Shown here in pieces: positions 1 through 64,000 of a DNA stretch of 64,000 bases. The position numbers were made by a program, and so were the translations under genes. A model generated the notes under the pieces. That model was not told where the DNA came from. It saw only the letters and a program-made list of their open reading frames with translations, and made no database searches. This stretch comes from Halorutilales archaeon Cl-col2-1. Lineage in GTDB: Archaea; Halobacteriota; Halobacteria; Halobacteriales; Afararchaeaceae. The stretch lies in the NCBI GenBank assembly GCA_041891055.1, contig CP169074.1, forward strand, positions 1,664,001 through 1,728,000, in the 5' to 3' direction. How positions within the stretch are numbered: the stretch's first letter is position 1; every line of letters starts with the position of its first letter.

Positions 1-174
1 CGTGGCTATCTCACTTACGTCGATGTCGTTGGGATCGAATCCCTCCACGATAGTTACTTCCTTTCCGTATCTCCTCTCGTCGACTCTCACCGAGAGAGCC
101 TGTGACTCCTTTGCGACGTCCTCACATACACAGAGTTCGTCGGGTAATCCACAGGTTGGGCAGACCTCAGGCAT
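1..174 (-). CDS. SUI1/aIF1 (YciH-like) translation initiation factor, 5' part (runs off window)
   Basis: Manual translation from ATG at 174: [47 protein letters not shown], the archaeal SUI1 N-terminus. Confidence 0.9.
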
Positions 175-182
175 TATCTACG

Positions 183-422
183 TTATACGGGTGCAGACAG
201 CGACTTGGCTTCTCTCGCTGTCTCCTTGAGCATGAGCACGTCGCCCTCACGCACGGGTCCCATCGCGTTACGCGTGAGTATACGACCCTTGTCGCTTCCC
301 TCTAGGACGCGCGCTTTGACCTGCATCGCCTCTCCGTGCATCCCTGTCTTACCTACTACCTCTATGACTTCCGCAGGAGTCGCGTCCTGGCTTTGCTGTG
401 ACTCTTCTCCTTCTGTGGACAT
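183..422 (-). CDS. rps28e: 30S ribosomal protein S28e
   Basis: [21 protein letters not shown]...[18 protein letters not shown] signature. Confidence 0.95.
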
Positions 423-483
423 TCTCGTGGGTACATAGTGAGAGGGGGGCGATAAGGGTTACGCTTACTAAGCCGTCCTAGTC

Positions 484-2013
484 TCAGACCAGAACCCCGA
501 GTATCCTCCTCGAAACCACGAGGAGAAGAGCCGTCGCCACGACTACCATCACGACGTCGAGGACTCCACCCGCGCGTAACATATGGCGTCTGTCGATGTA
601 GTCGGTTCCGAAGACTATCGCGTTCGGCGGGGTCGCGACGGGAAGCGCGAAGCCGTAGCTAGACGTCACGGCACCCGCGACAGCGAGAAGAACTGACGTC
701 TCGACGTCCCCGTAGACGCCGCCGAAGGTTATCAGAAGAGGCGCGAGTACGGCTGCCATAGCAGTGTTCGAGGCTAGTTCTCCGACGCCGACCGTGAAGA
801 CGGCGACGACGAGTACCACGACTACAAGTGAGGCTCCCTCTAGGGGTGAGAAGACTGAGTCGGCTATCCACTTGGTCGCGCCCGTGTCTGACAGCGAGCT
901 AGCTAGCGAGACTCCGCCGCCGAAGAGCACGAGAGTACCCCAGTCTATGTCTTCGATGTCTTCCCAGTCGACCGCGCCCGAGACCACGAGTGCGGGAACG
1001 GAGGCGAGACCCACTATTACGTAGTAGAGGGCACCCTCGGCTCCATGGGTTCCGAAGACGGTCAATCCGTCGCCGCCGAATACCGTCGTGTGCCACGTAG
1101 TCGGAACTACGCTTTCGAAGACGAATCCGAAGCCGCCTAGGAGCCAGAGGACTGCGGTCGCTCCGAAGACGTACGCTGTCCGGCGCGCCTCCGGAGTACC
1201 GAGACTCTCCTCCTCGGCTATGTAGCCGCGCGCCTTCTGTCTCGCGCCGCTGACGTCTTCGATCTCTGGAGGATACAGGACGTAGGTCAGTAGGAACCAG
1301 ACGATCGGGAGCGTCACGACCACCATCGGCAAGCCAATCGCAAGCCAGTCGACGAAGCTTATCTCGACGTCTAAGAGGCTGTCGAGGTACGCGACTGCTA
1401 TCGCGTTCGGCGGTGTTCCTATCAGACTCCCGACCCCGCCGACGCTCGCGGCATAAGCCGTCCCGAGAAGTGTCGCTACCTGGAGGTTCGAGTACTCGCC
1501 CTCGCCGCCCCTCTTACCGAGACCCTCTTCCCCGACGACCTCCTCGACAAGACCGACTCCTATCGGAACCATGACGGCTGTGGTCGCGGTGTTGGAGATC
1601 ACCATCGACAGTCCAGCAGTCGTGACCATGACTCCGAGAACTAGTCTCCTCGGAGACGACCCCGTCTTTGCGAGGACGTAGTAGGCTATCCATCTGTCGA
1701 TTCCGTGTCTCTGGAGAGCCTCCGCGAGCATGAAACCCGCGAGTATGAGGAATATAACCGGGTGGGAGAATCCGCTGAAGGAGTCGGCGACGTCGGGGTA
1801 GACTCCGAAGACTGTCAGGAGTATGGGTATCGAGAGCGCGGTAACCGGAAGCGGAACCGCTCCGGTGATCCAGAGGACTGCGGCGAATAAGGCGGTACCG
1901 ACTGCGTACCTCGCCTCGGCAGAGAGTCCCTCGGCACTGACGGGGTATCCACCCACGGCGACCGCCCCGATTAAGGCTGTGACGACGATCAGGTAGCTCG
2001 TTCTCGTATCCAT
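484..2013 (-). CDS. SLC13/DASS family sodium:dicarboxylate/sulfate symporter
   Basis: Multi-TM protein with SNTAT, GTPPN, SNTA and ATPPN motifs; likely start MDTRTSY at 2013 rather than the ORF-track start. Confidence 0.9.
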   Translation of the reverse strand: MDTRTSYLIVVTALIGAVAVGGYPVSAEGLSAEARYAVGTALFAAVLWITGAVPLPVTALSIPILLTVFGVYPDVADSFSGFSHPVIFLILAGFMLAEALQRHGIDRWIAYYVLAKTGSSPRRLVLGVMVTTAGLSMVISNTATTAVMVPIGVGLVEEVVGEEGLGKRGGEGEYSNLQVATLLGTAYAASVGGVGSLIGTPPNAIAVAYLDSLLDVEISFVDWLAIGLPMVVVTLPIVWFLLTYVLYPPEIEDVSGARQKARGYIAEEESLGTPEARRTAYVFGATAVLWLLGGFGFVFESVVPTTWHTTVFGGDGLTVFGTHGAEGALYYVIVGLASVPALVVSGAVDWEDIEDIDWGTLVLFGGGVSLASSLSDTGATKWIADSVFSPLEGASLVVVVLVVAVFTVGVGELASNTAMAAVLAPLLITFGGVYGDVETSVLLAVAGAVTSSYGFALPVATPPNAIVFGTDYIDRRHMLRAGGVLDVVMVVVATALLLVVSRRILGVLV

Positions 2014-2060
2014 ACTCTCCACTTCAGTTCTACACCGGTCTGAAGGGTTAAAAAGACCCG

Positions 2061-2879
2061 TTACGACAGAAGACGCGCGCCTTCGTCGTCTATCCCCGCC
2101 GTCTCGTCGAATACGTCTTCGCCGCCGACTCCGAAGACTGTCTCCCCGAGCATAGCCATGCTGGCTACTCCGCCTTCTTCCTCTATCTCCTCGACCTGTG
2201 TCTCGACCTCGTCGGTGACGAGACCAGTCTCGCGCGCGAACTCCCACGAAACCTCGATCAGACCCTCGACCGACGGGTTCCTCAGAACCTCGTCGAGAGC
2301 CTCCTCTCCCGCTTCGTTGATCCTCTCCATAGTCTCGTCGTCGCTCAGGACGTCGGAGGTGTCGAGGCCTCCGAGGACGGTATAGCCAATCTCTTCATCC
2401 TCGTCGTGGTCTATCTTCCCGAATGTCCCGAGCTCGGGAGCACCTTCTTCTACCCTCGTGACTATTCCCCCGAGAGACTGGGGGACTACGTCACCAAGTC
2501 CTGTCCCCGACTCGACGTCAGCGACGTGTGCGGCGGAGACCACCTGTTCACGTTCGAGTCCGAGACCGAAGACCTCGTTCGCGGCGAGTCCTGTCGCGAG
2601 TGCTGCCGCACCGCTCGCCCCGAATCCACAGCCGAGGGGGACGTCGGTCTCTATCTCGACTCGTGCGTCTACCGACATCATCTCCAAGACGCGCTCGACG
2701 GGCTCGAACTCAACTGTGTCGTCTTCGAGAACCACGACCGTCGAGTCTGCTTCCCCTACGTCGACTGTGACGCCGTCGTCTATGGCTATCCCCGCGCCCC
2801 TCGACCCGGTTTCGAGAGGGTCGTCGTGGACAGCCGACGAGAAGAAGCCGGTTATGTGTCCGGGCGCGAAGCCTCTCAT
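2061..2879 (-). CDS. Pantoate kinase (GHMP family)
   Basis: FAPGHITGFF, PLGCGFGASGA, GTGLGDV and SMAMLGETVF motifs. Confidence 0.9.
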   Translation of the reverse strand: MRGFAPGHITGFFSSAVHDDPLETGSRGAGIAIDDGVTVDVGEADSTVVVLEDDTVEFEPVERVLEMMSVDARVEIETDVPLGCGFGASGAAALATGLAANEVFGLGLEREQVVSAAHVADVESGTGLGDVVPQSLGGIVTRVEEGAPELGTFGKIDHDEDEEIGYTVLGGLDTSDVLSDDETMERINEAGEEALDEVLRNPSVEGLIEVSWEFARETGLVTDEVETQVEEIEEEGGVASMAMLGETVFGVGGEDVFDETAGIDDEGARLLS

Positions 2880-4168
2880 TAAGGCTGTAGTCTCTGACGG
2901 TCGCGCGGGAACAGAACCGCCTCACGTATGTTGTCGAGTCCGAGCATCGTCATTATGAGACGCTCAAGTCCGAGTCCCCATCCGGCGTGGGGAGGCATTC
3001 CGTAACGGAAGGCGTCGAGGTAGTAGTCGAAAGCCTCGGGTTCGAGCCCCTGTTCGGCGATCCCGTCTCTGAGACGGTCGTAACGGTGCTCACGCTGCGC
3101 GCCGCTCATCAGCTCCATCTCGGGATGCATCATGTCGAACGCCTTCGCGGTCTCGTCTTCCTCGTTCTCCTGTACGTAGAAGGGCTTTATCTCGGCGGGC
3201 CAGTCAGTGATGAAGTAATGTTCGCCTATCTCCTCGCCTATGGCGTGTTCCGCCTCGGTCGTGAGGTCGTCTCCCCATTCGAGATCCGCGCCGTTCGAGT
3301 TGGCTATGTTGAGACAGTCGTCGTAGGTGAGGTACTCGAAGGGCGTATCGGGAACTTCGAGGTCGACACCGAGTGCGTCTAACTCGTCGTCACACTCCTC
3401 GACGACCCTCTCGTACGCCGCGACTGTGACGTCCTGACAGATCTCCATCGCGTCTCTGTCGTCTATGAACGCGCTCTCGAAGTCGACGCTGGTCGCCTCG
3501 TTGAGATGGCGCGGTGTGTTGTGCTGTTCCGCCCTGAATATAGGACCTATCTCGAAGACGCGTTCGAGCCCCGAGCCCACCATCATCTGTTTGAAGAGCT
3601 GAGGCGACTGGTTGAGGAAAGCCTCGCGCTCGAAGTAGGTCATAGGGAAGAGGTCGGTACCGCCCTCGGTCGCCGTCGCGACTATCTTCGGCGTGTTTAT
3701 CTCGGTCGCTTGCTGTGTCTGGAACTCTTCCCTGAGCGCGTCGAGTATCTCGGCGCGTATCTCGAATATAGCCTTGACCTCGGGCTTCCTGAGGTCGAGG
3801 TAACGGTTGTCGAGCCTCGTCGGAAGCTCGGCGTCGACCTTTCCGCTCGGGTCGAGTGGAAGCTCGGGCTCCGCCTCGTTTAGTACGTCTACCGAGTCGG
3901 GGAGTATTTCGAGTCCCGTCGGAGCGCGTTCCTCCTCCTCGACGGTTCCGGTTACAGCGACTACCGACTCGCGGTTGAGCGACTTGCCCTTCTCTATGAC
4001 GTCCTCGTCGACGACCTCATCCTTGAGCTTTATCTGTATCTTGCCCGAGGTGTCACGTAGTATCACGAAGGCTATGCCCCCGAGGTCACGTACCTCGTGA
4101 ACCCAGCCCTTTACGGTGGTCTCCTCACCGGCTTCGAGGTCGCCGGCATAAGTTCTGTCTCGACTCAT
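2879..4168 (-). CDS. aspS: Aspartate--tRNA ligase (archaeal, likely non-discriminating)
   Basis: OB-fold N-terminus, [12 protein letters not shown] and [14 protein letters not shown] motifs. Confidence 0.97.
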
Positions 4169-4175
4169 TTTTCAA

Positions 4176-5438
4176 CTAATCGTCCTCGCGCGTCCTTAAG
4201 TCAACCGACTTGGCGTGGGCTGGGAGTCCCTCCTCACGCGCGAGAGTGGTTATGGTGTCGGCGAGGCTACCCAGACCCTCCTTCGACAGCCTCTGAACTG
4301 TCACGCCTTTGACGAAGTCGTCTACGCTCAGACCTCCGTAGAGACGAGCGTATCCCGAGGTCGGAAGGACGTGATTCGTGCCCGTGGCGTAGTCGCCCGC
4401 GGCTACGGGCGTGTAGTTACCCAGGAAGACCGATCCGGCGTGTCTGACGCGGTCGAGGACTTCCTCGTCGTCCTCCGTGAATATAGAGAGATGTTCGGGA
4501 GCGTACTCACGCATCAGCTCGACGCAGTCGTCGAGGTCTCCGTAGAGAACCGAGGAGTCGTCTACTACTTGGCTCGCCGTCTCACCCCTCTCCATCTCGC
4601 CCATCTGTGTCTCGATCTCGTCCTCGATCTCGTCGGCGATACTTCGACTCGTCGCCACGGCTAAGACGCTCGCGTTCGGGTCGTGTTCTGCCTGTGCGAG
4701 CATGTCGGCGGCTACGAATTCGGGCTCGGCTGTCCCGTCTGCGACCACACCTATCTCGCTGGGTCCTGCGGGGAAGTCTATGAGGACATCACCCTGTACG
4801 AGTTCCTTCGCCGCCGTGACGTAGATATTTCCGGGTCCGACTATCTTGTCGACTCCCTCGACAGAGTCGGTGCCGTATGCCATCGCTCCCACAGCCTGCG
4901 CGCCGCCTATCTCGTATACCTCGTCCGCGCCTGCTACGCTCAGAGCGACGAGTGTAAGGGGCTCGGGACGCGGCGGCGTACACGCTATGACACGTTCTAC
5001 CCCCGCGACCTTAGCGGGTATCACTGTCATGAGTGCCGTAGACGGATACGCCGCGCCCCCACCGGGGACGTAGGCTCCTACGGAGTCGAGGGGAACGAAA
5101 CGTCTCCCGACCTCTATGCCCTCGTCGGTCTCTTCGGTGTAGTCATCGCGCACCTGTTTCGAGTGGAACTCCTCGATTCTACCAGCCGCTTCGTCTACGG
5201 CTTCGAGGACCCTGTCGTCGACCTCGTCGAACGCCGCCTCTATCCTACTTTCGTCCACACTGGGAGAGTCGAGATCGACGCCGTCGAACTTCGAGGTAAA
5301 CTCCTCGACTGCGGCGTCGCCTCTCTCTCTGACCTCCTTGAGTATGTCGCCGACGTCTGGCACGACACGGTCGGTCTCTGTAGACCTGTCGATAATCTCG
5401 TCCCTCTCGTCGGGACTCAGGTCGGATATCTGTCGCAT
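4176..5438 (-). CDS. hisD: Histidinol dehydrogenase
   Basis: GAYVPGG, GPGNIYV, AGPSE, QAEHD and GTNHVLPT motifs. Confidence 0.97.
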   Translation of the reverse strand: MRQISDLSPDERDEIIDRSTETDRVVPDVGDILKEVRERGDAAVEEFTSKFDGVDLDSPSVDESRIEAAFDEVDDRVLEAVDEAAGRIEEFHSKQVRDDYTEETDEGIEVGRRFVPLDSVGAYVPGGGAAYPSTALMTVIPAKVAGVERVIACTPPRPEPLTLVALSVAGADEVYEIGGAQAVGAMAYGTDSVEGVDKIVGPGNIYVTAAKELVQGDVLIDFPAGPSEIGVVADGTAEPEFVAADMLAQAEHDPNASVLAVATSRSIADEIEDEIETQMGEMERGETASQVVDDSSVLYGDLDDCVELMREYAPEHLSIFTEDDEEVLDRVRHAGSVFLGNYTPVAAGDYATGTNHVLPTSGYARLYGGLSVDDFVKGVTVQRLSKEGLGSLADTITTLAREEGLPAHAKSVDLRTREDD

Positions 5439-5531
5439 ACGTCCTAATCATCTCTCGTCTCCTAACGGCTTTCGGTGTTCTCACACTCTAAACCGAGAGC
5501 TTTTTATCCTGTTACTGTTTAACACGCGGGT

Positions 5532-5696
5532 ATGGACACAGGAATACTACTCTCAGGTGCCCCGAGCACAGGAAGCATAAAACCAGCCTTCGGACCCACG
5601 GGACAGATAGGAGTCTTACTCGGACTCATACTCGCTCTCGTAGTCCTGTCTTACATATTCTCGACCGTTGGGTACAAGAGACTCGACAGTAAGTAG
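5532..5696 (+). CDS. Small (54 aa) single-pass membrane protein, absent from ORF track
   Basis: MDTGILLSGAPSTGSIKPAFGPTGQIGVLLGLILALVVLSYIFSTVGYKRLDSK; TTTTTA box about 30 nt upstream. Confidence 0.6.
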   Translation: MDTGILLSGAPSTGSIKPAFGPTGQIGVLLGLILALVVLSYIFSTVGYKRLDSK

Positions 5697-5815
5697 CTCC
5701 TTTCTAACTTGATGTTTGTTAACCCTTGCCACGTTACTGTCTGGTATTTGTGACCCTAACCGTAATCGTTATTAAGTAATCAGTTCAAAAACAGTTAATC
5801 AAGAGGAAGAAAACT

Positions 5816-7084
5816 ATGGCAGACAAACCACACATGAACCTGGCCATCATAGGCCATGTCGACGCCGGAAAGTCGACGCTCGTAGGACGTCTCCTCTTTG
5901 AGACAGGAAACGTACCCGAGCACGTTATAGAACAGCACAAGGAAGAAGCAGAGGAGAAGGGCAAGGGCGGATTCGAGTTCGCCTACGTGATGGACAGCCT
6001 TGAAGAAGAGCGTGAGCGTGGTGTCACAATAGACATCGCTCACCAGGAGTTCGACACAGACGAGTACTACTTCACCATCATCGACGCTCCGGGACACCGC
6101 GACTTCGTCAAGAACATGATTACGGGCGCGTCTCAGGCTGACAACGCCGTACTCGTCGTCGACGTCGACGAGGGTGTACAGCCACAGACGAGGGAGCACG
6201 TCTTCCTCGCGCGCACACTCGGAATAGACGAGCTCGTCATCGCCATCAACAAGATGGACACAGTCGACTACGACGAGGGCGACTATGAAGCCGCGATCGA
6301 CGAGGTTGAGGAGCTTCTAGAGATGGTCAACTTCCCGACCTCCGATGTCGTCTTCACCCCCGTATCCGCCTTCGAGGGCGACAACATAGCCGAGCACTCC
6401 GACAACACGCCTTGGTTCGACGGTCCGACTCTCATAGAGGCACTCAACGACCTCAAGAAGCCCGAGGAGCCCGTAGACCTCCCGACGCGTATCCCGATAC
6501 AGGACGTCTATACTATCTCGGGTATAGGTACAGTCCCCGTCGGACGTATAGAGACGGGTATGCTCCACCCCGGGGACGATGTAGTCTTCGAGCCCTCCGG
6601 ATCTAGCGGAGAGGTCAAGTCGATAGAGATGCACCACGAGGAGGTCGACGAGGCAGGACCCGGAGACAACGTCGGTTTCAATGTACGTGGAATCGGACAG
6701 GAGGACACACGCCGCGGAGACGTCTGTGGACCCGTCGAAAACCCGCCTTCTGTTGCCGACACCTTCACGGCGCAGATAGTCGTGATGCAGCACCCGAGTG
6801 TCATCACAGAGGGATACACGCCTGTCTTCCACGCCCACACCGCACAGGTCGCGTGTACGATAGAGAGCCTCGACCAGAAGATCAATCCGTCGAGCGGAGA
6901 GGTTGAGGAAGAGAACCCCGACTTCATAAAGGCTGGTGACGCCGCTATGGTCACCGTCCGTCCCCAGAAGCCCCTGTGCCTCGAGCCTTCGAGCGAGATA
7001 CCTCAGCTCGGCTCGTTCGCCATCCGTGACATGGGACAGACGGTCGCAGCGGGTAAGGTCATAGAAGTCGAAGAGAGCGACTAG
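5816..7084 (+). CDS. tuf: Translation elongation factor EF-1 alpha
   Basis: [17 protein letters not shown] and NKMD GTPase motifs. Confidence 0.98.
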
Positions 7085-7096
7085 CTCTTAACGACT

Positions 7097-7405
7097 ATGC
7101 AGACTGCTCGCGTACGTCTTTCGGGAACTGAGCCCGACGACTTAGACCAGATTGCCGACGATGTGAAGGAGATAGCCGAGAGAACAGGTGTCAACTTCTC
7201 GGGACCTGTTCCTCTGCCGACGAAGGAACTCGAGATCCCCATACGTAAGAGCCCCGACGGTGAGGGCAACGCGACGTGGGAGCACTGGGAGATGCGCGTC
7301 CACAAACGTCTCATCGACGTCGACGCCGACGAGAGGACTCTCAGACAGCTCATGAGGATACAGGTTCCCGAGGATGTCTCGATCGAGATAGAGCTGGAGA
7401 GTTAA
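7097..7405 (+). CDS. rpsJ: 30S ribosomal protein S10
   Basis: [15 protein letters not shown] and [11 protein letters not shown] motifs; follows EF-1A. Confidence 0.97.
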
Positions 7406-7457
7406 ACCACAAGCCACAAAACATCTCTTAACTTATATAGAGTATAAAGTAGATAGA

Positions 7458-7529
7458 GGGCCGGTAGATCAGTGGTAGATCGCTTCCTTCGCAAGGAAGA
7501 GGCCCGGGGTTCAAATCCCCGCCGGTCCA
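7458..7529 (+). tRNA. tRNA-Ala (anticodon CGC); integration target
   Basis: GGGCCGG...CCGGTCC-A acceptor stem with G3:U70, anticodon arm CTTCC-TTCGCAA-GGAAG, GGTTCAAATCC T-loop. Confidence 0.95.
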
Positions 7530-7668
7530 AAACCTATGTTTTGGAGCATTCGAGAAACGTAGTTTCTCGATACGGTCCATACGAATTCTTACGGATTCCT
7601 CGGGAACACAAAACCACCATACAGCGACGGTTTTACCCCTCGCAAATACCTTCCCGTGAAAGTGAGTC
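7517..7668 (+). repeat. Left att direct repeat (tRNA 3' end + ~139 bp)
   Basis: CCCCGCCGGTCCAAAACCTATG...GTGAAAGTGAGTC matches 25644-25795 with 5 mismatches. Confidence 0.93.
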
Positions 7669-7724
7669 TGACTCGTCTCGGAACGGAGGTCTGCTCTTTC
7701 CGGCTTTTATTTTGAGGAACCGAG

Positions 7725-9710
7725 GTGGTCGGCTTGGGTGGTGAGTCTGTTGGGACTAACATAGAGGCTGACGAGAAGATATACTGTGAGGACTGTAGCC
7801 TACATATCGACGCCGAGATCTGGGAGACACACCTCAAAAACAGACATCCCAGAGAATACGATCCCGAGACGTTCGACCTCAACGACTACATAGACCGCAG
7901 TGGCGGAGACGGGGACAACGAAGAAGACGTCGACTCTGGGGCGCGCGCGACATGCCGTAGCTGCGGAGAGACCTTCGAGACCCTCCAGGAAAGAGACGAA
8001 CACGTAAGAGAAAGCCTGAGCTGTACTCTCGAAGAGGGACAGGAAGCGAGAACACCCGATTCTACAGACCTAATCGAGCCCATCACACACGGTCTCGAAG
8101 CAAAGACGGCGTTTGACCACGGAAGCTTAGACGCATACTTCGGTCTCGTCTCAGCGGTCTACGACCTCAGCGACGAGTACCCCGAGCATAAGTCAGAATC
8201 AGGGAAGAGCCAGACTATCGATGTCGACGGAGACATTAACTTCGAGGCTGTCGGTCGTGGGTTCGAGATTACGGCTATCAAGTACTGGTCGAGTCAGCTA
8301 GACCCGAGCAGTATCGGAAGGATAGACTACGACAGGGTCAACGAGTACTCGATACAGTGTACAGAGGTAGACGGACAGGCTGATATCTCTCTCGTGCTAC
8401 GACCAAGCTGGGAGAAGATGGAGTCTCTCGACGGCGAGAGTATAGTTCCCAACGCTGAGACACCTCGTGGTCTCCGTGTACAGATAAATTCGAGCTATCT
8501 CGAACCCGACGAAGTCCTCCCAGCGGCTCGGTCTGTAGCTAAAGCCGTCGACTTTAACTCCAAGTATCTCCAGAAAAAGGATATTCGAAGAGACCTCTCG
8601 ACGTGGACACAGATAGAGAGGCATGTCAGAATTAGGAGAGAGTACTCGGAGAGGATAGTCGGACACGACGGAAAGCTAACCGAGATCTCGAAGTTCTACG
8701 CGTCGAAAGACGAGAGCGTAGGAGAGTACAAATGGGACAATCAGGACGTTCTGGGGCGGATGACCCGTCTCAGTCTTGGTGAAGATGATCTCAGTGACAT
8801 GGTGGATGTCGCGTATCCCGCGAATATCAAATATTACCATCTCAAGAATCCGAGACACTCCGTCCGAGACGCTATTGACCAACCGAAGGTAGAGGTACAG
8901 ATCAAGGGCGACAGTATACCCTGGGAGAGGATCGACGAGGCTCGTGCAGACGCCGATACTATTCTCACGAATACCCTCCGTTGGTCGGGTATTCCGGTTA
9001 ATCCGACCTCTACGGTCTATGTTGACGACGACGAGTTTACCGTCTCTCGAATGGAGTCGGATGAGGTCGAGTTCTACGTCGACCCGTGTGAGGAGATCGA
9101 AGACGCTCAGGAGGAGACTGCGGTAGGAGTCGTCGGTGTTGCCGACGAGATAGAGTTGGAGGCTCTCGAAGAGATCGTAAACAGACACGGATCGGCTTCA
9201 GTCGGAGAAGTTGCGGAGGCTCTCGACAGATCCGTCAGAAGCGTGTATAGATACGTCTCAGACAGGCTTTCGGCAGTTGTCGACCTCGACCAGGGCGAGC
9301 TCTCGATAAGCTCAGACTACCTCTTCGACAGGTTAGACGACCTCTTGGAGAAGGGAGCCAGCGTCTCGTCCGACATAGCCCAGCAGCTACGCAGTGAAAG
9401 AGCCGCAGCCGCGTCTGACTCGGCGTTAGAACGTTTCGCTACTAGATGGGGTATAGAAGGCAATCTAAAGCGCGACGACGAACTCACGGTTCACCAGGAC
9501 AGGATGACGAGATCCGAGGCTAAGGAGCTTCTGCGATCCGCATACAGTGTCTTGGGAGCACGCCGCGGCTACGACGAGGTACTCAGTATTACGTTTAGAT
9601 TCGCGGACGATCCCGATGACTATCTTACATTCGGTAAGTACGGTGAGAGAACCCAGCTTGTGATTCAGAACGACGACTGCCGCATAACGTCAGAGCTGAG
9701 ACCGAGATAA
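7725..9710 (+). CDS. Putative replication protein of haloarchaeal integrative plasmid/virus type, with N-terminal Zn fingers and C-terminal HTH
   Basis: 661-aa acidic ORF; CEDC..H..H and CRSC..H motifs; HTH-like SVGEVAEALDRSVRSVYRY; first gene inside att. Rep role is inferred. Confidence 0.5.
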   Translation: MVGLGGESVGTNIEADEKIYCEDCSLHIDAEIWETHLKNRHPREYDPETFDLNDYIDRSGGDGDNEEDVDSGARATCRSCGETFETLQERDEHVRESLSCTLEEGQEARTPDSTDLIEPITHGLEAKTAFDHGSLDAYFGLVSAVYDLSDEYPEHKSESGKSQTIDVDGDINFEAVGRGFEITAIKYWSSQLDPSSIGRIDYDRVNEYSIQCTEVDGQADISLVLRPSWEKMESLDGESIVPNAETPRGLRVQINSSYLEPDEVLPAARSVAKAVDFNSKYLQKKDIRRDLSTWTQIERHVRIRREYSERIVGHDGKLTEISKFYASKDESVGEYKWDNQDVLGRMTRLSLGEDDLSDMVDVAYPANIKYYHLKNPRHSVRDAIDQPKVEVQIKGDSIPWERIDEARADADTILTNTLRWSGIPVNPTSTVYVDDDEFTVSRMESDEVEFYVDPCEEIEDAQEETAVGVVGVADEIELEALEEIVNRHGSASVGEVAEALDRSVRSVYRYVSDRLSAVVDLDQGELSISSDYLFDRLDDLLEKGASVSSDIAQQLRSERAAAASDSALERFATRWGIEGNLKRDDELTVHQDRMTRSEAKELLRSAYSVLGARRGYDEVLSITFRFADDPDDYLTFGKYGERTQLVIQNDDCRITSELRPR

Positions 9711-10155
9711 TCCGAGATCGGACAGCCTAAGCTTTACTCAGTTTATGTTTTATTTCTGATATATCCATCTAAGAAACGCCATAGGGCGGTATCTTACTGT
9801 TTTCAGCGACTATACCGCGCGACATGAGTAGCTTCTCGATCTTGTGTGTAACTACGTCTACAGAGCTATGCGACGTCTAGATGTTTCGCCAAAATCTGTC
9901 AATATCCCCTTATATGTGTGCGTAAGCGCGCAAAATCAAAACCCGCCGTAGCCTCTTTTTGTCTAAGTGATCCAGTTGATCCACGGGAAATGAGGGTAGT
10001 TAAAGTAGAGATCATACGCTATTTTAATCGGAGACTTGGGAATAACATACATAGGAACGGCTAAGGATTTATTGCTATCTATTGGAGTTCAAAGTTTGAA
10101 AATATATCGGGGGAAGTGAGAATGTATGTAGTTTAACACTCAGAAACTAGGGTAT

Positions 10156-10247
10156 GTACAAATCCTAATCTAAGGCATTATTACTTATTAGATTTGTATT
10201 ATGCTTGTACTATCCTATTTTCAATCCCAGTTAAGCCTTATTCCCTC
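10156..10247 (-). ncRNA. crRNA-like regulatory RNA (pseudo-repeat, 30-nt guide, pseudo-repeat), CreR/CreA-like
   Basis: 10218-10247 matches the array repeat 22/30; second degenerate repeat ~10156-10187; guide seed matches the cas6 promoter beside a CCT PAM. Confidence 0.75.
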
Positions 10248-10323
10248 ATTTCCATATTTCATCTTTCTGATATATATCATTTATCTTAATCAAATATATC
10301 AAATAGGATACATTTCACCTAAC

Positions 10324-10356
10324 TTTTATTAACAAATCTTATGTACTGTCCTAAGG
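10324..10356 (+). promoter_or_regulatory. Putative cas6 operon promoter (TATA-like TTTTATTAA) with guide target 10342-10353 and PAM 10354-10356
   Basis: TATA about 30 nt upstream of GTG 10358; minus strand reads CCT-TAGGACAGTACA. Confidence 0.65.
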
Positions 10357-10357
10357 G

Positions 10358-11099
10358 GTGTTAAGAAATCAGACTATACATTCGATCAGATAGCGGGAAA
10401 AAACCCCGGTTCCAATTGCCCTGGAACTACCACATGTCTTTCCAGAGTTTCATATACCAAGCTCTGGACAAATACGAGCCGGAGATAGCTACCAAACTAC
10501 ATCAATACCCTCATGCACCACCATTCTCGTTCAGCGAATTCATCCAAACCGGTCCTTTTCAGGCTACAGATGATGGGCTAATGTGTGAGAGCGGATATTG
10601 GATCGTCACGTCTGACGATAAGAGAATCATAGACGCTGTGGCTAACCATGCTCAACATGATAGCAAGCTAACTCTCGGACACACAACAATCCCCGTCACT
10701 GGAGTAGATATTGAGAAGATCCAGGGTAAGGAGAAAGAGAGGTACAAGTCTACGAGTCCGATATACGTAAGTCAAAGAGGAGAAGATGGAGAAGTAGAGG
10801 ATCTTTTCCCAGAAGACGGAATGTGGTACTCTCGTCTGAAGGACAGCGTTAGAGATAGGATTCGTCATGAGAGAACTCTCCCAGATGATTTCCAGTTTAT
10901 CATCGATGAAGTCCATTGGTCGAAGAAAAAACGCCTACGTTCGGGAGATGGATGGCGATCCTGTTCTCGACTAGAGTTAACGATCAGATCCGATCTAGAG
11001 ACGAGTGAGTTCATTCAGCAACAAGGGCTCGGAGAAAAAACTGGGATGGGTTTTGGTAATCTCATGCCCACCAATGAAATCCCGGAGGAGTGGCGATGA
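10358..11099 (+). CDS. cas6: CRISPR-associated endoribonuclease Cas6 (N-terminus apparently frameshifted; intact ORF from TTG 10416)
   Basis: LPWNYH, FSFS and C-terminal GLGEKTGMGFG glycine loop. Confidence 0.9.
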
Positions 11100-13009
11100 G
11101 TATTCAAGCAGATATTGAAAAGTTTGAGGAAGGAAAAGAGAAGAAACTTCTCTTCAAGCTCTCCCAAGATGCATTCGTAAATGAGGGGGCGGTCGAAATG
11201 GCGAGGGGTCTTGGGGACTTAGTGGAGATAGAAAGCAACAAGATACTGATTAACTCAGAGGCTTCGAAATCAGAAGTAGCAGAGCGGGTAGAAGATATAT
11301 TAAGAGAAGGATTATCTCAGACACACCGGAGAACTAACGTAGCTCACCAGATTAACGATACTGTTGATGAGAGAGACGAGTTAGATGATAGCCTGAGAGT
11401 AGGTGCACCAAACACACATTTTCCGATGGATTCTGACGAAGATGAGACGGTGTACGAAAATGATACAGTTAATATTGAAGAGCTAAGAAATGTCGGCATA
11501 GATCCATCGGAGATAGATATAGACGAAGGTGATGAAAAGAGCCTCTATACGCTTTCGCCGACATTCGTAGGAAGACCACAGCCGGGAAGATACGGTTTCC
11601 AAGCCTCCCTCGATAACACTGAGGATTACTTTGATATATTTACGAAATACATAGAAGGCGAATATGAAGGATCAGAGGATGACTACTGTACCAACTGTGG
11701 TTCCAGTGGAATACCAAGCTGGCAGGTGGAGGACGAAGAAGGAAATAAAATTAAACTAGAGCACAGCCAAGCATCCTCAATACTGTTAACTAAGTCGAGT
11801 AATCCGTCTCCTCTTGGTCAGGGGTCACCCAAAAGCAGTTATCAAGGTAGATGTGTTTCGTGTCTTATAGCAGGATTCTATTACACGCTGATCGAGAAAG
11901 CAGTTCGTCTCGTAAGTTTCGATGATGGGGGAGAATACCGTATTTTTACTCCAGTAGGTGACTTTGAGGAGTTACGTAATATACGCGGAGATCTGACTAA
12001 CATCTGGGAAAGCGGAGGTGAAGGAGGAAGAACTATTAATGAACCTACATCGAACAGCAAAGCTCGGCAGCAGAATATAGGATCTACAAGAAGTAGATCC
12101 AAGGGGATACAGATACTCGACTTCTTCAGCGAGGTTCTCAGACAGGGTAATATAGATATTGTAGGAGGAGAATACTCTAAAGAGACGATTCACAGACCCA
12201 CTTCTCTAATAACTTATATTACCTCTCCAATGAAGAGTGGCAACTATGTTAGAGAGATAAAGTCGTTTGAAAGTGTGGATTCGGACAGTTGGATATACGA
12301 AGTTGTCCGTGAGAGAGAGTTAGAACCAGAAGGTCAAGAAGATGAAGATTGGGATGAGAGTTACTGGGCTGTACCCGACGTTTTGTCTTGGTTTGCAAAT
12401 ATATCCCAGAATAGCGAGGAAGTTGGAATAGACGAGAAGGATATGATTGGCTACGGGATAATAGAGAAGGATCTAAAACAGATAGAGAGAGGTCTATTCG
12501 AGCTTCTGAAGAAAGTCGAGAAAGAGAAGGGGGAAATAACTCCCTATATGTTACCCATCGCAAAAACAAGAAACTATTTCGGAGATATCATGAGACAATC
12601 AGCAAGCACTGAGAGTATAGACAGTGAACAGATCGAGAGCATCACGAATGTAGCCTCCAACCTTGGGGGGATGTTCTATGACAGGGATAATATAAGCGTG
12701 CTAATATCCCTCCAGAGCTCGAACACTCCCTCCGAGTTTTTACAAGCATTCGAGAAGGCGTCTATGCAGGCTCAAAAGATGATAACTGACGAAGGTGAAG
12801 GAGGAGAGGATGAGGAGTTCCGAAGAAAGGCAATAAACCGCTGGTCGGGAAAAGAAGACATCGAGACTGTTCTTGAATTAATAACAGATCCAGACAAGTT
12901 TGAGGACGCAAAAAGAATGTTCGTTATACAAGCATCGCTGTCGGCACATTACCAGAATAGTGTAAAGAACTACCAAGAGAGCCAGTCAGATACTGGAGGT
13001 GATCAGTAA
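11090..13009 (+). CDS. cas8: Type I large subunit Cas8 (Cst1/CXXC_CXXC-like) with C-terminal small-subunit domain
   Basis: Located between cas6 and cas7; CTNC and CVSC motifs; helical C-terminus. Confidence 0.8.
   Translation: MAMSIQADIEKFEEGKEKKLLFKLSQDAFVNEGAVEMARGLGDLVEIESNKILINSEASKSEVAERVEDILREGLSQTHRRTNVAHQINDTVDERDELDDSLRVGAPNTHFPMDSDEDETVYENDTVNIEELRNVGIDPSEIDIDEGDEKSLYTLSPTFVGRPQPGRYGFQASLDNTEDYFDIFTKYIEGEYEGSEDDYCTNCGSSGIPSWQVEDEEGNKIKLEHSQASSILLTKSSNPSPLGQGSPKSSYQGRCVSCLIAGFYYTLIEKAVRLVSFDDGGEYRIFTPVGDFEELRNIRGDLTNIWESGGEGGRTINEPTSNSKARQQNIGSTRSRSKGIQILDFFSEVLRQGNIDIVGGEYSKETIHRPTSLITYITSPMKSGNYVREIKSFESVDSDSWIYEVVRERELEPEGQEDEDWDESYWAVPDVLSWFANISQNSEEVGIDEKDMIGYGIIEKDLKQIERGLFELLKKVEKEKGEITPYMLPIAKTRNYFGDIMRQSASTESIDSEQIESITNVASNLGGMFYDRDNISVLISLQSSNTPSEFLQAFEKASMQAQKMITDEGEGGEDEEFRRKAINRWSGKEDIETVLELITDPDKFEDAKRMFVIQASLSAHYQNSVKNYQESQSDTGGDQ
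12590..13009 (+). CDS. cas11: Putative internally translated Cas11 small subunit (139 aa)
   Basis: GGAG SD-like motif 5 nt before in-frame ATG (GGAGATATCATG) at the start of the C-terminal domain. Confidence 0.6.
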   Translation: MRQSASTESIDSEQIESITNVASNLGGMFYDRDNISVLISLQSSNTPSEFLQAFEKASMQAQKMITDEGEGGEDEEFRRKAINRWSGKEDIETVLELITDPDKFEDAKRMFVIQASLSAHYQNSVKNYQESQSDTGGDQ

Positions 13010-13947
13010 TGAAAGCAATAGGTATGAACTACCTGACCTATGTAGACCTCGGGAATCATAACGCAGGAGAAGGAGGAAGTCAATTATCCGACCTCAAAAA
13101 GTACGGAAACAAGCCCTACATCAGTGGACAGGCATACCGACACTCAATCAAAGACGCTCTGAAAGCAATAGTCGATGACTTGAGTACTGTAGACTGCACT
13201 CCGAGGAACGCATGTGGGGACATAGAGAACTGCAAGCTGTGTGACCTATTCGGTTACATGAATACTGATCTAGAACCCGATGACGGAGAACCCAATCCAA
13301 ATAGAGTTTCACCGCTTAGGGTTAGTCCTCTAGTTGGGCAGTATGACATGCCGATAACGACAGATCTCGTCGTCCAATACGATGTAGAAGGCGATAATCG
13401 TATGGCACGCCGGGAAATAGAGGAGAACGTATTCAAGGGAGGGATTGCGCTGGATCTAGATTCTATAGGAAGACGAGAGAATGAGGAAGTCAATACAGAC
13501 AGGGACTACGACGAGCAGTATCATCGTGAGCTTGAAAACGAGATAGACGAAGACGAGAGGAAAGAAAGAGCGAAGGAACTCATAGATGCTGTTCAAAACA
13601 GCACACAGCTAGCAGGTCAGGCTCGCCACATGGCAGATTTCATGCCGGATCTTCTGGTAGTCTCAAGCCAAGACCAGTACAACCAGAGAGTAAGCAATGC
13701 ATTACATGTTGACCCCGAATCCGGCGAACTCAACACAAAATCCTTCGAGAGCGTACTCCAAGACCTCACTAATATGGAGTCTGACGGTGAGGGGAAGGTG
13801 TGGGTCGCTGGAACGTATAACCCCGAAGTAATCTCAAACTGGGATGAAGTGATGGAAACCGCCGAAGAAATTGAGGGAGTGACTATTGTTGATACCGTAA
13901 GTGGATGTTATGAGGCGGTAAAAGAAGAAATCGACTCGGAACTATAG
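13009..13947 (+). CDS. cas7: Cas7 (Cst2/DevR family)
   Basis: N.GE, PYISGQAYRH, CDLFGYM and RVSPLRVS motifs. Confidence 0.9.
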   Translation: MKAIGMNYLTYVDLGNHNAGEGGSQLSDLKKYGNKPYISGQAYRHSIKDALKAIVDDLSTVDCTPRNACGDIENCKLCDLFGYMNTDLEPDDGEPNPNRVSPLRVSPLVGQYDMPITTDLVVQYDVEGDNRMARREIEENVFKGGIALDLDSIGRRENEEVNTDRDYDEQYHRELENEIDEDERKERAKELIDAVQNSTQLAGQARHMADFMPDLLVVSSQDQYNQRVSNALHVDPESGELNTKSFESVLQDLTNMESDGEGKVWVAGTYNPEVISNWDEVMETAEEIEGVTIVDTVSGCYEAVKEEIDSEL

Positions 13948-13951
13948 TATA

Positions 13952-14677
13952 ATGACCCAACAGATCCTCCGAGCTACGCTTGACGTACCTTTCGAGTGTG
14001 CATTTAGAGACCCAGACTCGATGAACGCCTTACCTACATACAGTGTTCCACCAGTTACTACACTCCAAGGAATGCTATATGCTGCACTTGCACGTCCTTC
14101 CCTACTTTTCCAGTCAGGTAGAAGCCGGTATATTCCAAAAGACCTGAGAGATGATGAGGAAGAGTTTCGTAGGGAGGTTCAAGACAAGTGTCAGTTTGGC
14201 ATAAGAGTCATAGAACAAGGGAAAGAGTACAACGGTCTGAAGACTCGTCAGAAGATGGAGGATAAAAGAGGGCAAAATGACGCGAGGTATAAAAGCTATG
14301 TGACAAATGAGGAAACTTTGATCGAGCCCACATTTCGGATTTATATAACTGAAAATGGAGGGGAGGAATACCTAGATATATTCAAGCAAGCTCTTGAAGA
14401 TCCTTCTCGAATGCTGTATTTAGGACGCTCAGATGATATAGTAGATGTATGTGATGTTCATCTCATTGAAGCCGAGAAGGTAAACAAAACCAAGAGTCTG
14501 GACTGTGTCGTCCCAAGTGCTGAAGGAGAGCATCTAGAGATGTTGCCCGTGGAGCCAGATCACAGATCCGGTCGTTCTACAAAGCCTCCAAGAGTCAAGG
14601 CAGTTTCAATAGATGGTGCCGAGGTGGGTAGTTATTATCGTACTTCAGATGGGGAAGAGTTTGTATTTATAACTTGA
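13952..14677 (+). CDS. cas5: Cas5
   Basis: AFR.P, TYSVPPVTTLQGML and LYLGRSDD motifs. Confidence 0.92.
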   Translation: MTQQILRATLDVPFECAFRDPDSMNALPTYSVPPVTTLQGMLYAALARPSLLFQSGRSRYIPKDLRDDEEEFRREVQDKCQFGIRVIEQGKEYNGLKTRQKMEDKRGQNDARYKSYVTNEETLIEPTFRIYITENGGEEYLDIFKQALEDPSRMLYLGRSDDIVDVCDVHLIEAEKVNKTKSLDCVVPSAEGEHLEMLPVEPDHRSGRSTKPPRVKAVSIDGAEVGSYYRTSDGEEFVFIT

Positions 14678-14721
14678 TTCTTTTTTAAGTTTTTCTCAGC
14701 TTCCGTCGAAGAGTTGAACTA

Positions 14722-17238
14722 ATTTCAATCCCACTTAGGCACTATTACGACTCCGAGACGCTCAGAACCTTGACCGAGAACATGAGACAATTTCAATCCC
14801 ACTTAGGCACTATTACGACGAACGAGTCTCTTCGTATCCTCCTATCGATACCATCATTTCAATCCCACTTAGGCACTATTACGACTCCGAGACGCTCAGA
14901 ACCTTGACCGAGAACATGAGACAATTTCAATCCCACTTAGGCACTATTACGACGAACGAGTCTCTTCGTATCCTCCTATCGATACCATCATTTCAATCCC
15001 ACTTAGGCACTATTACGACAGTTCCTCCATGCGTTCGCTCCAAGCCGACTTAGTCGAATTTCAATCCCACTTAGGCACTATTACGACAGTTCCTCCATGC
15101 GTTCGCTCCAAGCCGACTTAGTCGAATTTCAATCCCACTTAGGCACTATTACGACAGTTCCTCCATGCGTTCGCTCCAAGCCGACTTAGTCGAATTTCAA
15201 TCCCACTTAGGCACTATTACGACAGTTCCTCCATGCGTTCGCTCCAAGCCGACTTAGTCGAATTTCAATCCCACTTAGGCACTATTACGACAGTTCCTCC
15301 ATGCGTTCGCTCCAAGCCGACTTAGTCGAATTTCAATCCCACTTAGGCACTATTACGACACGTCTTCGTCAACGAAACTTATTCCGCTGTCGATCAATTT
15401 CAATCCCACTTAGGCACTATTACGACATCATCCACGCGAACCACCAGTGCTTCAGAGGCGTCATTTCAATCCCACTTAGGCACTATTACGACCGTATCTG
15501 ACCTGCCGGACAGGGGCTTTCGAGCACCGAAATTTCAATCCCACTTAGGCACTATTACGACCCGGGCGATGCGCGCGGATATGCGGAGCAGTTAATCCAT
15601 TTCAATCCCACTTAGGCACTATTACGACCAACTGGAACGGACTAATGAGGACTCTTGGAGGACTATTTCAATCCCACTTAGGCACTATTACGACAACTTC
15701 GTAGTCTACATCAAAGTCTTCGTTGTCATCATTTCAATCCCACTTAGGCACTATTACGACAACTTCGTAGTCTACATCAAAGTCTTCGTTGTCATCATTT
15801 CAATCCCACTTAGGCACTATTACGACAACTTCGTAGTCTACATCAAAGTCTTCGTTGTCATCATTTCAATCCCACTTAGGCACTATTACGACTTTGAGAT
15901 TGATCCAGACGATTCTTCTCCCTGGCGTTATTTCAATCCCACTTAGGCACTATTACGACCGTAGCCGCGCCGCTAAACGCTCCCTCGAGGAGACTCGCAT
16001 TTCAATCCCACTTAGGCACTATTACGACGAGAACGAGGTCGCGCGCGAAACGAGAGAGTATCTTGAATTTCAATCCCACTTAGGCACTATTACGACGGCA
16101 AAAAACGGAGTCGCTGAATCGAGCGGTCGAGGATATTTCAATCCCACTTAGGCACTATTACGACACGACTGCGAAACCAGCCCTCGACTGAGGATAGATG
16201 GGATTTCAATCCCACTTAGGCACTATTACGACTATGCCGGCGAGCCAGCTATATTGAGGAGCCGAGTCATTTCAATCCCACTTAGGCACTATTACGACTC
16301 GGAGAAAGCCAACTCTGATGACATGGTGCTCGAAGAATTTCAATCCCACTTAGGCACTATTACGACAATATCTCGAAGAGAAGTCGGGAGTCGATGAATC
16401 ATATTTCAATCCCACTTAGGCACTATTACGACAATACGGCGAGAGACAATCATAGTTCGTTCTTTGACATTTCAATCCCACTTAGGCACTATTACGACCA
16501 GCGACTCCTATATTTCAGGACCGGCACATGGAGAAATTTCAATCCCACTTAGGCACTATTACGACTCAGGACCCGCACATGGAGAAGGGGATAACGCGTT
16601 CATTTCAATCCCACTTAGGCACTATTACGACGGAAGGTAACTGGACAAACATCGATGAGTCTAAATTCCCATTTCAATCCCACTTAGGCACTATTACGAC
16701 TATGAGATCGGATCCTCTGAGATCGGCATCTTCGAGATATTTCAATCCCACTTAGGCACTATTACGACACGATCCCGCCGCGGAGTATGAGGACAGTCTA
16801 TGGCATTTCAATCCCACTTAGGCACTATTACGACTCTCCATCTCGGAATCGGATGTCACCGTCTCTCGCCAATTTCAATCCCACTTAGGCACTATTACGA
16901 CAAGTTCGAGAGCTACACGTTCGACCTCGCAGTCGGTCATTTCAATCCCACTTAGGCACTATTACGACAGAGACTTAATCAAGATCCAGAAACGCGACCG
17001 GCAATATTTCAATCCCACTTAGGCACTATTACGACCCGTTATACTGAACGGTCGTCGAGTCGGTAATCAGTTCATTTCAATCCCACTTAGGCACTATTAC
17101 GACCGCCGGCAGAACTCCCAGTTTCTCGACTATGACTTCATTTCAATCCCACTTAGGCACTATTACGACTGCATATCTTCTTGATCGGCATCTTCGACAC
17201 ACTCTCGCATTTCAATCCCACTTAGGCACTATTACGAC
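14722..17238 (-). CRISPR. CRISPR array: 38 identical 30-bp repeats (sense GTCGTAATAGTGCCTAAGTGGGATTGAAAT), 37 spacers of ~36-39 bp (29 distinct)
   Basis: Counted directly; orientation from the ATTGAAA(T) 3' end and the AT-rich leader on the cas2 side. Confidence 0.98.
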
Positions 17239-17354
17239 CTAGAGTAAGAAATTTATACTAGATAAGTGTTCTTGAAGTATTAGCCTTCAAAGATAGGCTT
17301 TTCTTCGCTAGCCCATGTGGTAATGTAATCTGGTATAAAGGGGCTAGAATCGAA
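17239..17354 (-). promoter_or_regulatory. CRISPR leader
   Basis: AT-rich non-coding segment between the cas2 stop and the first repeat. Confidence 0.7.
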
Positions 17355-17618
17355 TCATAAGAATCGATTATCTTCTAAAGACTCACCAATTGTCTCTGTC
17401 TCGACCCAATCCGGATTAGAAACCTTATACACAATAACTTGATCATCCCCTTGGACAAGCCCATCCAGACCAGACTTTATTTCCTTATACTCGCTCTGAG
17501 TTAATTCCCCATCAAAAACACTATTTTGCCTCCAAGTTAGCCATTTTCGTAAGTAGTCACATAGCTTTTGAGTTCTACTTGCTTTAACATCGTATACTAT
17601 TATAACGTTCATTTTCAT
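17355..17618 (-). CDS. cas2: Cas2
   Basis: VIIVYDV and QNSVFDGEL motifs. Confidence 0.95.
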   Translation of the reverse strand: MKMNVIIVYDVKASRTQKLCDYLRKWLTWRQNSVFDGELTQSEYKEIKSGLDGLVQGDDQVIVYKVSNPDWVETETIGESLEDNRFL

Positions 17619-18595
17619 CTAGCAGTTGTTGGTTGATACTCTTCTATCTCCAGAATATGCTTAGTTATGCGATGGCATTCCTGACGTATCCATCGTCTCC
17701 AAGACATATTACGTCTGATTTGAGGATGTTTCCTAGTTTGCAGTAGACGTTCATCGAAAGCATCAACAAAAGTCGATTTAGCAGATTCATTCATACTACA
17801 GAAGTCCCCTTCCTTCTCGAAATCGTCAGGGGTTATTTTTCCTTGGTTAGCTAGACCTATAATCAGCCTGTCAACTATCAGAGGCTTGAAAATTTCAGCG
17901 ATATCCAGACTTAGACTATACCGTCTCTCGTGTGGCTCGTGGAGAAAACTCACTGTCTGGTCAAGACGTGTATGATATATTTCTGTTACTATAGAACCAT
18001 ATAACATTGAATTACCATAACTCATTAAACTATTAGAAGGATCTTCGGGAGGATTCTTAGAACGACCGTTCAATTCCATTCCATCAGCGATTACGTGGTC
18101 AAAACCATCGTAGTATATCTTACGTGCCTCACCTTCGATTTCCATTAATTCAGGTATAGACTCTGCATTCTCGAGAAGCTGTTTTCTAAGTTCAAGTTCT
18201 TCATCAGCTATACAGCAATTGTTTTCCCCATATCTAAGTAGGGTTAGCCTAAGGTTTTCTATACTACCTTTGACGAATTTTCGAGCTAACTTCAGACGCT
18301 TTTCTTCGTCTAAATAATATTCAGACTGTTTTGTCACACACATCCCACTCAGAATAGGCTTAGGTGGCTGAAAACAGCCTAAATACTTGCCGCCATAACT
18401 AAAGACATGTAATGTTGTGTTGGTTTCTTCAAGTAGATCATGGACTCCAGGGGTTATGGTAATCCCCTCAGTAGCGAATATATCATAGACTTTCTCAATA
18501 GGAATTGGTGTCTTGTCGTTCTCAGTTTCGAAATAAAGAGTGTTCCGTTCCCGAGTTAAGGTTCCCCTTGAATTTATGTAATATCTATCTTTCAT
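17615..18595 (-). CDS. cas1: Cas1 (type I-B)
   Basis: MEIEG, PPEDPSNSLMSYGNSMLY, FLHEP and SLSLDIAEIFKP motifs. Confidence 0.96.
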   Translation of the reverse strand: MKDRYYINSRGTLTRERNTLYFETENDKTPIPIEKVYDIFATEGITITPGVHDLLEETNTTLHVFSYGGKYLGCFQPPKPILSGMCVTKQSEYYLDEEKRLKLARKFVKGSIENLRLTLLRYGENNCCIADEELELRKQLLENAESIPELMEIEGEARKIYYDGFDHVIADGMELNGRSKNPPEDPSNSLMSYGNSMLYGSIVTEIYHTRLDQTVSFLHEPHERRYSLSLDIAEIFKPLIVDRLIIGLANQGKITPDDFEKEGDFCSMNESAKSTFVDAFDERLLQTRKHPQIRRNMSWRRWIRQECHRITKHILEIEEYQPTTAR

Positions 18596-19089
18596 GCAAA
18601 ACAGAACTCCCTCATACTACATTTTTTACAGGCAGTTTTCCACTCCGGATCTGGACAATCCCCCTCGATAATCTCTCGTATGTTTTTAGTCACCTCATCA
18701 TGTCTTTTCTGGATGTCTTCAGACCAATCCATCTCTTTTTTTGTGCTTTCTTCAGGGTATCTTAGAATACCCACAACTTCAGTTTCTTTTTCCGAGTGGA
18801 GTAAATGCATATAATGAATCAGTTGTATTTCATCAGCATCTTGATACGTAGAGGAGCGTTTGACCTCGTTTATCTCTATTTTGTCCCCCTTGCGTATGAA
18901 ATCTATCTGATTATTTCCGATATTTTTTGTATCTTCTCTCTTGAAGCTATCTGAGTCAAGTAATTCCCCAAGCTTCACGTATTCGTTCTCATCTGCATAA
19001 AGAATCCTATAATGGTGGTACCAGAGCTTAGTTTTACATATTGTATAGTAGTGATAGTGCTGTCCAGTAAGCTCTCTTTCAGATATCAT
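18592..19089 (-). CDS. cas4: Cas4
   Basis: N-terminal Cys, EVK, QL..Y and C-terminal CKKCSMREFC Fe-S motif. Confidence 0.95.
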   Translation of the reverse strand: MISERELTGQHYHYYTICKTKLWYHHYRILYADENEYVKLGELLDSDSFKREDTKNIGNNQIDFIRKGDKIEINEVKRSSTYQDADEIQLIHYMHLLHSEKETEVVGILRYPEESTKKEMDWSEDIQKRHDEVTKNIREIIEGDCPDPEWKTACKKCSMREFCFA

Positions 19090-21579
19090 CTATAGTTGTG
19101 TACTAGATCGAATGTCATCTGGTATTCTTCTTACCTCAGTGTCTGGGGGTATTACCCCATACTCATAACTATACTCTATGTTGATCACCTGAGTTCCTTC
19201 AATTTCACCGTATTCATCCTTAAATCTATGGGGAGGATCGAGAGTTATATCATCACTAACTAACCACCACTTGGGTATAGGGACAGTATATTCTCTGAGA
19301 AAAACGCTCAAGTCCTCTTTACACTCATTGTAATAGTCTTCATGTACTCCACATCTACCATTCCTATCGCAATCATGGAATTCTTTCCATAGGTCACTAG
19401 GTAATGGAGACTCCGAATTGTGATGATATTTGGAAGGCAACATAGAGATACGTCGACTGCTATCCTCACGGATATTCAGATCTTCCGATCCTTCTGTCTC
19501 GTCCTCACCCAACCTTCGTAGCTTTCCATAGAGTAGGTCATTCGAAATAGCATTTCCGAACTGAGTTGTGTTCATATTCATCTTACTTAGATCCACTCCT
19601 GTGTACGATTCTTCTACCCACTTCAGGCTGTCTTTAAAGCTATACATGCCAGCATTCTCGAAGACCTTCTCAGTCTGTTCTAAGATCTTCCACTTCTCTT
19701 TTTCCTCAGGACTTTGATCTTTGTAGCCTGCGTAGGGGTACCACGTATCTGTATCTTCATCCGAAATCGGAGAAAAGACTACACAACGATACTTGTGATT
19801 TTGATCATCCTGTTTGAAGCTTGCACACTGATCACAGTTACAGTCCTCCGAGCTGGGTCTATATCCTTCTCTGTGGAGTCTGCCTGCCCTCTGTATTACT
19901 GCGTCGGCAGGTGCTATATCAGTCAGAAGCAAATCCGCTGAGAGATCGAGACTGATCTCACACACCTGTGTGGATACGAGAAACTGTCTTTCATCCGGAT
20001 TCGAATCTATTCCGAATATATCGCGTATCTCCTCTTCCTTATCTTGCCTATGGTCTTGAGTAAATTCGCTACTATAGTAGGTAACATTCTCACCGTCTTC
20101 CTTTAGATCCCAAGCGAGATCTCTAGCCCCAGATACAGTATTTTTGACTATCATCACCTTCTTCGCGTCACTTTCTTCTAGGTACTCTTGAACTTCGGAG
20201 GTGGTGAGTTCAGAGTTTTCTGTAATAACTTCAAATGCTTCTCTCACTCCCTGATCTTCTTCGAGTATCCCTTCACTCCGGACTTTCTCTGAGCCATCGA
20301 AAGCTCGGTCATTCTGTAGTTGTTGAGGCATGGTGGCGGTCATAACATACCAAGGCACACCAAGATCATCGAGTCTTCTTATCGTCGAAAGTATATGACC
20401 CGTGGTATATGCATCGTAGGCATGTATCTCATCAAATATAACTGCACTTCGTAACACGTTGCCCTTTGCTATGCTTGCCGTTTTGTATCCATTCACAAGA
20501 GAAGAGAGTAGATGGTCAACAGTACAGACTGTCACAGGCTTCTGGAACCATTTTCTTGCTTCTTCACCAAGGTTCTCTGATTTCCAGACCTGTTCTCCGG
20601 TACTTTCGAGGAAACTCTTATCCGCACCGTGGTATAGTGCTGCTTTGCTAGCTTCAATTTCCTCGTCTCCCTTGGTCATTGAAAGCAGAAGATTATTCGT
20701 AGTCACCTGGGTTGGCATCGCAAATATCATTCTGTCTGCTTTCTCTTCTTCTATCATCTTCTGCCCCCACTGGAACGCTGTGTGGGTTTTTCCTTCACCA
20801 CATCCGGCAAGCCCCAAGAGATGATCTGTATCAGTCTCTTCTATTTCTTTTTGGAAAGGTCGGAGTGATGAGAATAGATCTATATCGTCGGAATAGAGAG
20901 TCTCAAACTGGGTTTTTGGGTCTCCGGATTCCTTCGAGCTAACATAATGGTCAGCTTGGACTAAAGCGGAGTGTAAAAGAGTGGAGAGAATACCCACTTC
21001 CAGATAATCAGACTCTGATAGCTCCTTCTTTCGGTACTCACGTAACTGGGATTTAAGGCTTTTTTTCAGGTTAGTATCTATTTCAGTTTCCGGAAGACCG
21101 ATACTCCCGACGTTATCCACCATTTTTTGAGTCCCAGATATAGAATAGAGTCTACTGTTTTCTGGTCTCATTTTGCCCATCGTGAATGGGGTATGGTGAT
21201 GAAGAATAGCAAGAGTTAGAGAAACCCCTTGGTTTATAGGAAGACCTTCATCTCTAGCTTTTGCGAATGCGTAAATCCCACTTCTATCGCTATGAGTGGG
21301 TAAATTTGGTTTCTTGTCTTGTCTTACTGCATTTTTAGCTTCAGACTGCCATTCTTCATGAGCTTTCCCGACATCGTGGTAGAGTCCAGCTAACTCCCCG
21401 CAGTCTAGGATGTCACCGAAATCGGTTTCAAGTTCCCTCGCTATTCTTTTAACAGCATGTGAGTTGAGTATAGATCTCGTTTCCTTCGATACTTCTTCTA
21501 AATGAGTTTTAAGAGTTACTTGGTCGGAGATGGACTTCGAACGATCTAGTTTAGCTATGAGAGGCTGCATCCTCTTCAA
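19090..21579 (-). CDS. cas3: Cas3 HD nuclease-helicase
   Basis: HDVGK, HH, ADH, GEGKT, DEIH, TAT and QRAGRLHR motifs; start may be ATG 21570. Confidence 0.96.
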   Translation of the reverse strand: MKRMQPLIAKLDRSKSISDQVTLKTHLEEVSKETRSILNSHAVKRIARELETDFGDILDCGELAGLYHDVGKAHEEWQSEAKNAVRQDKKPNLPTHSDRSGIYAFAKARDEGLPINQGVSLTLAILHHHTPFTMGKMRPENSRLYSISGTQKMVDNVGSIGLPETEIDTNLKKSLKSQLREYRKKELSESDYLEVGILSTLLHSALVQADHYVSSKESGDPKTQFETLYSDDIDLFSSLRPFQKEIEETDTDHLLGLAGCGEGKTHTAFQWGQKMIEEEKADRMIFAMPTQVTTNNLLLSMTKGDEEIEASKAALYHGADKSFLESTGEQVWKSENLGEEARKWFQKPVTVCTVDHLLSSLVNGYKTASIAKGNVLRSAVIFDEIHAYDAYTTGHILSTIRRLDDLGVPWYVMTATMPQQLQNDRAFDGSEKVRSEGILEEDQGVREAFEVITENSELTTSEVQEYLEESDAKKVMIVKNTVSGARDLAWDLKEDGENVTYYSSEFTQDHRQDKEEEIRDIFGIDSNPDERQFLVSTQVCEISLDLSADLLLTDIAPADAVIQRAGRLHREGYRPSSEDCNCDQCASFKQDDQNHKYRCVVFSPISDEDTDTWYPYAGYKDQSPEEKEKWKILEQTEKVFENAGMYSFKDSLKWVEESYTGVDLSKMNMNTTQFGNAISNDLLYGKLRRLGEDETEGSEDLNIREDSSRRISMLPSKYHHNSESPLPSDLWKEFHDCDRNGRCGVHEDYYNECKEDLSVFLREYTVPIPKWWLVSDDITLDPPHRFKDEYGEIEGTQVINIEYSYEYGVIPPDTEVRRIPDDIRSSTQL

Positions 21580-21649
21580 ATATATTAACTATCTGTCTTT
21601 AAATATTCATCTCCGAAAAGGATTATATGGATCAAAGATTGGTTCTATT

Positions 21650-21729
21650 AGTATAATAGTGCCTAGGTTGGATTGAAATACGAGATGCCCGTGCAGATAG
21701 CTCGACAGAAGGTATTGGCTTCTTTTTCC
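21650..21729 (+). ncRNA. Solitary degenerate CRISPR repeat plus ~40-nt spacer-like segment and T-rich end, divergent from cas3
   Basis: 21650-21679 matches the repeat 24/30 with intact GGATTGAAAT; BRE/TATA-like CGAAAAGGATTATAT upstream; TTCTTTTTCC downstream. Confidence 0.65.
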
Positions 21730-21830
21730 TGACTTCTTCTTCAAGCTCGATTAACCCAACCTTTTCTAACTCAGTACATCGTGATAGGTCGTAACAACAA
21801 TTTCTCTGGCTCTATTAGTGATTCTTAACT
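21700..21830 (-). pseudogene. Possible eroded HVO_A0114-like wHTH fragment
   Basis: Minus-strand frame TELEKVGLIELEEEVRKKKP, interrupted upstream; family resemblance recalled, not searched. Confidence 0.3.
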
Positions 21831-21952
21831 AGCCGATTTTCCTGTAAATTCGGGTAGAAGACCTTGAATATACTCCATATAGACATTAATTCACACTCTC
21901 AATCCATGGTACTATCCGGAAGTTCAAAGTAAAAACGGGTATAACGATAACT

Positions 21953-22567
21953 ATGGCTGAAGTCTGGATGACAGAGGATGAGATACAGGATCTCGAACTC
22001 CAAGCCGATAAGCTCAGAGATAGACTCATAATACAGCTTGGTGCTTACAGCGGTATGAGAATTGGCGAGATTGTAAACCTCCAAGTATCCGACCTAAACC
22101 AGGACACTGTTGATGGAGAACTGAGATACTTCGCGAAGGTTGAGGGGAAGAAGACCGATCAAGAAGCCGAAGGTAAGACAGAGACGAAGACCCGTGACGC
22201 TTGGATAACCCAGGATACCTGGAAAGACCTACAGACCCACATAAACCAGGAGAATCTCACTAATGACGACTATATCATGAACTCCAGATACGGAGGGAAG
22301 ATACACAAAGACAGCGCGAGGAAAATAGTAAAAAGAATTGCTGAGAAAGCCTACGAGCAGACTGAAAAAGAGAAATTCCTTGATGTGAGTAGCCATGACC
22401 TACGACGCTTTTTTGCCCATCATCTGGCTGAAGAAAAGGGTGTTAATATACGTGTAGTTATGGATCTTGGTGGCTGGGAAGATCTACAGACATTTGTGAG
22501 GCACTACTTGGATAAACCAAGTAAGATGACTAAAGCCCAAGAGCTCGATAATGCAGGCTGGAGTTAA
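21953..22567 (+). CDS. Short tyrosine recombinase (catalytic domain only)
   Basis: GMRIGE, HDLRR and LGGW...HY catalytic motifs. Confidence 0.9.
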   Translation: MAEVWMTEDEIQDLELQADKLRDRLIIQLGAYSGMRIGEIVNLQVSDLNQDTVDGELRYFAKVEGKKTDQEAEGKTETKTRDAWITQDTWKDLQTHINQENLTNDDYIMNSRYGGKIHKDSARKIVKRIAEKAYEQTEKEKFLDVSSHDLRRFFAHHLAEEKGVNIRVVMDLGGWEDLQTFVRHYLDKPSKMTKAQELDNAGWS

Positions 22568-22880
22568 GACCCGACAATAGCACGCTCATACTTTCTACTA
22601 CCACCAATATAACTAATTAGCCATTCACGTCTCCTAATTTTGAAAGTACCGAGATCCTTAATTCGTTAATTCCGGACAGCTCAGGGGAATTAGTATTACG
22701 CGATACGAGCGAGGATGTATCCATATGAAGACGTAGATGGATTACTATTAGACAACCTACTTCTGTCGAATAGGAAATATCCCATTTACCCGCCGCTTGA
22801 TGGCATATTTCTAAAACCGCTGTAAGGCGTTGGGTTAATGGACAAGTTAAGTATCTTGAGTACGTGTATAGATTTGTAAA

Positions 22881-23216
22881 ATGACCGTACTGAACTGTAA
22901 TAGCTGTGGTCACGGCTGGAACTACTCCGGAGGTCTTACTGACTACACGACATGTCCTAATTGTGGACATTCAGTAAAGATTCCTTCGGCAGATAGTTCC
23001 AATTTTAAAGCAGAAGACGTCGAAGAGGAAATGGGATCGTTCGAAGAACGTCTCGACCGGTTAGAAGAGACGTTAACGAAGGTACAAGATGACCTCATTA
23101 CTATCGAGGAGAAGATATCAGATAGAGACAAAGCCTCTTCTAAAACCGAGACTGACGAGAAGAGCAACGAGGGAGGTCTATCTCCCTATGACCCTACGAT
23201 GGAATTTGAATTTTAA
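22881..23216 (+). CDS. Zn-ribbon/coiled-coil small protein
   Basis: CNSCGHGW...CPNCG followed by a heptad-like segment. Confidence 0.7.
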   Translation: MTVLNCNSCGHGWNYSGGLTDYTTCPNCGHSVKIPSADSSNFKAEDVEEEMGSFEERLDRLEETLTKVQDDLITIEEKISDRDKASSKTETDEKSNEGGLSPYDPTMEFEF

Positions 23217-23239
23217 AACGACGGGAAGAACTCCTCCTA

Positions 23240-24154
23240 TCACTTCTCGACGTTCTCGACTTCCTCTTGAGTCAAAAGATCCTCGATGTCCATCTTTTCC
23301 TCTATGTCCTCTGTGTCCGGGATCTCGGAAATTCTCTCTTCTTCGTCTTCTGAGTCGTCAGATAGATCCATATCTATCACTTCTACGTTCTTTAGGAAAA
23401 CAGCATCCTCCCACGGTCGAAGTAGGTACGCTCCGGTACCTGCTACAGTGAGATAGGCTATACCGTCTAAGTCGCCTTCTTTCTTTTCGAATTTCCACTC
23501 TGTATTCTCCGGTAAATCTGGAAGACGTGTACTGAACCTACCAAGCTCTTTTTCGACCAAAGGTACGGCGAATTTACTATTTAACTCCGCGGTTAGAAGT
23601 GCGTAAGAAGAGTTCTCGAATATTCCCATGTCGAACTCCACAGTGGCTAAATGTCCATGTGCCTCGTTCTTTTTCTCTACCTTATCCGAAAATCTCTCTT
23701 CAGGAGGCAGTTCATCGAGGTCTTCCTCTTCGTATGATATGACGTTTATCAGCCTCGTCATTTTAAAATCGTCACCAACAACTACGAAATATGCCTTATC
23801 GCCCGAGGTCAGTTTCTCTCCGTCGTGGGTATAGACACACGACATGTCTTTTACTCCTCCGACCAGACGCCCTTCCCAGTATTCCTTGACTAATCTACGT
23901 GCTCTTTCTTCATCTGATAACTCTTGGTTGGGCTCTGTCTCTATGCCTACAACATAGTATGCTGTGGCATTACTGACCTTTACCGAGTCTATCTTCTCCC
24001 CCTTAGACAACTCTTTAAGACGGTTCTTTGCCGTAGTCTTGCTAACACCTGTATGCTCCGCTATCTGGGACGCCGTCCATACCGGACGGCTTCCGCTTTT
24101 CATGAGGGTCAAGACCTCCTCTTTCGTCAACTCCCTGTCTCTTCCGCGTGACAC
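23240..24154 (-). CDS. Winged-HTH domain protein (putative element regulator)
   Basis: N-terminal WTASQIAEHTGVSKTTAKNRLKEL HTH; divergent from the integrase. Confidence 0.7.
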   Translation of the reverse strand: MSRGRDRELTKEEVLTLMKSGSRPVWTASQIAEHTGVSKTTAKNRLKELSKGEKIDSVKVSNATAYYVVGIETEPNQELSDEERARRLVKEYWEGRLVGGVKDMSCVYTHDGEKLTSGDKAYFVVVGDDFKMTRLINVISYEEEDLDELPPEERFSDKVEKKNEAHGHLATVEFDMGIFENSSYALLTAELNSKFAVPLVEKELGRFSTRLPDLPENTEWKFEKKEGDLDGIAYLTVAGTGAYLLRPWEDAVFLKNVEVIDMDLSDDSEDEEERISEIPDTEDIEEKMDIEDLLTQEEVENVEK

Positions 24155-24462
24155 TATTGGCTATTCAATGCCTGTTAACTTAGCTTTTCTGTTCGAACTG
24201 AAACCCCGTTTCAGACATAAAGTTTAAGTCAAGGGATCTCATTAGTAACACTCAGGATGACATAACAAACACAGTGGTAATATCGCGGGAAAAGCTACCT
24301 GACCCCCAGATGCCCACGCCCTACCAAAGCACGGCATCTTTCGAGGGTCGGTGAAATACCCCATCAGAAGGGGTTGTATAGATACACCCATATTTAGAAC
24401 CTCGACCAATTAATGGTTTGGGTTACTCTACTCCTTCTGATGGGTCGTCTAAGACGACCACA

Positions 24463-24594
24463 ATGAAAAACGAAATACGAAACCAGAAACCGACAGAAGG
24501 CGAAAAGAGAACTAACAGAAACGGACGACGGGTACGAATACCTCTCACCTCAGAGATAGCCGGGACAGTGGAAGGGGTGGTTCCGGATGAGTGA
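24463..24594 (+). CDS. Small 43-aa ORF overlapping the integrase start
   Basis: MKNEIRNQKPTEGEKRTNRNGRRVRIPLTSEIAGTVEGVVPDE; overlaps the integrase ATG. Confidence 0.35.
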   Translation: MKNEIRNQKPTEGEKRTNRNGRRVRIPLTSEIAGTVEGVVPDE

Positions 24595-25603
24595 ACTACA
24601 GCCTCTCGAACCTGAGGAAGGGGTTGAGATGTATCTTGATACCCGAGAGGACGAGCTCAGTAGGGAGACGTTACGGAAACAGAAGACGCGTCTCGATGCT
24701 TTTCTGAGCTGGTGTGAGGACAGAGGTATAGAGAACCTCAACGAACTGACCGGCAGAGATCTCCAGCGGTACCGACAGTGGCGCAAGAAGGGCAAGGGGG
24801 ACGGATACGGTAAGGTCAAAAACGTCACACTAAGGTCTAATCTCACTACACTCCGAGTTTTCCTCGAACACTGTGCGAATATCGATGGTGTCGAGAAGGG
24901 GATGCGAGAACGTGTTATGCTTCCTGAGGTGGAGGATGGAACGAAGGACAGTAAGATAGCCGAAGAACGTGTTAGGGATATACTCGATAAACTCGAAACC
25001 TACGAGTACGCGTCTCGTAGGCACGTGATGATATCCCTGATGTGGCACGGTGCTCTACGTATCGGGACTATACGTGCTCTCGACGTCGGTGACTTCGATC
25101 CCGATGAGCCCTGTCTGAAGATACGCCACCGTCCAAGCACAGACACACCCCTCAAGAACCGTGAAAGTGCAGAACGAGATCTTGCTCTCGGTGACTTCTA
25201 CGCTCAGGTTATAGAGGACTACATCGAGGAGAACCGCCATGATGTCCAGGATGACTACGGAAGGCATCCTCTCATAACAAGTACAGAAGGAAGGCTGACA
25301 AAGACTCCATACAGAACTGCGGCGTATAGGGTCTCACTTCCGTGTTGGACAGATGACTGTCCACATGGCAAGCAGCGAAAGACGTGTGAATGGACGAGCC
25401 GCGATAAGCTTAGTCACTGTCCTAGTTCGAAGTCTCCTCACGACTTCCGACGCTCGTCTATCACATACCATCTCAAAGAGAACGTTCCTCCGGAGATAGT
25501 CTCAGACCGTGTCGACGCTACTCCTGACGTAATTGAGAAGCACTACGACAAGAGGAACGAACGCGAGAAGATGCGGACGAGGAAGGAGCTCCTAAACTTA
25601 TGA
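24587..25603 (+). CDS. Tyrosine integrase (haloarchaeal SNJ2-like)
   Basis: ALRIG, TPLKN, CPHG..C..CPSSKSPHDFRR and KHYD motifs; adjacent to att. Confidence 0.93.
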   Translation: MSELQPLEPEEGVEMYLDTREDELSRETLRKQKTRLDAFLSWCEDRGIENLNELTGRDLQRYRQWRKKGKGDGYGKVKNVTLRSNLTTLRVFLEHCANIDGVEKGMRERVMLPEVEDGTKDSKIAEERVRDILDKLETYEYASRRHVMISLMWHGALRIGTIRALDVGDFDPDEPCLKIRHRPSTDTPLKNRESAERDLALGDFYAQVIEDYIEENRHDVQDDYGRHPLITSTEGRLTKTPYRTAAYRVSLPCWTDDCPHGKQRKTCEWTSRDKLSHCPSSKSPHDFRRSSITYHLKENVPPEIVSDRVDATPDVIEKHYDKRNEREKMRTRKELLNL

Positions 25604-25643
25604 GTCGGAACGCGGTCATACACAATACGGTTATAGTCACGCC

Positions 25644-25795
25644 CCCCGCCGGTCCAAAACCTATGTTTTGGAGCATTCGAGAAACGTAGTTTCTCGATAC
25701 GGTCCATACGAATTCTTACGGATTCTTCGGGAACACAAAACCACCATACAGCGACGGCTCCACCCCTCGAAAATACCTTCCCGTGAAAGTGAGTC
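25644..25795 (+). repeat. Right att direct repeat
   Basis: Copy of 7517-7668 (147/152 identical). Confidence 0.93.
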
Positions 25796-25869
25796 CGAAT
25801 AATACAGGGACTGAATGTGAGTAAATAAGACAAAAGACTCTATACACAGTTATGCCAGAGACAGAGGAT

Positions 25870-26367
25870 CTACTCCTCCACTTCTATAACATAGACGTTC
25901 TCCTCGTACGGTTCGCCTTCTATCTCGGTTTCGTTGGTGTCGTCTTTCTCGAAGCCGAGACTCTGGTAGAACGAGTTCCCCACCTGGTTGTCGGCGAGGA
26001 CGAAGACCTTGAGACGTTCGACTCCGAGATCCGAGAGCCTCTCCCGTATCTCGTGTAGGAGACGCGTTCCTATCCCCTTTCTCCTGTGGTCGGGGTCGAC
26101 GTAGAGACGTAGGAGATCGGCTTCGTCTCCGTTAACGACAGCGTGTGAGAAGCCGCCTATCTCGCTGTCTTCTTCGTAGACGAGGAAAGACGAGTCGGGC
26201 ATACGTATCGCGTCCTCGAGTGTCTCAGTCGAGTACCAGTCCTCGACAGTCTCGTCTATCTCTTCCTTGCCGAGTATGTCGGCGTAGGTGTCTTCCCACG
26301 ACCTGTGGGCGACCTCCTGTACCTCGTCTATGTCATCCCTCTCGGCTTCACGTATAGCGTTTCCCAT
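25870..26367 (-). CDS. GNAT family N-acetyltransferase
   Basis: LYVDPDHRRKGIGTRL and N...FY..LGF motifs. Confidence 0.9.
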   Translation of the reverse strand: MGNAIREAERDDIDEVQEVAHRSWEDTYADILGKEEIDETVEDWYSTETLEDAIRMPDSSFLVYEEDSEIGGFSHAVVNGDEADLLRLYVDPDHRRKGIGTRLLHEIRERLSDLGVERLKVFVLADNQVGNSFYQSLGFEKDDTNETEIEGEPYEENVYVIEVEE

Positions 26368-26427
26368 GGGTATAACTGATCGCGGCGCGGTTTAAGTCTT
26401 CCCTCGGTTATCACCTGTCCCCTTCCG

Positions 26428-26553
26428 TCATATTCTTTCGACGTCCTCGCTCCCGCACTGGGGGCATTTCACGAGCTTGTTGGGATTCGCCTGGAAGCGG
26501 TGTCCACAGACCTGACACTCGAAGTAGACCTTGTCCTGATCGACTCTTCTCAT
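26428..26553 (-). CDS. Small CPxCG-related zinc finger protein (41 aa)
   Basis: Manual translation MRRVDQDKVYFECQVCGHRFQANPNKLVKCPQCGSEDVERI. Confidence 0.75.
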   Translation of the reverse strand: MRRVDQDKVYFECQVCGHRFQANPNKLVKCPQCGSEDVERI

Positions 26554-26597
26554 ACTTCCGTCGTATGGGACTCTACTCTTAAAATACTTCCTCCGGT

Positions 26598-27083
26598 TTA
26601 AGCCTGCTTCCAGACCGAAAAATACGATAAGACAGCATGTACAACGAAGACCAAGACTACACTCACAATTATGATAAGGAGTTCATCGATAGAGGTCAGA
26701 ATACCTAATGAAACTATCAGTGTACTCGCACACGCTGGAGGATGAACTGTCTCAGTCTTTGCCATACCCGCGGCGGTTAGTGTGACTGAGGACACACCGC
26801 TCGCCGAGAGTCGTAGTCCCGAAAGTGAAGCGAAGCCGTCGACGTTACCGAGCGTAAGACCCAACGCAAATACTGTATACGCTATCCATCCGGCGACCAC
26901 TCCGATAATGTGCCCTCCCACTACCTGCCGCGCCGAGTTCGTCCTGTCTCGTCTGAACGACAGCATAAACGCCGACGGCCCGAGGCTCGGAAATACAAAA
27001 GGCTGTCCGGTAACCCACGCAACTACACCTGGGATCGAGATCAGAATCCCACAGTAGACTGAGCCCGCCACTTCTTCGTCCAT
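26598..27083 (-). CDS. HPP family membrane protein
   Basis: FPSLGPSAF, VVGGH and HPPACASTL motifs. Confidence 0.9.
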   Translation of the reverse strand: MDEEVAGSVYCGILISIPGVVAWVTGQPFVFPSLGPSAFMLSFRRDRTNSARQVVGGHIIGVVAGWIAYTVFALGLTLGNVDGFASLSGLRLSASGVSSVTLTAAGMAKTETVHPPACASTLIVSLGILTSIDELLIIIVSVVLVFVVHAVLSYFSVWKQA

Positions 27084-27129
27084 CTCCCCAAGGAAAGTTC
27101 GCACAGATACGTGAAGATTATTTAGTCAC

Positions 27130-27489
27130 TCACCGGTTCAGAACCGGATCACGCAGTGACTCGACCTCCGACATTACCGCGTCTATCTTCTCCTCGTCTA
27201 CGTCGTTGATCTCGAACGCCTCTTTGAGATGCGTCGCTATGATGTCGAACTCCCTGTCGCCGATACCCATTCCCTCGTGTGCCTCACGCATGTCGTCGCC
27301 CGTGTACTCTACGGGACCACCCGCGACCGAACTGATGAACTTAGCCTGGTGTGCCCTCTGTCTCTCCATGTCTGTGTCCTCAAAGTAGACGTTGACTCTG
27401 TCGTCCTCCATCACGAGGTCGTAGAAGTCGTCGACTACCGTCTGTATGGCTTCCTTTCCACCTATGTCGTCGTAGAGCGTCTCGCTCAT
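27130..27489 (-). CDS. Group I truncated hemoglobin
   Basis: LYDDIGG, FY, GGP.EYTG and M.EAH motifs. Confidence 0.93.
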   Translation of the reverse strand: MSETLYDDIGGKEAIQTVVDDFYDLVMEDDRVNVYFEDTDMERQRAHQAKFISSVAGGPVEYTGDDMREAHEGMGIGDREFDIIATHLKEAFEINDVDEEKIDAVMSEVESLRDPVLNR

Positions 27490-27526
27490 ACTTCCAAATC
27501 GAGCCGAGATCCCGTAGTGGTTTCCG

Positions 27527-27538
27527 CGAACATGTTCG
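27527..27538. promoter_or_regulatory. CGAA-N4-TTCG palindrome between divergent globin and regulator genes
   Basis: CGAACATGTTCG, perfect palindrome. Confidence 0.65.
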
Positions 27539-27580
27539 CCCCATTTTTGTACTCAGAGGATCAACATCGTACAGATACAG

Positions 27581-28195
27581 ATGCCACGTTCGAGGATCAG
27601 GATACACGTTCCCGGCGACGGAGGTGTGAAACACGTCTCGAAGTCGTACCCCGACTCGACCTTCAAGGTCGTCTCAGTCCTTCCGAGGGACTCGAACGGA
27701 AAGGGACTCATCGAGATAGAGTCCGACGACGTCGAGAGCATACTCTCCGAACTCAGCGAGAGAGACGACGTAGACGAGGAGACTCTTCACGTCACCAACT
27801 CGGAGGCTGTCGTCGAGTTCGAGGTTCCTGAGCCCAAACTCATGGTCGCGGCTCGGAGAACCGGAGTACCCCTCGAAACACCGTTCGAGATACGTGACGG
27901 TGAGGCAGTCTGGACAGTCCGAGCCGACCACTCGAGTCTGTCCGACCTCGGCTCTTTTCTCGACCAAAACGGGATAGAGTACGACCTTGAGTACATGAAG
28001 GAGATAGAGACCGAGCGACGACTGACAGAGAGACAGAGAGAAGTCCTTGAGGTCGCAGTCGACGAGGGGTACTACGACGTCCCACGTGAGGCGACTCTCA
28101 CCGAGGTCAGCGAAGTTGTGGGAATATCGAAGTCGTCGTGTAGCGAGATACTCCAGAGGGCGGAGTCGAGAATAGTCCCCGAGTTCGTCGAGTAG
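27581..28195 (+). CDS. Bat/HTH_10 family regulator (NarO/DmsR-like)
   Basis: LTERQREVL..A...GYYDVPREATL motif. Confidence 0.9.
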   Translation: MPRSRIRIHVPGDGGVKHVSKSYPDSTFKVVSVLPRDSNGKGLIEIESDDVESILSELSERDDVDEETLHVTNSEAVVEFEVPEPKLMVAARRTGVPLETPFEIRDGEAVWTVRADHSSLSDLGSFLDQNGIEYDLEYMKEIETERRLTERQREVLEVAVDEGYYDVPREATLTEVSEVVGISKSSCSEILQRAESRIVPEFVE

Positions 28196-28498
28196 CTACG
28201 TTTTACACAGAACCACGAGTAGGGACGAGTCGATCTCGGCTTCGAGCGAGACGGCTTTCCCTCCTTCGAATGTAGCCACGTCGTCCTCTTCGAGTATGTA
28301 ACTCTCATCTCCAATCTTCGCCGCCAGTCTACCCGAGACGATATGTACGACGACCTTGTAACCTTCGTGTCTGTGTGGGGGAAGCTCCTCGCCCTCTGAG
28401 AGCTTAATCCGGACTGTCTTAGGATAGACTTCGGAGCCGAATACGCGTGAACTTCTCTCGTCGGGCAGCTCCGACAGGTCGGTTATCTCTACAGACAT
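28196..28498 (-). CDS. Cupin domain protein
   Basis: LPPHRHEG...SG motif; likely start MSVEI at 28498. Confidence 0.8.
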   Translation of the reverse strand: MSVEITDLSELPDERSSRVFGSEVYPKTVRIKLSEGEELPPHRHEGYKVVVHIVSGRLAAKIGDESYILEEDDVATFEGGKAVSLEAEIDSSLLVVLCKT

Positions 28499-28535
28499 GG
28501 GTGGTCTTTCGTCTCGATGCGGATAGCTACTTCCC

Positions 28536-28547
28536 CGAACATCTTCG
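28536..28547. promoter_or_regulatory. Second CGAA-N4-TTCG box between divergent cupin and membrane protein genes
   Basis: CGAACATCTTCG. Confidence 0.6.
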
Positions 28548-28586
28548 GCGTAGACCGTATACCTCTGTGGTGAGTAGACACGTGGG

Positions 28587-29774
28587 ATGTCTCCCAGCCA
28601 TACTTTCAGCGTAGACCGATGGTCGAGGACATACGTCGCGACGAGTGCCGTCTTCCTCGTGGCGTGGCAGGCGTCGTCCTTCGTCGACACTGACTGGCGG
28701 AGCCGTCTCATACTGGGTGTCCTCGGATTCGTCCTCCACGTAGTCTTCGGAAAGGCGTACACACTCGTTCCGTCGTACTTCGAGACGAGCCTCGCCTACG
28801 AAGCCGCTCCTGCGGTTCAGTTTCCGCTCACCTCTCTCGGAACTCTAATTCTTTCAGCCAACCCGGGGTCGGCTCTCGGAGGAATCCTCTGGATCGCGGG
28901 CGTCGGTATCTTCGTTGTGTCTCTCGGCGTGAGCCTCCGCGGAAATCTCACAGGCAGGGAAACGGGAACCGCCGAGACGAAGCAGGAAAGACGTACTGTC
29001 GACAGATACTCGAACGCCGCCATACCCTTCGCTCTCGTCTATCTCGTCCTCGGATCGTATCTACTCGTCGCCTCGAACTTCAGTGCGCTCCCGTGTCCCG
29101 TTTCCGTGGGATGTCAAGTCGGCTCTGTTCTCCATCTTCTCGCTGCGGGGACGGGAGGAGTCATGGTCTTCGGCGTCGGCTTCCGTCTCCTTCCAAGACT
29201 CCTAGTCTCACATCCCTCGCGCCGTCTTGTCGCACTCGTCCTTCCGACGGGCGTGGTCGCCCCGTCTTTCTTAGCCCTCGATCTAAACGGAGGAATCCTG
29301 TTCCGACTCGGTGCTGTACTCGAATCGGTCGCTGTCATCGGATTCGGTGCGGCTTACTTCGGCATGGTGCGACGATCCGAGAGAAGACGTGTTGGTCTGT
29401 ACGGTGTCCTCGCGGGCGCGGTCTTCGGTGCCTTAGGCGTCGTGATCGGCTCGGGGTTCGCGTTCGACGTCTTTTCCGTCTCGGATCTTAGGCTAACCCA
29501 CGCACGTCTCAATGTCCTCGGATTCCTCGGTCTCACTATCATCGGTGTGGCTTACCAGTTCTACCCGCCGAACGTCGGCTCCTTCTTAGGTGCGAACGAC
29601 GAGACGGCGCTCGCCTCGATAGCACTTATCGCCTCGGGTCTCGTAGTCGAGACTGCGTCTTCGGTCATCCCGGTCTCACTATTACTCCCGGGACGCCTTC
29701 TGACTCTCGTGGGGACTTCTCTCTATGCCTATGTATTACTACGTCTCTTCTACGAGAAGGAGTCCGGCGGCTGA
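28587..29774 (+). CDS. Polytopic membrane protein with intramembrane His motifs
   Basis: About 12 hydrophobic segments; HLLAAG and HARLNVLGF motifs. Confidence 0.7.
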   Translation: MSPSHTFSVDRWSRTYVATSAVFLVAWQASSFVDTDWRSRLILGVLGFVLHVVFGKAYTLVPSYFETSLAYEAAPAVQFPLTSLGTLILSANPGSALGGILWIAGVGIFVVSLGVSLRGNLTGRETGTAETKQERRTVDRYSNAAIPFALVYLVLGSYLLVASNFSALPCPVSVGCQVGSVLHLLAAGTGGVMVFGVGFRLLPRLLVSHPSRRLVALVLPTGVVAPSFLALDLNGGILFRLGAVLESVAVIGFGAAYFGMVRRSERRRVGLYGVLAGAVFGALGVVIGSGFAFDVFSVSDLRLTHARLNVLGFLGLTIIGVAYQFYPPNVGSFLGANDETALASIALIASGLVVETASSVIPVSLLLPGRLLTLVGTSLYAYVLLRLFYEKESGG

Positions 29775-30227
29775 CTACGTCTCCGATTTCACCCTCTCCA
29801 GCGTCTCACTCACGTCGTCCCAGTGTGAACCCTTCCAGTAGAGCTTTCCACAGCCGGTGCATCTCCAGACGGTCTCCACTTCGCTGGGAACACAGTCGCG
29901 GTCGGGGGTCTCGCCGGTCTCCTCGACCACGGAGTTACAGACGGAGCATCTCTCGGGTTCGTCGAGTTCGAGTTCGATCCCCGTCTCGTAGACCTCTCTG
30001 AGCTGATCCTCGATGTCGCGTGACTCTATCAGAACCGAGGGACTGACCGACTCTGAGAGCTGTATGTCACGTGTGAGAAGAGTCCGATCATCGTCGCTCA
30101 GATGTCTCCTTATCGAGTCGTCGTCCTCAGCATCAATCTCGAGAGCGTAGACGGTGTCGTGTCCCACCATACGCAGGTAAGTTGTGAGCTTTCCGAGCAT
30201 CACGTCGGTGAAGAATCTCGTCATCAC
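29775..30227 (-). CDS. Mut7-C RNase domain protein
   Basis: DVMLGKL..YLR, LLTRD, CSVCN and C..CGKLYWKGSH motifs. Confidence 0.9.
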   Translation of the reverse strand: MMTRFFTDVMLGKLTTYLRMVGHDTVYALEIDAEDDDSIRRHLSDDDRTLLTRDIQLSESVSPSVLIESRDIEDQLREVYETGIELELDEPERCSVCNSVVEETGETPDRDCVPSEVETVWRCTGCGKLYWKGSHWDDVSETLERVKSET

Positions 30228-30670
30228 CGTCTCGTCTTGTCGTCCTCGACGTCGCTTGTGACCTTGTTCAGGAAGTTATTCCATCTCTTCTGGTCGGCTG
30301 TCTCGGCGCGCCGTGCCTCCTCGTTGAGGTCGCTTCTCGATCCCTTGACCGACTCCCTTATAGACGTGAGTGCCCTGTCGAGTCCCACGATAAGGTCGAC
30401 TATCTCCTTGCCCCTCTCGTATGACATCCCGTTATTCTCTTCCTGGAGCGAGTTATACAGCGAACTCCGTTTTCTTCTGAGTTTCTTCTTGAGAGTCTCG
30501 GGGTCGTAGTCGGGGTCGGGCTTCGACTCCGAACGCAGACCCAGGACTACCTCTTTGAGACGTATCTCCTCTCCGTCGACTTCGACTTCCTCGGGTACTC
30601 CGCTCCCGACGAATGACGAACCTCTGTCTACGCGTTCGAGAAGCGTCTCCCTCTCGTAGGGCTTCATCAC
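30224..30670 (-). CDS. Conserved archaeal protein (DUF5788-like)
   Basis: YERETLLERV...P...IVGLDRAL..D.KRW pattern. Confidence 0.7.
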   Translation of the reverse strand: MMKPYERETLLERVDRGSSFVGSGVPEEVEVDGEEIRLKEVVLGLRSESKPDPDYDPETLKKKLRRKRSSLYNSLQEENNGMSYERGKEIVDLIVGLDRALTSIRESVKGSRSDLNEEARRAETADQKRWNNFLNKVTSDVEDDKTRR

Positions 30671-30757
30671 CCTATCTACGGTCTCGTATCTAAAACAGCT
30701 TTCCGTACTACAGTACAGTACACCAAGTTATATACCCGACGAGGGCTTATCGCGTGT

Positions 30758-31639
30758 ATGGAAACCTGCGACGAGTGTGGCAAGGAAATCGACGGCATAC
30801 CTTACGACTGCCGTCTCTGTGGAGGCACCTTCTGTTCCGAACACCGTCTCCCTGAGAACCACGACTGCCCCAACCTGTCGTCGTACGAGAGCCCACAGAC
30901 GCGTGGCAAGAAGTCGGAGCCATCCTCGGCGGAGTCGTCGTGGTCTTCGGCTGTCTCGTCTCTACTACCCGGTCTACCCACGGGACTCCGCGGAAACGCG
31001 ACCTATCTCCTTCTCGCGGCGATGGTCGTGACATACCTTCTTCAGATAGTCGTGCTACAGGTCTCACAGGGTCTACACACTACGGTCTTCGTCCTCACCA
31101 CCGAGAACCCACTCTACGTCTGGACGTGGATCACGAGTATATTCTCCCACTCGCCGTCGAACCCGATGCATATCTTCTTCAACGGGATAGTCCTCTACTT
31201 CTTCGGGACGTTCCTCGAAAAACGCATAGGCACGCGTAAGTTCCTCGGACTCTTCTTCGTCGGAGGCGTAGTCGCTGGACTCGCACAGACGGGCGTGACT
31301 ATCGCACAGGGTGGTGTAGGCGGCGTCCTGGGCGCGTCGGGAGCCGTCGCCGCAGTACTCGGGACTCTCACGCTTCTCAATCCCAACATGCGTATCTACC
31401 TCTACTTCTTCATACCCATGCCTCTCTGGGTAGCCACCTCGCTGTTCGCGTTCTACGAGGTCTTCCTCACGGCGAGCTTCGGAGCCGGGGCGGGAGGCGT
31501 CGCACGTCTCGCACATCTCTCGGGACTCGCGATAGGACTCGCATACGGCTGGAAGCTCAGGAAGGAGGGATACAGCGTCGGAAGACGTATGTCCCTCTCG
31601 GGAGGACGTGGCGGCGGAGGACGCCGCGGAGGTCTCTGA
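30758..31639 (+). CDS. Rhomboid intramembrane protease with AN1 zinc finger
   Basis: C..C...C..CGGTFCSEHRLPENHDC; HIFFN, GASGA and AHLSG motifs. Confidence 0.93.
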   Translation: METCDECGKEIDGIPYDCRLCGGTFCSEHRLPENHDCPNLSSYESPQTRGKKSEPSSAESSWSSAVSSLLPGLPTGLRGNATYLLLAAMVVTYLLQIVVLQVSQGLHTTVFVLTTENPLYVWTWITSIFSHSPSNPMHIFFNGIVLYFFGTFLEKRIGTRKFLGLFFVGGVVAGLAQTGVTIAQGGVGGVLGASGAVAAVLGTLTLLNPNMRIYLYFFIPMPLWVATSLFAFYEVFLTASFGAGAGGVARLAHLSGLAIGLAYGWKLRKEGYSVGRRMSLSGGRGGGGRRGGL

Positions 31640-31685
31640 GTCGCACTCCCCGAAATCTTAAATAGACGGAATCTGTAGCCGCGGC

Positions 31686-32123
31686 ATGGAGACACACAGG
31701 TCACTCCCCGACATCTCAGTAGCGTCTCTGCTGACCGCGCTTCTGACAGTCCTCGCGTGGTCTGTAATAATAAGCCAGACAGTGGGCTACCTCGCCGTAT
31801 ACGTGTTTCCGTTTTTCGGCTCCGAACCGTCGGTCTTCTCGGGTATGATACTACTTCTGTCGGCTGTGTCTGCCGCGGTCTACTTAAGATCCGGGGGCTC
31901 GCTTGAGTTCCTCGGCAAGCTTGCCGGAACTGCCCTCGTGATACAGATACTCGTCGGTCTGTCCGCCTTCGGAGTTTTCGGAGAGGGTCTGTCTCCCGGT
32001 ACTCTCATCTCCGCAGTCGGCATCGGCGTCTACGTCTTCGGAAGCTACGCGGTCGCTCTATACTTGGTTCATCGCTACGGCGTCTACTCCGGAGTCGACC
32101 TCCGACGACGTACTGTAACGTAA
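31686..32123 (+). CDS. Hypothetical membrane protein
   Basis: Four hydrophobic segments. Confidence 0.6.
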   Translation: METHRSLPDISVASLLTALLTVLAWSVIISQTVGYLAVYVFPFFGSEPSVFSGMILLLSAVSAAVYLRSGGSLEFLGKLAGTALVIQILVGLSAFGVFGEGLSPGTLISAVGIGVYVFGSYAVALYLVHRYGVYSGVDLRRRTVT

Positions 32124-32160
32124 CGTAACCGTTAGGTTCTACTCTCACGAAGATCCGTTA

Positions 32161-33471
32161 ATGAGAGGTTTTGTCATAGCGGGGACTTCGAGCGGAGTCG
32201 GAAAGACGACTGCGACGCTCGCGGTGATGGACGCACTCACGGACGAGGGAGATGTTCAGGGATACAAGGTAGGACCCGACTACATAGACCCGAGCCACCA
32301 CGAGTATGTCACGGGGAAGCCCTCGCGCACACTCGACTTACATATGATGGGCGAGGACGGCGTCCGACGTAACTACGCGAGGGGCGATGGAGAGTACGGC
32401 GTCGTCGAGGGAGTCATGGGGATGTACGACTCCTACGACGAGAGTACCGCGAAGGTCGCCGAGACACTCGGTCTTCCCGTCGTCCTCGTTGTCGACGCCA
32501 CCGCGGGTATGGAGAGTGTCGCCGCGACGGCTCTCGGATTCGCCGAGTACGCTCAGGCGCGGGGATCGGACGTCGAAGTCGCGGGTGTTATCGCCAACAA
32601 GGCGTCGAGCGACAGACACGTCTCCGGAATAAGAGACGGACTCGAAGCCGTCGGCATCGACTTCCTCGGAAATATACCGCGATCCGACGACCTCGAAGTT
32701 CCGAGTCGCCATCTCGGTCTCGAAATGGGCGACGAGTCGCCGTTCGACGACGACGCTCTCTCGCGTGCTTCCGACTCTATCGACACGCAGGCTCTCGAAT
32801 CCGTCGCGTCCGAAGCCGATACTCCCGATCCACGCCGTACGACTGATAAAACAGCCGATGATGCCGACTCAGACATACGCGTCGGTGTCGCTCGCGACTC
32901 CGCCTTCAGCTTCTACTATCCGCGTAGCCTCGAAGTCCTGAGTTCGAACGCCGAGGTCGTGACCTTCTCACCCCTCGAAGACGAACTACCCGAGGCTGAC
33001 GCCTACTACTTCGGAGGAGGCTATCCCGAGCTACATCCCGAGAAGCTTGAGGACAACGAGTCGATGAGATCTGACGTCTTAGACGCCGCGTCTGAGGGGA
33101 AGCCGATCTTAGGTGAGTGTGGCGGATTCATGTACCTCAGCGAGTCACTCACCGTCGACGGCGAGACCTACGAGATGGCGGGTGTACTGCCGTCCCAGGT
33201 CGAGATGACGGAGTCGTTAGAGGCGGTGGGATACACCGAGGTCGAGCCCACTGGCGCCTCCGACGTCCTCGGACGCCGAAGACTTAATGGACACGAGTTC
33301 CATTACTCGAAGACACAGATAGACCGCGACGCCACGACAGCTTTCGACGTCGTCAGAGGTAAGGGTATAGACGGTGACCGTGACGGCGTCGTCGAGTATA
33401 ACACGGTGGGATGTTACACACATCTCCATCCCGAGTCACAGGACTACATCGCGGCTCTGATTGACAGATAG
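32161..33471 (+). CDS. cbiA: Cobyrinate a,c-diamide synthase
   Basis: SGVGKTT, KVGPDYIDP, EGVMG, GGYPE, ECGG and HEFHYS motifs. Confidence 0.93.
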   Translation: MRGFVIAGTSSGVGKTTATLAVMDALTDEGDVQGYKVGPDYIDPSHHEYVTGKPSRTLDLHMMGEDGVRRNYARGDGEYGVVEGVMGMYDSYDESTAKVAETLGLPVVLVVDATAGMESVAATALGFAEYAQARGSDVEVAGVIANKASSDRHVSGIRDGLEAVGIDFLGNIPRSDDLEVPSRHLGLEMGDESPFDDDALSRASDSIDTQALESVASEADTPDPRRTTDKTADDADSDIRVGVARDSAFSFYYPRSLEVLSSNAEVVTFSPLEDELPEADAYYFGGGYPELHPEKLEDNESMRSDVLDAASEGKPILGECGGFMYLSESLTVDGETYEMAGVLPSQVEMTESLEAVGYTEVEPTGASDVLGRRRLNGHEFHYSKTQIDRDATTAFDVVRGKGIDGDRDGVVEYNTVGCYTHLHPESQDYIAALIDR

Positions 33472-33473
33472 AA

Positions 33474-34757
33474 ATGACATCTCTCGACGACTTCACCGAC
33501 GACTCCGAAACCGGTGACGACCGTGGTGAGGACGAGTTGGACGTCGACGTCGGTACTGACACATCGGATCTTTACACCGTCTCGGAGGTCACACAGACCG
33601 TAAAGAGCCTCCTGGAGTCCGACCCTGACCTCTCGGACGTGGCTGTGAGAGGCGAGGTCTCGAACTTCCACCACCATTCTAGCGGTCATATGTACTTCAG
33701 TCTCAAGGACGATGACTCGTCGCTCGGCTGTGTGATGTTCCGGAGGAACGCGTCGTCACTCGACTTCGACCCCGATGACGGTGATGAGGTCGTCGCAGAG
33801 GGACGTGTATCGGTCTACGAGGAGAGAGGCGAGTATCAGCTATACGTCGAGTCGATGTCGGAGGCGGGGAGAGGCGACCTCTACGAGGAGTTCGTAAGGC
33901 TCAAGAACAAGCTCGAAGATGAGGGTCTCTTCGACGACGAAGACAAGAAGCCGATACCCGACATTCCCGACCATGTCGGCGTCGTCACGAGCGACTCGGG
34001 TGCGGCGGTACACGACATACTCGACGTCTTAGGGAGACGTTTCCCCGTCGAAGTCACAGTCTCGCCCGCGAAGGTACAGGGCGACGGCGCGGCTCCCGAG
34101 ATACGTGATGCTATCGAGGAGATCGACTCCGAAGGCTGTGACGTCGTAGTAGTCGGCAGGGGCGGCGGATCGATAGAAGACCTCTGGGCATTCAACGAGG
34201 AGGAGGTCGCGCGTGCGGTCTACGGTTGCGAGACGCCTGTCGTGAGTGCCGTGGGGCACCAGGTCGACAACACACTCACCGACCTCGTTGCGGACGAGTC
34301 GGCTGCGACACCCAGCGAGGCAGCCGAGATAGCTGTCCCCGAGAGACGTGACCTACTCGGACGTCTCGAAGAGACGGAGACGAGGATCGAGTCGGCTGTC
34401 TACTCCGAGATAGACTCGTACCACAGGAGGCTCGACACCTACGAACGTCTCTTAGACCGTCACGACGTAGTCGGCGAGTACTCCGAGACTCTCGAAGAGA
34501 TTGAGGAACGTCTAGAGGGCGGCGTCGAGGATCTACTCGAAGACAGACGTGACGAGGTATCGAGGTACGCGGGTCTCCTCGACTCGCTCAGTCCTCTCAG
34601 TGTCCTTTCGAGGGGCTACTCGGTCGCCGAGTCGGACGGTGACGTCGTCACGAGTGCCGAAGACTTAGACGAGGGTGATCCTCTCGAAGTCAGACTCTCC
34701 GACGGAAGAGTAAAGAGTCGCGTCGAAGACGTCTCTACAAGACAAGGAGACTTATAG
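33474..34757 (+). CDS. xseA: Exodeoxyribonuclease VII large subunit
   Basis: SGHMYFSLKD, RGGGSIEDLWAFN and TPSEAAE motifs. Confidence 0.95.
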   Translation: MTSLDDFTDDSETGDDRGEDELDVDVGTDTSDLYTVSEVTQTVKSLLESDPDLSDVAVRGEVSNFHHHSSGHMYFSLKDDDSSLGCVMFRRNASSLDFDPDDGDEVVAEGRVSVYEERGEYQLYVESMSEAGRGDLYEEFVRLKNKLEDEGLFDDEDKKPIPDIPDHVGVVTSDSGAAVHDILDVLGRRFPVEVTVSPAKVQGDGAAPEIRDAIEEIDSEGCDVVVVGRGGGSIEDLWAFNEEEVARAVYGCETPVVSAVGHQVDNTLTDLVADESAATPSEAAEIAVPERRDLLGRLEETETRIESAVYSEIDSYHRRLDTYERLLDRHDVVGEYSETLEEIEERLEGGVEDLLEDRRDEVSRYAGLLDSLSPLSVLSRGYSVAESDGDVVTSAEDLDEGDPLEVRLSDGRVKSRVEDVSTRQGDL

Positions 34758-34763
34758 AATAGA

Positions 34764-35009
34764 ATGACTCAGACTAACACTGATACCGACACGGACGACG
34801 AGATGAGCTTCGAGGAACGTCTCGACCGTCTCGACGATGTCGTCGAACGTCTCGAAGCCGACGACGTGGGACTCGACGAGTCCTTGAGTCTCTACGAGGA
34901 AGGTGTGAGACTCTTGGAGGAATGCAGGAGCCGCCTTGAGGACGTCGAGACGAGGGTCGAAGCAATCGGGGAAGCCGATATACAGCACGAGTCCGACGAC
35001 CATAACTAA
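34764..35009 (+). CDS. xseB: Exodeoxyribonuclease VII small subunit
   Basis: SFEE...LE...LDESLSLYEEG motif; follows xseA. Confidence 0.92.
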   Translation: MTQTNTDTDTDDEMSFEERLDRLDDVVERLEADDVGLDESLSLYEEGVRLLEECRSRLEDVETRVEAIGEADIQHESDDHN

Positions 35010-35018
35010 TAGATAAAT

Positions 35019-35801
35019 ATGACATCTGAAGACACACAGACTGATACCGAGACCGACATGGAGGTCGCTCTACTCGAATCCACTCCCGATCCCGAGGAGG
35101 TTGCCTGTCGAGCCGCGAGGAACGACTACATGACTGAGTGGGTCGTCGACAAGAGCTTCGATGAGGTCATGGAGTCGGTCGACGGTGACACCATAGACGA
35201 CAAGAAAGAAACTCTGATACACCACCTTATGCGGAGGGGGCATTACGGACCCTTCGAGCATCCTCAGGCTACCTTCTCTGTCAAGTCGATGAGCCGTGTC
35301 TGTATGGCACAGATCACGCGCCACAGACACGCCTCGTTCGATGTCCAGTCGCTAAGATATACAGTACCCGGGCGTGGTGACATTGACGACCCCGAGGACG
35401 TCGAGGAGTACGTCGTTGTGCCACCCTCGGTGACTGCGGAGGAGTGGAAGTCACGTGAAACGGGGATGGTTGAGTTCGATGTCCCGCCTGACGAGAGGAA
35501 ACACAGGTTCTTAGAGACGTGTTACGACGACTTCGAGACCTACTTCGACCTCATAGACGACGGAGTGCCCGCCGAGGACGCGAGGTTTGTCCTGCCTCAG
35601 GCGACGAAGGTCAACGTAGTCTTCTCGATAAATGCACGGGGTCTAATGCACATCTTTGACATGAGGGCGGCGGGTGACGCACAGTGGGAAGTTCGTGAGA
35701 TGTCGGAGGAGATACTCGAACTCGCGAAGGACTGGATGCCCACGACTTTCTCATTTTACGAGAGCGAAATGAAGGATAGAAAGAACCGTCTTGGACCGTG
35801 A
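35019..35801 (+). CDS. thyX: Flavin-dependent thymidylate synthase
   Basis: GHYGPFEH, RHRHASFDVQSLRY and EDARFVLP motifs. Confidence 0.95.
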   Translation: MTSEDTQTDTETDMEVALLESTPDPEEVACRAARNDYMTEWVVDKSFDEVMESVDGDTIDDKKETLIHHLMRRGHYGPFEHPQATFSVKSMSRVCMAQITRHRHASFDVQSLRYTVPGRGDIDDPEDVEEYVVVPPSVTAEEWKSRETGMVEFDVPPDERKHRFLETCYDDFETYFDLIDDGVPAEDARFVLPQATKVNVVFSINARGLMHIFDMRAAGDAQWEVREMSEEILELAKDWMPTTFSFYESEMKDRKNRLGP

Positions 35802-35847
35802 CACTGACCATGACAAGTGCTTAGTCGCGCCGCGACTTACCCGTAGT

Positions 35848-36162
35848 ATGCAGAAAGTCACCACCGAGACGGTTCCTGGACGTGAGATAGAAGAGTCGCT
35901 CGGTATAGCGCGGGGAAACACCGTGAAGGCACGTAATGCCGGAATGGATCTGATACAGGCGATACGTAACTTCACAGGAGGGGAGCTAAAGGGCTACTCC
36001 GACCTCCTTACCTCAGCGCGTGAGGAGGCTCTGGAGAGGATGGAGGAGGACGCCGAGTCGATGGGTGCCGACGCAGTCGTCAACGTCAGAATGGAGAGCT
36101 CACAGGTCACAGACGGCGGCTCGGAGGTCATAGCCTACGGCACAGCCGTCCGTCTCGACTGA
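35848..36162 (+). CDS. YbjQ/UPF0145 family protein
   Basis: GGELKGYS, GADAVVNVR and AYGTAV motifs. Confidence 0.9.
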   Translation: MQKVTTETVPGREIEESLGIARGNTVKARNAGMDLIQAIRNFTGGELKGYSDLLTSAREEALERMEEDAESMGADAVVNVRMESSQVTDGGSEVIAYGTAVRLD

Positions 36163-36951
36163 TCAAAGCCCCTGTTCTGCCTCGGTTTCGAGACCCAGTG
36201 ACCCAGACTCGATTACGTCTTCGAGGTAGCCGTTTATTCTCGGGCTCACGTAGTCCTCGGGATCGGGTTCTGTCTCCGACGAGACTGACGACGCGTCTCT
36301 GAGTGCGAGCCTCTCGGCTACCTCGACTACCTCGTCGTCGGGGTCACCGTCGGCTCCTATCGAGACGGCAGCGAGGTACGCCTGTGTGTACTCGACCGCG
36401 TCCTCCTCGACGACGGACTCGGGGTCGTCTGTGTCTATCTTACGAGCCTGACTGCTTCCGAACGAGTTTATGACACGTGTACCCATCGGAAGGTCGTCAC
36501 CCAGACGTCCCAGACCTATGCTCACGAGTATGTCGGCTCCCAGGAGCTCCATGTCCTCCTCGACGGGCTCCAAACCGACGTCCTCCCACGACGACGGGTC
36601 GTCTACTATCTCTCTTATCCTACATAGACCGGTGTGTATGAGCTGTATGCCGGCGCATTTCGAGACGTCTACCGACGCCGACGAGTCGGAGTCGGCTGTC
36701 TGATCCCGGTGATCGCGGTCACCCTCTGTGGCTTCGGAGTCGTACTCGTCAACCCTCGAAGCAAGAAAACAGAGCATAGCCGGCTTGAGGTCGGAGGAAG
36801 CCACCATCTCACGTATGAGGCTCCTCAGTTCCTCGGGCTCGATCTCACGAGAAGACGGATGTGAGTCTGAGGCTTCACCAACTTGAACTTCCTGAGTCAG
36901 AGACAGGAGTTCAGATCTGAGCCTCCTAAGATCCTCTTTGAACGCACTCAT
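36163..36951 (-). CDS. Hypothetical protein, degenerate prenyltransferase-like fold
   Basis: AGIQLIH..L and LLGADILVS motifs; likely start MSAFK at 36951. Confidence 0.55.
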   Translation of the reverse strand: MSAFKEDLRRLRSELLSLTQEVQVGEASDSHPSSREIEPEELRSLIREMVASSDLKPAMLCFLASRVDEYDSEATEGDRDHRDQTADSDSSASVDVSKCAGIQLIHTGLCRIREIVDDPSSWEDVGLEPVEEDMELLGADILVSIGLGRLGDDLPMGTRVINSFGSSQARKIDTDDPESVVEEDAVEYTQAYLAAVSIGADGDPDDEVVEVAERLALRDASSVSSETEPDPEDYVSPRINGYLEDVIESGSLGLETEAEQGL

Positions 36952-37065
36952 CGATGTGTTAGGAGTAGGGCTCACAAACCCATATGTGTTTGCATATAAT
37001 ACGCAGACGGACACCCGTAGACGCCAAAGTAAAGTAGTATATGTCTAATTCCCGAAGTCGGCTGT

Positions 37066-37803
37066 ATGATAAGGAAGCAGACAGACGGTGGTGTGGCGAC
37101 AGTCACCGTCGACCGTCCCGAGAAACGCAACGCCTTCAACGAGGAGATGCTACGTGACTTCAGAGACAGTATTACAGAAGCAGGAGAGGAGGCTGACGCA
37201 GTGATCATACGCGGAGAGGGCGACGCCTTCATAGCCGGAGCCGATGTCAGCCATGTACGTACACTCGACTCCAAAGACGCGGAGGAGTTCGCGCGTCTCG
37301 GACACTCCGTCGCCGACGCGATAGAGGACTCGCCCGCTCCAGTCATAGCCGCGGTCGACGGCGCGTGTATGGGAGGGGGAACAGAGTTCATACTCGCTTG
37401 TGACCTCAGGTACGCCACACCGAGGTCGGAGTTCGGAGAGCCCGGTGTTAAGATAGGCATCTTCGGGGGCTGGGGAGGAACCTACCGTCTCCCGCGTCTC
37501 GTCGGACTCTCCGACGCGATGGATCTCGCACTTACGGGACGCACTGTCGACGCCGAAGAGGCGGACGCAATAGACCTCGTTAACGAAGTCGTAGATGACG
37601 CCGAGGACAAGGCGTATGAAGTCGCCGAGGAGATAGCTTCGAGACGGTCGGAGGCTATACGGACTGTCAAACAGTCGATCACTAACGGATACGAGCTACA
37701 CAAGGAGGAAGCACTCGAACACGAGCGGAGACTCTTCGCCGAGCTATTCGAGGACGGTGTCGAGGAGTACGTCGACTCTTACCTCGAAAGCCTAAACGAC
37801 TGA
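37066..37803 (+). CDS. Enoyl-CoA hydratase/isomerase
   Basis: AFIAGAD, GGGTE and GGTYRLPRLVG motifs. Confidence 0.93.
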   Translation: MIRKQTDGGVATVTVDRPEKRNAFNEEMLRDFRDSITEAGEEADAVIIRGEGDAFIAGADVSHVRTLDSKDAEEFARLGHSVADAIEDSPAPVIAAVDGACMGGGTEFILACDLRYATPRSEFGEPGVKIGIFGGWGGTYRLPRLVGLSDAMDLALTGRTVDAEEADAIDLVNEVVDDAEDKAYEVAEEIASRRSEAIRTVKQSITNGYELHKEEALEHERRLFAELFEDGVEEYVDSYLESLND

Positions 37804-40170
37804 ACGTGACGAGTTAGCCACGACCAATAGGCTGCTTGTCGCCATAGCGACCGCAGCGACCACGGGGTTAATATGCCCCGTGACTGCTGCGGGTATCGCC
37901 ACGGCGTTGTAGAGAAACGCCCAGCCCAGGTTGTGTCTGATCCTCTTTCTCGTCTTCTCCGTCATCTCGAAGATCTCCGGGACGGCTCTTATGTCGTCGG
38001 TCGTGTTGACCACGTCGGCGGCGTCGACTGCGAGAGTCGTCCCGTCTCCGACTGCTATTCCGAGATCGGCTTTTGCGAGAGCGGGTGCGTCGTTGGTTCC
38101 GTCGCCGACCATCACGGTCGCACCGTCGGACTCCGCCCTGAGTCTCTCGACTATCTCCGCCTTTGCCTCTGGGGGAACCTCTGCGAAGACGTGGTCTACC
38201 CCGTCGCCCTCGAACCTCTCGGCGGCTTCGGCTGTGTCGCCGGTTATGATAGCTACTTCGCGTCCGTCTGCGACCTCCTCGACTGTCTCCTCCCAGCCGT
38301 CTCTCGTCTTGTCGCCTACGACTACCACCGCCCTCGCTGTGTCGTCCCAGCCCACGAAGACGGGAACCTTCCCCGACTCGCGCGCTTCCTCGGCTGTCTC
38401 CTCGAATACCTCTGTTTCGAGACCCTTCTCATCGAAGAGTTCGGAGCTACCCACGTAGATCCTGTCGTCCTTGACCTCGGCGCTGACTCCCATTCCAGGG
38501 TGCTGTCTGAACTCCTCGGCTTCTCTGTTCGACTCGAACTCCGACGTGAAGGCGTCGGCTATGGGATGACTCGAAAACTCCTCGACTGCGGCGGCTCTCT
38601 CTACGGCTTCTTCGTCACCCTCGACTTCGAGAGCCTCCATCTCCCCTGTCGTGACAGTTCCCGTCTTGTCGAACGCAACAGTTCCGACATCGCCGCCCTT
38701 CTCGAAGACAGACGGGTCGTTGACGACTATGCCGTGTCTGAGACCGTCGTTTATTCCCGAAGCGACTGCGAGCGGAGTAGCGACTCCCAAGGCGCACGGA
38801 CACGAGACTATTAGAACCGAGAGGGCTGTCAGAACCGATGACTCGATACTCGACCCTAAGGCGACCTGTGCGACGAAGGTAACAGCCGCGACCGTGAGAA
38901 CCAGAGGCACGAAGACACCGGCTATCTTGTCGGCGAGCCTCTGTACCCCCGGACGTGAAGACTGTATCTCCCAGAGTAGCTCCACGAGACGGTCAAGTGT
39001 GCTCGTGGCGTCGTCGGCGACCTCGACCGTCACGGCGTTCTGGGCGACGACCGAGCCGCCTATGACTTGGTCTCCTTCTTGCTTCCTCACCGGAACAGAC
39101 TCCCCCGTGACGAGCGACTCGTCTACCGCGGGTGTTCCCTCGACGACCTTTCCGTCAACGGGTATTCTCTCGCCGGGCTTGACGAGTATACGGTCTCCGG
39201 CGTCGAGTCTGTCTATCCCGACTGTCTCGTATCCGCCGTCGACTGCCTTCCTCGCCTCGTCGGCTCTCTCCTGTTTGAGCTCTGCTACGACGTTAGTCGC
39301 GCGTCTCTTTATCCTCTCCTCGTAGTAGTTACCGACCGAGACGACGACGACAATAACGACAGTTATGTCGAAGTAGATCTCGTTGCCGCCCGTGAGTACT
39401 ACACCCGCGCTGTATACGTAGGCACCGACGGCGGCTACCGCGACTAAGAGATCCATGTTGGGCTGTCCCGACCTGAGGCTGACGTAGGCTCCCCGGAGTA
39501 TCGGGAAGCCCGTTACGACGAGTATCACCGTTGTTAGTAGCCAGACCTCAGTAGGGATTATCGACCCCCACGCACTTGAACCGAATACCGACGACTCGAA
39601 GCCGAAGTACATCGGATAGAGGAAGCCGATGTAGAGCATCATCGTGATCATGCCGAGGACACCACCGACGCCGAGCCGGATCGCTGTCCTCACGTCACTC
39701 GACTCGGGACTCTCGACGTCTATGCTTCGTGCTCTGTAACCGAACCCTGTGACTGCGTCACGTATCCTTTCCCCGTCTATCACGTCCTCGTCGTAGGACA
39801 CCTTCACCATGTCGGAGGCATAGCTCGCGTCGACGGAGCCGACGCCCTTCTCCGAGGCTACCTGTGACTCTATGAACGCCTCACACGTCGAGCAGTGCAT
39901 TCCGTCGACTGCTAGGTACTCGGTCTCTGGGTCTTCTATCTGTATCTCTGTCTCGTCTCCGGCGTACTCGTTGACTTCGTCGGGATCTATCTCCCCGAAC
40001 TCGGAGTAGACCTCCAGACAGCCTCGGCAGCAGAAACCGCCGTCGACCCCGTCCCTCGTTACGGGTGGGTCAGGTGTCGGGAGGTCACACAGATCGCAGC
40101 CCTCCGTATCCGTATTCGTGTCCGTGTCGGTGCTGTCTGATCCTTCCCCCGATCGTAGGCTGAGTGACAT
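37792..40170 (-). CDS. Heavy-metal (Cu) P1B-type ATPase, CcoI/FixI-like
   Basis: C..C and FCC.GC N-terminus, CSTC HMA, TGES, CPC, DKTGT and GDGTND motifs; downstream of oxidase genes. Confidence 0.93.
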   Translation of the reverse strand: MSLSLRSGEGSDSTDTDTNTDTEGCDLCDLPTPDPPVTRDGVDGGFCCRGCLEVYSEFGEIDPDEVNEYAGDETEIQIEDPETEYLAVDGMHCSTCEAFIESQVASEKGVGSVDASYASDMVKVSYDEDVIDGERIRDAVTGFGYRARSIDVESPESSDVRTAIRLGVGGVLGMITMMLYIGFLYPMYFGFESSVFGSSAWGSIIPTEVWLLTTVILVVTGFPILRGAYVSLRSGQPNMDLLVAVAAVGAYVYSAGVVLTGGNEIYFDITVVIVVVVSVGNYYEERIKRRATNVVAELKQERADEARKAVDGGYETVGIDRLDAGDRILVKPGERIPVDGKVVEGTPAVDESLVTGESVPVRKQEGDQVIGGSVVAQNAVTVEVADDATSTLDRLVELLWEIQSSRPGVQRLADKIAGVFVPLVLTVAAVTFVAQVALGSSIESSVLTALSVLIVSCPCALGVATPLAVASGINDGLRHGIVVNDPSVFEKGGDVGTVAFDKTGTVTTGEMEALEVEGDEEAVERAAAVEEFSSHPIADAFTSEFESNREAEEFRQHPGMGVSAEVKDDRIYVGSSELFDEKGLETEVFEETAEEARESGKVPVFVGWDDTARAVVVVGDKTRDGWEETVEEVADGREVAIITGDTAEAAERFEGDGVDHVFAEVPPEAKAEIVERLRAESDGATVMVGDGTNDAPALAKADLGIAVGDGTTLAVDAADVVNTTDDIRAVPEIFEMTEKTRKRIRHNLGWAFLYNAVAIPAAVTGHINPVVAAVAMATSSLLVVANSSRSVV

Positions 40171-40233
40171 CTATGTCTTGTGATTACTTTCTATTCTACG
40201 CGGTTCGCGCTAAGAAATAGGATTCGTGATGTC

Positions 40234-41034
40234 CTATGCTCCGCCCACACCGAGGTAGACGAAGGCGACTATGAAGAGCCAGACGGCGTCCACGAAATGC
40301 CAGTAGAGCGACGTGGCTCTCACAGCGAGATGTCTCTCGGAGCCGAAGTGCCCCTTGAACATCGATCTGACTCCGACTATGCCTATCATTATGAGACCGA
40401 CTACGACGTGGGCACCGTGGGTTCCGGTGAGTGCGTAGAAGGTCGACGCGTAGGCTCCTGCACTCGGAACCATGCCCTCGGCGACCATGTGCATGTACTC
40501 GAATCCCTGTCCTGCGAGGAAGACGAGACCCAGGACCACTGTGGCTACGAGTCCGATGTGGAACTTACCTCGGTTGCCCTCCTTTATCTGCTCCTCAGCC
40601 CAGTGCATCGTCAGACCGCTCGTGAGTAGGATGACGGTCAGACCGAGTGCGTAAGGGACGCTCAGACCCGGTAGTCCTTCGGGAGGCCAGGGTCCGTTCT
40701 TCGCCTTCAGGACGAAGAAGGCACCGAAGAGGACTCCGAAGACGATAATCTCCGAGACTACGATGAAGGCGAGCGCGAGTATTCCGCTGTTGAAGTCGAG
40801 TAACTCCTTCTTCTGTTCGGGTATTATGCCTCTCTCGAACTCCTTCGCGTAGTCTCTCGTCCAGCTGTAGGTTCCGAAGAGGAATATAACCGCTCCGACG
40901 CCTATCGGAAGAGCGCCCTTGACTGCGAGTCCTACGAAGAGAACCACGAGTCCGAGGACTATCGTGAAGGGTGCTACGCTTGCGTGTGGGAAGCCTTCTG
41001 CACCTTCTCCGTATCTGACTTCTTCACTGCTCAT
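40234..41034 (-). CDS. coxC: Heme-copper oxidase subunit III
   Basis: TGTHGAHV and YWHFVDAVW motifs. Confidence 0.92.
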   Translation of the reverse strand: MSSEEVRYGEGAEGFPHASVAPFTIVLGLVVLFVGLAVKGALPIGVGAVIFLFGTYSWTRDYAKEFERGIIPEQKKELLDFNSGILALAFIVVSEIIVFGVLFGAFFVLKAKNGPWPPEGLPGLSVPYALGLTVILLTSGLTMHWAEEQIKEGNRGKFHIGLVATVVLGLVFLAGQGFEYMHMVAEGMVPSAGAYASTFYALTGTHGAHVVVGLIMIGIVGVRSMFKGHFGSERHLAVRATSLYWHFVDAVWLFIVAFVYLGVGGA

Positions 41035-41807
41035 CAGTTCTCACCTCCGAGAGAGACGTTACCGCCGTTCTCCTCGACCCACTCCTCGTACTCGTCTTGG
41101 GGCATGACCTGTATATTTCCTGCCATCTTTGAGTGTCCCGATCCACACAGCTCAGCACAGTTGACGCTGTAGGTTCCGGGCTCCTCGACCATTATCCAGC
41201 CCGTGTTGGTCTGTCCCGGAACTGCGTCGACCTTGAATCCGAGTGCCTGTACCGCGAAGCTGTGTATGACGTCTCTAGACTTGATGTTGAGATGGACGAC
41301 GGTGTTAGTCGGGACTCTCATCTTACCGTTACCTGCTGCCATCGTCGTTCCTCCGTCTATATGGGGGTTGTCGACCATCCACGCGAACTGCATACCCGTG
41401 ACGTCGACCGTCATCTCGGGCTTATCCTCGGGAGGCTTATCGAGCTCCGCGAGTCCTCCCATCGACATCATCACTGTCATGAGTATGAGGAGGGCGACCG
41501 CGCCGGTCCAAACTCCGAAGGGTATCCTCATCCATCCCTCGGGAAGCGGCTTCGGAACCGAGTTCATCGCGTCGGAGTACCTGACCATCATGTAGATGAC
41601 GTAGAGGAGTGTCGCTCCTCCGAGCGCGAGCGCGATCACGAAGCCCACGAACTTGAGGTTCTGAGTAACCTGGACGGGATAGCCGCCCGACTCTATCATT
41701 ATCTCGTTCCCTCGTATCATGCTCTGGAAGTCGATAAACAGAGCTAGGAACGAGAAGAAGAACGCGATTCCGACTCCGATTGCCGTAGTCTTTGACGTCT
41801 TACTCAT
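41034..41807 (-). CDS. coxB: Cytochrome c oxidase subunit II (CuA)
   Basis: DVIHSF and CAELCGSGHSKM motifs. Confidence 0.93.
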   Translation of the reverse strand: MSKTSKTTAIGVGIAFFFSFLALFIDFQSMIRGNEIMIESGGYPVQVTQNLKFVGFVIALALGGATLLYVIYMMVRYSDAMNSVPKPLPEGWMRIPFGVWTGAVALLILMTVMMSMGGLAELDKPPEDKPEMTVDVTGMQFAWMVDNPHIDGGTTMAAGNGKMRVPTNTVVHLNIKSRDVIHSFAVQALGFKVDAVPGQTNTGWIMVEEPGTYSVNCAELCGSGHSKMAGNIQVMPQDEYEEWVEENGGNVSLGGEN

Positions 41808-43437
41808 CTTCTACACCTCCGTCGGTCTCGACATTAGTTCCTGTATCGGCTCCTCCGTCGGGACTCGCCTGCGAGACGTTCGAGGGAGTCGGAGGCGTGT
41901 AGGGCATGCCGTCCCACTCGGGCGACGGCATCCTCTTGCGTTCTTCTTCCCAGGGCTCTTCGGTCTTCTCGCCGCTTCTGAGACTCATCAGAGCGTTGAC
42001 GACGAAGATGACCTGCCCGACCCCGAGAAGGAACGCCGCGACCGTCGTGAGTTCGTGGGTCGACTGGAGACTCGCGTGGTAGGTGTAGTCGGCGTATCTC
42101 CTTATCATGCCGTGTTCACCTAGCTTCGCGAGTCCGAGGAATGTGAGAGGCGCGAAGACGGCTGTGAAGTAGAAGTGCCATCTTCCGAGTCTCTCGTTGT
42201 ACATCCTGCCCGTCATCGCGGGGAACCAGTAGTAGACCGCCCCGAAGAATCCCATTATGACTCCTCCGAAGAGGGTGTAATGGAAATGCGAGACGACCCA
42301 GTAGCTCTCGTGGAAGAACTCGTCGAGCACGGGGCTTCCGAGCATTATTCCGTCGAGTCCCGAGAGTATCAGCATTATTCCCGCGCCTACGGAGAAGAGC
42401 ATCGGCGTCTTGAGACTGATGCTTCCTCCCCACATCGTCGCCATCCAGCTGAATATTAAAACCGCGAATCCGACCGTTATACTGAGGGTCGTGAGCATGA
42501 AGCCGTACTGGGCTCCGCCGAGTGACCCCGTCGTGTACATGTGGTGCGCCCAGACGAGTGCCGACATCGTCGTGATAAAGCCGAGTGCGGCGACGTACCA
42601 CTTGTATCCGTAGAGTGGTCTTCCCGAGAACCTCGGTATTATCTCACCTATCGATCCGAGGAACGGCAGTAGGACGAGATAGACCTCGGGATGTCCGAAG
42701 AGCCAGAAGAAGTGCTGGTAGAGTATCGGCGATCCACCGTTCGCGGGGTCGAAGAAGACGAAGCCGTACGTGGCTTCGAGGAATGTCATCGCCATCGCGA
42801 CTACGAGCGGAACCAGAGCCACGACGGCGAGTAACGCCTCGAACGCCATCGCCCAGATGAAGACGGGCATGTCGAAGAGACCCATCTCGGGGTCGCGCTC
42901 GTTGAGTATCGTTACGAGGAAGTTGACAGACCCGACGGTCGAGCTAGTTCCCGTGAGTACGATACCGAGGAACCAGAGCTTCCCTCCGAGCCCCATCCTG
43001 AGTGACAGCGGAGCGTACGTCGTCCAGCCTCCGTTGAATGGGAGGTCTGTGACTCCGAGGACGTATGTGACAGCTGTCACCCATATCAGGAAGGAGCCAC
43101 CCGCCATACACCAGTAACTTAGTGCGTTGGCACGCGGATAAGCCATCTCGTCGGCTCCGACCATCGGGGGTATGAAGTAGTTCCCGACGACCGCGACTGC
43201 CGACATCGCGACTATGAATATCATCGTGCCGCCGTGGAGTGTCACGAGCGAGTTGAACTCGACCTGCGAGAGGAACTGACCCGCCGACGGCGTCATGAGC
43301 TCAAGACGGAACGCGAGTGCCGCCGCCCCCGCGACTACGAGGAAGAAGACGGTGTGCCACAGGTACATTGCCCCGACGTCGGAGTGGTCCGTCGTGTAGA
43401 ACCACCTTTTTATCCCGCTGGGTTTATGCTGTCCCAT
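41800..43437 (-). CDS. coxA: Cytochrome c oxidase subunit I (A-type)
   Basis: GHPEVY, WAHHM and HFHY motifs. Confidence 0.96.
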   Translation of the reverse strand: MGQHKPSGIKRWFYTTDHSDVGAMYLWHTVFFLVVAGAAALAFRLELMTPSAGQFLSQVEFNSLVTLHGGTMIFIVAMSAVAVVGNYFIPPMVGADEMAYPRANALSYWCMAGGSFLIWVTAVTYVLGVTDLPFNGGWTTYAPLSLRMGLGGKLWFLGIVLTGTSSTVGSVNFLVTILNERDPEMGLFDMPVFIWAMAFEALLAVVALVPLVVAMAMTFLEATYGFVFFDPANGGSPILYQHFFWLFGHPEVYLVLLPFLGSIGEIIPRFSGRPLYGYKWYVAALGFITTMSALVWAHHMYTTGSLGGAQYGFMLTTLSITVGFAVLIFSWMATMWGGSISLKTPMLFSVGAGIMLILSGLDGIMLGSPVLDEFFHESYWVVSHFHYTLFGGVIMGFFGAVYYWFPAMTGRMYNERLGRWHFYFTAVFAPLTFLGLAKLGEHGMIRRYADYTYHASLQSTHELTTVAAFLLGVGQVIFVVNALMSLRSGEKTEEPWEEERKRMPSPEWDGMPYTPPTPSNVSQASPDGGADTGTNVETDGGVEDE

Positions 43438-43563
43438 GATACACCCCCTCGCTCAAACGTTTAGCGTAGCTATTCATCCCACCATATGCGTGTATCTTAC
43501 AGTCCATTCTCTGCCAACCGATGATTGTCTATTAAGAGAACAAAAGTCCTTCGTTTCAAACTG

Positions 43564-43884
43564 TTATGTCCTAGACCTAACCGCGATATATCCCACGGCT
43601 CCGAAGATCACGGCTATCACGAACTTGATCGAGAAGAGCATCATCGGAAGCGAGTAAGATGGAAGACTTCCTATAACGAATCCTGCTGGTGTTCCTATCC
43701 AGAGACCGAGGAAGACGCCGACAGCGGTTCCTATTATCCTTTTCTCCCTCGTAGTCGGAGAACCCCCCGACCGTCTCCAGACAGTCCCCTCACCGCCACA
43801 TACGAGACAGCTGTCGGATCGCAGGAACTCACCCACTCCGCCACAGGCGGGACATTCCCTCCTCTCCTCGTCGCGGTCTGCCAT
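43564..43884 (-). CDS. Small Zn-finger membrane protein
   Basis: CPACGG.G...CLVCGGEG plus two TM helices. Confidence 0.6.
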   Translation of the reverse strand: MADRDEERRECPACGGVGEFLRSDSCLVCGGEGTVWRRSGGSPTTREKRIIGTAVGVFLGLWIGTPAGFVIGSLPSYSLPMMLFSIKFVIAVIFGAVGYIAVRSRT

Positions 43885-43945
43885 GCCAGAGATTTCGTCT
43901 CGAAGATTAAAACTGTGTTGAGCTATCTCTACCCCGTCTACACTA

Positions 43946-45088
43946 CTACTGAAGAACCTGCTCGGCTATCGTGTTTCTCTGTATCTCGCTCGTTCCCTCG
44001 TATATCTCGTTTATGCGTGCGTCCCTGTAGTAGCGTTCTATTGGCTTCTCGTCTATGTAGCCGTATCCTCCGTGGAGCTGGACAGCCTCGTTGGTGACCT
44101 CACGTGAGACCTCCGAGGCATAGAGCTTCGCCCTCGAAGACGCGAGTATGAGGTTTCCGTTTCCTCTCTCCTTTATGTCCGCCGCCTTGTGTGTGATGAG
44201 ACGTGCGTTCTCTGTCTTGACGTCCATGTCGGCAATCTTGTGCTGTATAGCCTGCATGCCCGAAAGAGGTCCTCCGAACTGCTCCCTCTCCTGGACGTAG
44301 TCTATCGAGGCGTCGAGTGCCGCCTGTGCGATTCCGACCGAACGCGCGGCTATCGAGACACGTCCGCTGTTGAGAGATATGAGAGCCTGCTTGAGACCCG
44401 CACCCTCTTCGCCTATCATGTTCTCCTCGGGAACACGTAGACCGTCTATGTTGACCTCCGAGACGGGGTTTCCGTGGTCTCCGAGCTTGTCGAAGACCTT
44501 CATTATCTCGAACGAGTCGTTGTCCTCTATGTCGGCGACGAAGGCGGATATTCCGCGTCCTCCAGCGTCGGGGTCGGTCTTGGCGAATATGATCGCAGTG
44601 CCCGCGACTGCGCCGTTAGAGGTCCACATCTTCTCTCCGTCTATGACGTACTCGTCGCCGTCCTTCTCGGCGGTCGTCGTCATCTTAGAGACGTCGCTTC
44701 CCGCTCCCCTCTCCGAGAGACAGAACGCTCCTATCTTCTCTCCCTTGACGAGAGGCGGCATCCACTCGTCCTTCTGTTCCTCTGTTCCGAACCTGTCTAT
44801 GACGTTTATGGGAAGTCCGTGTGCGGCGACGACTGTGCCGAGACCTCCGCTCGCCCTCGCTATCTCCTCTATGGTGTAAGCGTAACAGTGGTAATCCATC
44901 CCGGGTCCACCGTACTCCTCGCCGTAGGGAACCCCGAAGTATCCCTTGTCAGCGATCTTCTCGGCGACGTCATGGGGGAACTCGTCCTCCTTGTCTATTC
45001 GGTCTCCTTCGGGTGCGACTTCCTCGTCGACGAACTCTCTGACCTCTTCTCTCCAGGCTTCCTGCTCGTCTGTTGGCTCGAAGTTCAT
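43946..45088 (-). CDS. Acyl-CoA dehydrogenase
   Basis: LSE.GAGSD, REQFG, QLHGGYGY and IYEGTSEIQR motifs. Confidence 0.95.
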   Translation of the reverse strand: MNFEPTDEQEAWREEVREFVDEEVAPEGDRIDKEDEFPHDVAEKIADKGYFGVPYGEEYGGPGMDYHCYAYTIEEIARASGGLGTVVAAHGLPINVIDRFGTEEQKDEWMPPLVKGEKIGAFCLSERGAGSDVSKMTTTAEKDGDEYVIDGEKMWTSNGAVAGTAIIFAKTDPDAGGRGISAFVADIEDNDSFEIMKVFDKLGDHGNPVSEVNIDGLRVPEENMIGEEGAGLKQALISLNSGRVSIAARSVGIAQAALDASIDYVQEREQFGGPLSGMQAIQHKIADMDVKTENARLITHKAADIKERGNGNLILASSRAKLYASEVSREVTNEAVQLHGGYGYIDEKPIERYYRDARINEIYEGTSEIQRNTIAEQVLQ

Positions 45089-45183
45089 ACTTCGAAATCC
45101 GTTCGTCGCACGTTAAATCTTCCGAACTATCCTTGTTTAACATGGAGGTTAGAACGCGAAGGACGACTCCGACAACGAATAGA

Positions 45184-46023
45184 TCAGTCGAGACTTATCT
45201 CGACGCCGTAGATATCCTCGGGCGTCTCGACGTTCGCCTCGTACATGACCTCCTCGTGGTCGTCGATCAGAGAGCGTACACGCCGCGGTACGGTACGTAG
45301 TCCGAGGACTGCACCCGGACGGTCGGGGTCGTCTATGTAGTCGGTCTCCATCATGAACCTATCCTCCCTTTCCTCGACTGCCTGTCTTATCTGATCCTCC
45401 TTCGCCAAGACCGACGGTACCGGACCTTCGAGATCGGGTGGAGCGAAATGTTTGACGACCCTATCGGGGTTCATTCCGACCGACTCAGCCGTATCCGTAA
45501 TCTCCTCTAACTGGCTCGCTCCTTCTGTGTGAAGCTGTACAGCACAGCCGACCTCGCCTCCGAGCCTGAAGGCGTGTTCCATCACGTTGTTCGACGCCTC
45601 CCATATCTCGTCGGAGACTTCGTAATGGGGTCGCCCTGACTTGAGAGCGACCGCCTCGCCTTCCTCGACGTACTCGGCGGCGACTTCGAGACCCTCCTTC
45701 ATTATCTCCTCCGCCTCGTCGACCGACTTACCCCACTCAACGAGGTTCGTTATCAGACCCGGATGGACACCTAAGACGGGAAAGACGTCGGTCACGAACT
45801 CGCGGGCGTCTTCGGCAGTCGAGAGGCTGTAATCGAAGACATCGCGGAAGTCGTCGCCCGACGACGCCTGTATACCGTATCCCCAAGACGGCTTGTTGAC
45901 CATACACAGATGTGTCCCGCCGCTTCTCTCGAACTTCTTGACCGCATCTATTCCTTCGCCCTTCTTCGGGTCACAGTGCATATGGTTGTCGAGAACCGGA
46001 ATCGGGAGGTCTGGCTCCGACAT
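45184..46023 (-). CDS. TatD-family/amidohydrolase-fold metal-dependent hydrolase
   Basis: DNHMH, GRPHY, QLHTE and METDYIDD motifs; likely start MSEPD. Confidence 0.85.
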   Translation of the reverse strand: MSEPDLPIPVLDNHMHCDPKKGEGIDAVKKFERSGGTHLCMVNKPSWGYGIQASSGDDFRDVFDYSLSTAEDAREFVTDVFPVLGVHPGLITNLVEWGKSVDEAEEIMKEGLEVAAEYVEEGEAVALKSGRPHYEVSDEIWEASNNVMEHAFRLGGEVGCAVQLHTEGASQLEEITDTAESVGMNPDRVVKHFAPPDLEGPVPSVLAKEDQIRQAVEEREDRFMMETDYIDDPDRPGAVLGLRTVPRRVRSLIDDHEEVMYEANVETPEDIYGVEISLD

Positions 46024-46024
46024 C

Positions 46025-47539
46025 TCAGACACCTCGGCTCTCTTCGTCGCCGAGTGCGAGCGACGCGAGGAACGCCTGAAGCTGTATCTCTTCGTCGGCG
46101 CCTCTCGACACTCGGTAGTCGACCTCACCTATCCTGTCCATCAGACGTACCTTGACCCCATCGTCTATATCGAGGTCGAGAACCGAGCGATGGATCTGGT
46201 CTATGAGGTCGTCGCCTCCGATCCCTCTTCCCTTTATGAGTTCCTCCATCTCGTCTCTCGCGTCTCCGAAGTTACCCTCGACTGCTGTCGTGAGTATGGT
46301 CTCGACCTCCTCGGGTCTCGCGGTCGATGTCGTAGAGAAGACTGCGTCCTCGTCGACTGTCTCCCCTAGCGAAGACGCCGCTTGCAGGGCGTTGACTGCG
46401 CGTCTCATGTCGCCCTGTGAGACGAATCCGAGTGCGTCCAATCCGTCGTCGGTGACATCGACGCCCTCCTTGTCAGCGATGTAAGACATCCTCTCCGCGA
46501 CGGCGTCGTCGTCGAGGGGCGAGAACCTGAAGACAGCACATCTAGACTGTATGGGATCTATTATATTCGACGAGTAGTTACACGAGAGTATGAAACGGCA
46601 CGTGTTGGTGTACATCTCCATCGTACGACGGAGTGCGGGCTGAGCGTCGCTCGTGTTATGAGTGAGTATTCCGTTCCCGAGCATGAAGTTGGGAGTGCCC
46701 TCCATCGTGATGTTGTATGCTTTTCCACGGTGGCTGTACTCTATGCTCGTGACCTCGGCTGTCTCGACCTCTCTGAGACCGCCGTCGAGGGCTGCGGGCT
46801 GACGTCTTCTTTCAGTCTCTGACACACCTACATCGTCTCTGAAGTCGGCAATCTCGTCTCCGACTTCGAGCTCCCTTAGCTCCTTCTCCACGAGTCTACC
46901 GTCGTCTCCAACGGTGAAGAAGGGATGTTCGCGACTCGCCGTCACCGTCCTTCCGTCTTCTAACTCGATCTCGAAGAAGTCGGCTACGCCCGAGTCTATG
47001 AGCCTTCCCGAGTCCGACTGTATCTCGTTAGTCTCGAAATCGACCGACGGAATCGGTTCGCCGTCCTCGTCAACTTCTTCTATTGCCTTGACCTCGGGTG
47101 ACGACGGATATCCTGTCACGACCTCTGTACCGGGAGGTACACAGAGCGAGTCCGCCTCGTCGAGGAATATTATCTTGTAGTCGGCGTCTCCGACGGGGGA
47201 GGTGCGTGCGAAGTTCTTTATCTTCTCCCTCACGACGTCTATTCCTCTCTCGTCGCTCGCGTTTAGCTCAGTGAAGTTGTCGCGCCACGAGTCGCCGTAG
47301 AGGTCGTGGACGAGTGCGTGTGCCGACGTCGTCTTTCCTATACCTGCTTGACCTGAGAACAGAAGGTTTGGAACGTTTCCGGTCTCGACGTACGACTTGA
47401 GTCTCTCTGTTATATCGTCCTGTCCGACTATGTCGTCGAGGGTGCGCGGACGGTACTTCTCGACCCAGAGATCACCGCGCTGAACGTTTTCCTCTCGTGT
47501 GTCTCCTCCGTCTCCTTCGTCTGTATCATCCACGTCCAT
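46025..47539 (-). CDS. rfcS: Replication factor C small subunit, intein-containing
   Basis: WVEKYRP, GIGKTT, ELNASDERG, DEAD and SRC motifs. Confidence 0.95.
   Translation of the reverse strand: MDVDDTDEGDGGDTREENVQRGDLWVEKYRPRTLDDIVGQDDITERLKSYVETGNVPNLLFSGQAGIGKTTSAHALVHDLYGDSWRDNFTELNASDERGIDVVREKIKNFARTSPVGDADYKIIFLDEADSLCVPPGTEVVTGYPSSPEVKAIEEVDEDGEPIPSVDFETNEIQSDSGRLIDSGVADFFEIELEDGRTVTASREHPFFTVGDDGRLVEKELRELEVGDEIADFRDDVGVSETERRRQPAALDGGLREVETAEVTSIEYSHRGKAYNITMEGTPNFMLGNGILTHNTSDAQPALRRTMEMYTNTCRFILSCNYSSNIIDPIQSRCAVFRFSPLDDDAVAERMSYIADKEGVDVTDDGLDALGFVSQGDMRRAVNALQAASSLGETVDEDAVFSTTSTARPEEVETILTTAVEGNFGDARDEMEELIKGRGIGGDDLIDQIHRSVLDLDIDDGVKVRLMDRIGEVDYRVSRGADEEIQLQAFLASLALGDEESRGV
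46655..47143 (-). mobile_element. Mini-intein (163 aa) in RFC after DEADSL
   Basis: Starts CVPPGT, block B TASREHPF, ends THN followed by T; no LAGLIDADG domain. Confidence 0.92.
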
Positions 47540-47567
47540 TCTTAGAAGAGATAAGTCGGCGTCGCCA

Positions 47568-47849
47568 TTAACTCTGTCTGTCGGGAGGTGCAGTCGACTC
47601 AAGCATCTCGACGAGATGTTCGAGTGTGACCTCCTCAACGCCTATGTCTATGTCGAGAGATCGGAACCAGTCCTCCGTGTATTCGGCACCGTGCTGTGTG
47701 AGACAGTACCCCATCTCGCCGTCTAACTTAACCGTCGTGACGAAGCCCTGGTTGAGAAGGCTGTCGAGTATATGGTCGAGATCCTCCTGTTCGACTTCGA
47801 GCTCCTCAAGCAGACTCGTATACTTGACACACGCTATCTTGTCCGCCAC
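47568..47849 (-). CDS. Hypothetical wHTH-like protein
   Basis: Acidic 93-aa ORF with L..QGFV...YCLT..G wing pattern. Confidence 0.55.
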   Translation of the reverse strand: MADKIACVKYTSLLEELEVEQEDLDHILDSLLNQGFVTTVKLDGEMGYCLTQHGAEYTEDWFRSLDIDIGVEEVTLEHLVEMLESTAPPDRQS

Positions 47850-47968
47850 TACCGAAGCAAAACGAGAACAGTATTTAATTATTGTGGATTTGCACGCGAG
47901 AGAAGTCGTGCTCTCTCGGGGTTTTGTCCTAACGGTATTCTCTTAAACCTCCGAGAGAGTCTAAGAGT

Positions 47969-50900
47969 ATGAGCATGGATATCGACGAGGTCAGCGACCA
48001 GTACGATCCTCACGAGGTCGAGCCCGAGGTCAAGGAGTACTGGGACCGCGAGGACGCCTACGAGCACACGAAGGAGGTACACGAGGACGATCCCGACTAC
48101 TTCTTCGTCGACGGACCGCCCTACACGAGCGGTCAGATGCATCTCGGAACCGCGTGGAACAAGACGCTCAAGGACGCCGTTATACGTTACCTCAGGATGC
48201 GGGGTCACAACGTCACCGACCGTCCGGGGTACGACATGCACGGTCTTCCGATAGAGGTCAAGGTCGAGGAGGAGCTTGGCTTCGAGAACAAGAGTGACAT
48301 AGAGGAGTTCGGGGTCGAGAACTTCATAGACGAGTGCAAGGAGTTCGCCGAGTCGAACCTCGACGTGATGAACGACGACTTCGAGTCGCTCGGGGTCTGG
48401 ATGGACTGGGACGACCCCTACAGAACCGTCTCGAACGAGTACATGGAGGCGGCGTGGTGGGGCTTCAAGAAGGCACACGACCGGGATCTCGTCGAACAGG
48501 GCAAGAGGGTCATAAACCAGTGCCCGAGGTGTGAGACTGCGATCGCCGACGCCGAGGTCGAGTACGACGAGATAGAGTCACCCTCTATATACGTCAAGTT
48601 CCCCGTCAAGGGCGAGGACGCCTACCTCGTAATCTGGACGACGACACCCTGGACTATACCCGCTAACATCTACGTCGGTGTCGACCCCGAGACTGAGTAC
48701 GCCAAGGTCAGAGCCGAAAAGAACGGCGAGACAGACGTACTCTACGTAGCCGAGGATCTCGTCGAGGACGTCCTGCGTAAGGGAAGATACGACGACTACG
48801 AGGTTGTCGAGACTCTCGACGCCGACGAACTCGAAGGCAAGGAGTACACACATCCCTTGGAGGATGAGGTTCCAAAACAGAGGGAGTTCGACGGTGACGA
48901 GGACGTACACCGTGTCTACGCCGCCGACTTCGTGACTTCCGAACGCACCGGACTCGTCCACGCCGCGCCGGGACACGGTCTCGACGACTTCGAGTTCGGG
49001 AGCCAACACGACCTTCCAGTCTTCTCTCCCGTCGGCGGCGACGGAGTCTACACAGAAGACGCAGGCGAGTACGCCGGAGAGTTCGTGAGGGACGCCAACG
49101 ACGACGTCATCGAAGACCTCGACTCGAAGGGTCTACTTCTCTCTTCGGGGAGCCACGAACACCGTTACGGACACTGCTGGCGGTGTGACACTCCCATAAT
49201 ATTCATAGCGACCGACCAGTGGTTCATCACTGTCACCGACATAAAGGACGACCTCCTCGACGAGATAGACAAGAGCGACTGGTACCCCGACTGGGCACGT
49301 GACTCACGTTTCAGGGACTGGGTCGAGAACGCACGTGACTGGAACGTCTCACGACAGCGTTACTGGGGAATACCAATACCCATCTGGATCTGTGACGAGG
49401 GTCACGAGACGTGTATAGGGACGAGAGACGAACTGAGACAGAAGGCACTCGACGACGTCGACGAGGTAGACCTCCACCGTCCGGGTGTCGACCCGATACG
49501 TGTCGAGTGTGACGTCTGTGGCTCCGAGGCGGAGAGGGTAGAGGACATATTCGACGTCTGGCTCGACTCTTCGGTGGCGTCGTGGGGAACACTCGGCTAC
49601 CCCTCGAACGACGAGGAGTTCGAGAGGCTCTGGCCTGCCGACCTCATAATCGAGGCACACGACCAGACACGTGGCTGGTTCTGGTCGCAGCTAGGAATGG
49701 GTGTCTCCGCGCTCGACCAGATACCCTACGAGAAGGTTCTGATGCACGGACACGCTCTCGACGAGGACGGTCTCAAGATGTCGAAGTCACGAGGCAACAT
49801 AGTCACTCCTCAGGAGGCTATCGAGAGGTACGGAGTCGACCCTCTACGCACCTTCCTACTGTCGCACAACCAGAAGGGCGAGGACATGAGGTTCTCGTGG
49901 GACGAGCTAGAGGAGACCCAGAGGAAGCTCAACGTCTTCTGGAACACCTACCGTTTCCCTCTGCCCTACATGGATCTCGACGACTTCGATCCCAATGAGA
50001 CGACTGTCGAGGACGTCGAACTCACCAAGACCGACGAGTGGGTTCTGTCACGTCTCGAAACCGTGAAGTCGGAGTTCTCCGACGAGATGGAGGAGTTCGA
50101 GATACACAAGGCTCTCAACGAGTTAATCGAGTTCATCACGGACGACGTCTCGCGGTTCTACATACAGGTCGTCCGTCCGAGGATGTGGGAGGAGGAGGAC
50201 TCCGATGACAAACTCGCGGCTTACGCCACCCTCTACAGGGTTCTCGACGAGTCAGTACGTATGATCGCTCCGTTCGCTCCCCATATCGCTGAGAGGATGT
50301 ACGACAACCTCGGAGACGCCAAGACGGTACACGCACTCGACTGGCCCAGTCAGGACGAAAAGTACAGGGACGAGAAGTTAGAACAGCGCATAGACGTCCT
50401 CAGGGAGATAGAGGAGACTGCGGCGAACGCGAGACAGAAGGCGGGCAGAAAGCTGAGATGGCCTGTCAAGCGTATAGTAGTCGACACAGACGACGAGACC
50501 GTGAGAGACGCCGTCGAGGCTCTCGAAGACCTGCTTCTCAACCGCACTAACTCTAAGTCGGTCGAGGTCGTAGACGGCTGGGACGAACTCGTGAGACGTG
50601 CGAAGCCGAGGATGGACGTCTTAGGACCCGAGTACGGCTCTCTCGCGGGAGAGATAGGAGAGGAGATACGGGGTACGACTAAGGAGGATCTTTCCGACGA
50701 GATCGAGGTCAACGGCGAGACTGTCGAGATCACCGACGAGGTCGTCGAGTACGTAGACGAAACTCCCGAAAACGTCGGAGGTGCTGAGTTCGGCGCGGGA
50801 GACGTCTACGTCGATGCCACACTTGACGACGAGATAGAGTCAGAGGGGTATTCGAGAGAGGTAGTGAGGCGTATACAGGAGATGAGGAAGGAACTCGAAC

Positions 50901-51094
50901 TAGATGTCGAGAAGCCTATAAAGGTAGACCTCGAAATCCGGAATGATAGAGTTGAGAGTCTCGTCGACTACGGCTTCGTCGCCGACGAGACACGTGCAGA
51001 CGAGTTCACAAGCCTCGGATCGCCCGACCTCTCGGAGACGTGGGACGTCGAGGGAGTCGAGATTGAGATCGGTGTCAGCGTCGTGACTGAGTAA
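47969..51094 (+). CDS. ileS: Isoleucine--tRNA ligase
   Basis: DGPPY, HLGT (HIGH-like), WTTTPWT, SRQRYWG and KMSKS motifs. Confidence 0.97.
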   Translation: MSMDIDEVSDQYDPHEVEPEVKEYWDREDAYEHTKEVHEDDPDYFFVDGPPYTSGQMHLGTAWNKTLKDAVIRYLRMRGHNVTDRPGYDMHGLPIEVKVEEELGFENKSDIEEFGVENFIDECKEFAESNLDVMNDDFESLGVWMDWDDPYRTVSNEYMEAAWWGFKKAHDRDLVEQGKRVINQCPRCETAIADAEVEYDEIESPSIYVKFPVKGEDAYLVIWTTTPWTIPANIYVGVDPETEYAKVRAEKNGETDVLYVAEDLVEDVLRKGRYDDYEVVETLDADELEGKEYTHPLEDEVPKQREFDGDEDVHRVYAADFVTSERTGLVHAAPGHGLDDFEFGSQHDLPVFSPVGGDGVYTEDAGEYAGEFVRDANDDVIEDLDSKGLLLSSGSHEHRYGHCWRCDTPIIFIATDQWFITVTDIKDDLLDEIDKSDWYPDWARDSRFRDWVENARDWNVSRQRYWGIPIPIWICDEGHETCIGTRDELRQKALDDVDEVDLHRPGVDPIRVECDVCGSEAERVEDIFDVWLDSSVASWGTLGYPSNDEEFERLWPADLIIEAHDQTRGWFWSQLGMGVSALDQIPYEKVLMHGHALDEDGLKMSKSRGNIVTPQEAIERYGVDPLRTFLLSHNQKGEDMRFSWDELEETQRKLNVFWNTYRFPLPYMDLDDFDPNETTVEDVELTKTDEWVLSRLETVKSEFSDEMEEFEIHKALNELIEFITDDVSRFYIQVVRPRMWEEEDSDDKLAAYATLYRVLDESVRMIAPFAPHIAERMYDNLGDAKTVHALDWPSQDEKYRDEKLEQRIDVLREIEETAANARQKAGRKLRWPVKRIVVDTDDETVRDAVEALEDLLLNRTNSKSVEVVDGWDELVRRAKPRMDVLGPEYGSLAGEIGEEIRGTTKEDLSDEIEVNGETVEITDEVVEYVDETPENVGGAEFGAGDVYVDATLDDEIESEGYSREVVRRIQEMRKELELDVEKPIKVDLEIRNDRVESLVDYGFVADETRADEFTSLGSPDLSETWDVEGVEIEIGVSVVTE

Positions 51095-51101
51095 AGTACA
51101 T

Positions 51102-52244
51102 ATGAGCCACCAACGGTCAGTCTCGGATTCGGAATCGGACGGATCGCGGCGTCTCGGTAGCCTTAGCCGTCGGAACGCCGTCTTCCTACTGACCGCTGTG
51201 GTGGCTCTGTCTCTTCTCACAACCCCTGTCTCGGCACAGACTCCTCAGACGACCCCCGATGGATTCGACATAACAGTCTTTGAGGTAGATATACACGAGA
51301 GCGGAAAGGCTACCTGGACTATCGAGATGAGGAGACAGCTCGACACTGAAGACGAGATACAGGGATTCCGTGATCTGAGGACTCAGTATAACTTGGGCGA
51401 GGTCGAGATATTCACGGGTATTGAGGACAGCCTCAGGGAGGTCAACACTGTGGCTGTCAACCAGACAGGACGTGAGATGTCGCTCAACGACTTCGATCGC
51501 GATCTCCTCGTACGTGAGACGGTCACCGGGAGCGTAGGAGTTGCGCGTCTGCGTTTCAACTGGACGGGTTTCGCGGCGACCGAGTCTAACGGATCGAGGG
51601 TCGTCGTCGGAGACGTCTTCGAGGGCGGCTTCGTCGTAGGAGAGGGACAGCGTCTCATAATACGCCACGACGAGGGTCTCACTGCGACGGATGTCGTTCC
51701 CCCAGCCGACGTATCGGGAGAGAACTCGTACCAGTGGGAGGGACAGAGAGCATTCGAGGACGGAAGACCGCGTCTCGTCTTGACCCCGAACACGACGTCA
51801 GGATCGTCGGAGACACCGTCGGACGAGGACTCGGGGATCTCAGAGCTTGAGGTAGGTATCGGAGTCTTCCTCCTCGTCGTGGGTCTTTTCGGTGGTGTCT
51901 ACCTCGGACGTAGAATGGGCGGAAATAGACCTTCTGAGCCAACGTCAGCCGTGACTCGGAACGGATCGGGTTCCCAGACACCTCGACAGCCTGAGACGGA
52001 GGACAAGTCGGAGGACGAAGACACTGAGGAGGAGGTCGACGAGGAGCTTCTGACGGACGAGGACAGGGTCGTGCGTCTACTACGACAGAACGACGGAAGG
52101 ATGAAACAGGCTTCTATAGTCGAGGAGACGGGGTGGTCGAAGAGCAAGGCGAGCATGGTTCTGAGCGACATGGAGGACGAGGGGAGGATCTCGAAGCTGC
52201 GTCTCGGACGTGAGAACGTAATCGACCTCGAAGAGGACGACTGA
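51102..52244 (+). CDS. Membrane-anchored protein with C-terminal HTH
   Basis: Signal-like N-terminus, one TM, GRMKQASIVEETGWSKSKAS HTH. Confidence 0.75.
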   Translation: MSHQRSVSDSESDGSRRLGSLSRRNAVFLLTAVVALSLLTTPVSAQTPQTTPDGFDITVFEVDIHESGKATWTIEMRRQLDTEDEIQGFRDLRTQYNLGEVEIFTGIEDSLREVNTVAVNQTGREMSLNDFDRDLLVRETVTGSVGVARLRFNWTGFAATESNGSRVVVGDVFEGGFVVGEGQRLIIRHDEGLTATDVVPPADVSGENSYQWEGQRAFEDGRPRLVLTPNTTSGSSETPSDEDSGISELEVGIGVFLLVVGLFGGVYLGRRMGGNRPSEPTSAVTRNGSGSQTPRQPETEDKSEDEDTEEEVDEELLTDEDRVVRLLRQNDGRMKQASIVEETGWSKSKASMVLSDMEDEGRISKLRLGRENVIDLEEDD

Positions 52245-52250
52245 GACGGA

Positions 52251-52916
52251 ATGGAGTTCGAAGACTGGGAACCTCTCTACGAGGCTATACTCGAAGACCT
52301 CGGATACTCGCGCGACGACGACCTCGCCTCGGCGAAGTTACTCGACTCGTACCTCGATCCCTTCGACCTCGGACGTCTCGGCTCGGTTATAGAGGCGAAG
52401 GACGTCTACGTCGTGGGAAACGCCCCGTGTCTCGAAGACGAGATCCACGGGATTCCTGACCCTGAAACCGAAGACACAGTCGTAGTAGCCGCCGACGCAG
52501 CCTCAGAACGTCTCTCGGAAGCCGGAGTCGATCCCGACGTAGTCTGTACCGACCTCGACGGCTCCCCGTCTCACGCCGCGGATCTCTCACAGTCGGGCAC
52601 TGTCGTCGCAGTACACTCCCACGGCGACAACACCGACCTCATAGAGAGATGGATCGAGGAGTTCGACCTATCTAACACACTTGGCACGACACAGACGCGC
52701 CCCCTCGGAGACGTCCATAACTTCGGCGGATTCACCGACGGCGACAGGTGCGCCTTCGTAGCCGACGAGTTCGGAGCCGACTCCCTCTCGTTAGTCGGCT
52801 TCGACTTCGACGATCCTTCGGTCAGCCCCGAGAAGTCACGTAAGCTCGACTGGGCGAGACGTCTTATCCGTGTCCTGGAGAAACGCCGAGACGAGAGAAT
52901 TATAGAACAGGCTTAA
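52251..52916 (+). CDS. mptE: 6-hydroxymethylpterin diphosphokinase
   Basis: AAD, TDLDG, HSHGDN and NFGGFTDGDR motifs. Confidence 0.88.
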   Translation: MEFEDWEPLYEAILEDLGYSRDDDLASAKLLDSYLDPFDLGRLGSVIEAKDVYVVGNAPCLEDEIHGIPDPETEDTVVVAADAASERLSEAGVDPDVVCTDLDGSPSHAADLSQSGTVVAVHSHGDNTDLIERWIEEFDLSNTLGTTQTRPLGDVHNFGGFTDGDRCAFVADEFGADSLSLVGFDFDDPSVSPEKSRKLDWARRLIRVLEKRRDERIIEQA

Positions 52917-52941
52917 GGAATACGACTACGTCTTGGTTGTA

Positions 52942-53826
52942 ATGACTGACACTGACACTAACTACGAGAAACACCGTGAGGCGGGTGAGATACTCGCAGA
53001 GGTACGTGAGGAGGCTGCCGACTCCGTCGAGCCCGGAGTCTCACTTCTCGAAGTAGCCGAGGATGCCGAGGAGAGGATACGTCAACTCGGAGGCGAGCCC
53101 GCCTTCCCCGTCAACATATCCCGTAACGAGGAGGCGGCACACGCTACACCTTCGAGGGACGACGAGGCGGAGTTCGGCGACGACATGGTCAACCTCGACA
53201 TAGGCGTACACGTCGACGGATGGATAGCAGACTCCGCGGTCACAGTCGACATGACCGGAAACACGGATCTCGCCGAAGCACCCGAGAAGGCACTCGAAGC
53301 CGCGATAGACGTAGTTGAGGCGGGCGTCTCGACAGCAGAGATAGGACGCGTAATAGAGGAGACCATAAATGACGAGGGATTCAACCCAGTCTACAACCTC
53401 ACGGGGCACGGTCTCGATGAGTACGAACAGCATACCTCACCCTCGATTCCCAACCACGCAGTCGACCAGGGTGTAACGCTCGACGAGGGAGACGTCGTAG
53501 CCATAGAGCCCTTCGCGACCGACGGAACCGGAAGGGTCAACGAGAAGGGCTCCGCCGAGATATACTCGCTCGTCGAGCCCGACGCACGTATAAGGTCGAA
53601 CGCGGCGCGCGACCTCCTCTCGACTATCAACGACGACTACGGGACCCTCCCCTTCGCAAAGAGATGGCTCCCTCCCAAACGTCTCGACATGACACTCTCG
53701 CGTCTCGAAAGACGTGACATCGTACATTCGTATCCGACCCTCTCGGAGGACGAGGGCTGTCTCGTGTCACAGGCGGAACACACTGTTGTAGTCGAGGAGG
53801 ACGGCTGTGAGGTCATAACGCGCTAA
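52942..53826 (+). CDS. map: Methionine aminopeptidase type II
   Basis: AFPVN, DIGVHVDG.IAD, LTGH, AIEPF and QAEHT motifs. Confidence 0.95.
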   Translation: MTDTDTNYEKHREAGEILAEVREEAADSVEPGVSLLEVAEDAEERIRQLGGEPAFPVNISRNEEAAHATPSRDDEAEFGDDMVNLDIGVHVDGWIADSAVTVDMTGNTDLAEAPEKALEAAIDVVEAGVSTAEIGRVIEETINDEGFNPVYNLTGHGLDEYEQHTSPSIPNHAVDQGVTLDEGDVVAIEPFATDGTGRVNEKGSAEIYSLVEPDARIRSNAARDLLSTINDDYGTLPFAKRWLPPKRLDMTLSRLERRDIVHSYPTLSEDEGCLVSQAEHTVVVEEDGCEVITR

Positions 53827-53898
53827 CGAGATAACGAGACACCCGCGACAGAACGTTGTGCTTATGTCGTTAGCACAAGTATATTTAGGAAGCGCAGA

Positions 53899-55251
53899 AT
53901 GGAACCGATAGATGTCATTGAGCTGATGCTAACGGCGGAGGTCTACAACGACAACCCCGAACTCGACGAGAACGACCTCCCGCCCAAGCTACGTAAGACT
54001 GTCTGGAACGGCGAGGGCGAGATAGAACGTCCCGTCGAGATAACTGAGGAGAGGGTCGCGGAGATATTCGACACCGAGGACGTCTGGGACTCGGTGAAGA
54101 CGCTCCCGTTTACCGACAGGAACAGCTTCGACGGGAAGCTGAGTTTCACTGTCACCGACCTCGCTACTGACTGGTACACAGACAACGCCACAGAGGAGAG
54201 GATACTCAACAATCCCACTCTCGCGTACTACTACGACGAGGTCAAGAACGGAGAGCTAGACGAAGACCTTGAGATAGACTACGAGACTTCGAGGGCACAG
54301 AACCCGCCGAAAGAGGCGGACACGGAGTGGGTACGTTCACTCGTCAACGACCTCGTGAGCGAGGAAGAAGAAGTCGAGAACATGCTCGAACTCGTCGAGA
54401 TATTCGCTCCCGAGGAGATCGACCAGAGCCTCGACGACATAGTTCTCACCGACGAACAGCAGGGCGAGGTCAAGAAGGTCATGAAGGCGATAGAGTACCG
54501 TAACTACCTCAGACAGGTGGGTCTGAGCGAGATAGGTAAGCTACTCTTCGTCGGACCTCCCGGAACGGGTAAGACGAGTACCGCGAAGGCTCTGAGCAAG
54601 AGGCTCGACCTGCCGTTCGTCGAGGTCAAGCTCTCGATGATCACGTCGCAGTACCTCGGAGAGACCGCGAAGAATGTCGATAAGGTCTTCGAACTCGCTA
54701 AGAGACTCTCGCCGTGTATACTCTTCATAGACGAGTTCGACTCGATAGCCAAGACGCGTGAGAGCGAGGAACACGCCGCACTCAAGAGGGCTGTCAACAC
54801 ACTCCTCAAGAGCATAGACGACATATCGCTCGTACAGGACAGCGTCCTCCTAATAGGCGCGACCAACCATCCGAAGCTACTCGACCACGCCGCTTGGAGA
54901 CGTTTCGACGAGATACTCGAGTTCCCCGCCCCTGACGACGATATGAGGGCGAAGATATTCGAGATAGTCACAAGCGACATAGAGATAGAGGACTTCGACC
55001 CCGTCGAACTCGCCGAGGAGACCGACGGACTCACGGGAAGCGACCTGCGTCTCGTACTACGTGAGGCTGTCCTCGATGCTCTCAAGGGCGACAGGACGAC
55101 ACTCACACAGCAGGATCTCATCGACGCTGTCGGGAGCTTCGAGAAGAGGAAGAACCTCAAGGAGATGGACATGATGGAGGGATCACCGACCTCGGTCGCG
55201 GATGACGACGACCACGACCACGATCACGACCACAGTAACTCCGACGACTGA
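53899..55251 (+). CDS. AAA+ ATPase
   Basis: GPPGTGKT, FIDEFD, ATNH and WRRFD motifs. Confidence 0.92.
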   Translation: MEPIDVIELMLTAEVYNDNPELDENDLPPKLRKTVWNGEGEIERPVEITEERVAEIFDTEDVWDSVKTLPFTDRNSFDGKLSFTVTDLATDWYTDNATEERILNNPTLAYYYDEVKNGELDEDLEIDYETSRAQNPPKEADTEWVRSLVNDLVSEEEEVENMLELVEIFAPEEIDQSLDDIVLTDEQQGEVKKVMKAIEYRNYLRQVGLSEIGKLLFVGPPGTGKTSTAKALSKRLDLPFVEVKLSMITSQYLGETAKNVDKVFELAKRLSPCILFIDEFDSIAKTRESEEHAALKRAVNTLLKSIDDISLVQDSVLLIGATNHPKLLDHAAWRRFDEILEFPAPDDDMRAKIFEIVTSDIEIEDFDPVELAEETDGLTGSDLRLVLREAVLDALKGDRTTLTQQDLIDAVGSFEKRKNLKEMDMMEGSPTSVADDDDHDHDHDHSNSDD

Positions 55252-55257
55252 CCCGAG

Positions 55258-56022
55258 ATGAGGCTGACTCTTCTCGGAACCGGAGACTCCGCGGGTGTGC
55301 CCCAGGTAGGCTGTTCGTGTCCGACGTGTGAGCGTCACACCGAAGAGGGACGTGAGAGGACGAGGTTCTCTCTTCTCGTCGAGAACGAGGGTAAGACTCT
55401 ACTGATAGACGCCTCGCCCGATCTCAGAACTCAGCTTCTGCGTGAGAACGTTGACACTCTCGACGGTGTCGTCCTCACTCACGGACATTACGACCATTAC
55501 TCGGGTCTCGGGAACCTCTACAGAACCCTCGGGGAGGTCGAAGTCTACGGCGCCCCGAACGTACTCGACTACGTCCTCGACGACAAGTACTCCTACCTCA
55601 GAATATTCGAGAGACACGACGTCGAACCCTTCGAGGAATTCGAGTTCGCGGGTCTCAAAGTACGTCTCGTTCCCGTACACCATCCTCCATTAGAGACCTA
55701 TGGTGTCGTCGTGACCGATCCCGACTCGGGCGCTAAGCTCAGCATAACAGGAGACACCTCGCGCGAGATTCCTGAGGATAGTCTCGAAGCCATGGAGTCT
55801 CCGGATCTCGTAGTAGCCGACGCATTCGCGTCGACCGACGTCATCGACAGAAAGATCTCCGACGACGGCTACTCCTTCGCCGACAAACACATGACCTACG
55901 AGGGCGCGTTAGACCTCGCCGACGAGATAGACGCCGACGAGACCGCACTCGTCCATCTCTCACACTTCTTCCGACACGAACGCGACGCGATGGGAGAAGA
56001 CGGCGACACCTACGTACTATGA
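55258..56022 (+). CDS. MBL-fold hydrolase (PhnP-like)
   Basis: LGTG..GVP..GCSC..C and THGHYDH motifs. Confidence 0.9.
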   Translation: MRLTLLGTGDSAGVPQVGCSCPTCERHTEEGRERTRFSLLVENEGKTLLIDASPDLRTQLLRENVDTLDGVVLTHGHYDHYSGLGNLYRTLGEVEVYGAPNVLDYVLDDKYSYLRIFERHDVEPFEEFEFAGLKVRLVPVHHPPLETYGVVVTDPDSGAKLSITGDTSREIPEDSLEAMESPDLVVADAFASTDVIDRKISDDGYSFADKHMTYEGALDLADEIDADETALVHLSHFFRHERDAMGEDGDTYVL

Positions 56023-57486
56023 ACTGTTGTTCGCCGACGGCAGCCTCATACGTACTATGCTACCTCTCGGCTGGTTCTCTTCGAATCTCAGAGAGCCGCC
56101 CGACCTCTCTACTATGTGGTGTACGAGCCACAGACCCAGACCGCTTCCGTGGTAGAGAGGCTGTATCTCGGTCTCCGCCGTGAGAATCCTGACTTCCTCG
56201 TCGGGGATTCCGGGTCCGTTGTCTGCGACAGTTATCTCGACACAGTCCTCGCTCGGTCTCGCGCTCACACTCACCTCAATACGTGGCGAGTCGGAGTCGT
56301 TGTACTCGGCTGCGTTACCTATGAGTTCGTCTATCGCCTTGCCTATCTCGGGTATAGACCTTACTCCCACCGAGTCCGAGGGCGCGTCGCAGACGACCTC
56401 GTAGTCGGGATATCTGTCTCTCAGAGTCTGTATACGTCCCTCGAGGAGTGTGTCTACTCCGAAGACGGTACTCTTCTTGTCCTCCGAGAGGACATCGACT
56501 ATCTCTTTCTCCTTGTCGGTCGTCTCTATGAGACCCTCAGCAGTCTCTATGATCTTCGCCGCCTCGTCACGAACCTCTCCCGAGGATCTCTCACGTATTA
56601 TCCTCGCGTAACCGAGTACGACGTTCATCTCGGAATGCATGTTGTGGCGCAGAACCCTGTCGAGAACCTTAAGCTGTTTCTCCCTCTCCTTGACCTCGGT
56701 GACGTCTCTAGCTATGCTGAGCACGGCGTCTGTGCCGTCGTACTGTGTCGTCGACGAATGTATTAGGACGGGAGTCTCGTTGCCGTCCCTGTGTATCACC
56801 GACGCCTCGAATAGGAGCTCCCCCTTCTCGTCTATCTCCGCAGTAATCTCCTCGGGACTTTTCTCCAGGTCGGCTGTGACGTCTTCGGGAGACATCGAGA
56901 GTAGCTCCTCACGTGAGTATCCGAGCTTCTCGACAGCGGCGTCGTTTGCGTCGAGGAAGCCGTCACCAACTTCGTGGACGAATACCGGGTCGCTTATCGA
57001 GTTGAAGAGATCCTCGTATCTCCTCTTACTCCGTCTCAGATCCTCGGTTCGGCGTCTCACTACCTCCTCAAGGTTCTCACGGTGGCGTCTGAGCTCCTCC
57101 TCGGTCTCGCGCCGTCTCTCTATCTCTCTTCTCAGCGAGTCGCTGTGTTCCTTGACCTTCTGGTAGTAGAGAGTGAGTGTAGCGACGACGATGAAGGTCA
57201 GGCTGTTGAGACCTCCGCTGACCGGCGAGACTGACTCCCACAGACGCGTCCTACCCGCTGTTACGAGGACACGGCGGAGTATATGCCCCACCGACCGTGA
57301 GAAGGCGAACAGCGCGAAGACATACGACATCCAGAGTATGTAGGTACCTATCGCTCCCGAGACTTTCCGACTGAACTTCCTACCCTCGACCACACACGCG
57401 GCTGCGAAGACCATCATGAGAACCGATCCGACTATGTCGACGATCCAGACGGGAGCCATCGGCAGAAGTACGGAGGAAGAGGTCAC
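56017..57486 (-). CDS. Membrane PAS-domain sensor histidine kinase
   Basis: N-terminal TMs, PAS, LRHNM H-box, DNGPGIP and GSGLGL motifs. Confidence 0.92.
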   Translation of the reverse strand: MTSSSVLLPMAPVWIVDIVGSVLMMVFAAACVVEGRKFSRKVSGAIGTYILWMSYVFALFAFSRSVGHILRRVLVTAGRTRLWESVSPVSGGLNSLTFIVVATLTLYYQKVKEHSDSLRREIERRRETEEELRRHRENLEEVVRRRTEDLRRSKRRYEDLFNSISDPVFVHEVGDGFLDANDAAVEKLGYSREELLSMSPEDVTADLEKSPEEITAEIDEKGELLFEASVIHRDGNETPVLIHSSTTQYDGTDAVLSIARDVTEVKEREKQLKVLDRVLRHNMHSEMNVVLGYARIIRERSSGEVRDEAAKIIETAEGLIETTDKEKEIVDVLSEDKKSTVFGVDTLLEGRIQTLRDRYPDYEVVCDAPSDSVGVRSIPEIGKAIDELIGNAAEYNDSDSPRIEVSVSARPSEDCVEITVADNGPGIPDEEVRILTAETEIQPLYHGSGLGLWLVHHIVERSGGSLRFEENQPRGSIVRMRLPSANNSS

Positions 57487-57986
57487 GTCTCAGCCTCCTT
57501 CTGTATCCCACGGTCGTCGGTGTCTTCGCCCTTATTGAACTCCCTCAGACCCAGATAGAAGAAGAGTATTCCCGGTACGGAGAGTAGATGGTCGAACCTC
57601 CCGACGTAGTAGACGAGAGCCGTGTCCGAGAGTCTGAGCGACTCGCTCCAGTTCACAGCCGATCCCACGAAAGCCGACTCGGGAATCTGAGTGAGAGCGA
57701 AATGTGTCACGAAGGTGTCGACGTTCCAGACCGCGAAGAAGACCGCACCCACAGCGATCTTCGACCACGCGGGGTCGCCGAGGTTGCCGCTCTGACGTAT
57801 CCTGTAGACGAGGTATACCATGGCTCCGAAGAATACGACGTGAGCCATCTGGTGGACATAGAGCCCCTCAGGTGCCCCGTGTCTCTGTGTCGCCGAGACG
57901 GTCGACGGCGCGACACCGAGAACGAGAAAGACCGCGGCTGCCGAGGAGACGGAGTACTCAAGCCTTCGCGTGACTGAATCTCGCAT
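57483..57986 (-). CDS. His-rich small membrane protein coupled to the kinase
   Basis: HGAPEGLYVHQMAH plus TM helices; 4-bp overlap with the kinase. Confidence 0.7.
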   Translation of the reverse strand: MRDSVTRRLEYSVSSAAAVFLVLGVAPSTVSATQRHGAPEGLYVHQMAHVVFFGAMVYLVYRIRQSGNLGDPAWSKIAVGAVFFAVWNVDTFVTHFALTQIPESAFVGSAVNWSESLRLSDTALVYYVGRFDHLLSVPGILFFYLGLREFNKGEDTDDRGIQKEAET

Positions 57987-58044
57987 CTCTAACTGTATAA
58001 ACAGCGGAGGCTACTTATACTGTTGGACAGGACAGCGAGACGGC

Positions 58045-58245
58045 TCAGAGAGACGTAGACGTGAGTTCGTCGCCCGTCCTACAGCTTCTAACTTCGAAAC
58101 TGTATGGAAGTCGGTCTAGAGAGTCACGTACCGCGTCTTCTATTTCTTCCCAGTCATCACCGTCGGGTCTCCTTTCGTCGGTAAGCTCAACCTCGATATC
58201 TACCGGCTCGTCGAAGTAGTCGGATCGTTCGAGTGTTCCGAACAT
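58045..58245 (-). CDS. Small hypothetical protein
   Basis: Acidic 66-aa ORF filling an intergenic gap. Confidence 0.4.
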   Translation of the reverse strand: MFGTLERSDYFDEPVDIEVELTDERRPDGDDWEEIEDAVRDSLDRLPYSFEVRSCRTGDELTSTSL

Positions 58246-58293
58246 AACACGAAGACTTTTGGATCAACTCGGTATAAATCTACGCAGGTCTCG

Positions 58294-59175
58294 ATGTCAA
58301 ACGTCAACGTAGTCAACGACGACTGTCTCGATCATCTCCGTGAGAACACCGTATCGGATATCGATCTCACCTTTCTCGACCCACCGTTTAACCAAGGCAA
58401 GGATTACCCCAGCCACGACGACTCGATGGAGGAAGACGCCTACTGGGCGTGGATGCGCGATGTCTCCGCCGAGATATACGACGCCACCGCTGAGGGTGGT
58501 GCAGTCTACTTTATGCAACGTGAGAAAAACGCCGACGATGTCCTCCGTATTCTTCGGGACACTGGATGGACGTTCCAGAACCTGATTATCTGGGAAAAAA
58601 CTACATCGGCTGTACCGTCGAAGTACCGTTTCGGTAAGAAATACCAGATTATCGCTTTCTGCACGAAGGGAGACAAGCCCGCAACTTTCAACCGTCTCAG
58701 ACACGACCCACCAACGCCGGAGAATTACGACCGCGAGCGCGAGAACGGTATATATCTGACCGACGTCTGGAAGAACGTGCGTGAGCTGACGTCGGGGTAC
58801 TTCGCGGGGAACGAGCCATTACGTGACGAAAACGGCGACCGCGTCCACAAACAGCAGGCACCTATTGAGCTTCTGACTAGAGTCGTCCTCTCTTCCACAC
58901 TACCCGGCGACACTGTCTTCGACCCTTTCGCGGGAACCGGCACTACGGGAGTCGTCTGTGACCAGCTTGACAGAGACGTAGTTCTCGTCGAGAAGGACAG
59001 TAACTACCACAGACTAATCCAGGAGCGCATCGAGGAAGAGAGACCTGCTGATGATGTCTCAGAGCTATACGACGACTACCAGTATACAGAAAACCTCGAC
59101 GAGATATGGGGAGGAAAGGTCGAGTCGGATAATTCGAGCGGTCAGGAGGACATAACCTCATTCGCTGAGGACTGA
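58294..59175 (+). CDS. Beta-class N4-C/N6-A DNA methyltransferase
   Basis: DPPFN catalytic motif precedes DPFAGTGTT. Confidence 0.92.
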   Translation: MSNVNVVNDDCLDHLRENTVSDIDLTFLDPPFNQGKDYPSHDDSMEEDAYWAWMRDVSAEIYDATAEGGAVYFMQREKNADDVLRILRDTGWTFQNLIIWEKTTSAVPSKYRFGKKYQIIAFCTKGDKPATFNRLRHDPPTPENYDRERENGIYLTDVWKNVRELTSGYFAGNEPLRDENGDRVHKQQAPIELLTRVVLSSTLPGDTVFDPFAGTGTTGVVCDQLDRDVVLVEKDSNYHRLIQERIEEERPADDVSELYDDYQYTENLDEIWGGKVESDNSSGQEDITSFAED

Positions 59176-59193
59176 GTGGTCAGTCGTTCTCGA

Positions 59194-59985
59194 TTACTCA
59201 GCACGGCTAACTGCGACGTAGAAGACGTCTTCCCTTTCCGGGTAGGCGTGTTTTATCCTCGATGTCTCGACCTCGGCGTCTATCCGCGAGCCGAACTCCT
59301 CAGTAGACTCGTACTCTGACTCCGGAACTACCAGTGACAACGCCCCTGACGGAACTTCGGGATGTTGGTTTGGGTTCAGATCGTTGTCGACCTCGTACAT
59401 AATACGGTAACGTATCTTGACCCCGGTCGAAGTCTTCCGTGTCTGACTGAAGTGCTTCCGAACGTACTCCTCGTCGTCTATTATGTCGAGAAGCTCGTCG
59501 TACCTCTCCTCGTCGACGCTAGGACGTATTTCCTTCAGAACCTCACCGATAGTCTCGGATATGGCGGATGACTCCGAGTCTCCGAAGTAGCTACCGTGGA
59601 CGAACGAGACCGTGGGTATGTCGTTTCGGTTCGTCCTTATGAGGTAGTACACGTCTCTCTTTTTACTAAAGTCGGGACTTTCCTCTGCTTCTTCCAAGGA
59701 CTCGCGCATACTACGTTTAGTCTTCCCCGTAATCTCCTCCAGATCGACTATGCTCTTCTCACCGCTCGGATACGTCGAGTTGAAAGATGTCATAGTCGAA
59801 CTCTTGCTATCCTTGACCTCTATCATACCTCCATCACGGAGTATCATGTCCGGAAACGCCCTCTTGCTACTATATCCGACAAGCCGGTCACCGAAGTCGT
59901 AATCCTCTATGTTGCCGTCAAAATTCATGAACTCGTCTGCCTCTTTGACGAGCCTCGAAAACAGTTCGTTGATGGGTCTCGACAT
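59194..59985 (-). CDS. Putative type II restriction endonuclease (PD-(D/E)XK)
   Basis: FPDMIL...IEVKD...FNSTYP; convergent with the MTase. Confidence 0.7.
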   Translation of the reverse strand: MSRPINELFSRLVKEADEFMNFDGNIEDYDFGDRLVGYSSKRAFPDMILRDGGMIEVKDSKSSTMTSFNSTYPSGEKSIVDLEEITGKTKRSMRESLEEAEESPDFSKKRDVYYLIRTNRNDIPTVSFVHGSYFGDSESSAISETIGEVLKEIRPSVDEERYDELLDIIDDEEYVRKHFSQTRKTSTGVKIRYRIMYEVDNDLNPNQHPEVPSGALSLVVPESEYESTEEFGSRIDAEVETSRIKHAYPEREDVFYVAVSRAE

Positions 59986-60039
59986 ACTGTGCTAGAACTC
60001 CGGAGAGACGGGATAATGTAACCTGGCCTGTCGAGAAAC

Positions 60040-60663
60040 TCACTCCCTTTCCGATCCCTTCTCGTAATGCCGGAAAGCGTTCTCGTCGACGCTGAGTTCG
60101 GGAAGTATCTCTACCTCGACGCCTTCGAGACTAACTGTCTCTCTTCCCTCTTCTATCGCCTCCTCGACCTCCGAGTAATGCGCGTATATCAGGTCGGCAC
60201 TCTCGGCGTGTTTTCTCCTCTCGATCTCGTGACTCATCTCGCCGGCTATCTCCTCGGCGTCCTCGTATATAAGACGTGCCGCCTCGGTCTCGCGCGGGAG
60301 AAAGTCGAAGCTCCCGATCACCTCCTCGTAGACCTCCTCACCTCTCGGTGTCGGCTCGTAGTAGGTGTGTTTCATCCGTGTGTCCTTCTCCTGTTCGCGT
60401 CTCTTGAGGGTGTGTTTGACCGACGACGTCGGGACGTCGCGTTTGAGTGTCCTCCCCTCGACTCTCTCGACGAATCCCTCGTCCTCAAGCGTGTGTAGTG
60501 CCTCCTGTATCTCTTTCCACGGCGTCTCGGTTCCGACACCGAGGAGGCGTCTCTCGATGTAACGCGCGCAGTCTGGTCCTATGTCGGTGACGTGAGCGAG
60601 GGACGCTATCCTCATAGGATCGCTCAGAACCCGCAGTACGCCGTCTTCTGTCGACTCTATCAT
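60040..60663 (-). CDS. wHTH hypothetical protein (DUF2250-like)
   Basis: L.H....GPD.A, LE.EGFVER and HTYY motifs. Confidence 0.6.
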   Translation of the reverse strand: MIESTEDGVLRVLSDPMRIASLAHVTDIGPDCARYIERRLLGVGTETPWKEIQEALHTLEDEGFVERVEGRTLKRDVPTSSVKHTLKRREQEKDTRMKHTYYEPTPRGEEVYEEVIGSFDFLPRETEAARLIYEDAEEIAGEMSHEIERRKHAESADLIYAHYSEVEEAIEEGRETVSLEGVEVEILPELSVDENAFRHYEKGSERE

Positions 60664-60665
60664 AT

Positions 60666-61262
60666 TTACTTGTTGACGTCGAGGAGAGCGACACGTTCGA
60701 GGACGAGTACTTCGAGCTTCGACTCGCCGACTGCGTCTACCTCGTCGTCACCTATACCGAAGAAGCTCCTCAGCACTTGGAGATCGGAGCCTTTCCCGTC
60801 CCATCTCTCGACCGAGTCGGAGTTCACGCAGTCGGAGTTACGTAGTTCTTCGACGGCTTCGTCGACCTCATCGGGGTCTCGACAGTCGTCCGACTCCGAG
60901 TAGACGACGAATACCGACGTCGACTCTCCTTCCTTGACCCCCATCTCGGTAGCCACGTCTATCTGACGTGTCCCCGCGGCGTAGAGGAGAACCTCCATCG
61001 ACCTCTTCCTCGCGACGTTCTCCCCTCTCTCGAACGCCCTCTGGGTCTTCCTCACCGCCTCCTCGACGTGTCGGCGTGAGACCACGTACTCGACGTCGAA
61101 GCCCTGTACGACGACGCTGTGTCTCTCGCTTATTCTGTCCATCTCCTCTATGAAACCGTCTATGTCGTCGGTCTCTGTCTCCGCCTCTAAGATACGTATC
61201 TGTGTCTCTGACTGAGTCTTTGTCTGAGTCCCTTCCCCCGTCGTTCTGTCTGTCCCGGTCAT
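60666..61262 (-). CDS. cgi121: KEOPS complex subunit Cgi121
   Basis: EVLLYAAGTRQI and LERVALL motifs; downstream of Hel308. Confidence 0.9.
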   Translation of the reverse strand: MTGTDRTTGEGTQTKTQSETQIRILEAETETDDIDGFIEEMDRISERHSVVVQGFDVEYVVSRRHVEEAVRKTQRAFERGENVARKRSMEVLLYAAGTRQIDVATEMGVKEGESTSVFVVYSESDDCRDPDEVDEAVEELRNSDCVNSDSVERWDGKGSDLQVLRSFFGIGDDEVDAVGESKLEVLVLERVALLDVNK

Positions 61263-63559
61263 CAGAAATCACCTATCGACGACTGCTTGGTCTCTTCTAC
61301 GGCTGCCTTTCCTTCGACAGCCGCCTCGATCTCGTCGGGCGATACCTCCCTTCCTGCCTCTGAGACCACCTTCGCGGCTGTCTTTTTCCCGAGAAGCGAG
61401 GCGATCTCCTCGATGTCTCCCGTCCTCAGGTCGTCTCTCGACTTGAATCCCGCGTCGTAGAGACGCCGCGCCCTCACGCGTCCTATTCCCCTGACTGCGA
61501 CTAAGTCGAGAAGCTCTTCTCTGACTCCGTCGGAGACTCTTTTGCGCGTACGTGACAGAGACTCGGCGACCTCGTCGTCTGTACCGACGGTCTCAGCGAT
61601 CGACTCGGCGGCGTGTAGGAGCCAGTCGGCACGTTCGACCTTCGAGTTTATGTCTCCGGGTCCGACGCCGTACTCCTCGGCTATCTCCTCGGTGTCGTCC
61701 TCACCTATCCAGTCGTAGAGGACGCGCGCCGTCTTGAGAGACGCTAGCCACGACTCGAACCCCCTGTCGAACTCGCTCGGCGGATCGACGAACTCTTCCT
61801 CGTGTTTGACCGCGAAGTCACGCATCTCTTTTTCGTCTCCCTTCCGGAGGTAGAGCGGATACATGTCGGGTGTGTCACAGACTCCTTCGAGGAAGGTCAG
61901 CGGCGTCGGATCGAACCCAGTCTCTGCACTTCCTTCGAGTACATCGACTATTCCGGCTCCAGTCTTTGGGTCGATGTAGAGACGTGAGACCTGGTGTCCG
62001 AGGTCTGTGGCTTCGATGCCGTCGCCACTCACCTCGACCATGCCCACGTCTTCGAGGTACTCGATCACTTCCTCCGCGATACTTCCGAGGTCGGCTTCCT
62101 CCTCCTGGTAGGCGTAGAAGGTGGCGTCGAGGAAGCTACGTAGCTCCTCCCTCGAACCCGCGAAGCCGCTCGCTACGGTCGATAGGACGTGTGTCCTCAG
62201 AGCACTCCGGCTCGCTAACTTAGAGTAGACAGACTCGGGCTCTCCGTCTATGTAACGTTCCCAGACTTCGTCCCTGTCGTCGTTATCCGAGGCTACGACG
62301 ATCGCTTCTCCGTAGGGATCGAGACCCGGACGTCCCGCCCTTCCGAACATCTGGTGGACTTCGAGGACGGGGAGCGGCTTCATTCCTGCGTCGGTGTAAC
62401 GCGTGTGGTCACGTACTATGACGCGTCTCGCGGGGACGTTGACCCCAGCGGCGAGTGTCGGTGTCGCACATATGACCTTTATGTCTCTCGCCCTGAAGCT
62501 CTCCTCGACCTCCTTCCTGTGGCTACTCGTGAGACCCGCGTGGTGGAAAGCGACTCCCTCCGAGACGTACTCGGCGAGGCTCTCGCCCGTCTCCGTGTCG
62601 GCGTCTTCGAGTATACGTCTTGCCGCCTCTCCGACCCCTTCTCCCGTGTCTAAGCCGAGATCCGAGAGTCTTCTCGCTGTCGCCTCGGCACTCCTCCTTG
62701 AACTCACGAAGACGAGACACTGACCTCCGTCGTCGACCGAGTCGGTAACGAGGGACGAGACAGGATCACTTCTCGTCTGTATCTCGGTCTCGGCGTCTGT
62801 TAATCCTTGATTAACAGGGCATGACGAGACGCTTCGCGTCTCGTTGCAACCGAAAACGCGTAGCGTTTTCGAGGACTCAGAAATCGAAGATTGACGAACA
62901 TCCTCGAACTCTATCACTCCTTCGCCCTCGGTGTAGACCCCCTTGCGGAGGTCGACGGGTCTCCAGTCGGTCTCTACGAGTTCGGCATCGAGCCATCCCG
63001 CTATCTCGTCGGGGTTCTCGACCGTCGCGCTCAGTGCGATGACCTGTAACTCGGGGTTGAGACGTCTCAGCTTGGCGAGAGTGACTTCGAGAGTCGGACC
63101 CCTGTCGCCCGAGTCGAGGAGATGGACCTCGTCGACTACGACACAAGAGACATCACGTATCCAGTCGGCTCCGTTACGTATCAGAGAGTCGGTCTTCTCG
63201 CTCGTCGCCACTACGACGTCGTTGTCGGAGAGGTAGTCGTCAGTCGAGTCGTAGTCTCCCGTCGATATACCGACGTCGACTCCCGGAAGTTCCGAGAACT
63301 CGTCGTACTTCTCCGAGGCGAGTGCCTTCAGAGGGACTATGTAGAGTGACTTACCTTCCGACGAAAACATCCCTAACTGGGCTATGAAGGTCTTGCCGCT
63401 CGCTGTCGGTACGGCGGCGACGAGGCTCTCTCCGTCGGTGACCCCCTTCTCGACAGACTTCTCCTGGGGAGGGTAGAGACTCTCGATACCCTCGTCGGTA
63501 TAATGTTCGAGAAGAGTCTCGTCGAGACTGTCAGCTATACGGGGGTCGTCGATATTCAT
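61262..63559 (-). CDS. hel308: ATP-dependent DNA helicase Hel308 (Ski2-like)
   Basis: PTASGKT, DEVH, LSAT, HHAGL and QMFGRAGRP motifs. Confidence 0.95.
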   Translation of the reverse strand: MNIDDPRIADSLDETLLEHYTDEGIESLYPPQEKSVEKGVTDGESLVAAVPTASGKTFIAQLGMFSSEGKSLYIVPLKALASEKYDEFSELPGVDVGISTGDYDSTDDYLSDNDVVVATSEKTDSLIRNGADWIRDVSCVVVDEVHLLDSGDRGPTLEVTLAKLRRLNPELQVIALSATVENPDEIAGWLDAELVETDWRPVDLRKGVYTEGEGVIEFEDVRQSSISESSKTLRVFGCNETRSVSSCPVNQGLTDAETEIQTRSDPVSSLVTDSVDDGGQCLVFVSSRRSAEATARRLSDLGLDTGEGVGEAARRILEDADTETGESLAEYVSEGVAFHHAGLTSSHRKEVEESFRARDIKVICATPTLAAGVNVPARRVIVRDHTRYTDAGMKPLPVLEVHQMFGRAGRPGLDPYGEAIVVASDNDDRDEVWERYIDGEPESVYSKLASRSALRTHVLSTVASGFAGSREELRSFLDATFYAYQEEEADLGSIAEEVIEYLEDVGMVEVSGDGIEATDLGHQVSRLYIDPKTGAGIVDVLEGSAETGFDPTPLTFLEGVCDTPDMYPLYLRKGDEKEMRDFAVKHEEEFVDPPSEFDRGFESWLASLKTARVLYDWIGEDDTEEIAEEYGVGPGDINSKVERADWLLHAAESIAETVGTDDEVAESLSRTRKRVSDGVREELLDLVAVRGIGRVRARRLYDAGFKSRDDLRTGDIEEIASLLGKKTAAKVVSEAGREVSPDEIEAAVEGKAAVEETKQSSIGDF
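62797..62896. repeat. Multi-hairpin palindromic element inserted in frame in hel308
   Basis: Three perfect 9-bp stems with 3-nt loops plus a truncated fourth. Confidence 0.75.
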
Positions 63560-63617
63560 ACTAGTCTAAAACCGGATACGTGATCCCCGACTAAAACATA
63601 TCCGTTCTCTTAATCCG

Positions 63618-64000
63618 CTAACGCGACGGATGTGGCTCCTCAAATCCGCCTCTCACGAGAGGCTTCGATATGTGGCGTCTCGCCGACGGCGGAACCTCGT
63701 GCCATCCCTCTTCGAGGAGTCTCTCGACTTCTACCTCTATTTTCTCCTCCGCAGTCGCTCCACAGTCCCTGCACCGGTATCCCTGGTTCCTTCCCGCGCT
63801 CTTCATCCTCTTTCCGTCTCCACAGTCACACGTCGGGTTGACGAGACGTCTGTCGTTGAGACTACGTACTCCTAACTTCTCGACGTTGAGGACGCCGTCC
63901 TTGACTCCTCCACAGACTGTGACCTCGTCGCCCTCACGCAGGTCTCTGATCTTGTCGCGGAACGACTTCGTGGGCTCGAACGCCGCAGATGTCAGAGGAA
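63618..64000 (-). CDS. tiaS: tRNA(Ile2) agmatinylcytidine synthetase TiaS, 3' part
   Basis: C-terminal MKSAGRNQGYRCRDC and EVPPSARRHISKPL motifs. Confidence 0.88.
   Translation of the reverse strand, partial: PLTSAAFEPTKSFRDKIRDLREGDEVTVCGGVKDGVLNVEKLGVRSLNDRRLVNPTCDCGDGKRMKSAGRNQGYRCRDCGATAEEKIEVEVERLLEEGWHEVPPSARRHISKPLVRGGFEEPHPSR

Follow-up and report, generated by a model that had tools for sequence, protein, structure and literature searches.

Background

Two kinds of known system come closest to the locus described here. The one is the temperate betapleolipovirus SNJ2, together with the SNJ2-type integrated elements of haloarchaea; for SNJ2 it is reported that excision joins the integrase gene int and the gene rep into a replication operon, formed only after circularisation (Wang et al. 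2026, PMC13107129); the same report presents SNJ2 ORF19 as an experimentally validated rolling-circle initiator of the Rep-Arvir family, and the essential SNJ2 hairpin as one with a TAAG loop. Two SNJ2-type elements reduced to Rep and Int were also noted by Wang et al. 2018 (PMC5861418). [quoted passage not shown]

In this study a window of 64,000 nt from the genome of the small, salt-loving Halorutilales archaeon Cl-col2-1 was analysed, in which the cell's only CRISPR-Cas system rides on a virus-derived element of 18 kb, while the corresponding frame in a sister species bears another defence system.

Anatomy of the element

The element consists of 18,282 bp of low-GC DNA between 155-nt direct repeats, in the tRNA-Ala(CGC) gene of the archaeon. 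Its features are as follows, in window coordinates.

7458..7529, + strand: tRNA-Ala (anticodon CGC), the integration target (ARAGORN; final 13 nt inside attL)
7517..7671, + strand: attL, left copy of the 155-nt direct repeat (repeat search; two short hairpins right after the tRNA end)
7725..9710, + strand: Rep-Arvir (DUF7845) rolling-circle initiator, 661 aa (Pfam PF25227, E 6.5e-62; phrog_3288, E 5e-68)
9711..9997, + strand: putative origin region, also conserved in G001, the sister species (96.5% identical)
9998..22782, no strand: cargo slot, 12,785 bp, wholly different in the sister species (homology to G001 ends at 9997 and restarts at 22783)
10148..10247, - strand: two degenerate repeat-like units with a spacer of ~30 nt, upstream of cas6 (8-mismatch repeat at 10218-10247; second unit by eye)
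10416-11099, + strand: cas6 (Pfam)
11090-13009, + strand: large-subunit ORF, Cas8b-like (no profile match)
13009-13947, + strand: cas7, Cst2/DevR (Pfam)
13952-14677, + strand: cas5 (Pfam)
14722..17238, - strand (presumed): CRISPR array with 38 exact 30-nt repeats (0 expected in 100 shuffles), which enclose 37 spacers, 29 of them distinct
17239-17354: array leader
17355-17618, - strand: cas2 (Pfam)
17615-18595, - strand: cas1, cas1b (Pfam; NCBIfam TIGR03641 cas1_HMARI, 366 bits against a cut-off of 304)
18592-19089, - strand: cas4 (Pfam)
19090-21579, - strand: cas3, HD and helicase (Pfam)
21650..21679, + strand: single degenerate repeat with 6 mismatches, oriented opposite to the array and 71 nt upstream of cas3
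21953..22567, + strand: cargo gene for a short tyrosine recombinase of 204 aa that comprises just the catalytic domain (Pfam PF00589, E 2.3e-22)
22881..23216, + strand: ORF of 111 aa with Zn-ribbon and acidic/coiled-coil-like parts, conserved frame (translation; weak FmdB zinc-ribbon match; kept in G001)
23240..24154, - strand: protein of 304 aa with N-terminal wHTH, conserved frame (Pfam HTH_11, E 1e-5; divergent from int)
24587..25603, + strand: tyrosine integrase of the SNJ2 family, 338 aa (matches IntSNJ2 with 45% identity over 339 aa, E 8e-108)
25644..25798, + strand: attR, right copy of the direct repeat (begins 40 nt past the int stop codon)

The two repeat copies agree at 149 of 155 positions (96%); as read from the sequences, they are identical over the first 82 nt and all 6 mismatches lie downstream, and the 2.06-Mb genome has 2 copies only. 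Over 10-24 kb the GC content is 39-47%, whereas the flanks have 58-61%, a drop of 12-20 points. The att repeats, Rep, I-B locus, 37 spacers, short recombinase, wHTH protein and integrase named in a first-pass annotation were all recovered where it had placed them, and where it put the CRISPR cargo at about two thirds of the element, the measured share of cas genes plus array (10416-21579) is 61%. It had recognised no virion or conjugation genes either, and indeed Pfam and PHROGs gave 0 matches to such families in the element; a tblastn search of the complete genome with 25 SNJ2 proteins gave no virion gene, with 0 matches in the genome for VP12, VP13 and the NTPase. We call the frame attL, Rep-Arvir with its hairpin origin, the Zn-ribbon ORF, the wHTH regulator, the IntSNJ2-family integrase and attR.

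The protein annotated earlier as a putative Rep belongs to the Rep-Arvir/DUF7845 family, and its gene is the sole DUF7845 gene in the genome. It carries a Zn-finger-like N-terminal extension. Over 450 aa it is 24% identical to SNJ2 ORF19, and its Y371xxK374 aligns with the catalytic Y283xxK286. A hairpin with a 6-bp stem and a TAAG loop (9917-9932) stands 207 nt past the rep stop codon, and such a TAAG-loop hairpin lies 169-207 nt past the stop codon in 18 of 30 DUF7845 ORFs, against 0/30 upstream and 2/30 on the reverse complement as controls. The origin region shows no DNA-level alignment with the SNJ2 origin, and its fold energy is overall unremarkable (z -1.18). The integrase, whose SNJ2-like nature is borne out by the identity given above, has 12 matches in the phage collection, all 12 being haloarchaeal viruses. 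It is encoded on the same strand as rep, which starts 53 nt after attL. Neither the 111-aa Zn-ribbon ORF nor the 304-aa wHTH protein is similar to SNJ2 Orf2 or Orf3, respectively, and the genome has no homologue of Orf2 or Orf3, on which efficient integration of SNJ2 depends.

The cargo holds a complete type I-B set of eight cas genes for interference and adaptation, according to Pfam and NCBIfam; for the block from cas6 to cas5, TIGR02585 reached 104 bits against a cut-off of 72.75, and TIGR01877 also matched. The genome encodes no Cas1 other than that of the element. The large subunit has 9 relatives only, each at the equivalent position in cas loci, and next to the nearest of them (34-51% identity) adaptation genes are mostly missing, which would fit a link to the provirus I-B clade. 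We infer that the array is read on the - strand because of an 8-nt handle-like repeat end and its position beside cas2, and therefore the repeats would end in ATTGAAAT. Spacers 27 and 28 have overlapping protospacers as their source (20/21 nt identical). Mapping of the spacers to viruses versus plasmids, proposed with the first annotation, yielded no target for the 29 distinct spacers. The degenerate units at 10148-10247 may be a decayed mini-array or a gene for a cr-like RNA. As for the short recombinase, its NCBIfam matches are weak, of Xer/invertase type and every one below cut-off; a paralogue (84% aa) adjoins other defence-like genes.

The frame in a sister species and in other genomes

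In the sister species (G001) this tRNA bears an equivalent frame, with 92-98% identity (92% nt over the wHTH ORF, 23240-24154) as compared with 93-98% for the host flanks. The G001 genome matches window positions 3675-9997 and 22783-25715 with nothing between, and Logan contigs of two metagenome runs give the same cargo borders. The slot of G001 is filled by a BREX-like set, namely BrxHII (E 3.6e-181), a methylase of PglX/type IIG-like character and an HNH protein, along with a recombinase of 200 aa that is 36% identical to the short recombinase here. Cas1 was not found in G001 (98% complete) and its frame is without cas genes, so the lineage does not keep the cas locus as a fixed occupant of this site, a fixity which had been named earlier as speaking against an excisable cassette. 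The slot is exchangeable between defence systems. Since frame and flanks are equally diverged, the frame may therefore predate the species split, and the cargo alone may have been exchanged. Beside attR, G001 also has a second integrase piece (79% nt), and the genome of Cl-col2-1 itself keeps a scar of the left end of the element behind tRNA-Ala(GGC); this remnant and the scar at another tRNA-Ala mean that integration took place repeatedly in the lineage.

Among 401 genomes of the order, DUF7845 is present in 138 and Cas1 in 122, and the two lie <=30 kb apart in 5. At a tRNA-Pro of G005, which belongs to another family, repeats of ~157 nt occur with an SNJ2-type Int, a Rep, a short recombinase, arrays and all eight cas genes of a canonical I-B system, and no virion genes were found in this element; it is clearly a second case of a CRISPR-carrying replicon. 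G202, again of another family, is probably the third case: next to its tRNA-Val stands a Rep, and it also has a cas1 and, at a distance of 35 kb, an SNJ2-type Int.

A probable mobile replicon and rival readings

Setting out from the observed anatomy, family memberships, cargo difference and recurrence elsewhere, we regard the element as probably an integrated, virion-less replicon of SNJ2 type (betapleolipovirus-related) with an exchangeable CRISPR slot and an SNJ2-like way of working. By analogy with SNJ2, Int would recombine the repeats and release a circle, in which int, attP and rep would stand head to tail and rep would be expressed; Rep would nick the TAAG hairpin for rolling-circle replication of the circle, which could then re-enter a tRNA-Ala gene. 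In the resident stage the cas genes would gain spacers and destroy matching invaders, so as to protect both host and element. Of the earlier suggestion of an excisable, possibly self-replicating immunity cassette, the anatomy stands, with attL-Rep...Int-attR in the SNJ2 order, while excision and replication are likely on the strength of that analogy. Repeats far longer than the 14-bp core of SNJ2, with their 6 mismatches, count against this reading, and so do a frame no less diverged than the flanks, the lack of Orf2 and Orf3 homologues, the origin region with its unremarkable fold energy and no alignment to that of SNJ2, the lack of close Rep relatives in IMG/VR and JGI metagenome contigs, and spacers for which no target was found. 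In the assembled contigs of four metagenome runs with related DNA, no attP junction, circular form or empty site was found, which also speaks against it.

A possible, though rather doubtful, alternative is a domesticated immobile remnant: an SNJ2-type element would have entered tRNA-Ala in the common ancestor and stayed, the whole unit would no longer excise, and its arms would form a fixed landing pad (defence hotspot) where cargo is swapped by homologous recombination with relatives or by the cargo recombinase. A frame no less diverged than the flanks is the pattern expected of a vertically inherited, resident and perhaps immobile frame, and the identical site and cargo borders in both species, the att copies differing at 6/155 positions and the lack of Orf2/Orf3-type accessory genes point the same way, as does the failure to find episomal relatives; no episomal or viral copy is known, since neither IMG/VR nor the JGI metagenome contigs yielded a close Rep relative. 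However, int, rep and the origin hairpin are all intact, and so is the initial 82-nt stretch of each repeat; the second integrase remnant in G001 and the tRNA-Ala(GGC) scar tell of repeated integration, and the near-identical architecture met in other families, where it occupies different tRNAs, speaks for a mobile type.

It is improbable that the element is a pleolipovirus satellite, which would have kept the integration and replication module of a betapleolipovirus but lost the virion module, spread inside the membrane vesicle-like virions of a helper and turned CRISPR-Cas on competitors. The genome holds no helper provirus (0 matches to SNJ2 structural proteins), no packaging- or structural-like gene is kept, IMG/VR yielded no related sequence and known pleolipoviruses are matched by no spacer, although virion genes are absent as such a satellite would have it, the nearest characterised relatives of Int and Rep are in betapleolipoviruses and a lemon-shaped virus, and plasmid-like elements have been proposed as satellites of haloarchaeal spindle viruses (bioRxiv 10.1101/2025.02.15.638363). 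Least credible of all is an ordinary chromosomal CRISPR-Cas locus lying by chance between unrelated mobile-element fragments. Integrase and Rep fragments abound in haloarchaeal chromosomes, and some chance proximity is expected because of the above frequencies of DUF7845 and Cas1, but a 155-nt repeat starting in the tRNA links both ends, the cas block has the low GC of the element and not that of the chromosome, the sister species has no such block within its copy of the frame, and the ordered set recurs in G005 with repeats of its own.

Comparison with known systems

The element resembles SNJ2 in its target, the 3' end of a tRNA gene, in having int and rep at opposite ends on the same strand, so that they would be joined in the circle, in its integrase (45% identical), and in a DUF7845/Rep-Arvir Rep that has the catalytic motif and whose gene is followed by a TAAG-loop hairpin. 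It differs in lacking virion genes and homologues of Orf2/Orf3 and orf20-25, in att repeats of 155 nt against 14 bp, in a Rep only 24% identical, in an origin region that is not alignable, and in that about two thirds of it is defence cargo.

With the provirus-encoded I-B systems, as described in PMC12596717, it shares cas genes and arrays on an integrated haloarchaeal mobile element, a cas module that seems mobile between unrelated elements, and the role of only CRISPR-Cas system in some hosts. By that description cas1, cas2 and cas4 are missing from those systems, and the proviruses that carry them have structural genes, whereas here a full adaptation module is carried by a minimal virion-less replicon. 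CRISPR-Cas loci on plasmids or islands, such as haloarchaeal megaplasmids, are alike in placing a complete I-B system outside the chromosomal replicon. The nearest Cas1 (56%) is that of the Halorussus lipolyticus plasmid NZ_CP119807, which also encodes a related large subunit (36%), and there too interference and adaptation genes converge on the array; however, the plasmid is a 103-kb episome whose locus has no Rep-Arvir/IntSNJ2 frame, and its cas3 goes with the interference operon, while that of the element goes with cas4-cas1-cas2. A conserved integration/replication frame with a variable slot for different whole defence systems in close relatives is also a feature of P4-like and PICI-type hotspots and of Vibrio type I-F islands, but these bacterial islands and phage satellites have unrelated proteins and bacterial hosts, and the likeness is in logic only. 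The present element belongs with kinds already known, the reduced SNJ2-type elements and the provirus-borne I-B systems.

An element with conserved ends in the tRNA-Ala(CGC) gene

An element of 18,282 bp occupies tRNA-Ala(CGC), the sole tRNA gene of the window, and is bounded by two copies of a 155-nt direct repeat found nowhere else in the 2,064,627-bp, four-contig genome (G000). Compared by eye, the copies are identical at positions 1-82 and then show 6 mismatches. GC content is 39-52% within the element versus 58-61% in the flanks, whose genes are chromosomal.

Features of the element and its flanks (coordinates in the window)
Left flank: genes for histidinol dehydrogenase, EF-1alpha and ribosomal protein S10
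7458-7529: tRNA-Ala(CGC)
7517-7671: attL, 96% identical to attR, starting 13 nt before the 3' end of the tRNA gene
7725-9710, + strand: DUF7845 protein (Rep), 661 aa
10416-14677, + strand: cas6, a 639-aa large-subunit candidate, cas7 (Cst2/DevR type), cas5
14722-17238: CRISPR array, 38 identical 30-nt repeats (0 expected in 100 shuffles)
17355-21579, - strand: cas2, cas1b, cas4, fused HD-helicase cas3
21953-22567: short tyrosine recombinase, 204 aa, catalytic domain only, in the variable part
22881-23216: Zn-ribbon ORF, 111 aa, in the frame
23240-24154, - strand: protein with N-terminal winged helix (wHTH), 304 aa, in the frame
24587-25603, + strand: IntSNJ2-like integrase, 338 aa
25644-25798: attR
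Right flank: genes for a GNAT acetyltransferase, an HPP protein, a globin and, farther out, an AN1-rhomboid protein

All the parts named by the first-pass annotation are thus present between the repeats: the putative Rep (here the DUF7845 protein), the type I-B cas genes, 37 spacers, the short recombinase, the wHTH regulator and the SNJ2-like integrase. Judged by its genes, the element is an integrated replicon of the type of SNJ2, a temperate betapleolipovirus, carrying immunity cargo. Below, the frame means its conserved ends (att repeats, Rep, origin, Zn-ribbon ORF, wHTH gene and integrase), and the cargo slot means positions 9998-22782.

Gene order was compared with that in other families. 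Among the matches listed in a noisy tblastx comparison, no fewer than 14 of 28 EF-1alpha/S10/tRNA-Ala loci have an AN1-rhomboid homologue at a distance of up to 1.5 kb. Here the gene, at 30758-31639, is separated from the tRNA by 23 kb; compared with the common order, the element and about 5 kb of further genes are therefore additional.

The sister species carries the same frame with other cargo

The family holds one other genome, that of a sister species (G001, 98% complete), which was the one available for an empty-site comparison within the family. One of its contigs, C1, aligns with window 3675-9997 (95% identity) and a 3.5-kb contig with window 22783-25715 (92-98%), while the slot between has no match in this genome except a 60-nt stretch, and no Cas1 was found there. 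The first-pass annotation had reasoned that a cas locus fixed at this site across the lineage would speak against a mobile immunity cassette; the same frame without a detectable Cas1 shows that it is not fixed. The difference between the elements of the two species is the cargo.

Nucleotide identity between the window and G001
Host left flank: 96.2%
rep: 95.2%
Origin region: 96.5%
Zn-ribbon/wHTH arm: 92.1%
int: 98.3%
Host right flank: 93-96%

Content of the cargo slot in G001
Tyrosine recombinase, 200 aa, 36% identical to the short recombinase of the window
HNH protein
Helicase, 969 aa, matching BrxHII end to end (E 3.6e-181)
Two ORFs without assignment
PglX/type IIG-like methylase, C-terminal part, cut by the contig end

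Since the frame is about as similar between the species as the host flanks are, either its age is roughly that of their split or the two species have exchanged it. The slot of G001 holds, by these matches, a BREX-like set. Logan contigs of two metagenome runs (X1 and X2) diverge from the window at the same two borders as G001, and these runs, with a G001-like frame and other cargo, may represent its source sample.

The site has further traces in both genomes. G001 has two integrase copies for the site, on its contigs C81 and C95 (loci L035 and L037): one is 98% identical to that of the window, and the second, a 3' piece with 79% identity, is the immediate neighbour of attR and the GNAT gene. 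Its attL lacks repeat positions from about 14 to 71, which are present in all other copies, and it has no HPP gene (window 26598-27104). In G000, a scar of the left end of the element, about 200 nt behind the other tRNA-Ala gene, tRNA-Ala(GGC), is 90% identical over 102 nt (G000:C1:362529-362905; locus L103, 2034-2470); it includes the Zn-finger start of rep, and host genes follow directly. The second integrase piece and this scar both point to elements of this type having integrated repeatedly.

Integration and replication genes

The integrase aligns with IntSNJ2 over its full length (45% identity over 339 aa, E 8e-108). Read by eye, the Cys-rich insertion and the R...HxxR...Y residues of the IntSNJ2 type are in place, the blocks CPH...CE...CPSS.SPHD.R and HYD.RN being aligned; the roles of these residues follow PMC5861418. 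Insertion in a tRNA gene, with the att repeat close behind the 3' end of int, is likewise as expected of this integrase type. Its 12 hits in the phage collection all belong to viruses of haloarchaea, led by HHPV4 and SNJ2. No similarity was found to SNJ2 Orf2 (coiled-coil) or Orf3 (MarR-like), which in SNJ2 form an operon with int and are needed for integration, such partners being present only in some elements according to PMC5861418. The gene upstream of int is divergent in orientation, and the Zn-ribbon and wHTH ORFs could be analogues of Orf2 and Orf3.

Rep matches Pfam DUF7845 with E 6.5e-62 (210 bits against a cut-off of 27) and SNJ2 ORF19 with 24% identity over 450 residues, its Y371xxK374 lying opposite the catalytic Y283xxK286, and is a predicted rolling-circle initiator of the Rep-Arvir family. 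ORF19 and a hairpin 176-197 nt downstream suffice for replication of SNJ2 (PMC13107129). In the element, a hairpin with a 6-bp stem and a TAAG loop, which the essential SNJ2 hairpin also has, is found at 9917-9932, 207 nt past the rep stop (about 180-200 nt expected). In a sample of 30 DUF7845 ORFs from the order, 18 are followed by such a TAAG-loop hairpin (stem of at least 5 bp) at 169-207 nt past the stop, compared with 0/30 in the upstream control and 2/30 in the reverse-complement control. Apart from the hairpin, the origin region does not align with that of SNJ2, and its folding energy is not unusual (z -1.18). No close relatives of Rep were found in JGI metagenome contigs or IMG/VR.

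The gap between attL and the start of rep is 53 nt, and 40 nt separate the end of int from attR. Because the two genes lie at opposite ends and both on the + strand, in an excised circle int would be followed by a single repeat and then by rep in the same direction. This is the arrangement of SNJ2, whose int...rep replication operon forms only upon excision and circularisation of the provirus (PMC13107129). Four metagenome runs contain related DNA (shares 0.47, 0.46, 0.21 and about 0), and in one of them (X3) near-identical pieces occur at 3-6x depth. Over 6800-26700, their assembled contigs include no joint between 7.5 kb and 25.8 kb in either sense. The proposal of an excisable immunity cassette is partly supported: the element is an integrated replicon with immunity cargo, and by analogy with SNJ2 the whole unit may still be mobile today.

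The first-pass annotation recognised no virion genes, and this was borne out: Pfam and PHROGs gave no virion families, the core set of Pleolipoviridae (spike, internal membrane protein, NTPase) included, and tblastn of SNJ2 VP12, VP13, orf14-16 and NTPase gave no match in the whole genome. Very divergent virion proteins might escape such searches, yet no unassigned ORF of fitting size remains in the element. Two SNJ2-type elements reduced to the replication gene and the integration module were already noted by Wang et al. 2018 (PMC5861418).

The CRISPR-Cas cargo

The cas set is assigned to type I-B by Cas1b (TIGR03641, 366 bits, cut-off 304) and Cas7 (TIGR02585, 104 bits, cut-off 72.75). Core and HD domains of Cas3 were found; Cas4, Cas2 and Cas6 score above their cut-offs and Cas5 below the subtype cut-offs. 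This Cas1 is the sole one in the genome, and the array is the sole one with its repeat.

The 639-aa ORF between cas6 and cas7 has no match in Pfam, PHROGs, PADLOC or NCBIfam, including the Cas8b family models, and we take it by position as a candidate for a divergent large subunit. Its relatives number 9 in 5.8 billion proteins (best 51% identity), all at the same position in similar loci. Four loci came from a scan of 185,579 species genomes (two in Natronococcus jeotgali, one in Natronorubrum sp., one in a Halobacteria MAG) and five from metagenome contigs, with none in IMG/VR. By tblastn, Cas1, Cas2 and Cas4 of the element have no match at any of the nine loci, several of which lie on short contigs; two continue into a primase-polymerase gene. 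The locus of Natronorubrum sp. FCH18a (L086, chromosome 2509033-2530763) has a related cas6-cas8-cas7-cas5-cas3 operon accompanied by a primase-polymerase gene and by two arrays of opposite orientation, with no adaptation genes. It is bounded by direct repeats of about 97 nt (89% identical, 14.6 kb apart), with a tRNA-Ala(GGC) a few kb off, and may be another mobile CRISPR cassette.

The array holds 37 spacers of 36-39 nt, 29 of them distinct. On the - strand its repeat ends in ATTGAAAT, and cas2 adjoins through a leader-like gap of 116 nt, which we take to mean that reading of the array begins at its cas2 end; this would place the duplicated spacers in its older half. These duplications (window 14752-15862) comprise an ABAB pattern, one spacer five times in a row and another three times, in units 100% identical, and may have arisen when repeats recombined or during assembly. 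Between the final 21 nt of spacer 27 and the initial 21 nt of spacer 28 (window 16499-16601), 20 of 21 positions agree; the protospacers of the two thus overlap, a sign that one target, or two variants of it, was sampled repeatedly. Neighbouring spacers showed no signal of similarity in general.

As for targets, the whole array has no match in 50,697 phage records and 72,556 plasmids. The best match of the 29 distinct spacers to their own genome is 24/38 nt, and the 26-nt ends of two of them gave none in IMG/VR. Three partial matches in 401 genomes of the order (27/29 and 28/31 nt), two of them in a KaiC-like gene, miss the handle-proximal end and were read as chance or distant homology.

Degenerate repeat-like units lie upstream of cas6 (two, at 10148-10247, with a spacer of about 30 nt between) and upstream of cas3 (one, at 21650-21679), the latter inverse to the array. 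They look like remains of flanking arrays, as in the Natronorubrum locus, or could be genes of cr-like regulatory RNAs; comparison of the ψ-spacers with promoters gave a single 10-mer, at chance level. In the gap between cas3 and the short recombinase, 60 nt (21717-21776) match G000:C1:1047392-1047451 and a contig of G001 at 85%, probably a gene fragment, the former copy lying within a wHTH gene of the HVO_A0114 family.

Recurrence in other genomes

Among 401 genomes sampled from the order, 138 have a DUF7845 protein and 122 a Cas1. Judged by coordinates among the matches listed, which leave out 32 of those to DUF7845, the two lie within 30 kb of each other in at least 5 genomes, G000 included, where our own rough estimate by hand would expect about 1 by chance. 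For recurrence, the ordered architecture counts for more than these counts.

A clear, independent second case is the element of genome G005 (G005:C1:2410237-2432039; loci L113 and L114). Located at tRNA-Pro between direct repeats of about 157 nt, 21.8 kb apart, one of which overlaps the beginning of the gene that heads the rep operon, it carries an integrase of the SNJ2 type, all eight canonical I-B cas genes, arrays, a 629-aa DUF7845 Rep and a short recombinase of 193 aa, 305 nt from the rep stop. No virion genes were found in it, and none of the 20 genomes compared is a close relative of G005 that might offer an empty site. Three further genomes combine some of the same parts. G202 (C1:1562841-1599658) has a Rep next to tRNA-Val, a cas1 and, 35 kb off and with the same polarity, an integrase of the SNJ2 type; no repeats of 35 nt or more were found. 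In G331 (C10:79732-101999), tRNA-Thr, Rep and a full cas operon stand in a row, with no SNJ2-type integrase within 60 kb. G279, a doubtful case, has a DUF7845 protein and a Cas1 within 30 kb of each other.

How the cargo may be exchanged

All three defence-carrying elements examined (G000, G001 and G005) have the short recombinase, its 3' end facing either the origin or a border of the slot, 215-305 nt away, and the cargo orientation of G000 is opposite to that of G001 and G005. Within 1.5 kb of 28 other Rep-Arvir loci it occurs once, namely in G005, and is absent at the remaining 27. This association with cargo suggests that the cassettes travel with their own recombinase; on the other side, no convincing repeats were found at the borders. 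The best inverted repeat there scores 20 against a shuffled mean of 14.8, a score reached by 4.6% of 500 shuffles, and a palindrome across the joined arms, spotted by eye, was unsupported on testing. It is also possible that the recombinase acts in multimer resolution, or that the cargo is swapped by plain homologous exchange between the conserved arms. The frame may even be resident and only the cargo move, a reading to be set beside the likeness of frame and host-flank identity on the one hand and the signs of repeated integration on the other.

A paralogue of the short recombinase, 84% identical, lies in another low-GC patch of the genome (G000:C1:1292300-1312299, locus L102). Its neighbours are a 1146-aa helicase with an MZB domain and DruE-like matches, a 978-aa STAND-type NTPase, a DDE transposase and a pentapeptide-repeat ion-channel protein, and the patch is probably another defence islet.

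Implications and comparison with known systems

The sole adaptive immune system of a small-genome haloarchaeon is thus located on a compact, potentially self-replicating integrative element, and the presence or absence of CRISPR in a lineage may follow the traffic of such elements rather than descent. The two sister species present a natural cargo swap: a slot bordered identically in both holds a different whole defence system in each. Such hotspot logic is familiar from bacterial islands and satellites, and to our knowledge it is little documented in archaea. A broader proposal, speculative and rather unlikely as a whole, is that archaea have, in the Rep-Arvir/IntSNJ2 elements, a class of vehicles for whole immune systems, which would be inserted, inverted or exchanged as cassettes, in a slot just past the origin, by the short recombinase travelling with them. 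In its favour are the distribution of this recombinase and the 84%-identical paralogue next to a third set of defence-like genes.

In the literature searched, we found neither a virion-less Rep-Arvir/IntSNJ2 element with a complete CRISPR-Cas system nor a swap from CRISPR to BREX in one slot; the supplements of PMC13107129 (DUF7845 contexts) and PMC5861418 may list such elements. With integrase, Rep, origin and CRISPR-Cas in 18 kb, the element could serve haloarchaeal genetics as a portable immunity module or as the frame of a vector; a shuttle vector has already been made from the SNJ2 replicon (PMC13107129).

With regard to known systems, G000 and G005, the two clear cases, have att repeats of about 155 nt versus 14 bp in SNJ2, and such long repeats could be produced by scars of earlier integrations, like that behind tRNA-Ala(GGC). 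The nearest Cas1 (56%) is on a plasmid of Halorussus lipolyticus, where, as in the element, a related interference operon and adaptation genes converge on the array; cas3 is among the interference genes on that plasmid, whereas in the element it is beside cas4, cas1 and cas2. The loci of the large-subunit relatives resemble, by description, the adaptation-less provirus-borne I-B systems of Naki and Gophna 2025 (PMC12596717), from which the element differs in having cas1, cas2 and cas4 all present and intact. The element is a link between adaptation-less proviral I-B systems and complete mobile ones.

What the first reader, a model, noticed from the sequence alone, without database searches (positions are those of the whole stretch)
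10156..10356. Hidden crRNA-like mini-unit whose guide points at the cas6 promoter (RNA-guided Cascade autoregulation on a mobile element)
Seen: on the minus strand, divergent from cas6, there is a degenerate repeat (10218-10247, 22/30 identical, handle ATTGAAAA), a 30-nt guide TAGGATAGTACAAGC... (10188-10217) and a second, more eroded repeat (~10156-10187). Guide positions 1-12 match 10342-10353 (minus TAGGACAGTACA) except position 6. The site has a 5' CCT PAM and lies between the TATA box (10324-10332) and the cas6 GTG (10358). Established: every sixth crRNA base is flipped out in type I Cascade, and short seed pairing gives repression without cleavage in CreA/CreR RNAs. Inference: Cascade represses its own cas6-8-7-5 operon. 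Array finders would miss this unit.
Basis: partly seen in the sequence, partly recalled or inferred. Interest (0 to 1): 0.88.

Follow-up and report, generated by a model that had tools for sequence, protein, structure and literature searches.

The report
CreR-like mini-CRISPR facing cas6 promoter
A decayed one-spacer CRISPR unit sits next to the cas6 gene of a type I-B system, and its guide matches that gene's own promoter region, which fits an already described kind of self-regulating CRISPR RNA rather than a new one.

Summary
On the minus strand there is a degenerate repeat (10218-10247, 22/30), a 30-nt guide (10188-10217) and a second eroded repeat (10156-10187). Guide bases 1-12 match 10342-10353 except base 6, next to a CCT flank. 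In 20,000 dinucleotide shuffles of the region, an equal or longer 5'-anchored match appeared 7 times.

One detail is wrong. GTG 10358 is out of frame and lies within a Shine-Dalgarno-like GGGGTG. By homology cas6 starts at ATC 10368. The target still lies between the TATA-like box and the start.

Best reading (about 0.6): a CreR-type Cas-regulating mini-array that guides Cascade to repress the cas6-cas8-cas7-cas5 operon. This kind is published, including type I-B mini-arrays beside cas6 that target its promoter (Liu 2023; Shmakov 2023). It is therefore a new member of a known kind.

Still open:
- The PAM is only indirectly supported: CCC and CCG inferred from spacers, CCT at the target.
- No RNA data exist.
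- None of 13 related cas6 loci has the unit.
- A 96%-identical metagenomic relative differs in exactly this upstream segment.

The locus lies on an 18-kb island integrated at tRNA-Ala.

The parts
10218..10247 (-). PsiR1: degenerate repeat, 22/30 identical to the array repeat. The 3' 12 nt are 11/12 identical, and the predicted 8-nt 5' handle ATTGAAAA is 10225->10218.
   Evidence: Genome-wide mismatch scan; the repeat finder family D5
10188..10217 (-). PsiS: 30-nt guide. Its G+C content (7 of 30) was counted by eye from the guide printed. Array spacers are 36-39 nt.
10156..10187 (-). PsiR2: eroded second repeat with a 2-nt insertion. The 5' part and the hairpin are kept; the 3' handle part is eroded.
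   Evidence: Local alignment score 28.0 against a background 99th percentile of 23.5. MFE -5.0 kcal/mol against -3.9 for the array repeat.
10269..10278 (-). TATA-like GATATATATC, 22-31 nt upstream of PsiR1. Possible promoter of the mini-unit (inference only).
   Evidence: Sequence reading. TTTCTGATATAT at 10264 has one other copy in the genome, at 9753.
10342..10353 (-). Predicted target (protospacer). It equals guide bases 1-12 except base 6.
10354..10356 (-). 5' flank CCT at the PAM position. The PAM of this system is not known; CCC and CCG were inferred from spacers.
10324..10332 (+). TATA-like box TTTTATTAA, presumed cas6 promoter. The TSS is not mapped.
   Evidence: The same CTTTTATTA lies at the same distance in the loose end of a 96%-identical metagenomic contig.
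10355..10360 (+). Shine-Dalgarno-like GGGGTG, 7 nt before the cas6 start.
10368..11099 (+). cas6, 243 codons, with ATC as start by homology
   Evidence: Cas6b profiles align from residue 2-3.
11090..14677 (+). Rest of the effector operon, with ORFs overlapping or 4 nt apart: large subunit in the Cas8b position (11090-13009, no HMM hit), cas7 (13009-13947), cas5 (13952-14677).
14722..17239 (-). CRISPR array with 38 identical 30-nt repeats and 37 spacers. It is the source of the competing crRNAs. The leader lies at about 17240-17354.
17355..21571 (-). cas2, cas1, cas4 and cas3 (adaptation and nuclease genes)

Best explanation
The unit is a CreR-type regulatory mini-CRISPR (PsiR1-PsiS-PsiR2) of the window's type I-B system.

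Proposed mechanism, all inferred:
1. The unit is transcribed on the minus strand, away from cas6.
2. Cas6 cuts it into a crRNA-like RNA of about 62 nt. This is the 8-nt handle starting at 10225, the 30-nt guide, and the 5' part of PsiR2.
3. The RNA is loaded into Cascade.
4. Its first 12 guide bases pair with the + strand at 10342-10353, next to a CCT flank. Base 6, which type I Cascade flips out, is the only mismatch.
5. Pairing stops after base 12, so Cascade would bind without licensing Cas3 cleavage. It would sit between the TATA-like box (10324-10332) and the SD and ATC start (10355-10370), blocking initiation of the cas6-cas8-cas7-cas5 operon.

The result would be negative feedback that is relieved when array crRNAs, or anti-CRISPRs, draw Cas proteins away.

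Shown here: the anatomy, the statistical excess of the seed match, and the position of the target. Inferred: transcription, processing, PAM competence and repression.
For: - The repeat-likeness is real. This is the only 8-mismatch copy in 4.13 Mb of both strands, with nothing at 7, 9 or 10 mismatches.
- The decay is asymmetric, as described for CreA/CreR. PsiR1 keeps 11 of its last 12 nt, which include the handle. PsiR2 keeps 19/22 of its 5' part and a hairpin (-5.0 against -3.9 kcal/mol).
- The seed match is 11/12 from guide base 1, with the mismatch at base 6. An equal or longer match appeared in 7 of 20,000 shuffles. The pattern occurs 3 times in the window against 0.02 expected. The rest of the guide is at random similarity (17/30), as expected for regulation without cleavage.
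- The target lies 10-21 nt after the TATA-like box and directly before the SD and start of the first gene of the operon.
- This is the only cas1, cas7 and cas3 locus in the genome.
- The unit lacks similarity to the main array's leader (score 15.0 against a shuffle mean of 18.7), as Shmakov et al. note for mini-arrays.
- The flank CCT shares CC with two PAM inferences from the array. Spacer 10 contains the 15 nt upstream of spacer 11's protospacer, giving CCC. Spacer 8 is 15-nt periodic with CCG before each unit, and a homologous spacer of the C2 array shows G at -1.
- A CCN/YCN PAM is documented for another type I-B system (PMC8406132, passages read).
- Published precedent: repeat-like sequences are enriched next to cas6 in I-B, and mini-array targets fall in the cas6 promoter (PMC10120712, sections 21-22).
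Against: - No transcript data could be obtained. The run search listed no RNA holder, so expression and processing are untested either way.
- The PAM is not established. No exact protospacer was found for any spacer. The only flanks seen in diverged homologues of spacer 27 were ACC, GGC, GGA, GGC and CCC.
- The PsiR1 hairpin is weakened (MFE 0.0) and the last handle base differs, so Cas6 cutting and Cascade loading are uncertain.
- The unit is not conserved. None of 13 other loci of this Cas6 clade (41-62% identity) has a handle-bearing mini-unit in the 450 nt upstream of cas6 or a guide/promoter pair. Three of them have full arrays there instead.
- In a metagenomic contig 96% identical over 10351-10700, the sequence upstream of 10351 is not alignable at 80% likeness. 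Its target-equivalent differs at 7 of 12 positions. That could mean covariation or no constraint.
- A second seed match at 8719-8730 (flank GCG) and a gapped third copy inside PsiR2 are not explained by this model.
- The TSS is only predicted.
Confidence: 0.6

Rival explanations
1. The unit is a decayed relic of a second CRISPR array that once stood upstream of, and divergent from, cas6. It is no longer expressed or processed. The seed match to the promoter is then a leftover of an old self-derived spacer, a small local duplication, or chance, and has no regulatory effect.
For: - Relatives have full arrays at this very place. L002 and L003 have arrays in the same orientation, and L005 has a co-directional array with degenerating end repeats.
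- A second solitary repeat (21650-21679) with a spacer-like flank of ordinary spacer composition, no second repeat and no local target shows that relics exist in this locus.
- Both repeats of the unit are heavily mutated, while all 38 array repeats are identical.
- The PsiR1 hairpin is lost in the MFE fold.
- The unit is absent from 13 related loci and from the contigs of a 96% relative.
- 12-mer pairs with at most 1 mismatch are not rare in this AT-rich 724-nt spacer region (mean 2.0 per shuffle).
Against: - The match is in exact register with guide base 1, and its one mismatch is base 6. An equal or longer match appeared in 7 of 20,000 shuffles.
- Identity is confined to the seed (11/12 against 6/18 beyond). 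That is not what uniform decay of a self-derived spacer gives.
- The handle and the PsiR2 hairpin are the best-kept parts.
- If the RNA is made at all, a seed plus a permissive flank would bind Cascade.
Confidence: 0.25
2. TAGGA-N-AGTACA is a protein-binding or other DNA motif of the island, for example an operator for one of its HTH proteins. It occurs several times, one copy happens to lie in the guide, and the link to Cascade is coincidental.
For: - There are three ungapped copies in the window against 0.02 expected. One is at 8719-8730 on the + strand inside the DUF7845 ORF, with flank GCG.
- A gapped fourth copy, TAGGATTTGTACA, lies at the 3' end of PsiR2 (10168->10156).
- An HTH-domain ORF lies on the island at 23240-24154.
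Against: - The motif has no dyad symmetry.
- One copy starts exactly at guide base 1.
- The variable base is exactly the one that Cascade ignores.
- No regulator has been linked to the motif.
- The copy at 8719 lies mid-ORF, where no promoter is expected (the domain spans residues 117-440).
Confidence: 0.07
3. The unit is the antitoxin half (CreA) of a CreTA/CrePA-like addiction module. It would keep a toxin gene silent and so stabilise the CRISPR island.
For: - The unit has the same anatomy as CreA.
- It lies on a mobile island, where addiction would pay.
- There are 445 nt of unassigned sequence (9711-10155) beside it. That stretch includes a 4-codon ATG mini-ORF at 10123-10137 after a G-rich stretch.
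Against: - The only promoter-proximal seed match drives cas6 itself.
- No seed match of 6 or more lies in 9711-10155.
- No strong-SD ORF with tandem rare codons was seen, which is the feature described for CreT.
- The out-of-frame GTG mini-ORF at 10358 is simply the SD region.
Confidence: 0.05

Closest known systems
CreR (Cas-regulating RNA) mini-CRISPRs of type I and V-A systems (Liu et al., bioRxiv 10.1101/2023.03.10.532045; abstract and sections 3, 5, 8, 37 read)
   Same: - It is a degenerate PsiR1-PsiS-PsiR2 unit next to the cas genes.
- PsiR1 keeps the 5'-handle bases and PsiR2 the 3'-handle part.
- The guide is only partly complementary, from its 5' end, to a site at the promoter of the effector operon.
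- No toxin is evident.
   Different: - Nothing has been tested experimentally here.
- The PAM is not known.
- The tested Salmonella enterica I-E case has 15 consecutive matching bases about 140 bp upstream of casA. Here there are 11 of 12, directly between the TATA-like box and the SD.
- The regulated first gene is cas6, so the enzyme that matures the RNA would be inside the loop.
Type I-B regulatory mini-arrays beside cas6 predicted by Shmakov et al. 2023 (PMC10120712; abstract and sections 21, 22 read)
   Same: - The subtype and the neighbourhood match. Repeat-like sequences are enriched next to cas6 in I-B, and partial matches of 10 bp or more fall in the cas6 promoter.
- The seed is adjacent to the better-kept repeat.
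- Mismatches at the sixth position are noted there too.
- Solitary repeat units also occur.
   Different: - Their pipeline required conservation of the standalone repeat in closely related loci, which could not be shown here.
- Whether this locus is in their supplementary lists could not be checked, because supplements are closed.
CreA of the CreTA module of Haloarcula hispanica type I-B (as described)
   Same: It is a haloarchaeal type I-B, Cas6-processed crRNA-like RNA with limited complementarity to promoter DNA, and it also represses cas genes.
   Different: - There the module lies between cas6 and cas8.
- There it represses creT and Pcas8 but not cas6.
- There it is coupled to an RNA toxin.
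- Here it lies upstream of cas6 and no toxin was found.
Degenerate terminal repeats and relic arrays
   Same: The repeats are mutated, and relatives carry full arrays at the same place.
   Different: A relic predicts neither the in-register seed match to the adjacent promoter nor the selective retention of the handle and the hairpin.

Membership tests
CreR / regulatory mini-array | Degenerate mini-CRISPR (two repeat-like sequences around one spacer-like sequence) inside or beside a cas locus | tested here: met
   PsiR1 has 8 mismatches and is unique at that level in the genome. PsiR2 scores 28.0 against a background 99th percentile of 23.5. The unit lies 121 nt from the cas6 start.
CreR / regulatory mini-array | PsiR1 keeps the bases of the 5' handle; PsiR2 keeps the part giving the 3' handle | tested here: met
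   The handle is 7/8 identical and the last 12 nt are 11/12. The PsiR2 5' part is 19/22 identical, its hairpin is kept, and its own handle part is eroded.
CreR / regulatory mini-array | Partial complementarity of guide to target, anchored at the 5' seed (10 nt or more), not full-length | tested here: met
   11/12 from base 1 with the mismatch at base 6, and 17/30 overall. An equal or longer match appeared in 7 of 20,000 shuffles.
CreR / regulatory mini-array | Target flanked by the system's PAM | tested here: inconclusive
   The flank is CCT. The system's PAM is unknown. Indirect inferences give CCC (overlap of spacers 10 and 11) and CCG (periodic spacer 8 plus a C2 spacer). No exact protospacer was found.
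CreR / regulatory mini-array | Target within or next to the promoter of the effector cas operon | tested here: met
   The target lies between the TATA-like 10324-10332 and the SD 10355-10360 and start 10368 of cas6, the first gene of cas6-8-7-5. The promoter and TSS are predicted, not mapped.
CreR / regulatory mini-array | RNA is expressed, matured by Cas6, loaded into the effector, and represses the promoter | not testable with these tools
   No RNA run is listed for this DNA.
CreR / regulatory mini-array | Standalone repeat conserved in closely related loci (criterion of Shmakov et al.) | tested here: not met
   0 of 13 other Cas6-clade loci (41-62% identity) have it. Contigs of a 96% relative do not align across 10008-10331. 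The closer homologues P0002-P0004 (70-73%) could not be fetched.
CreTA (CreA antitoxin with CreT RNA toxin) | A toxin gene with a very strong ribosome-binding site and rare codons under the targeted promoter | tested here: not met
   The targeted promoter drives cas6. There is no other seed match of 6 or more in 9711-10155 and no such mini-gene was seen. Features are as described.
Canonical CRISPR array | Near-identical repeats, spacers of the system's length, and a leader that supports acquisition | tested here: not met
   The repeats are 22/30 and about 19/22 identical. The spacer is 30 nt against 36-39 nt in the array. There is no similarity to the main leader.
Type I-B CRISPR-Cas | cas6, large subunit, cas7, cas5, cas3, cas4, cas1 and cas2 present, with I-B-specific profiles | tested here: met
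   Cas7 matches TIGR02585, Cas5b matches TIGR01895/02592, Cas1b matches TIGR03641 (366 bits, over the cut-off), and Cas3, Cas4, Cas2 and Cas6 are present. The large subunit has no HMM hit in NCBIfam, Pfam or PADLOC.

The most novel reading that the evidence does not exclude
The unit may be more than a plain CreR. It could be an exchangeable guide-plus-target cassette of a mobile CRISPR island. Between near-identical islands, the roughly 360-nt segment holding the guide and the protospacer is replaced while the TATA box, the SD and cas6 stay in place. The same guide also matches, again with only base 6 differing, a site inside the island's DUF7845 gene (8719-8730). Cascade would then control both its own operon and a backbone gene of the element. 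Control would be layered on a conserved weak AUC/AUU start codon of cas6.
Probability: 0.1. Interest if true: 0.7.

Novelty: new member of a known kind. Interest (0 to 1): 0.38.

Why it matters
If it works as proposed, this is one more natural example of Cascade autoregulation by a degenerate crRNA, here in a divergent haloarchaeal type I-B system carried on an integrative island. The loop would include cas6, the enzyme that matures the regulator itself.

It offers a compact test case, with about 200 nt holding the guide, both promoters and the target. It would suit studies of how little pairing and which PAM suffice for binding without cleavage in an archaeal system.

It does not open a new question, because the principle and the I-B/cas6 arrangement are already in print. 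The side observation of a conserved AUY start codon behind a strong SD in this cas6 clade may be the less expected point.

Tried and rejected
- RNA evidence: the look-up of sequencing runs listed no RNA holder, only 3 small-share DNA metagenome runs and 2 runs of the same study. Nothing can be said on expression.
- Relatives by single protein: the genome-contig scan found no relative. None of 60 relatives in the order has this Cas6.
- Relatives by alignment A1: this gave 9 genome loci and 12 metagenome loci. Of these, 14 are of the haloarchaeal clade, and L006 and L016 are the same sequence. None was closer than 62% identity.
- Other collections: viral contigs gave none. The repeat was not found in viral contigs. 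A DNA search with 9998-10440 in 400 genomes of the order gave only the known Natronococcus locus again and one 37-nt AT-rich hit.
- PAM from protospacers: the array had no match in phages (near and distant modes) or in plasmids.
- PAM from the own genome: only short chance hits turned up, plus one homologous spacer in the C2 array.
- PAM from 400 genomes of the order: only 23-30 of 36-38 matches to conserved genes, whose flanks are uninformative.
- PAM from viral contigs: four exact or near-exact pattern scans found nothing.
- MITE idea: the 11-13-nt inverted repeat at 9986(+)/10243(-) suggested a small transposable cassette. The module has no other copy in the genome, and the 11-mer occurs 4 more times elsewhere. 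The idea was dropped.
- Multi-target idea for the solitary repeat's guide: its first 12 nt occur 6 more times in the genome. However, 7.4% of all genome positions have 12-mers that occur at least 7 times, and the flanks differ. The idea was dropped.
- Leader homology between the mini-unit and the main array: none.
- Rfam: nothing but the tRNA in 7000-24500.
- Literature on a non-AUG cas6 start: 0 papers (terms 'cas6', 'AUU start codon', 'non-AUG', 'haloarchaea', at least 3 of 4).
- Supplementary files of the two key papers are closed. They may list this locus.
Full report
CONTEXT

The window is G000:C1:1664001-1728000 of a 2.06-Mb, four-contig genome. Around the finding lies a complete type I-B CRISPR-Cas locus:
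- cas6;
- a 639-aa ORF in the Cas8b position, with no HMM hit in NCBIfam, Pfam or PADLOC;
- cas7 (TIGR02585) and cas5b, on the + strand;
- a CRISPR array at 14722-17239 with 38 identical 30-nt repeats and 37 spacers of 36-39 nt;
- cas2, cas1b (TIGR03641, 366 bits), cas4 and cas3 on the minus strand.

The array is read on the minus strand. This rests on the 3' end of its repeat, GGGATTGAAAT, which resembles the handle-giving end of haloarchaeal type I-B repeats (a recalled resemblance). It also rests on the AT-rich leader next to cas2. This is the only cas1, cas7 and cas3 locus in the genome.

THE OBSERVATION

I scanned both strands of the genome with the 30-nt repeat, allowing up to 11 mismatches. 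The result was 38 exact copies, one with 6 mismatches (21650-21679, + strand), one with 8 mismatches (10218-10247, minus strand, the finding), none at 1-5, 7, 9 or 10, and 13 at 11. The repeat-likeness is therefore not chance.

Seven of the eight mismatches of PsiR1 lie in its first 18 nt. Its last 12 nt are 11/12 identical, so the 8-nt handle is ATTGAAAA against ATTGAAAT in the array.

Downstream of a 30-nt guide (10188-10217), a second repeat-like stretch (10156-10187) aligns to repeat positions 4-25. It shows 19 matches, 3 mismatches and a 2-nt insertion, with score 28.0. For 3000 random 81-nt windows of the island the mean was 14.4 and the 99th percentile 23.5.

In single-sequence folds the array repeat forms a small hairpin (-3.9 kcal/mol). 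PsiR2 keeps one (-5.0) and PsiR1 does not (0.0). This pattern, with the handle kept in PsiR1 and the 3'-handle part kept in PsiR2, is what Liu et al. describe for CreA and CreR.

THE MATCH

Guide bases 1-12 (TAGGATAGTACA) equal the minus strand at 10353->10342 (TAGGACAGTACA) except base 6. The three bases 5' of the site are CCT. Beyond base 12 the identity is at random level (17/30 in all).

The chance of this match was assessed in three ways:
- TAGGANAGTACA occurs three times in the window against 0.02 expected from 100 shuffles.
- It has three non-self copies in the genome.
- The number of consecutive paired positions from base 1 (every sixth ignored) reached the observed 10 in 7 of 20,000 dinucleotide shuffles of 10248-10463.

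As a caution, unanchored 12-mer pairs with at most one mismatch are common in this AT-rich 724-nt region (mean 2.0 per shuffle). The register with guide base 1 and the position of the mismatch carry the weight.

WHERE cas6 STARTS

Thirteen homologues share the N-terminus M/I-R-L-Y-I-x-A-D-S-G-x-x-P-R-F-x-L-P-W-N-Y-H. In the window this reads from ATC 10368, which aligns with the Met of P0023, P0036 and P0037.

A stop (10362-10364) lies one codon upstream, and the first ATG/GTG/TTG is 16 codons downstream. Cas6b profiles align from residue 2-3 of this longer protein. GGGGTG (10355-10360) sits 7 nt before the ATC and resembles the GGAGGTG found at the same place in relatives.

The target (10342-10353) and its flank (10354-10356) therefore lie between the TATA-like TTTTATTAA (10324-10332) and the SD and start. 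The ORFs cas6/cas8, cas8/cas7 and cas7/cas5 overlap or are 4 nt apart. One promoter probably serves all four genes; this is an inference.

THE PAM

No exact protospacer was found for any spacer in any of these searches:
- phages;
- plasmids;
- the own genome;
- 400 genomes of the order, which gave only 23-30 of 36-38 matches to conserved genes;
- viral contigs.

Two indirect clues exist. First, spacers 10 and 11 overlap by 21 nt with one difference. Spacer 10 therefore shows the 15 nt upstream of spacer 11's protospacer, and the three bases before it are CCC. Second, spacer 8 is a 15-nt periodic sequence in which each unit is preceded by CCG. A homologous spacer in an orphan array on contig C2 shows G at position -1.

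Together with CCT at the target, this fits a CCN PAM. A type I-B system is documented to use CCN/YCN (C. difficile, PMC8406132, passages read). This is weak evidence, and I score the PAM test as inconclusive.

RELATIVES

The Cas6 of this locus has 37 database homologues. The closest (70-73%) come from metagenomes that I could not fetch. In the 13 fetched loci of the clade (41-62% identity):
- none has a handle-bearing mini-unit within 450 nt upstream of cas6;
- none has a handle-adjacent guide that matches its own cas6 promoter;
- three have full arrays at that place, two of them (L002, L003) in the same divergent orientation.

The mini-unit is thus plausibly what remains of such an array. Its upstream sequence shows no similarity to the main leader.

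Laying contigs of four metagenome runs on 9900-10700 gave three observations:
- One 696-nt contig (run X1) is 96% identical from 10351 to 10700. Its 41 nt upstream do not align at 80% likeness. The 30 letters shown keep CTTTTATTA at the same distance but differ at 7 of the 12 target positions.
- A separate 297-nt X1 contig follows the window only up to 9990, with 4 differences in 91 nt.
- Contigs of X2 and X3 follow the window up to 9997 without a difference, and then differ.

The roughly 360 nt that hold the unit and the protospacer are therefore a variable segment between otherwise near-identical elements. Without the relative's guide, this can be read as co-replacement or as lack of constraint.

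COMPARISON WITH WHAT IS KNOWN

Liu et al. (bioRxiv 10.1101/2023.03.10.532045; abstract and sections 3, 5, 8, 37 read) showed that degenerate mini-CRISPRs (CreA, CreR) guide type I-B, I-E and V-A effectors to repress their own promoters through partial complementarity.

Shmakov et al. (PMC10120712; abstract and sections 21, 22 read) report the following:
- repeat-like sequences are enriched next to cas6 in type I-B (27%);
- mini-arrays have a well-kept first repeat and a degraded second repeat;
- partial seed matches fall in the cas6 promoter for I-B;
- mismatches at the sixth position are tolerated;
- solitary repeat units also occur.

The finding matches this description feature by feature, so it is a new member of a known kind. 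It differs from the H. hispanica CreTA case, where the module lies between cas6 and cas8, spares cas6 and is coupled to an RNA toxin. I found no toxin candidate here.

VERDICT

The anatomy is real, and the seed match is unlikely to be chance. The most likely function is CreR-type autorepression of the cas6-8-7-5 operon (0.6). A non-functional relic is the main rival (0.25). A repeated DNA motif with another role is third (0.07), kept alive by the extra copy at 8719-8730 and the gapped copy in PsiR2. A CreTA-like addiction module is last (0.05). Expression, processing, PAM competence and repression are all untested.

The 'mobile element' part of the title is supported:
- tRNA-Ala(CGC) lies at 7458-7529.
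- A 158-nt direct repeat (95% identical) starts in its 3' end, at 7517-7674 and 25644-25801.
- A tyrosine-recombinase gene lies at 24587-25603.
- G+C is 39-47% in 10-24 kb against 52-61% in most 1-kb windows outside the island.

Noticed in passing
window 21650-21679 (+), 70-80 nt upstream of and divergent from cas3: There is a solitary repeat unit with 24/30 identity to the array repeat and a perfect handle ATTGAAAT. It is followed by a spacer-like sequence of ordinary spacer composition and a T-run near 21722. It has no second repeat (alignment score 14.5, at background level) and no seed match near the cas3 promoter. It is probably the stump of a lost array.
   Followed up: partly
window 10355-10370; loci L002, L003, L004, L011-L014 at the aligned cas6 start: In the window and 7 of the 13 other clade loci compared (8 of 14 with the window), cas6 has ATT or ATC at the position where the other 6 have ATG (in L015 one codon upstream). 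The ATT/ATC codon lies 6-9 nt behind a strong SD-like GGAGGTG, GAGGTG or GGGGTG. In 6 of these 8 loci an in-frame stop lies 0-4 codons upstream. In 5 of them one search lists no canonical start before codon +16 to +24; for the sixth, L004, the scan was one codon out of register, and the stop directly before its ATT was read. The ATG loci lack the SD-like motif. This looks like a conserved weak non-AUG start for cas6. I found no paper on it.
   Followed up: partly
window 7458-7674 and 25644-25801: The whole CRISPR-Cas locus lies on an island of about 18.1 kb integrated at tRNA-Ala(CGC). The island is bounded by 158-nt direct repeats (95% identical) that start in the tRNA 3' end. A tyrosine recombinase lies at 24587-25603, and a second, shorter integrase-family ORF lies at 21953-22567. 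G+C drops to 39-47% in 10-24 kb.
   Followed up: yes
window 8719-8730 (+), inside the DUF7845 ORF 7725-9710: There is a second copy of the guide's seed. It matches 12 of the first 13 bases, again with only base 6 differing, and has flank GCG. Only 0.02 copies of the 12-nt pattern are expected per window. It could be chance, a second target, or a motif with another role.
   Followed up: partly
window 10156-10168 (-), 9986-9996 (+) / 10243-10253 (-), 9753-9764 and 10264-10275 (+): Three further small repeats surround the unit. (a) A gapped copy of the seed motif lies at the 3' end of PsiR2. (b) An 11-13-nt inverted repeat brackets the unit, and its left copy coincides with the point where contigs of runs X1-X3 stop matching. 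(c) A 12-nt direct repeat containing a TATA-like element is unique to these two places in the genome.
   Followed up: partly
window 14752-15329 and 15695-15862 (array): The array holds internal duplications. One spacer is present 5 times in tandem, another 3 times, and a two-spacer block twice. Spacers 10 and 11 overlap by 21 nt on the same strand with one difference, as expected from primed acquisition after escape.
   Followed up: partly
genome contig C2:99526-101624 and C2:22980-23609; C1:1463957-1464944: There is an orphan array of 32 repeats of a different type on C2, and no second cas1, cas7 or cas3 in the genome. The resemblance of its repeat to the classical haloarchaeal type is recalled, not tested. 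One of its spacers is homologous to spacer 8 of the window's array. A second array-like run of 9 palindromic repeats lies on C2, and a 12-copy tandem repeat of about 82 nt lies on C1.
   Followed up: partly
window 11090-13009 (+): The 639-aa ORF in the Cas8b position matches no model in NCBIfam, Pfam or PADLOC. The PAM-reading subunit of this system is therefore a divergent one.
   Followed up: no

Follow-up and report, generated by a model that had tools for sequence, protein, structure and literature searches.

In Halorutilales archaeon Cl-col2-1, a type I-B CRISPR-Cas cassette is bordered on its cas3 side by a solitary, slightly diverged copy of the locus's own repeat, which reads away from cas3 and is followed by one spacer-like segment. 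This element, here designated unit 2 and made up of the pseudo-repeat psiR and the pseudo-spacer psiS2, is a known kind of element, namely a single repeat unit with one spacer-like segment. On balance, we favour an origin as the stump of a second outward-facing array, or of a one-spacer mini-array, that holds a genuine spacer and does not control the cas genes in cis.

The window analysed comprises 64,000 nucleotides (G000:C1:1664001-1728000) of a 2.06-Mb genome on four contigs. Between positions 10001 and 24000, its GC content is 41%–46%, against roughly 52%–60% elsewhere in the window, and this low-GC stretch holds the CRISPR-Cas cassette (Table 1). The type assignment is accompanied by a match of cas1 to the I-B 'HMARI' model at 366 bits. 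The leader of the array adjoins cas2, and the repeat, given on the minus strand on which the array reads, is GTCGTAATAGTGCCTAAGTGGGATTGAAAT. In the trailer half of the array (14722-15360 and 15665-15890), repeat-spacer units have undergone tandem duplications, with one spacer present five times, another three times, and one two-spacer block twice. The adjacent spacers 10 and 11 (16536-16671) share a 21-nt overlap with one difference; they derive from the same site in two related invaders, and their overlap points to CCC as the 5′ flank of spacer 11.

Two 155-bp direct repeats, 96% identical, occur at 7517-7671 and 25644-25798. tRNA-Ala (7458-7529) extends with its 3′ end into the left copy, and an integrase gene is present at 24587-25603; the whole CRISPR-Cas cassette thus appears to sit within an integrated island of about 18 kb. 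In the same-genus genome G011, copies of the 155-bp repeat are found on three contigs, without cas3 and without the CRISPR repeat. A search of Rfam returned no family within 9000-26000 at E up to 1.

Table 1. Features of the CRISPR-Cas cassette and of the two repeat units at its edges (window coordinates).
Feature	Position	Strand	Remarks
Unit 1 mini-array	10161..10247	-	
psiR1	10247-10218	-	22/30 to array repeat
psiS1	10217-10188	-	30 nt, 27% GC
psiR2-like second degenerate repeat	~10184-10161	-	
psiS1 seed target	about 10342..10353	-	TAGGAcAGTACA, position 6 unpaired; 5′ flank CCT
cas6	10416-11099	+	
639-aa gene in cas8b position	11090-13009	+	no family match
cas7	13009-13947	+	
cas5	13952-14677	+	
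CRISPR array	14722..17238	-	38 identical 30-nt repeats, 37 spacers
cas2, cas1, cas4, cas3	17355-21579	-	after the array in cassette order
cas3 (HD + helicase)	19090..21579	-	first in cas3-cas4-cas1-cas2 operon; ATG at 21570
TATA-like TTTAAA (putative)	21598..21603	-	~30 nt upstream of cas3 ATG
BRE-like CGAAA upstream of psiR	21614..21618	+	from sequence only
TATA-like TTATAT upstream of psiR	21623..21628	+	from sequence only
psiR, unit 2 pseudo-repeat	21650..21679	+	24/30 to array repeat; last 26 nt 24/26
psiS2, unit 2 pseudo-spacer	21680..21716	+	~37 nt, 51% GC
wHTH gene fragment, 21 aa	21716..21778	-	tblastn, 81% identity to paralog residues 100-120
T5 run, candidate archaeal terminator	21723..21727	+	44-48 nt past psiR
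Tyrosine recombinase, 204 aa	21953..22567	+	catalytic domain only

An earlier note on this DNA had recorded a 24/30 copy of the repeat with its handle intact, and the copy was duly located on the plus strand beside cas3. The 8-nt handle of psiR, ATTGAAAT, which corresponds to the 5′ handle in the RNA, is identical at all eight positions. A 26-nt degenerate repeat pattern allowing up to three mismatches finds 39 sites in the window, namely the 38 array repeats and psiR, where 100 shuffles of the window yield none. Over the whole genome, a 20-nt core pattern at the same tolerance also finds 38 + 1 sites, and a control in which the pattern was read backwards finds none. When the window was scanned for matches of at least 19/30, only two sites appeared outside the array: psiR itself and psiR1 on the cas6 side. 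Chance resemblance of psiR to the repeat has a negligible probability and is refuted by these counts, together with the fact that, among 200 shuffled repeats, the best match in the window never rose above 21/30.

Four of the six mismatches fall on the 5′-terminal four bases of psiR (P = 5.5e-4 if mismatches were scattered at random), and psiR is thus better described as a 26-nt, 5′-truncated copy with two substitutions. By-eye comparison shows that the repeats of distant relatives are variable at one of these two substituted positions, while the core GGATTGAAA, which those repeats share, is intact in psiR. Alignment of the 80 nt upstream of psiR with the array leader gave nothing beyond AT-richness. 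Unit 2 has what characterises a single repeat unit—a near-identical repeat outside the array, inside the cas locus, and without a detectable downstream repeat—and, having one repeat only, is not a canonical array. Nor is it the tail of the existing array, since the whole adaptation operon lies between the two and their orientations are opposite.

Ahead of psiR, the note's BRE/TATA-like element is present, at 22–36 nt upstream. In haloarchaea, promoters keep a usual spacing from BRE/TATA to the transcription start; at that spacing, transcription of unit 2 would start at about 21650-21654, that is, at the edge of psiR. The putative cas3-side TTTAAA and the psiR promoter-like element stand back to back, 20 nt apart and pointing in opposite directions. 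The downstream sequence that had been quoted, ACGAGATGCC...GGC, is likewise found, as is the T-tract after it (the T5 run). This run is made by lysine codons of an antisense winged helix-turn-helix (wHTH) gene fragment, and the predicted fold of the RNA from 21650 to 21728 (79 nt) is no more stable than that of shuffled sequences (z = 0.63). Upstream of psiR there is also a 9-codon mini-ORF (21628-21657).

Unit 2 retains what a one-handle crRNA gene requires, with its BRE/TATA-like element suitably spaced, the GGATTGAAA core present, and a T5 run behind. Expression of the unit may be given about even chances. The promoter-like element at the right distance, the handle, and the T-run together represent more order than a random stump needs, and this speaks against the stump origin that we favour.

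The spacer-like character of psiS2 lies in its length and composition, since up to the junction described below it resembles the 29 unique spacers of the array, which are 36–39 nt long with a mean GC of 53%. The DNA that flanks it, at 26%–40% GC, is unlike it. No second repeat follows psiS2: the best local alignment score was 14, a score reached by 546 of 2,000 shuffles. Homology to the wHTH gene starts 37–38 nt after psiR, which equals one spacer-length, and the T-run and everything to the right of about 21717 belong to the minus-strand fragment. The fragment corresponds to the 3′ end of a 135-aa paralog (C1:1047346-1047750), lies on the strand opposite to psiR, and has a weaker, frameshifted continuation to about 21822; several further paralogs of this family exist in the same genome. 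When 21560-21960 was compared with 401 genomes of the order, matches were obtained only in the genome itself, in the same-genus G011, and in G171. In the first two, the similarity (85% over 60 nt, window 21717-21776) concerns the 3′-terminal part of a winged-helix gene. That the junction sits at one spacer-length by coincidence is, at a guess, improbable.

Further to the right, the tyrosine recombinase lacks its N-terminal domain; it has a paralog at C1:1302212-1302877 (76% nucleotide and 84% amino acid identity), and homology to this paralog begins 80 nt upstream of the ATG.

The spacer-like GC content and length of psiS2, the junction at one spacer-length, the missing second repeat, and the lack of a seed target together favour an array stump. 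An inert array remnant was what the earlier note had set against its own proposals; as regards the origin of unit 2, it is this outcome that is preferred.

The lack of a seed target bears on a guide of the CreR/CreA kind, with which Cascade would repress a promoter through a 10-nt seed, the target being either distant or lost with a neighbouring cargo or toxin promoter. In creA as described in PMC8501985, pseudo-spacer positions 1–5 and 7–11 pair with the adjacent creT promoter beside a PAM. Apart from itself, the 10-nt seed of psiS2 is matched exactly nowhere in the window, and at one mismatch it has two matches, fewer than the 4.3 given by chance. Across the cas3/psiR promoters, the region upstream of the recombinase, the array leader, and the region upstream of cas6, the best agreement is 6–7 of 10 positions, reached by 164–300 of 300 shuffles. 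The note's by-eye failure to find a CCN-flanked seed match in the intergenic regions is hence upheld by computation, and its suggestions of a regulatory guide or an antitoxin-like guide fail the test in cis that defines them. Genome-wide, six 11-nt seed matches were found, about as many as chance would give; no consistent 5′ flank precedes them (TGA, CGG, GAC, AGG, CCG, and TAG), and five of the six lie inside coding DEMP-type words. The sole intergenic match, at C1:682282 (minus strand), precedes an alcohol dehydrogenase gene by about 160 nt and is the one genomic site that speaks for such a guide. A trans target paired through just 10 bases could nevertheless escape a computational search. 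Where the seed matched in part beside a further wHTH paralog (C1:517785 and C2:31027), the similarity did not extend, and these sites were discarded.

Unit 2 shares with the one-psiR creA of Haloarcula hispanica, a haloarchaeal I-B system, the degenerate repeat, the conserved 8-nt handle, the spacer-like sequence, and the T-rich terminator (PMC8501985), and its anatomy equals that of the one-psiR creA type as set out there. In CreTA, the toxin gene creT is a small mini-ORF with rare codons and a strong SD, and the RNA ends either in a further degenerate repeat or in a T-rich terminator; the T5 run of unit 2 is a candidate for the latter. Unlike CreTA in that account, however, unit 2 has no seed site at a neighbouring promoter, and no toxin gene was identified; reading the 9-codon mini-ORF as one was rejected, as the intergenic region holds no seed target for it. 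CreR is a degenerate mini-CRISPR beside a cas operon promoter, a description that unit 1 fits well (10.1101/2023.03.10.532045); unit 2 resembles it in position and in its conserved 8-nt handle, but, in contrast to CreR as presented in that source, shows no complementarity to the cas3 promoter or other cas promoters in the window and no PAM-flanked seed there.

Unit 1, at the opposite edge of the cassette, provides an internal comparison. Its second repeat is significant, with an alignment score of 26 that was reached by only 2 of 2,000 shuffles. With position 6 left unpaired, the 10-nt seed of psiS1 matches the window at two non-self sites, where 0.14 would be expected. One of these is the target listed in Table 1, which lies between the TATA-like TTTTATTAA (10324-10332) and cas6; the other is at 8719-8729, within a DUF7845 ORF. 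The low GC content of psiS1 resembles that of the promoter DNA matched by its seed. Judged from its sequence, unit 1 is a good candidate for a CreR-type element with a pattern of cas6 autoregulation, in line with the CreR/CreA scheme of 10.1101/2023.03.10.532045 and PMC8501985. On a by-eye reading, a possible mini-ORF of 11 codons (10359-10394, plus strand; GTG TTA AGA ... AGA TAG) with two AGA codons lies just downstream of its target and is followed by a small GC hairpin; this could be a CreT-like element or nothing.

The symmetric layout proposed in the earlier note holds insofar as each cas operon has, at its 5′ edge, one unit that faces outward. These units are not equivalent, however, since unit 2 is without the marks of a regulatory mini-array seen in unit 1: the second repeat, the AT-rich pseudo-spacer, and the seed match in a promoter. 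A CreR/CreA-like role for unit 2 is encouraged by the fact that the same locus appears to use such RNAs, and by the regulator-gene debris and recombinase just downstream, which recall the shuffled cargo described beside mini-arrays (10.1101/2023.03.03.530964). The defining PAM-flanked promoter match was nevertheless sought in cis and not found, the genomic matches are near chance, psiS2 at 51% GC is unlike AT-rich psiS1, and the 9-codon mini-ORF carries no target site; we therefore consider this role unlikely. A related and still less likely proposal is that the locus holds two crRNA-like genes with divided labour, in which unit 1 would autoregulate the Cascade operon and unit 2 would be a trans-acting guide. 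Unit 2 would then repress a distant host gene through its 10-nt seed, with C1:682282 as the candidate site, or, alternatively, would couple expression of cas3 and the adaptation genes to Cascade occupancy through the shared 20-nt divergent promoter region.

Searches for the source of psiS2 in mobile elements bear on a different reading, the stand-alone guide among the options of the earlier note. Unit 2 would then be selected as such a guide: a hard-wired one-handle crRNA gene directed against one virus or plasmid, with its own promoter and independent of the array. Among 50,697 phage and 72,556 plasmid records, psiS2 found only matches with E of 0.2 or higher, and two exact 20-mers from it had no match in IMG/VR. 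The whole-genome and phage/plasmid search that the earlier note had proposed for a unit 2 target accordingly brought no convincing match, the six near-chance seed matches being its only genomic yield. In G171, one of the 401 genomes of the order, a match covers window 21687-21722 at 32/37 with one gap (E 3.8e-4 in G171). It falls within a DUF7346 gene beside rad50/mre11-like and polB genes. About 0.15 such matches are expected over 401 genomes, so that this one is not significant after correction and is only a hint. A gapped pattern built from it found nothing in genome_contigs, and the DUF7346 protein of G171, used as a query, had no match in the genome studied here. That psiS2 might be a diverged 3′ terminus of the wHTH gene was considered and rejected, as nucleotide homology stops at about 21717, with only weak protein similarity beyond it, and as the wHTH fragment and the G171 match are not collinear.

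The array spacers themselves behave similarly. They have no match among phages, no credible protospacer among plasmid records, and, for two spacer patterns, no match in IMG/VR. Partial homologs of their protospacers occur in 17 of 400 other genomes with inconsistent 5′ flanks, and CCN as PAM is hinted at solely by the CCT that lies 5′ of the unit 1 target and by the CCC deduced from spacers 10 and 11. Several array spacers match conserved sequence of other genomes of the order at 75%–83%, which fits acquisition from other haloarchaeal DNA. Spacer 27 (~15427-15462) lies on conserved sequence matched in four other genomes at 28–30/36, and one listing adds a fifth. Since array spacers match conserved genes of other genomes, the G171 match of psiS2 behaves like theirs. 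In addition, psiS2 is identical to spacer 1 at 19 of 36 positions in register, where the maximum among the 406 pairs of array spacers is 17; an identity of 19, taken as the maximum over the 29 spacers, was reached by 46 of 5,000 shuffles. This similarity lies in purine-rich blocks and may be compositional. Together, the resemblance to spacer 1 and the G171 match are weak hints that psiS2 may be a true spacer.

A spacer-like psiS2 also suits a stand-alone guide, for which the promoter-like element, the intact handle, and the T5 run would furnish the anatomy of a one-psiR crRNA gene in the sense of PMC8501985. Such a guide, however, has no protospacer in the phage and plasmid records or, for the two 20-mers, in IMG/VR, and has one marginal match in 401 genomes; moreover, a spacer of this kind could simply reside in the neighbouring array. 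Although crRNAs without a 3′ handle are functional in Haloferax, we hold a stand-alone guide to be as improbable as a CreR/CreA-like one.

Relatives of the cassette lend support to the favoured origin. They are distant: a single Cas3 query drew no relative from genome_contigs, no Cas3 among 5.8 billion proteins exceeds 51% identity, and a search with a Cas3 alignment returned distant loci only, with the best at 35% in metagenome_contigs and at 36%–43% in genome_contigs. No array with the locus repeat was found in genome_contigs, where the repeat core pattern gave 12 single chance matches in unrelated bacteria; in the same-genus G011, neither psiR nor, at 1e-30, Cas3 has a match. In G280:C74, a full array is divergent from cas6 and another follows cas3, and in L113, a full array is divergent from the 5′ end of cas3. 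Arrays that face outward from the ends of the operons are thus usual among these distant relatives, and the full arrays at homologous positions in the two loci support an array stump at the cas3 edge. Over the roughly 36 kb of G061 that were examined, no solitary unit reaches 19/30. Degeneracy affects the distal repeats of its array (19–28/30), yet these retain GGATTGAAA, which means that an intact handle does not in itself imply regulatory exaptation. Unit 2 resembles such degenerate terminal repeats in having diverged while keeping the conserved core.

Single repeat units and degraded mini-arrays are described as common in I-B loci (10.1101/2023.03.03.530964). Unit 2 agrees with the single repeat units of that account in its near-identical repeat, its long intergenic region, and the lack of a detectable downstream repeat or target. 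It differs from them, as there portrayed, in that its 5′ four bases are replaced, a promoter-like element stands at the right distance, and it ends about one spacer-length downstream at a gene-fragment junction. Roles proposed in the same source for such units, which are frequent in CRISPR-cas loci, include that of a single-repeat decoy or recombination handle; unit 2, through its RNA or through the DNA repeat as such, would then titrate Cas6/Cascade or serve as a cassette-exchange site, and its downstream sequence would be irrelevant. Its place at the edge of the cas cassette, beside a recombinase gene, would suit this. Most such units are, however, judged there to be spurious duplications, and psiR has no partner repeat elsewhere in the genome, which leaves a decoy or handle very unlikely.

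Racr, by comparison, is a solitary-repeat RNA anti-CRISPR of phages and plasmids that has its own promoter and acts against the host system. The solitary repeat and the promoter-like element of unit 2 are reminiscent of it, and the earlier note had listed a Racr-like repeat among its options. Unit 2, however, has cas3 on one side and the remainder of the same island on the other, within the host's own cas cassette, and has no phage or plasmid match, so that the fit is poor.

If unit 2 is an array stump, the cas3 edge of the cassette would once have carried a second array facing outward. What remains would be a 5′-truncated copy of the locus's own repeat and one foreign-derived spacer, the array having been cut about where the next repeat would begin, through the junction with the wHTH fragment. 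Were the promoter to fire, Cas6 would cut 8 nt ahead of psiS2, at the conserved GGATTGAAA core position, and Cascade would carry psiS2 as an ordinary interference guide against an invader. A Cas6-dependent RNA from unit 2 would be about 45–55 nt long and would begin with AUUGAAAU. From the sequence we infer that transcription, processing, and loading of this kind may take place.

Solitary repeats found in cas loci now routinely come under suspicion as regulators. The present locus pairs a positive example, unit 1, in which the CreR-type tests succeed, with a negative one, unit 2, which fails them and looks like an array fossil. Regulatory mini-arrays may be told from stumps by criteria that do not call for RNA data, namely the GC content of the pseudo-spacer, the presence of a second degenerate repeat, and a shuffle-tested seed match. 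Expression of unit 2, if it occurs, would provide a natural example of a one-handle crRNA derived from one repeat alone.
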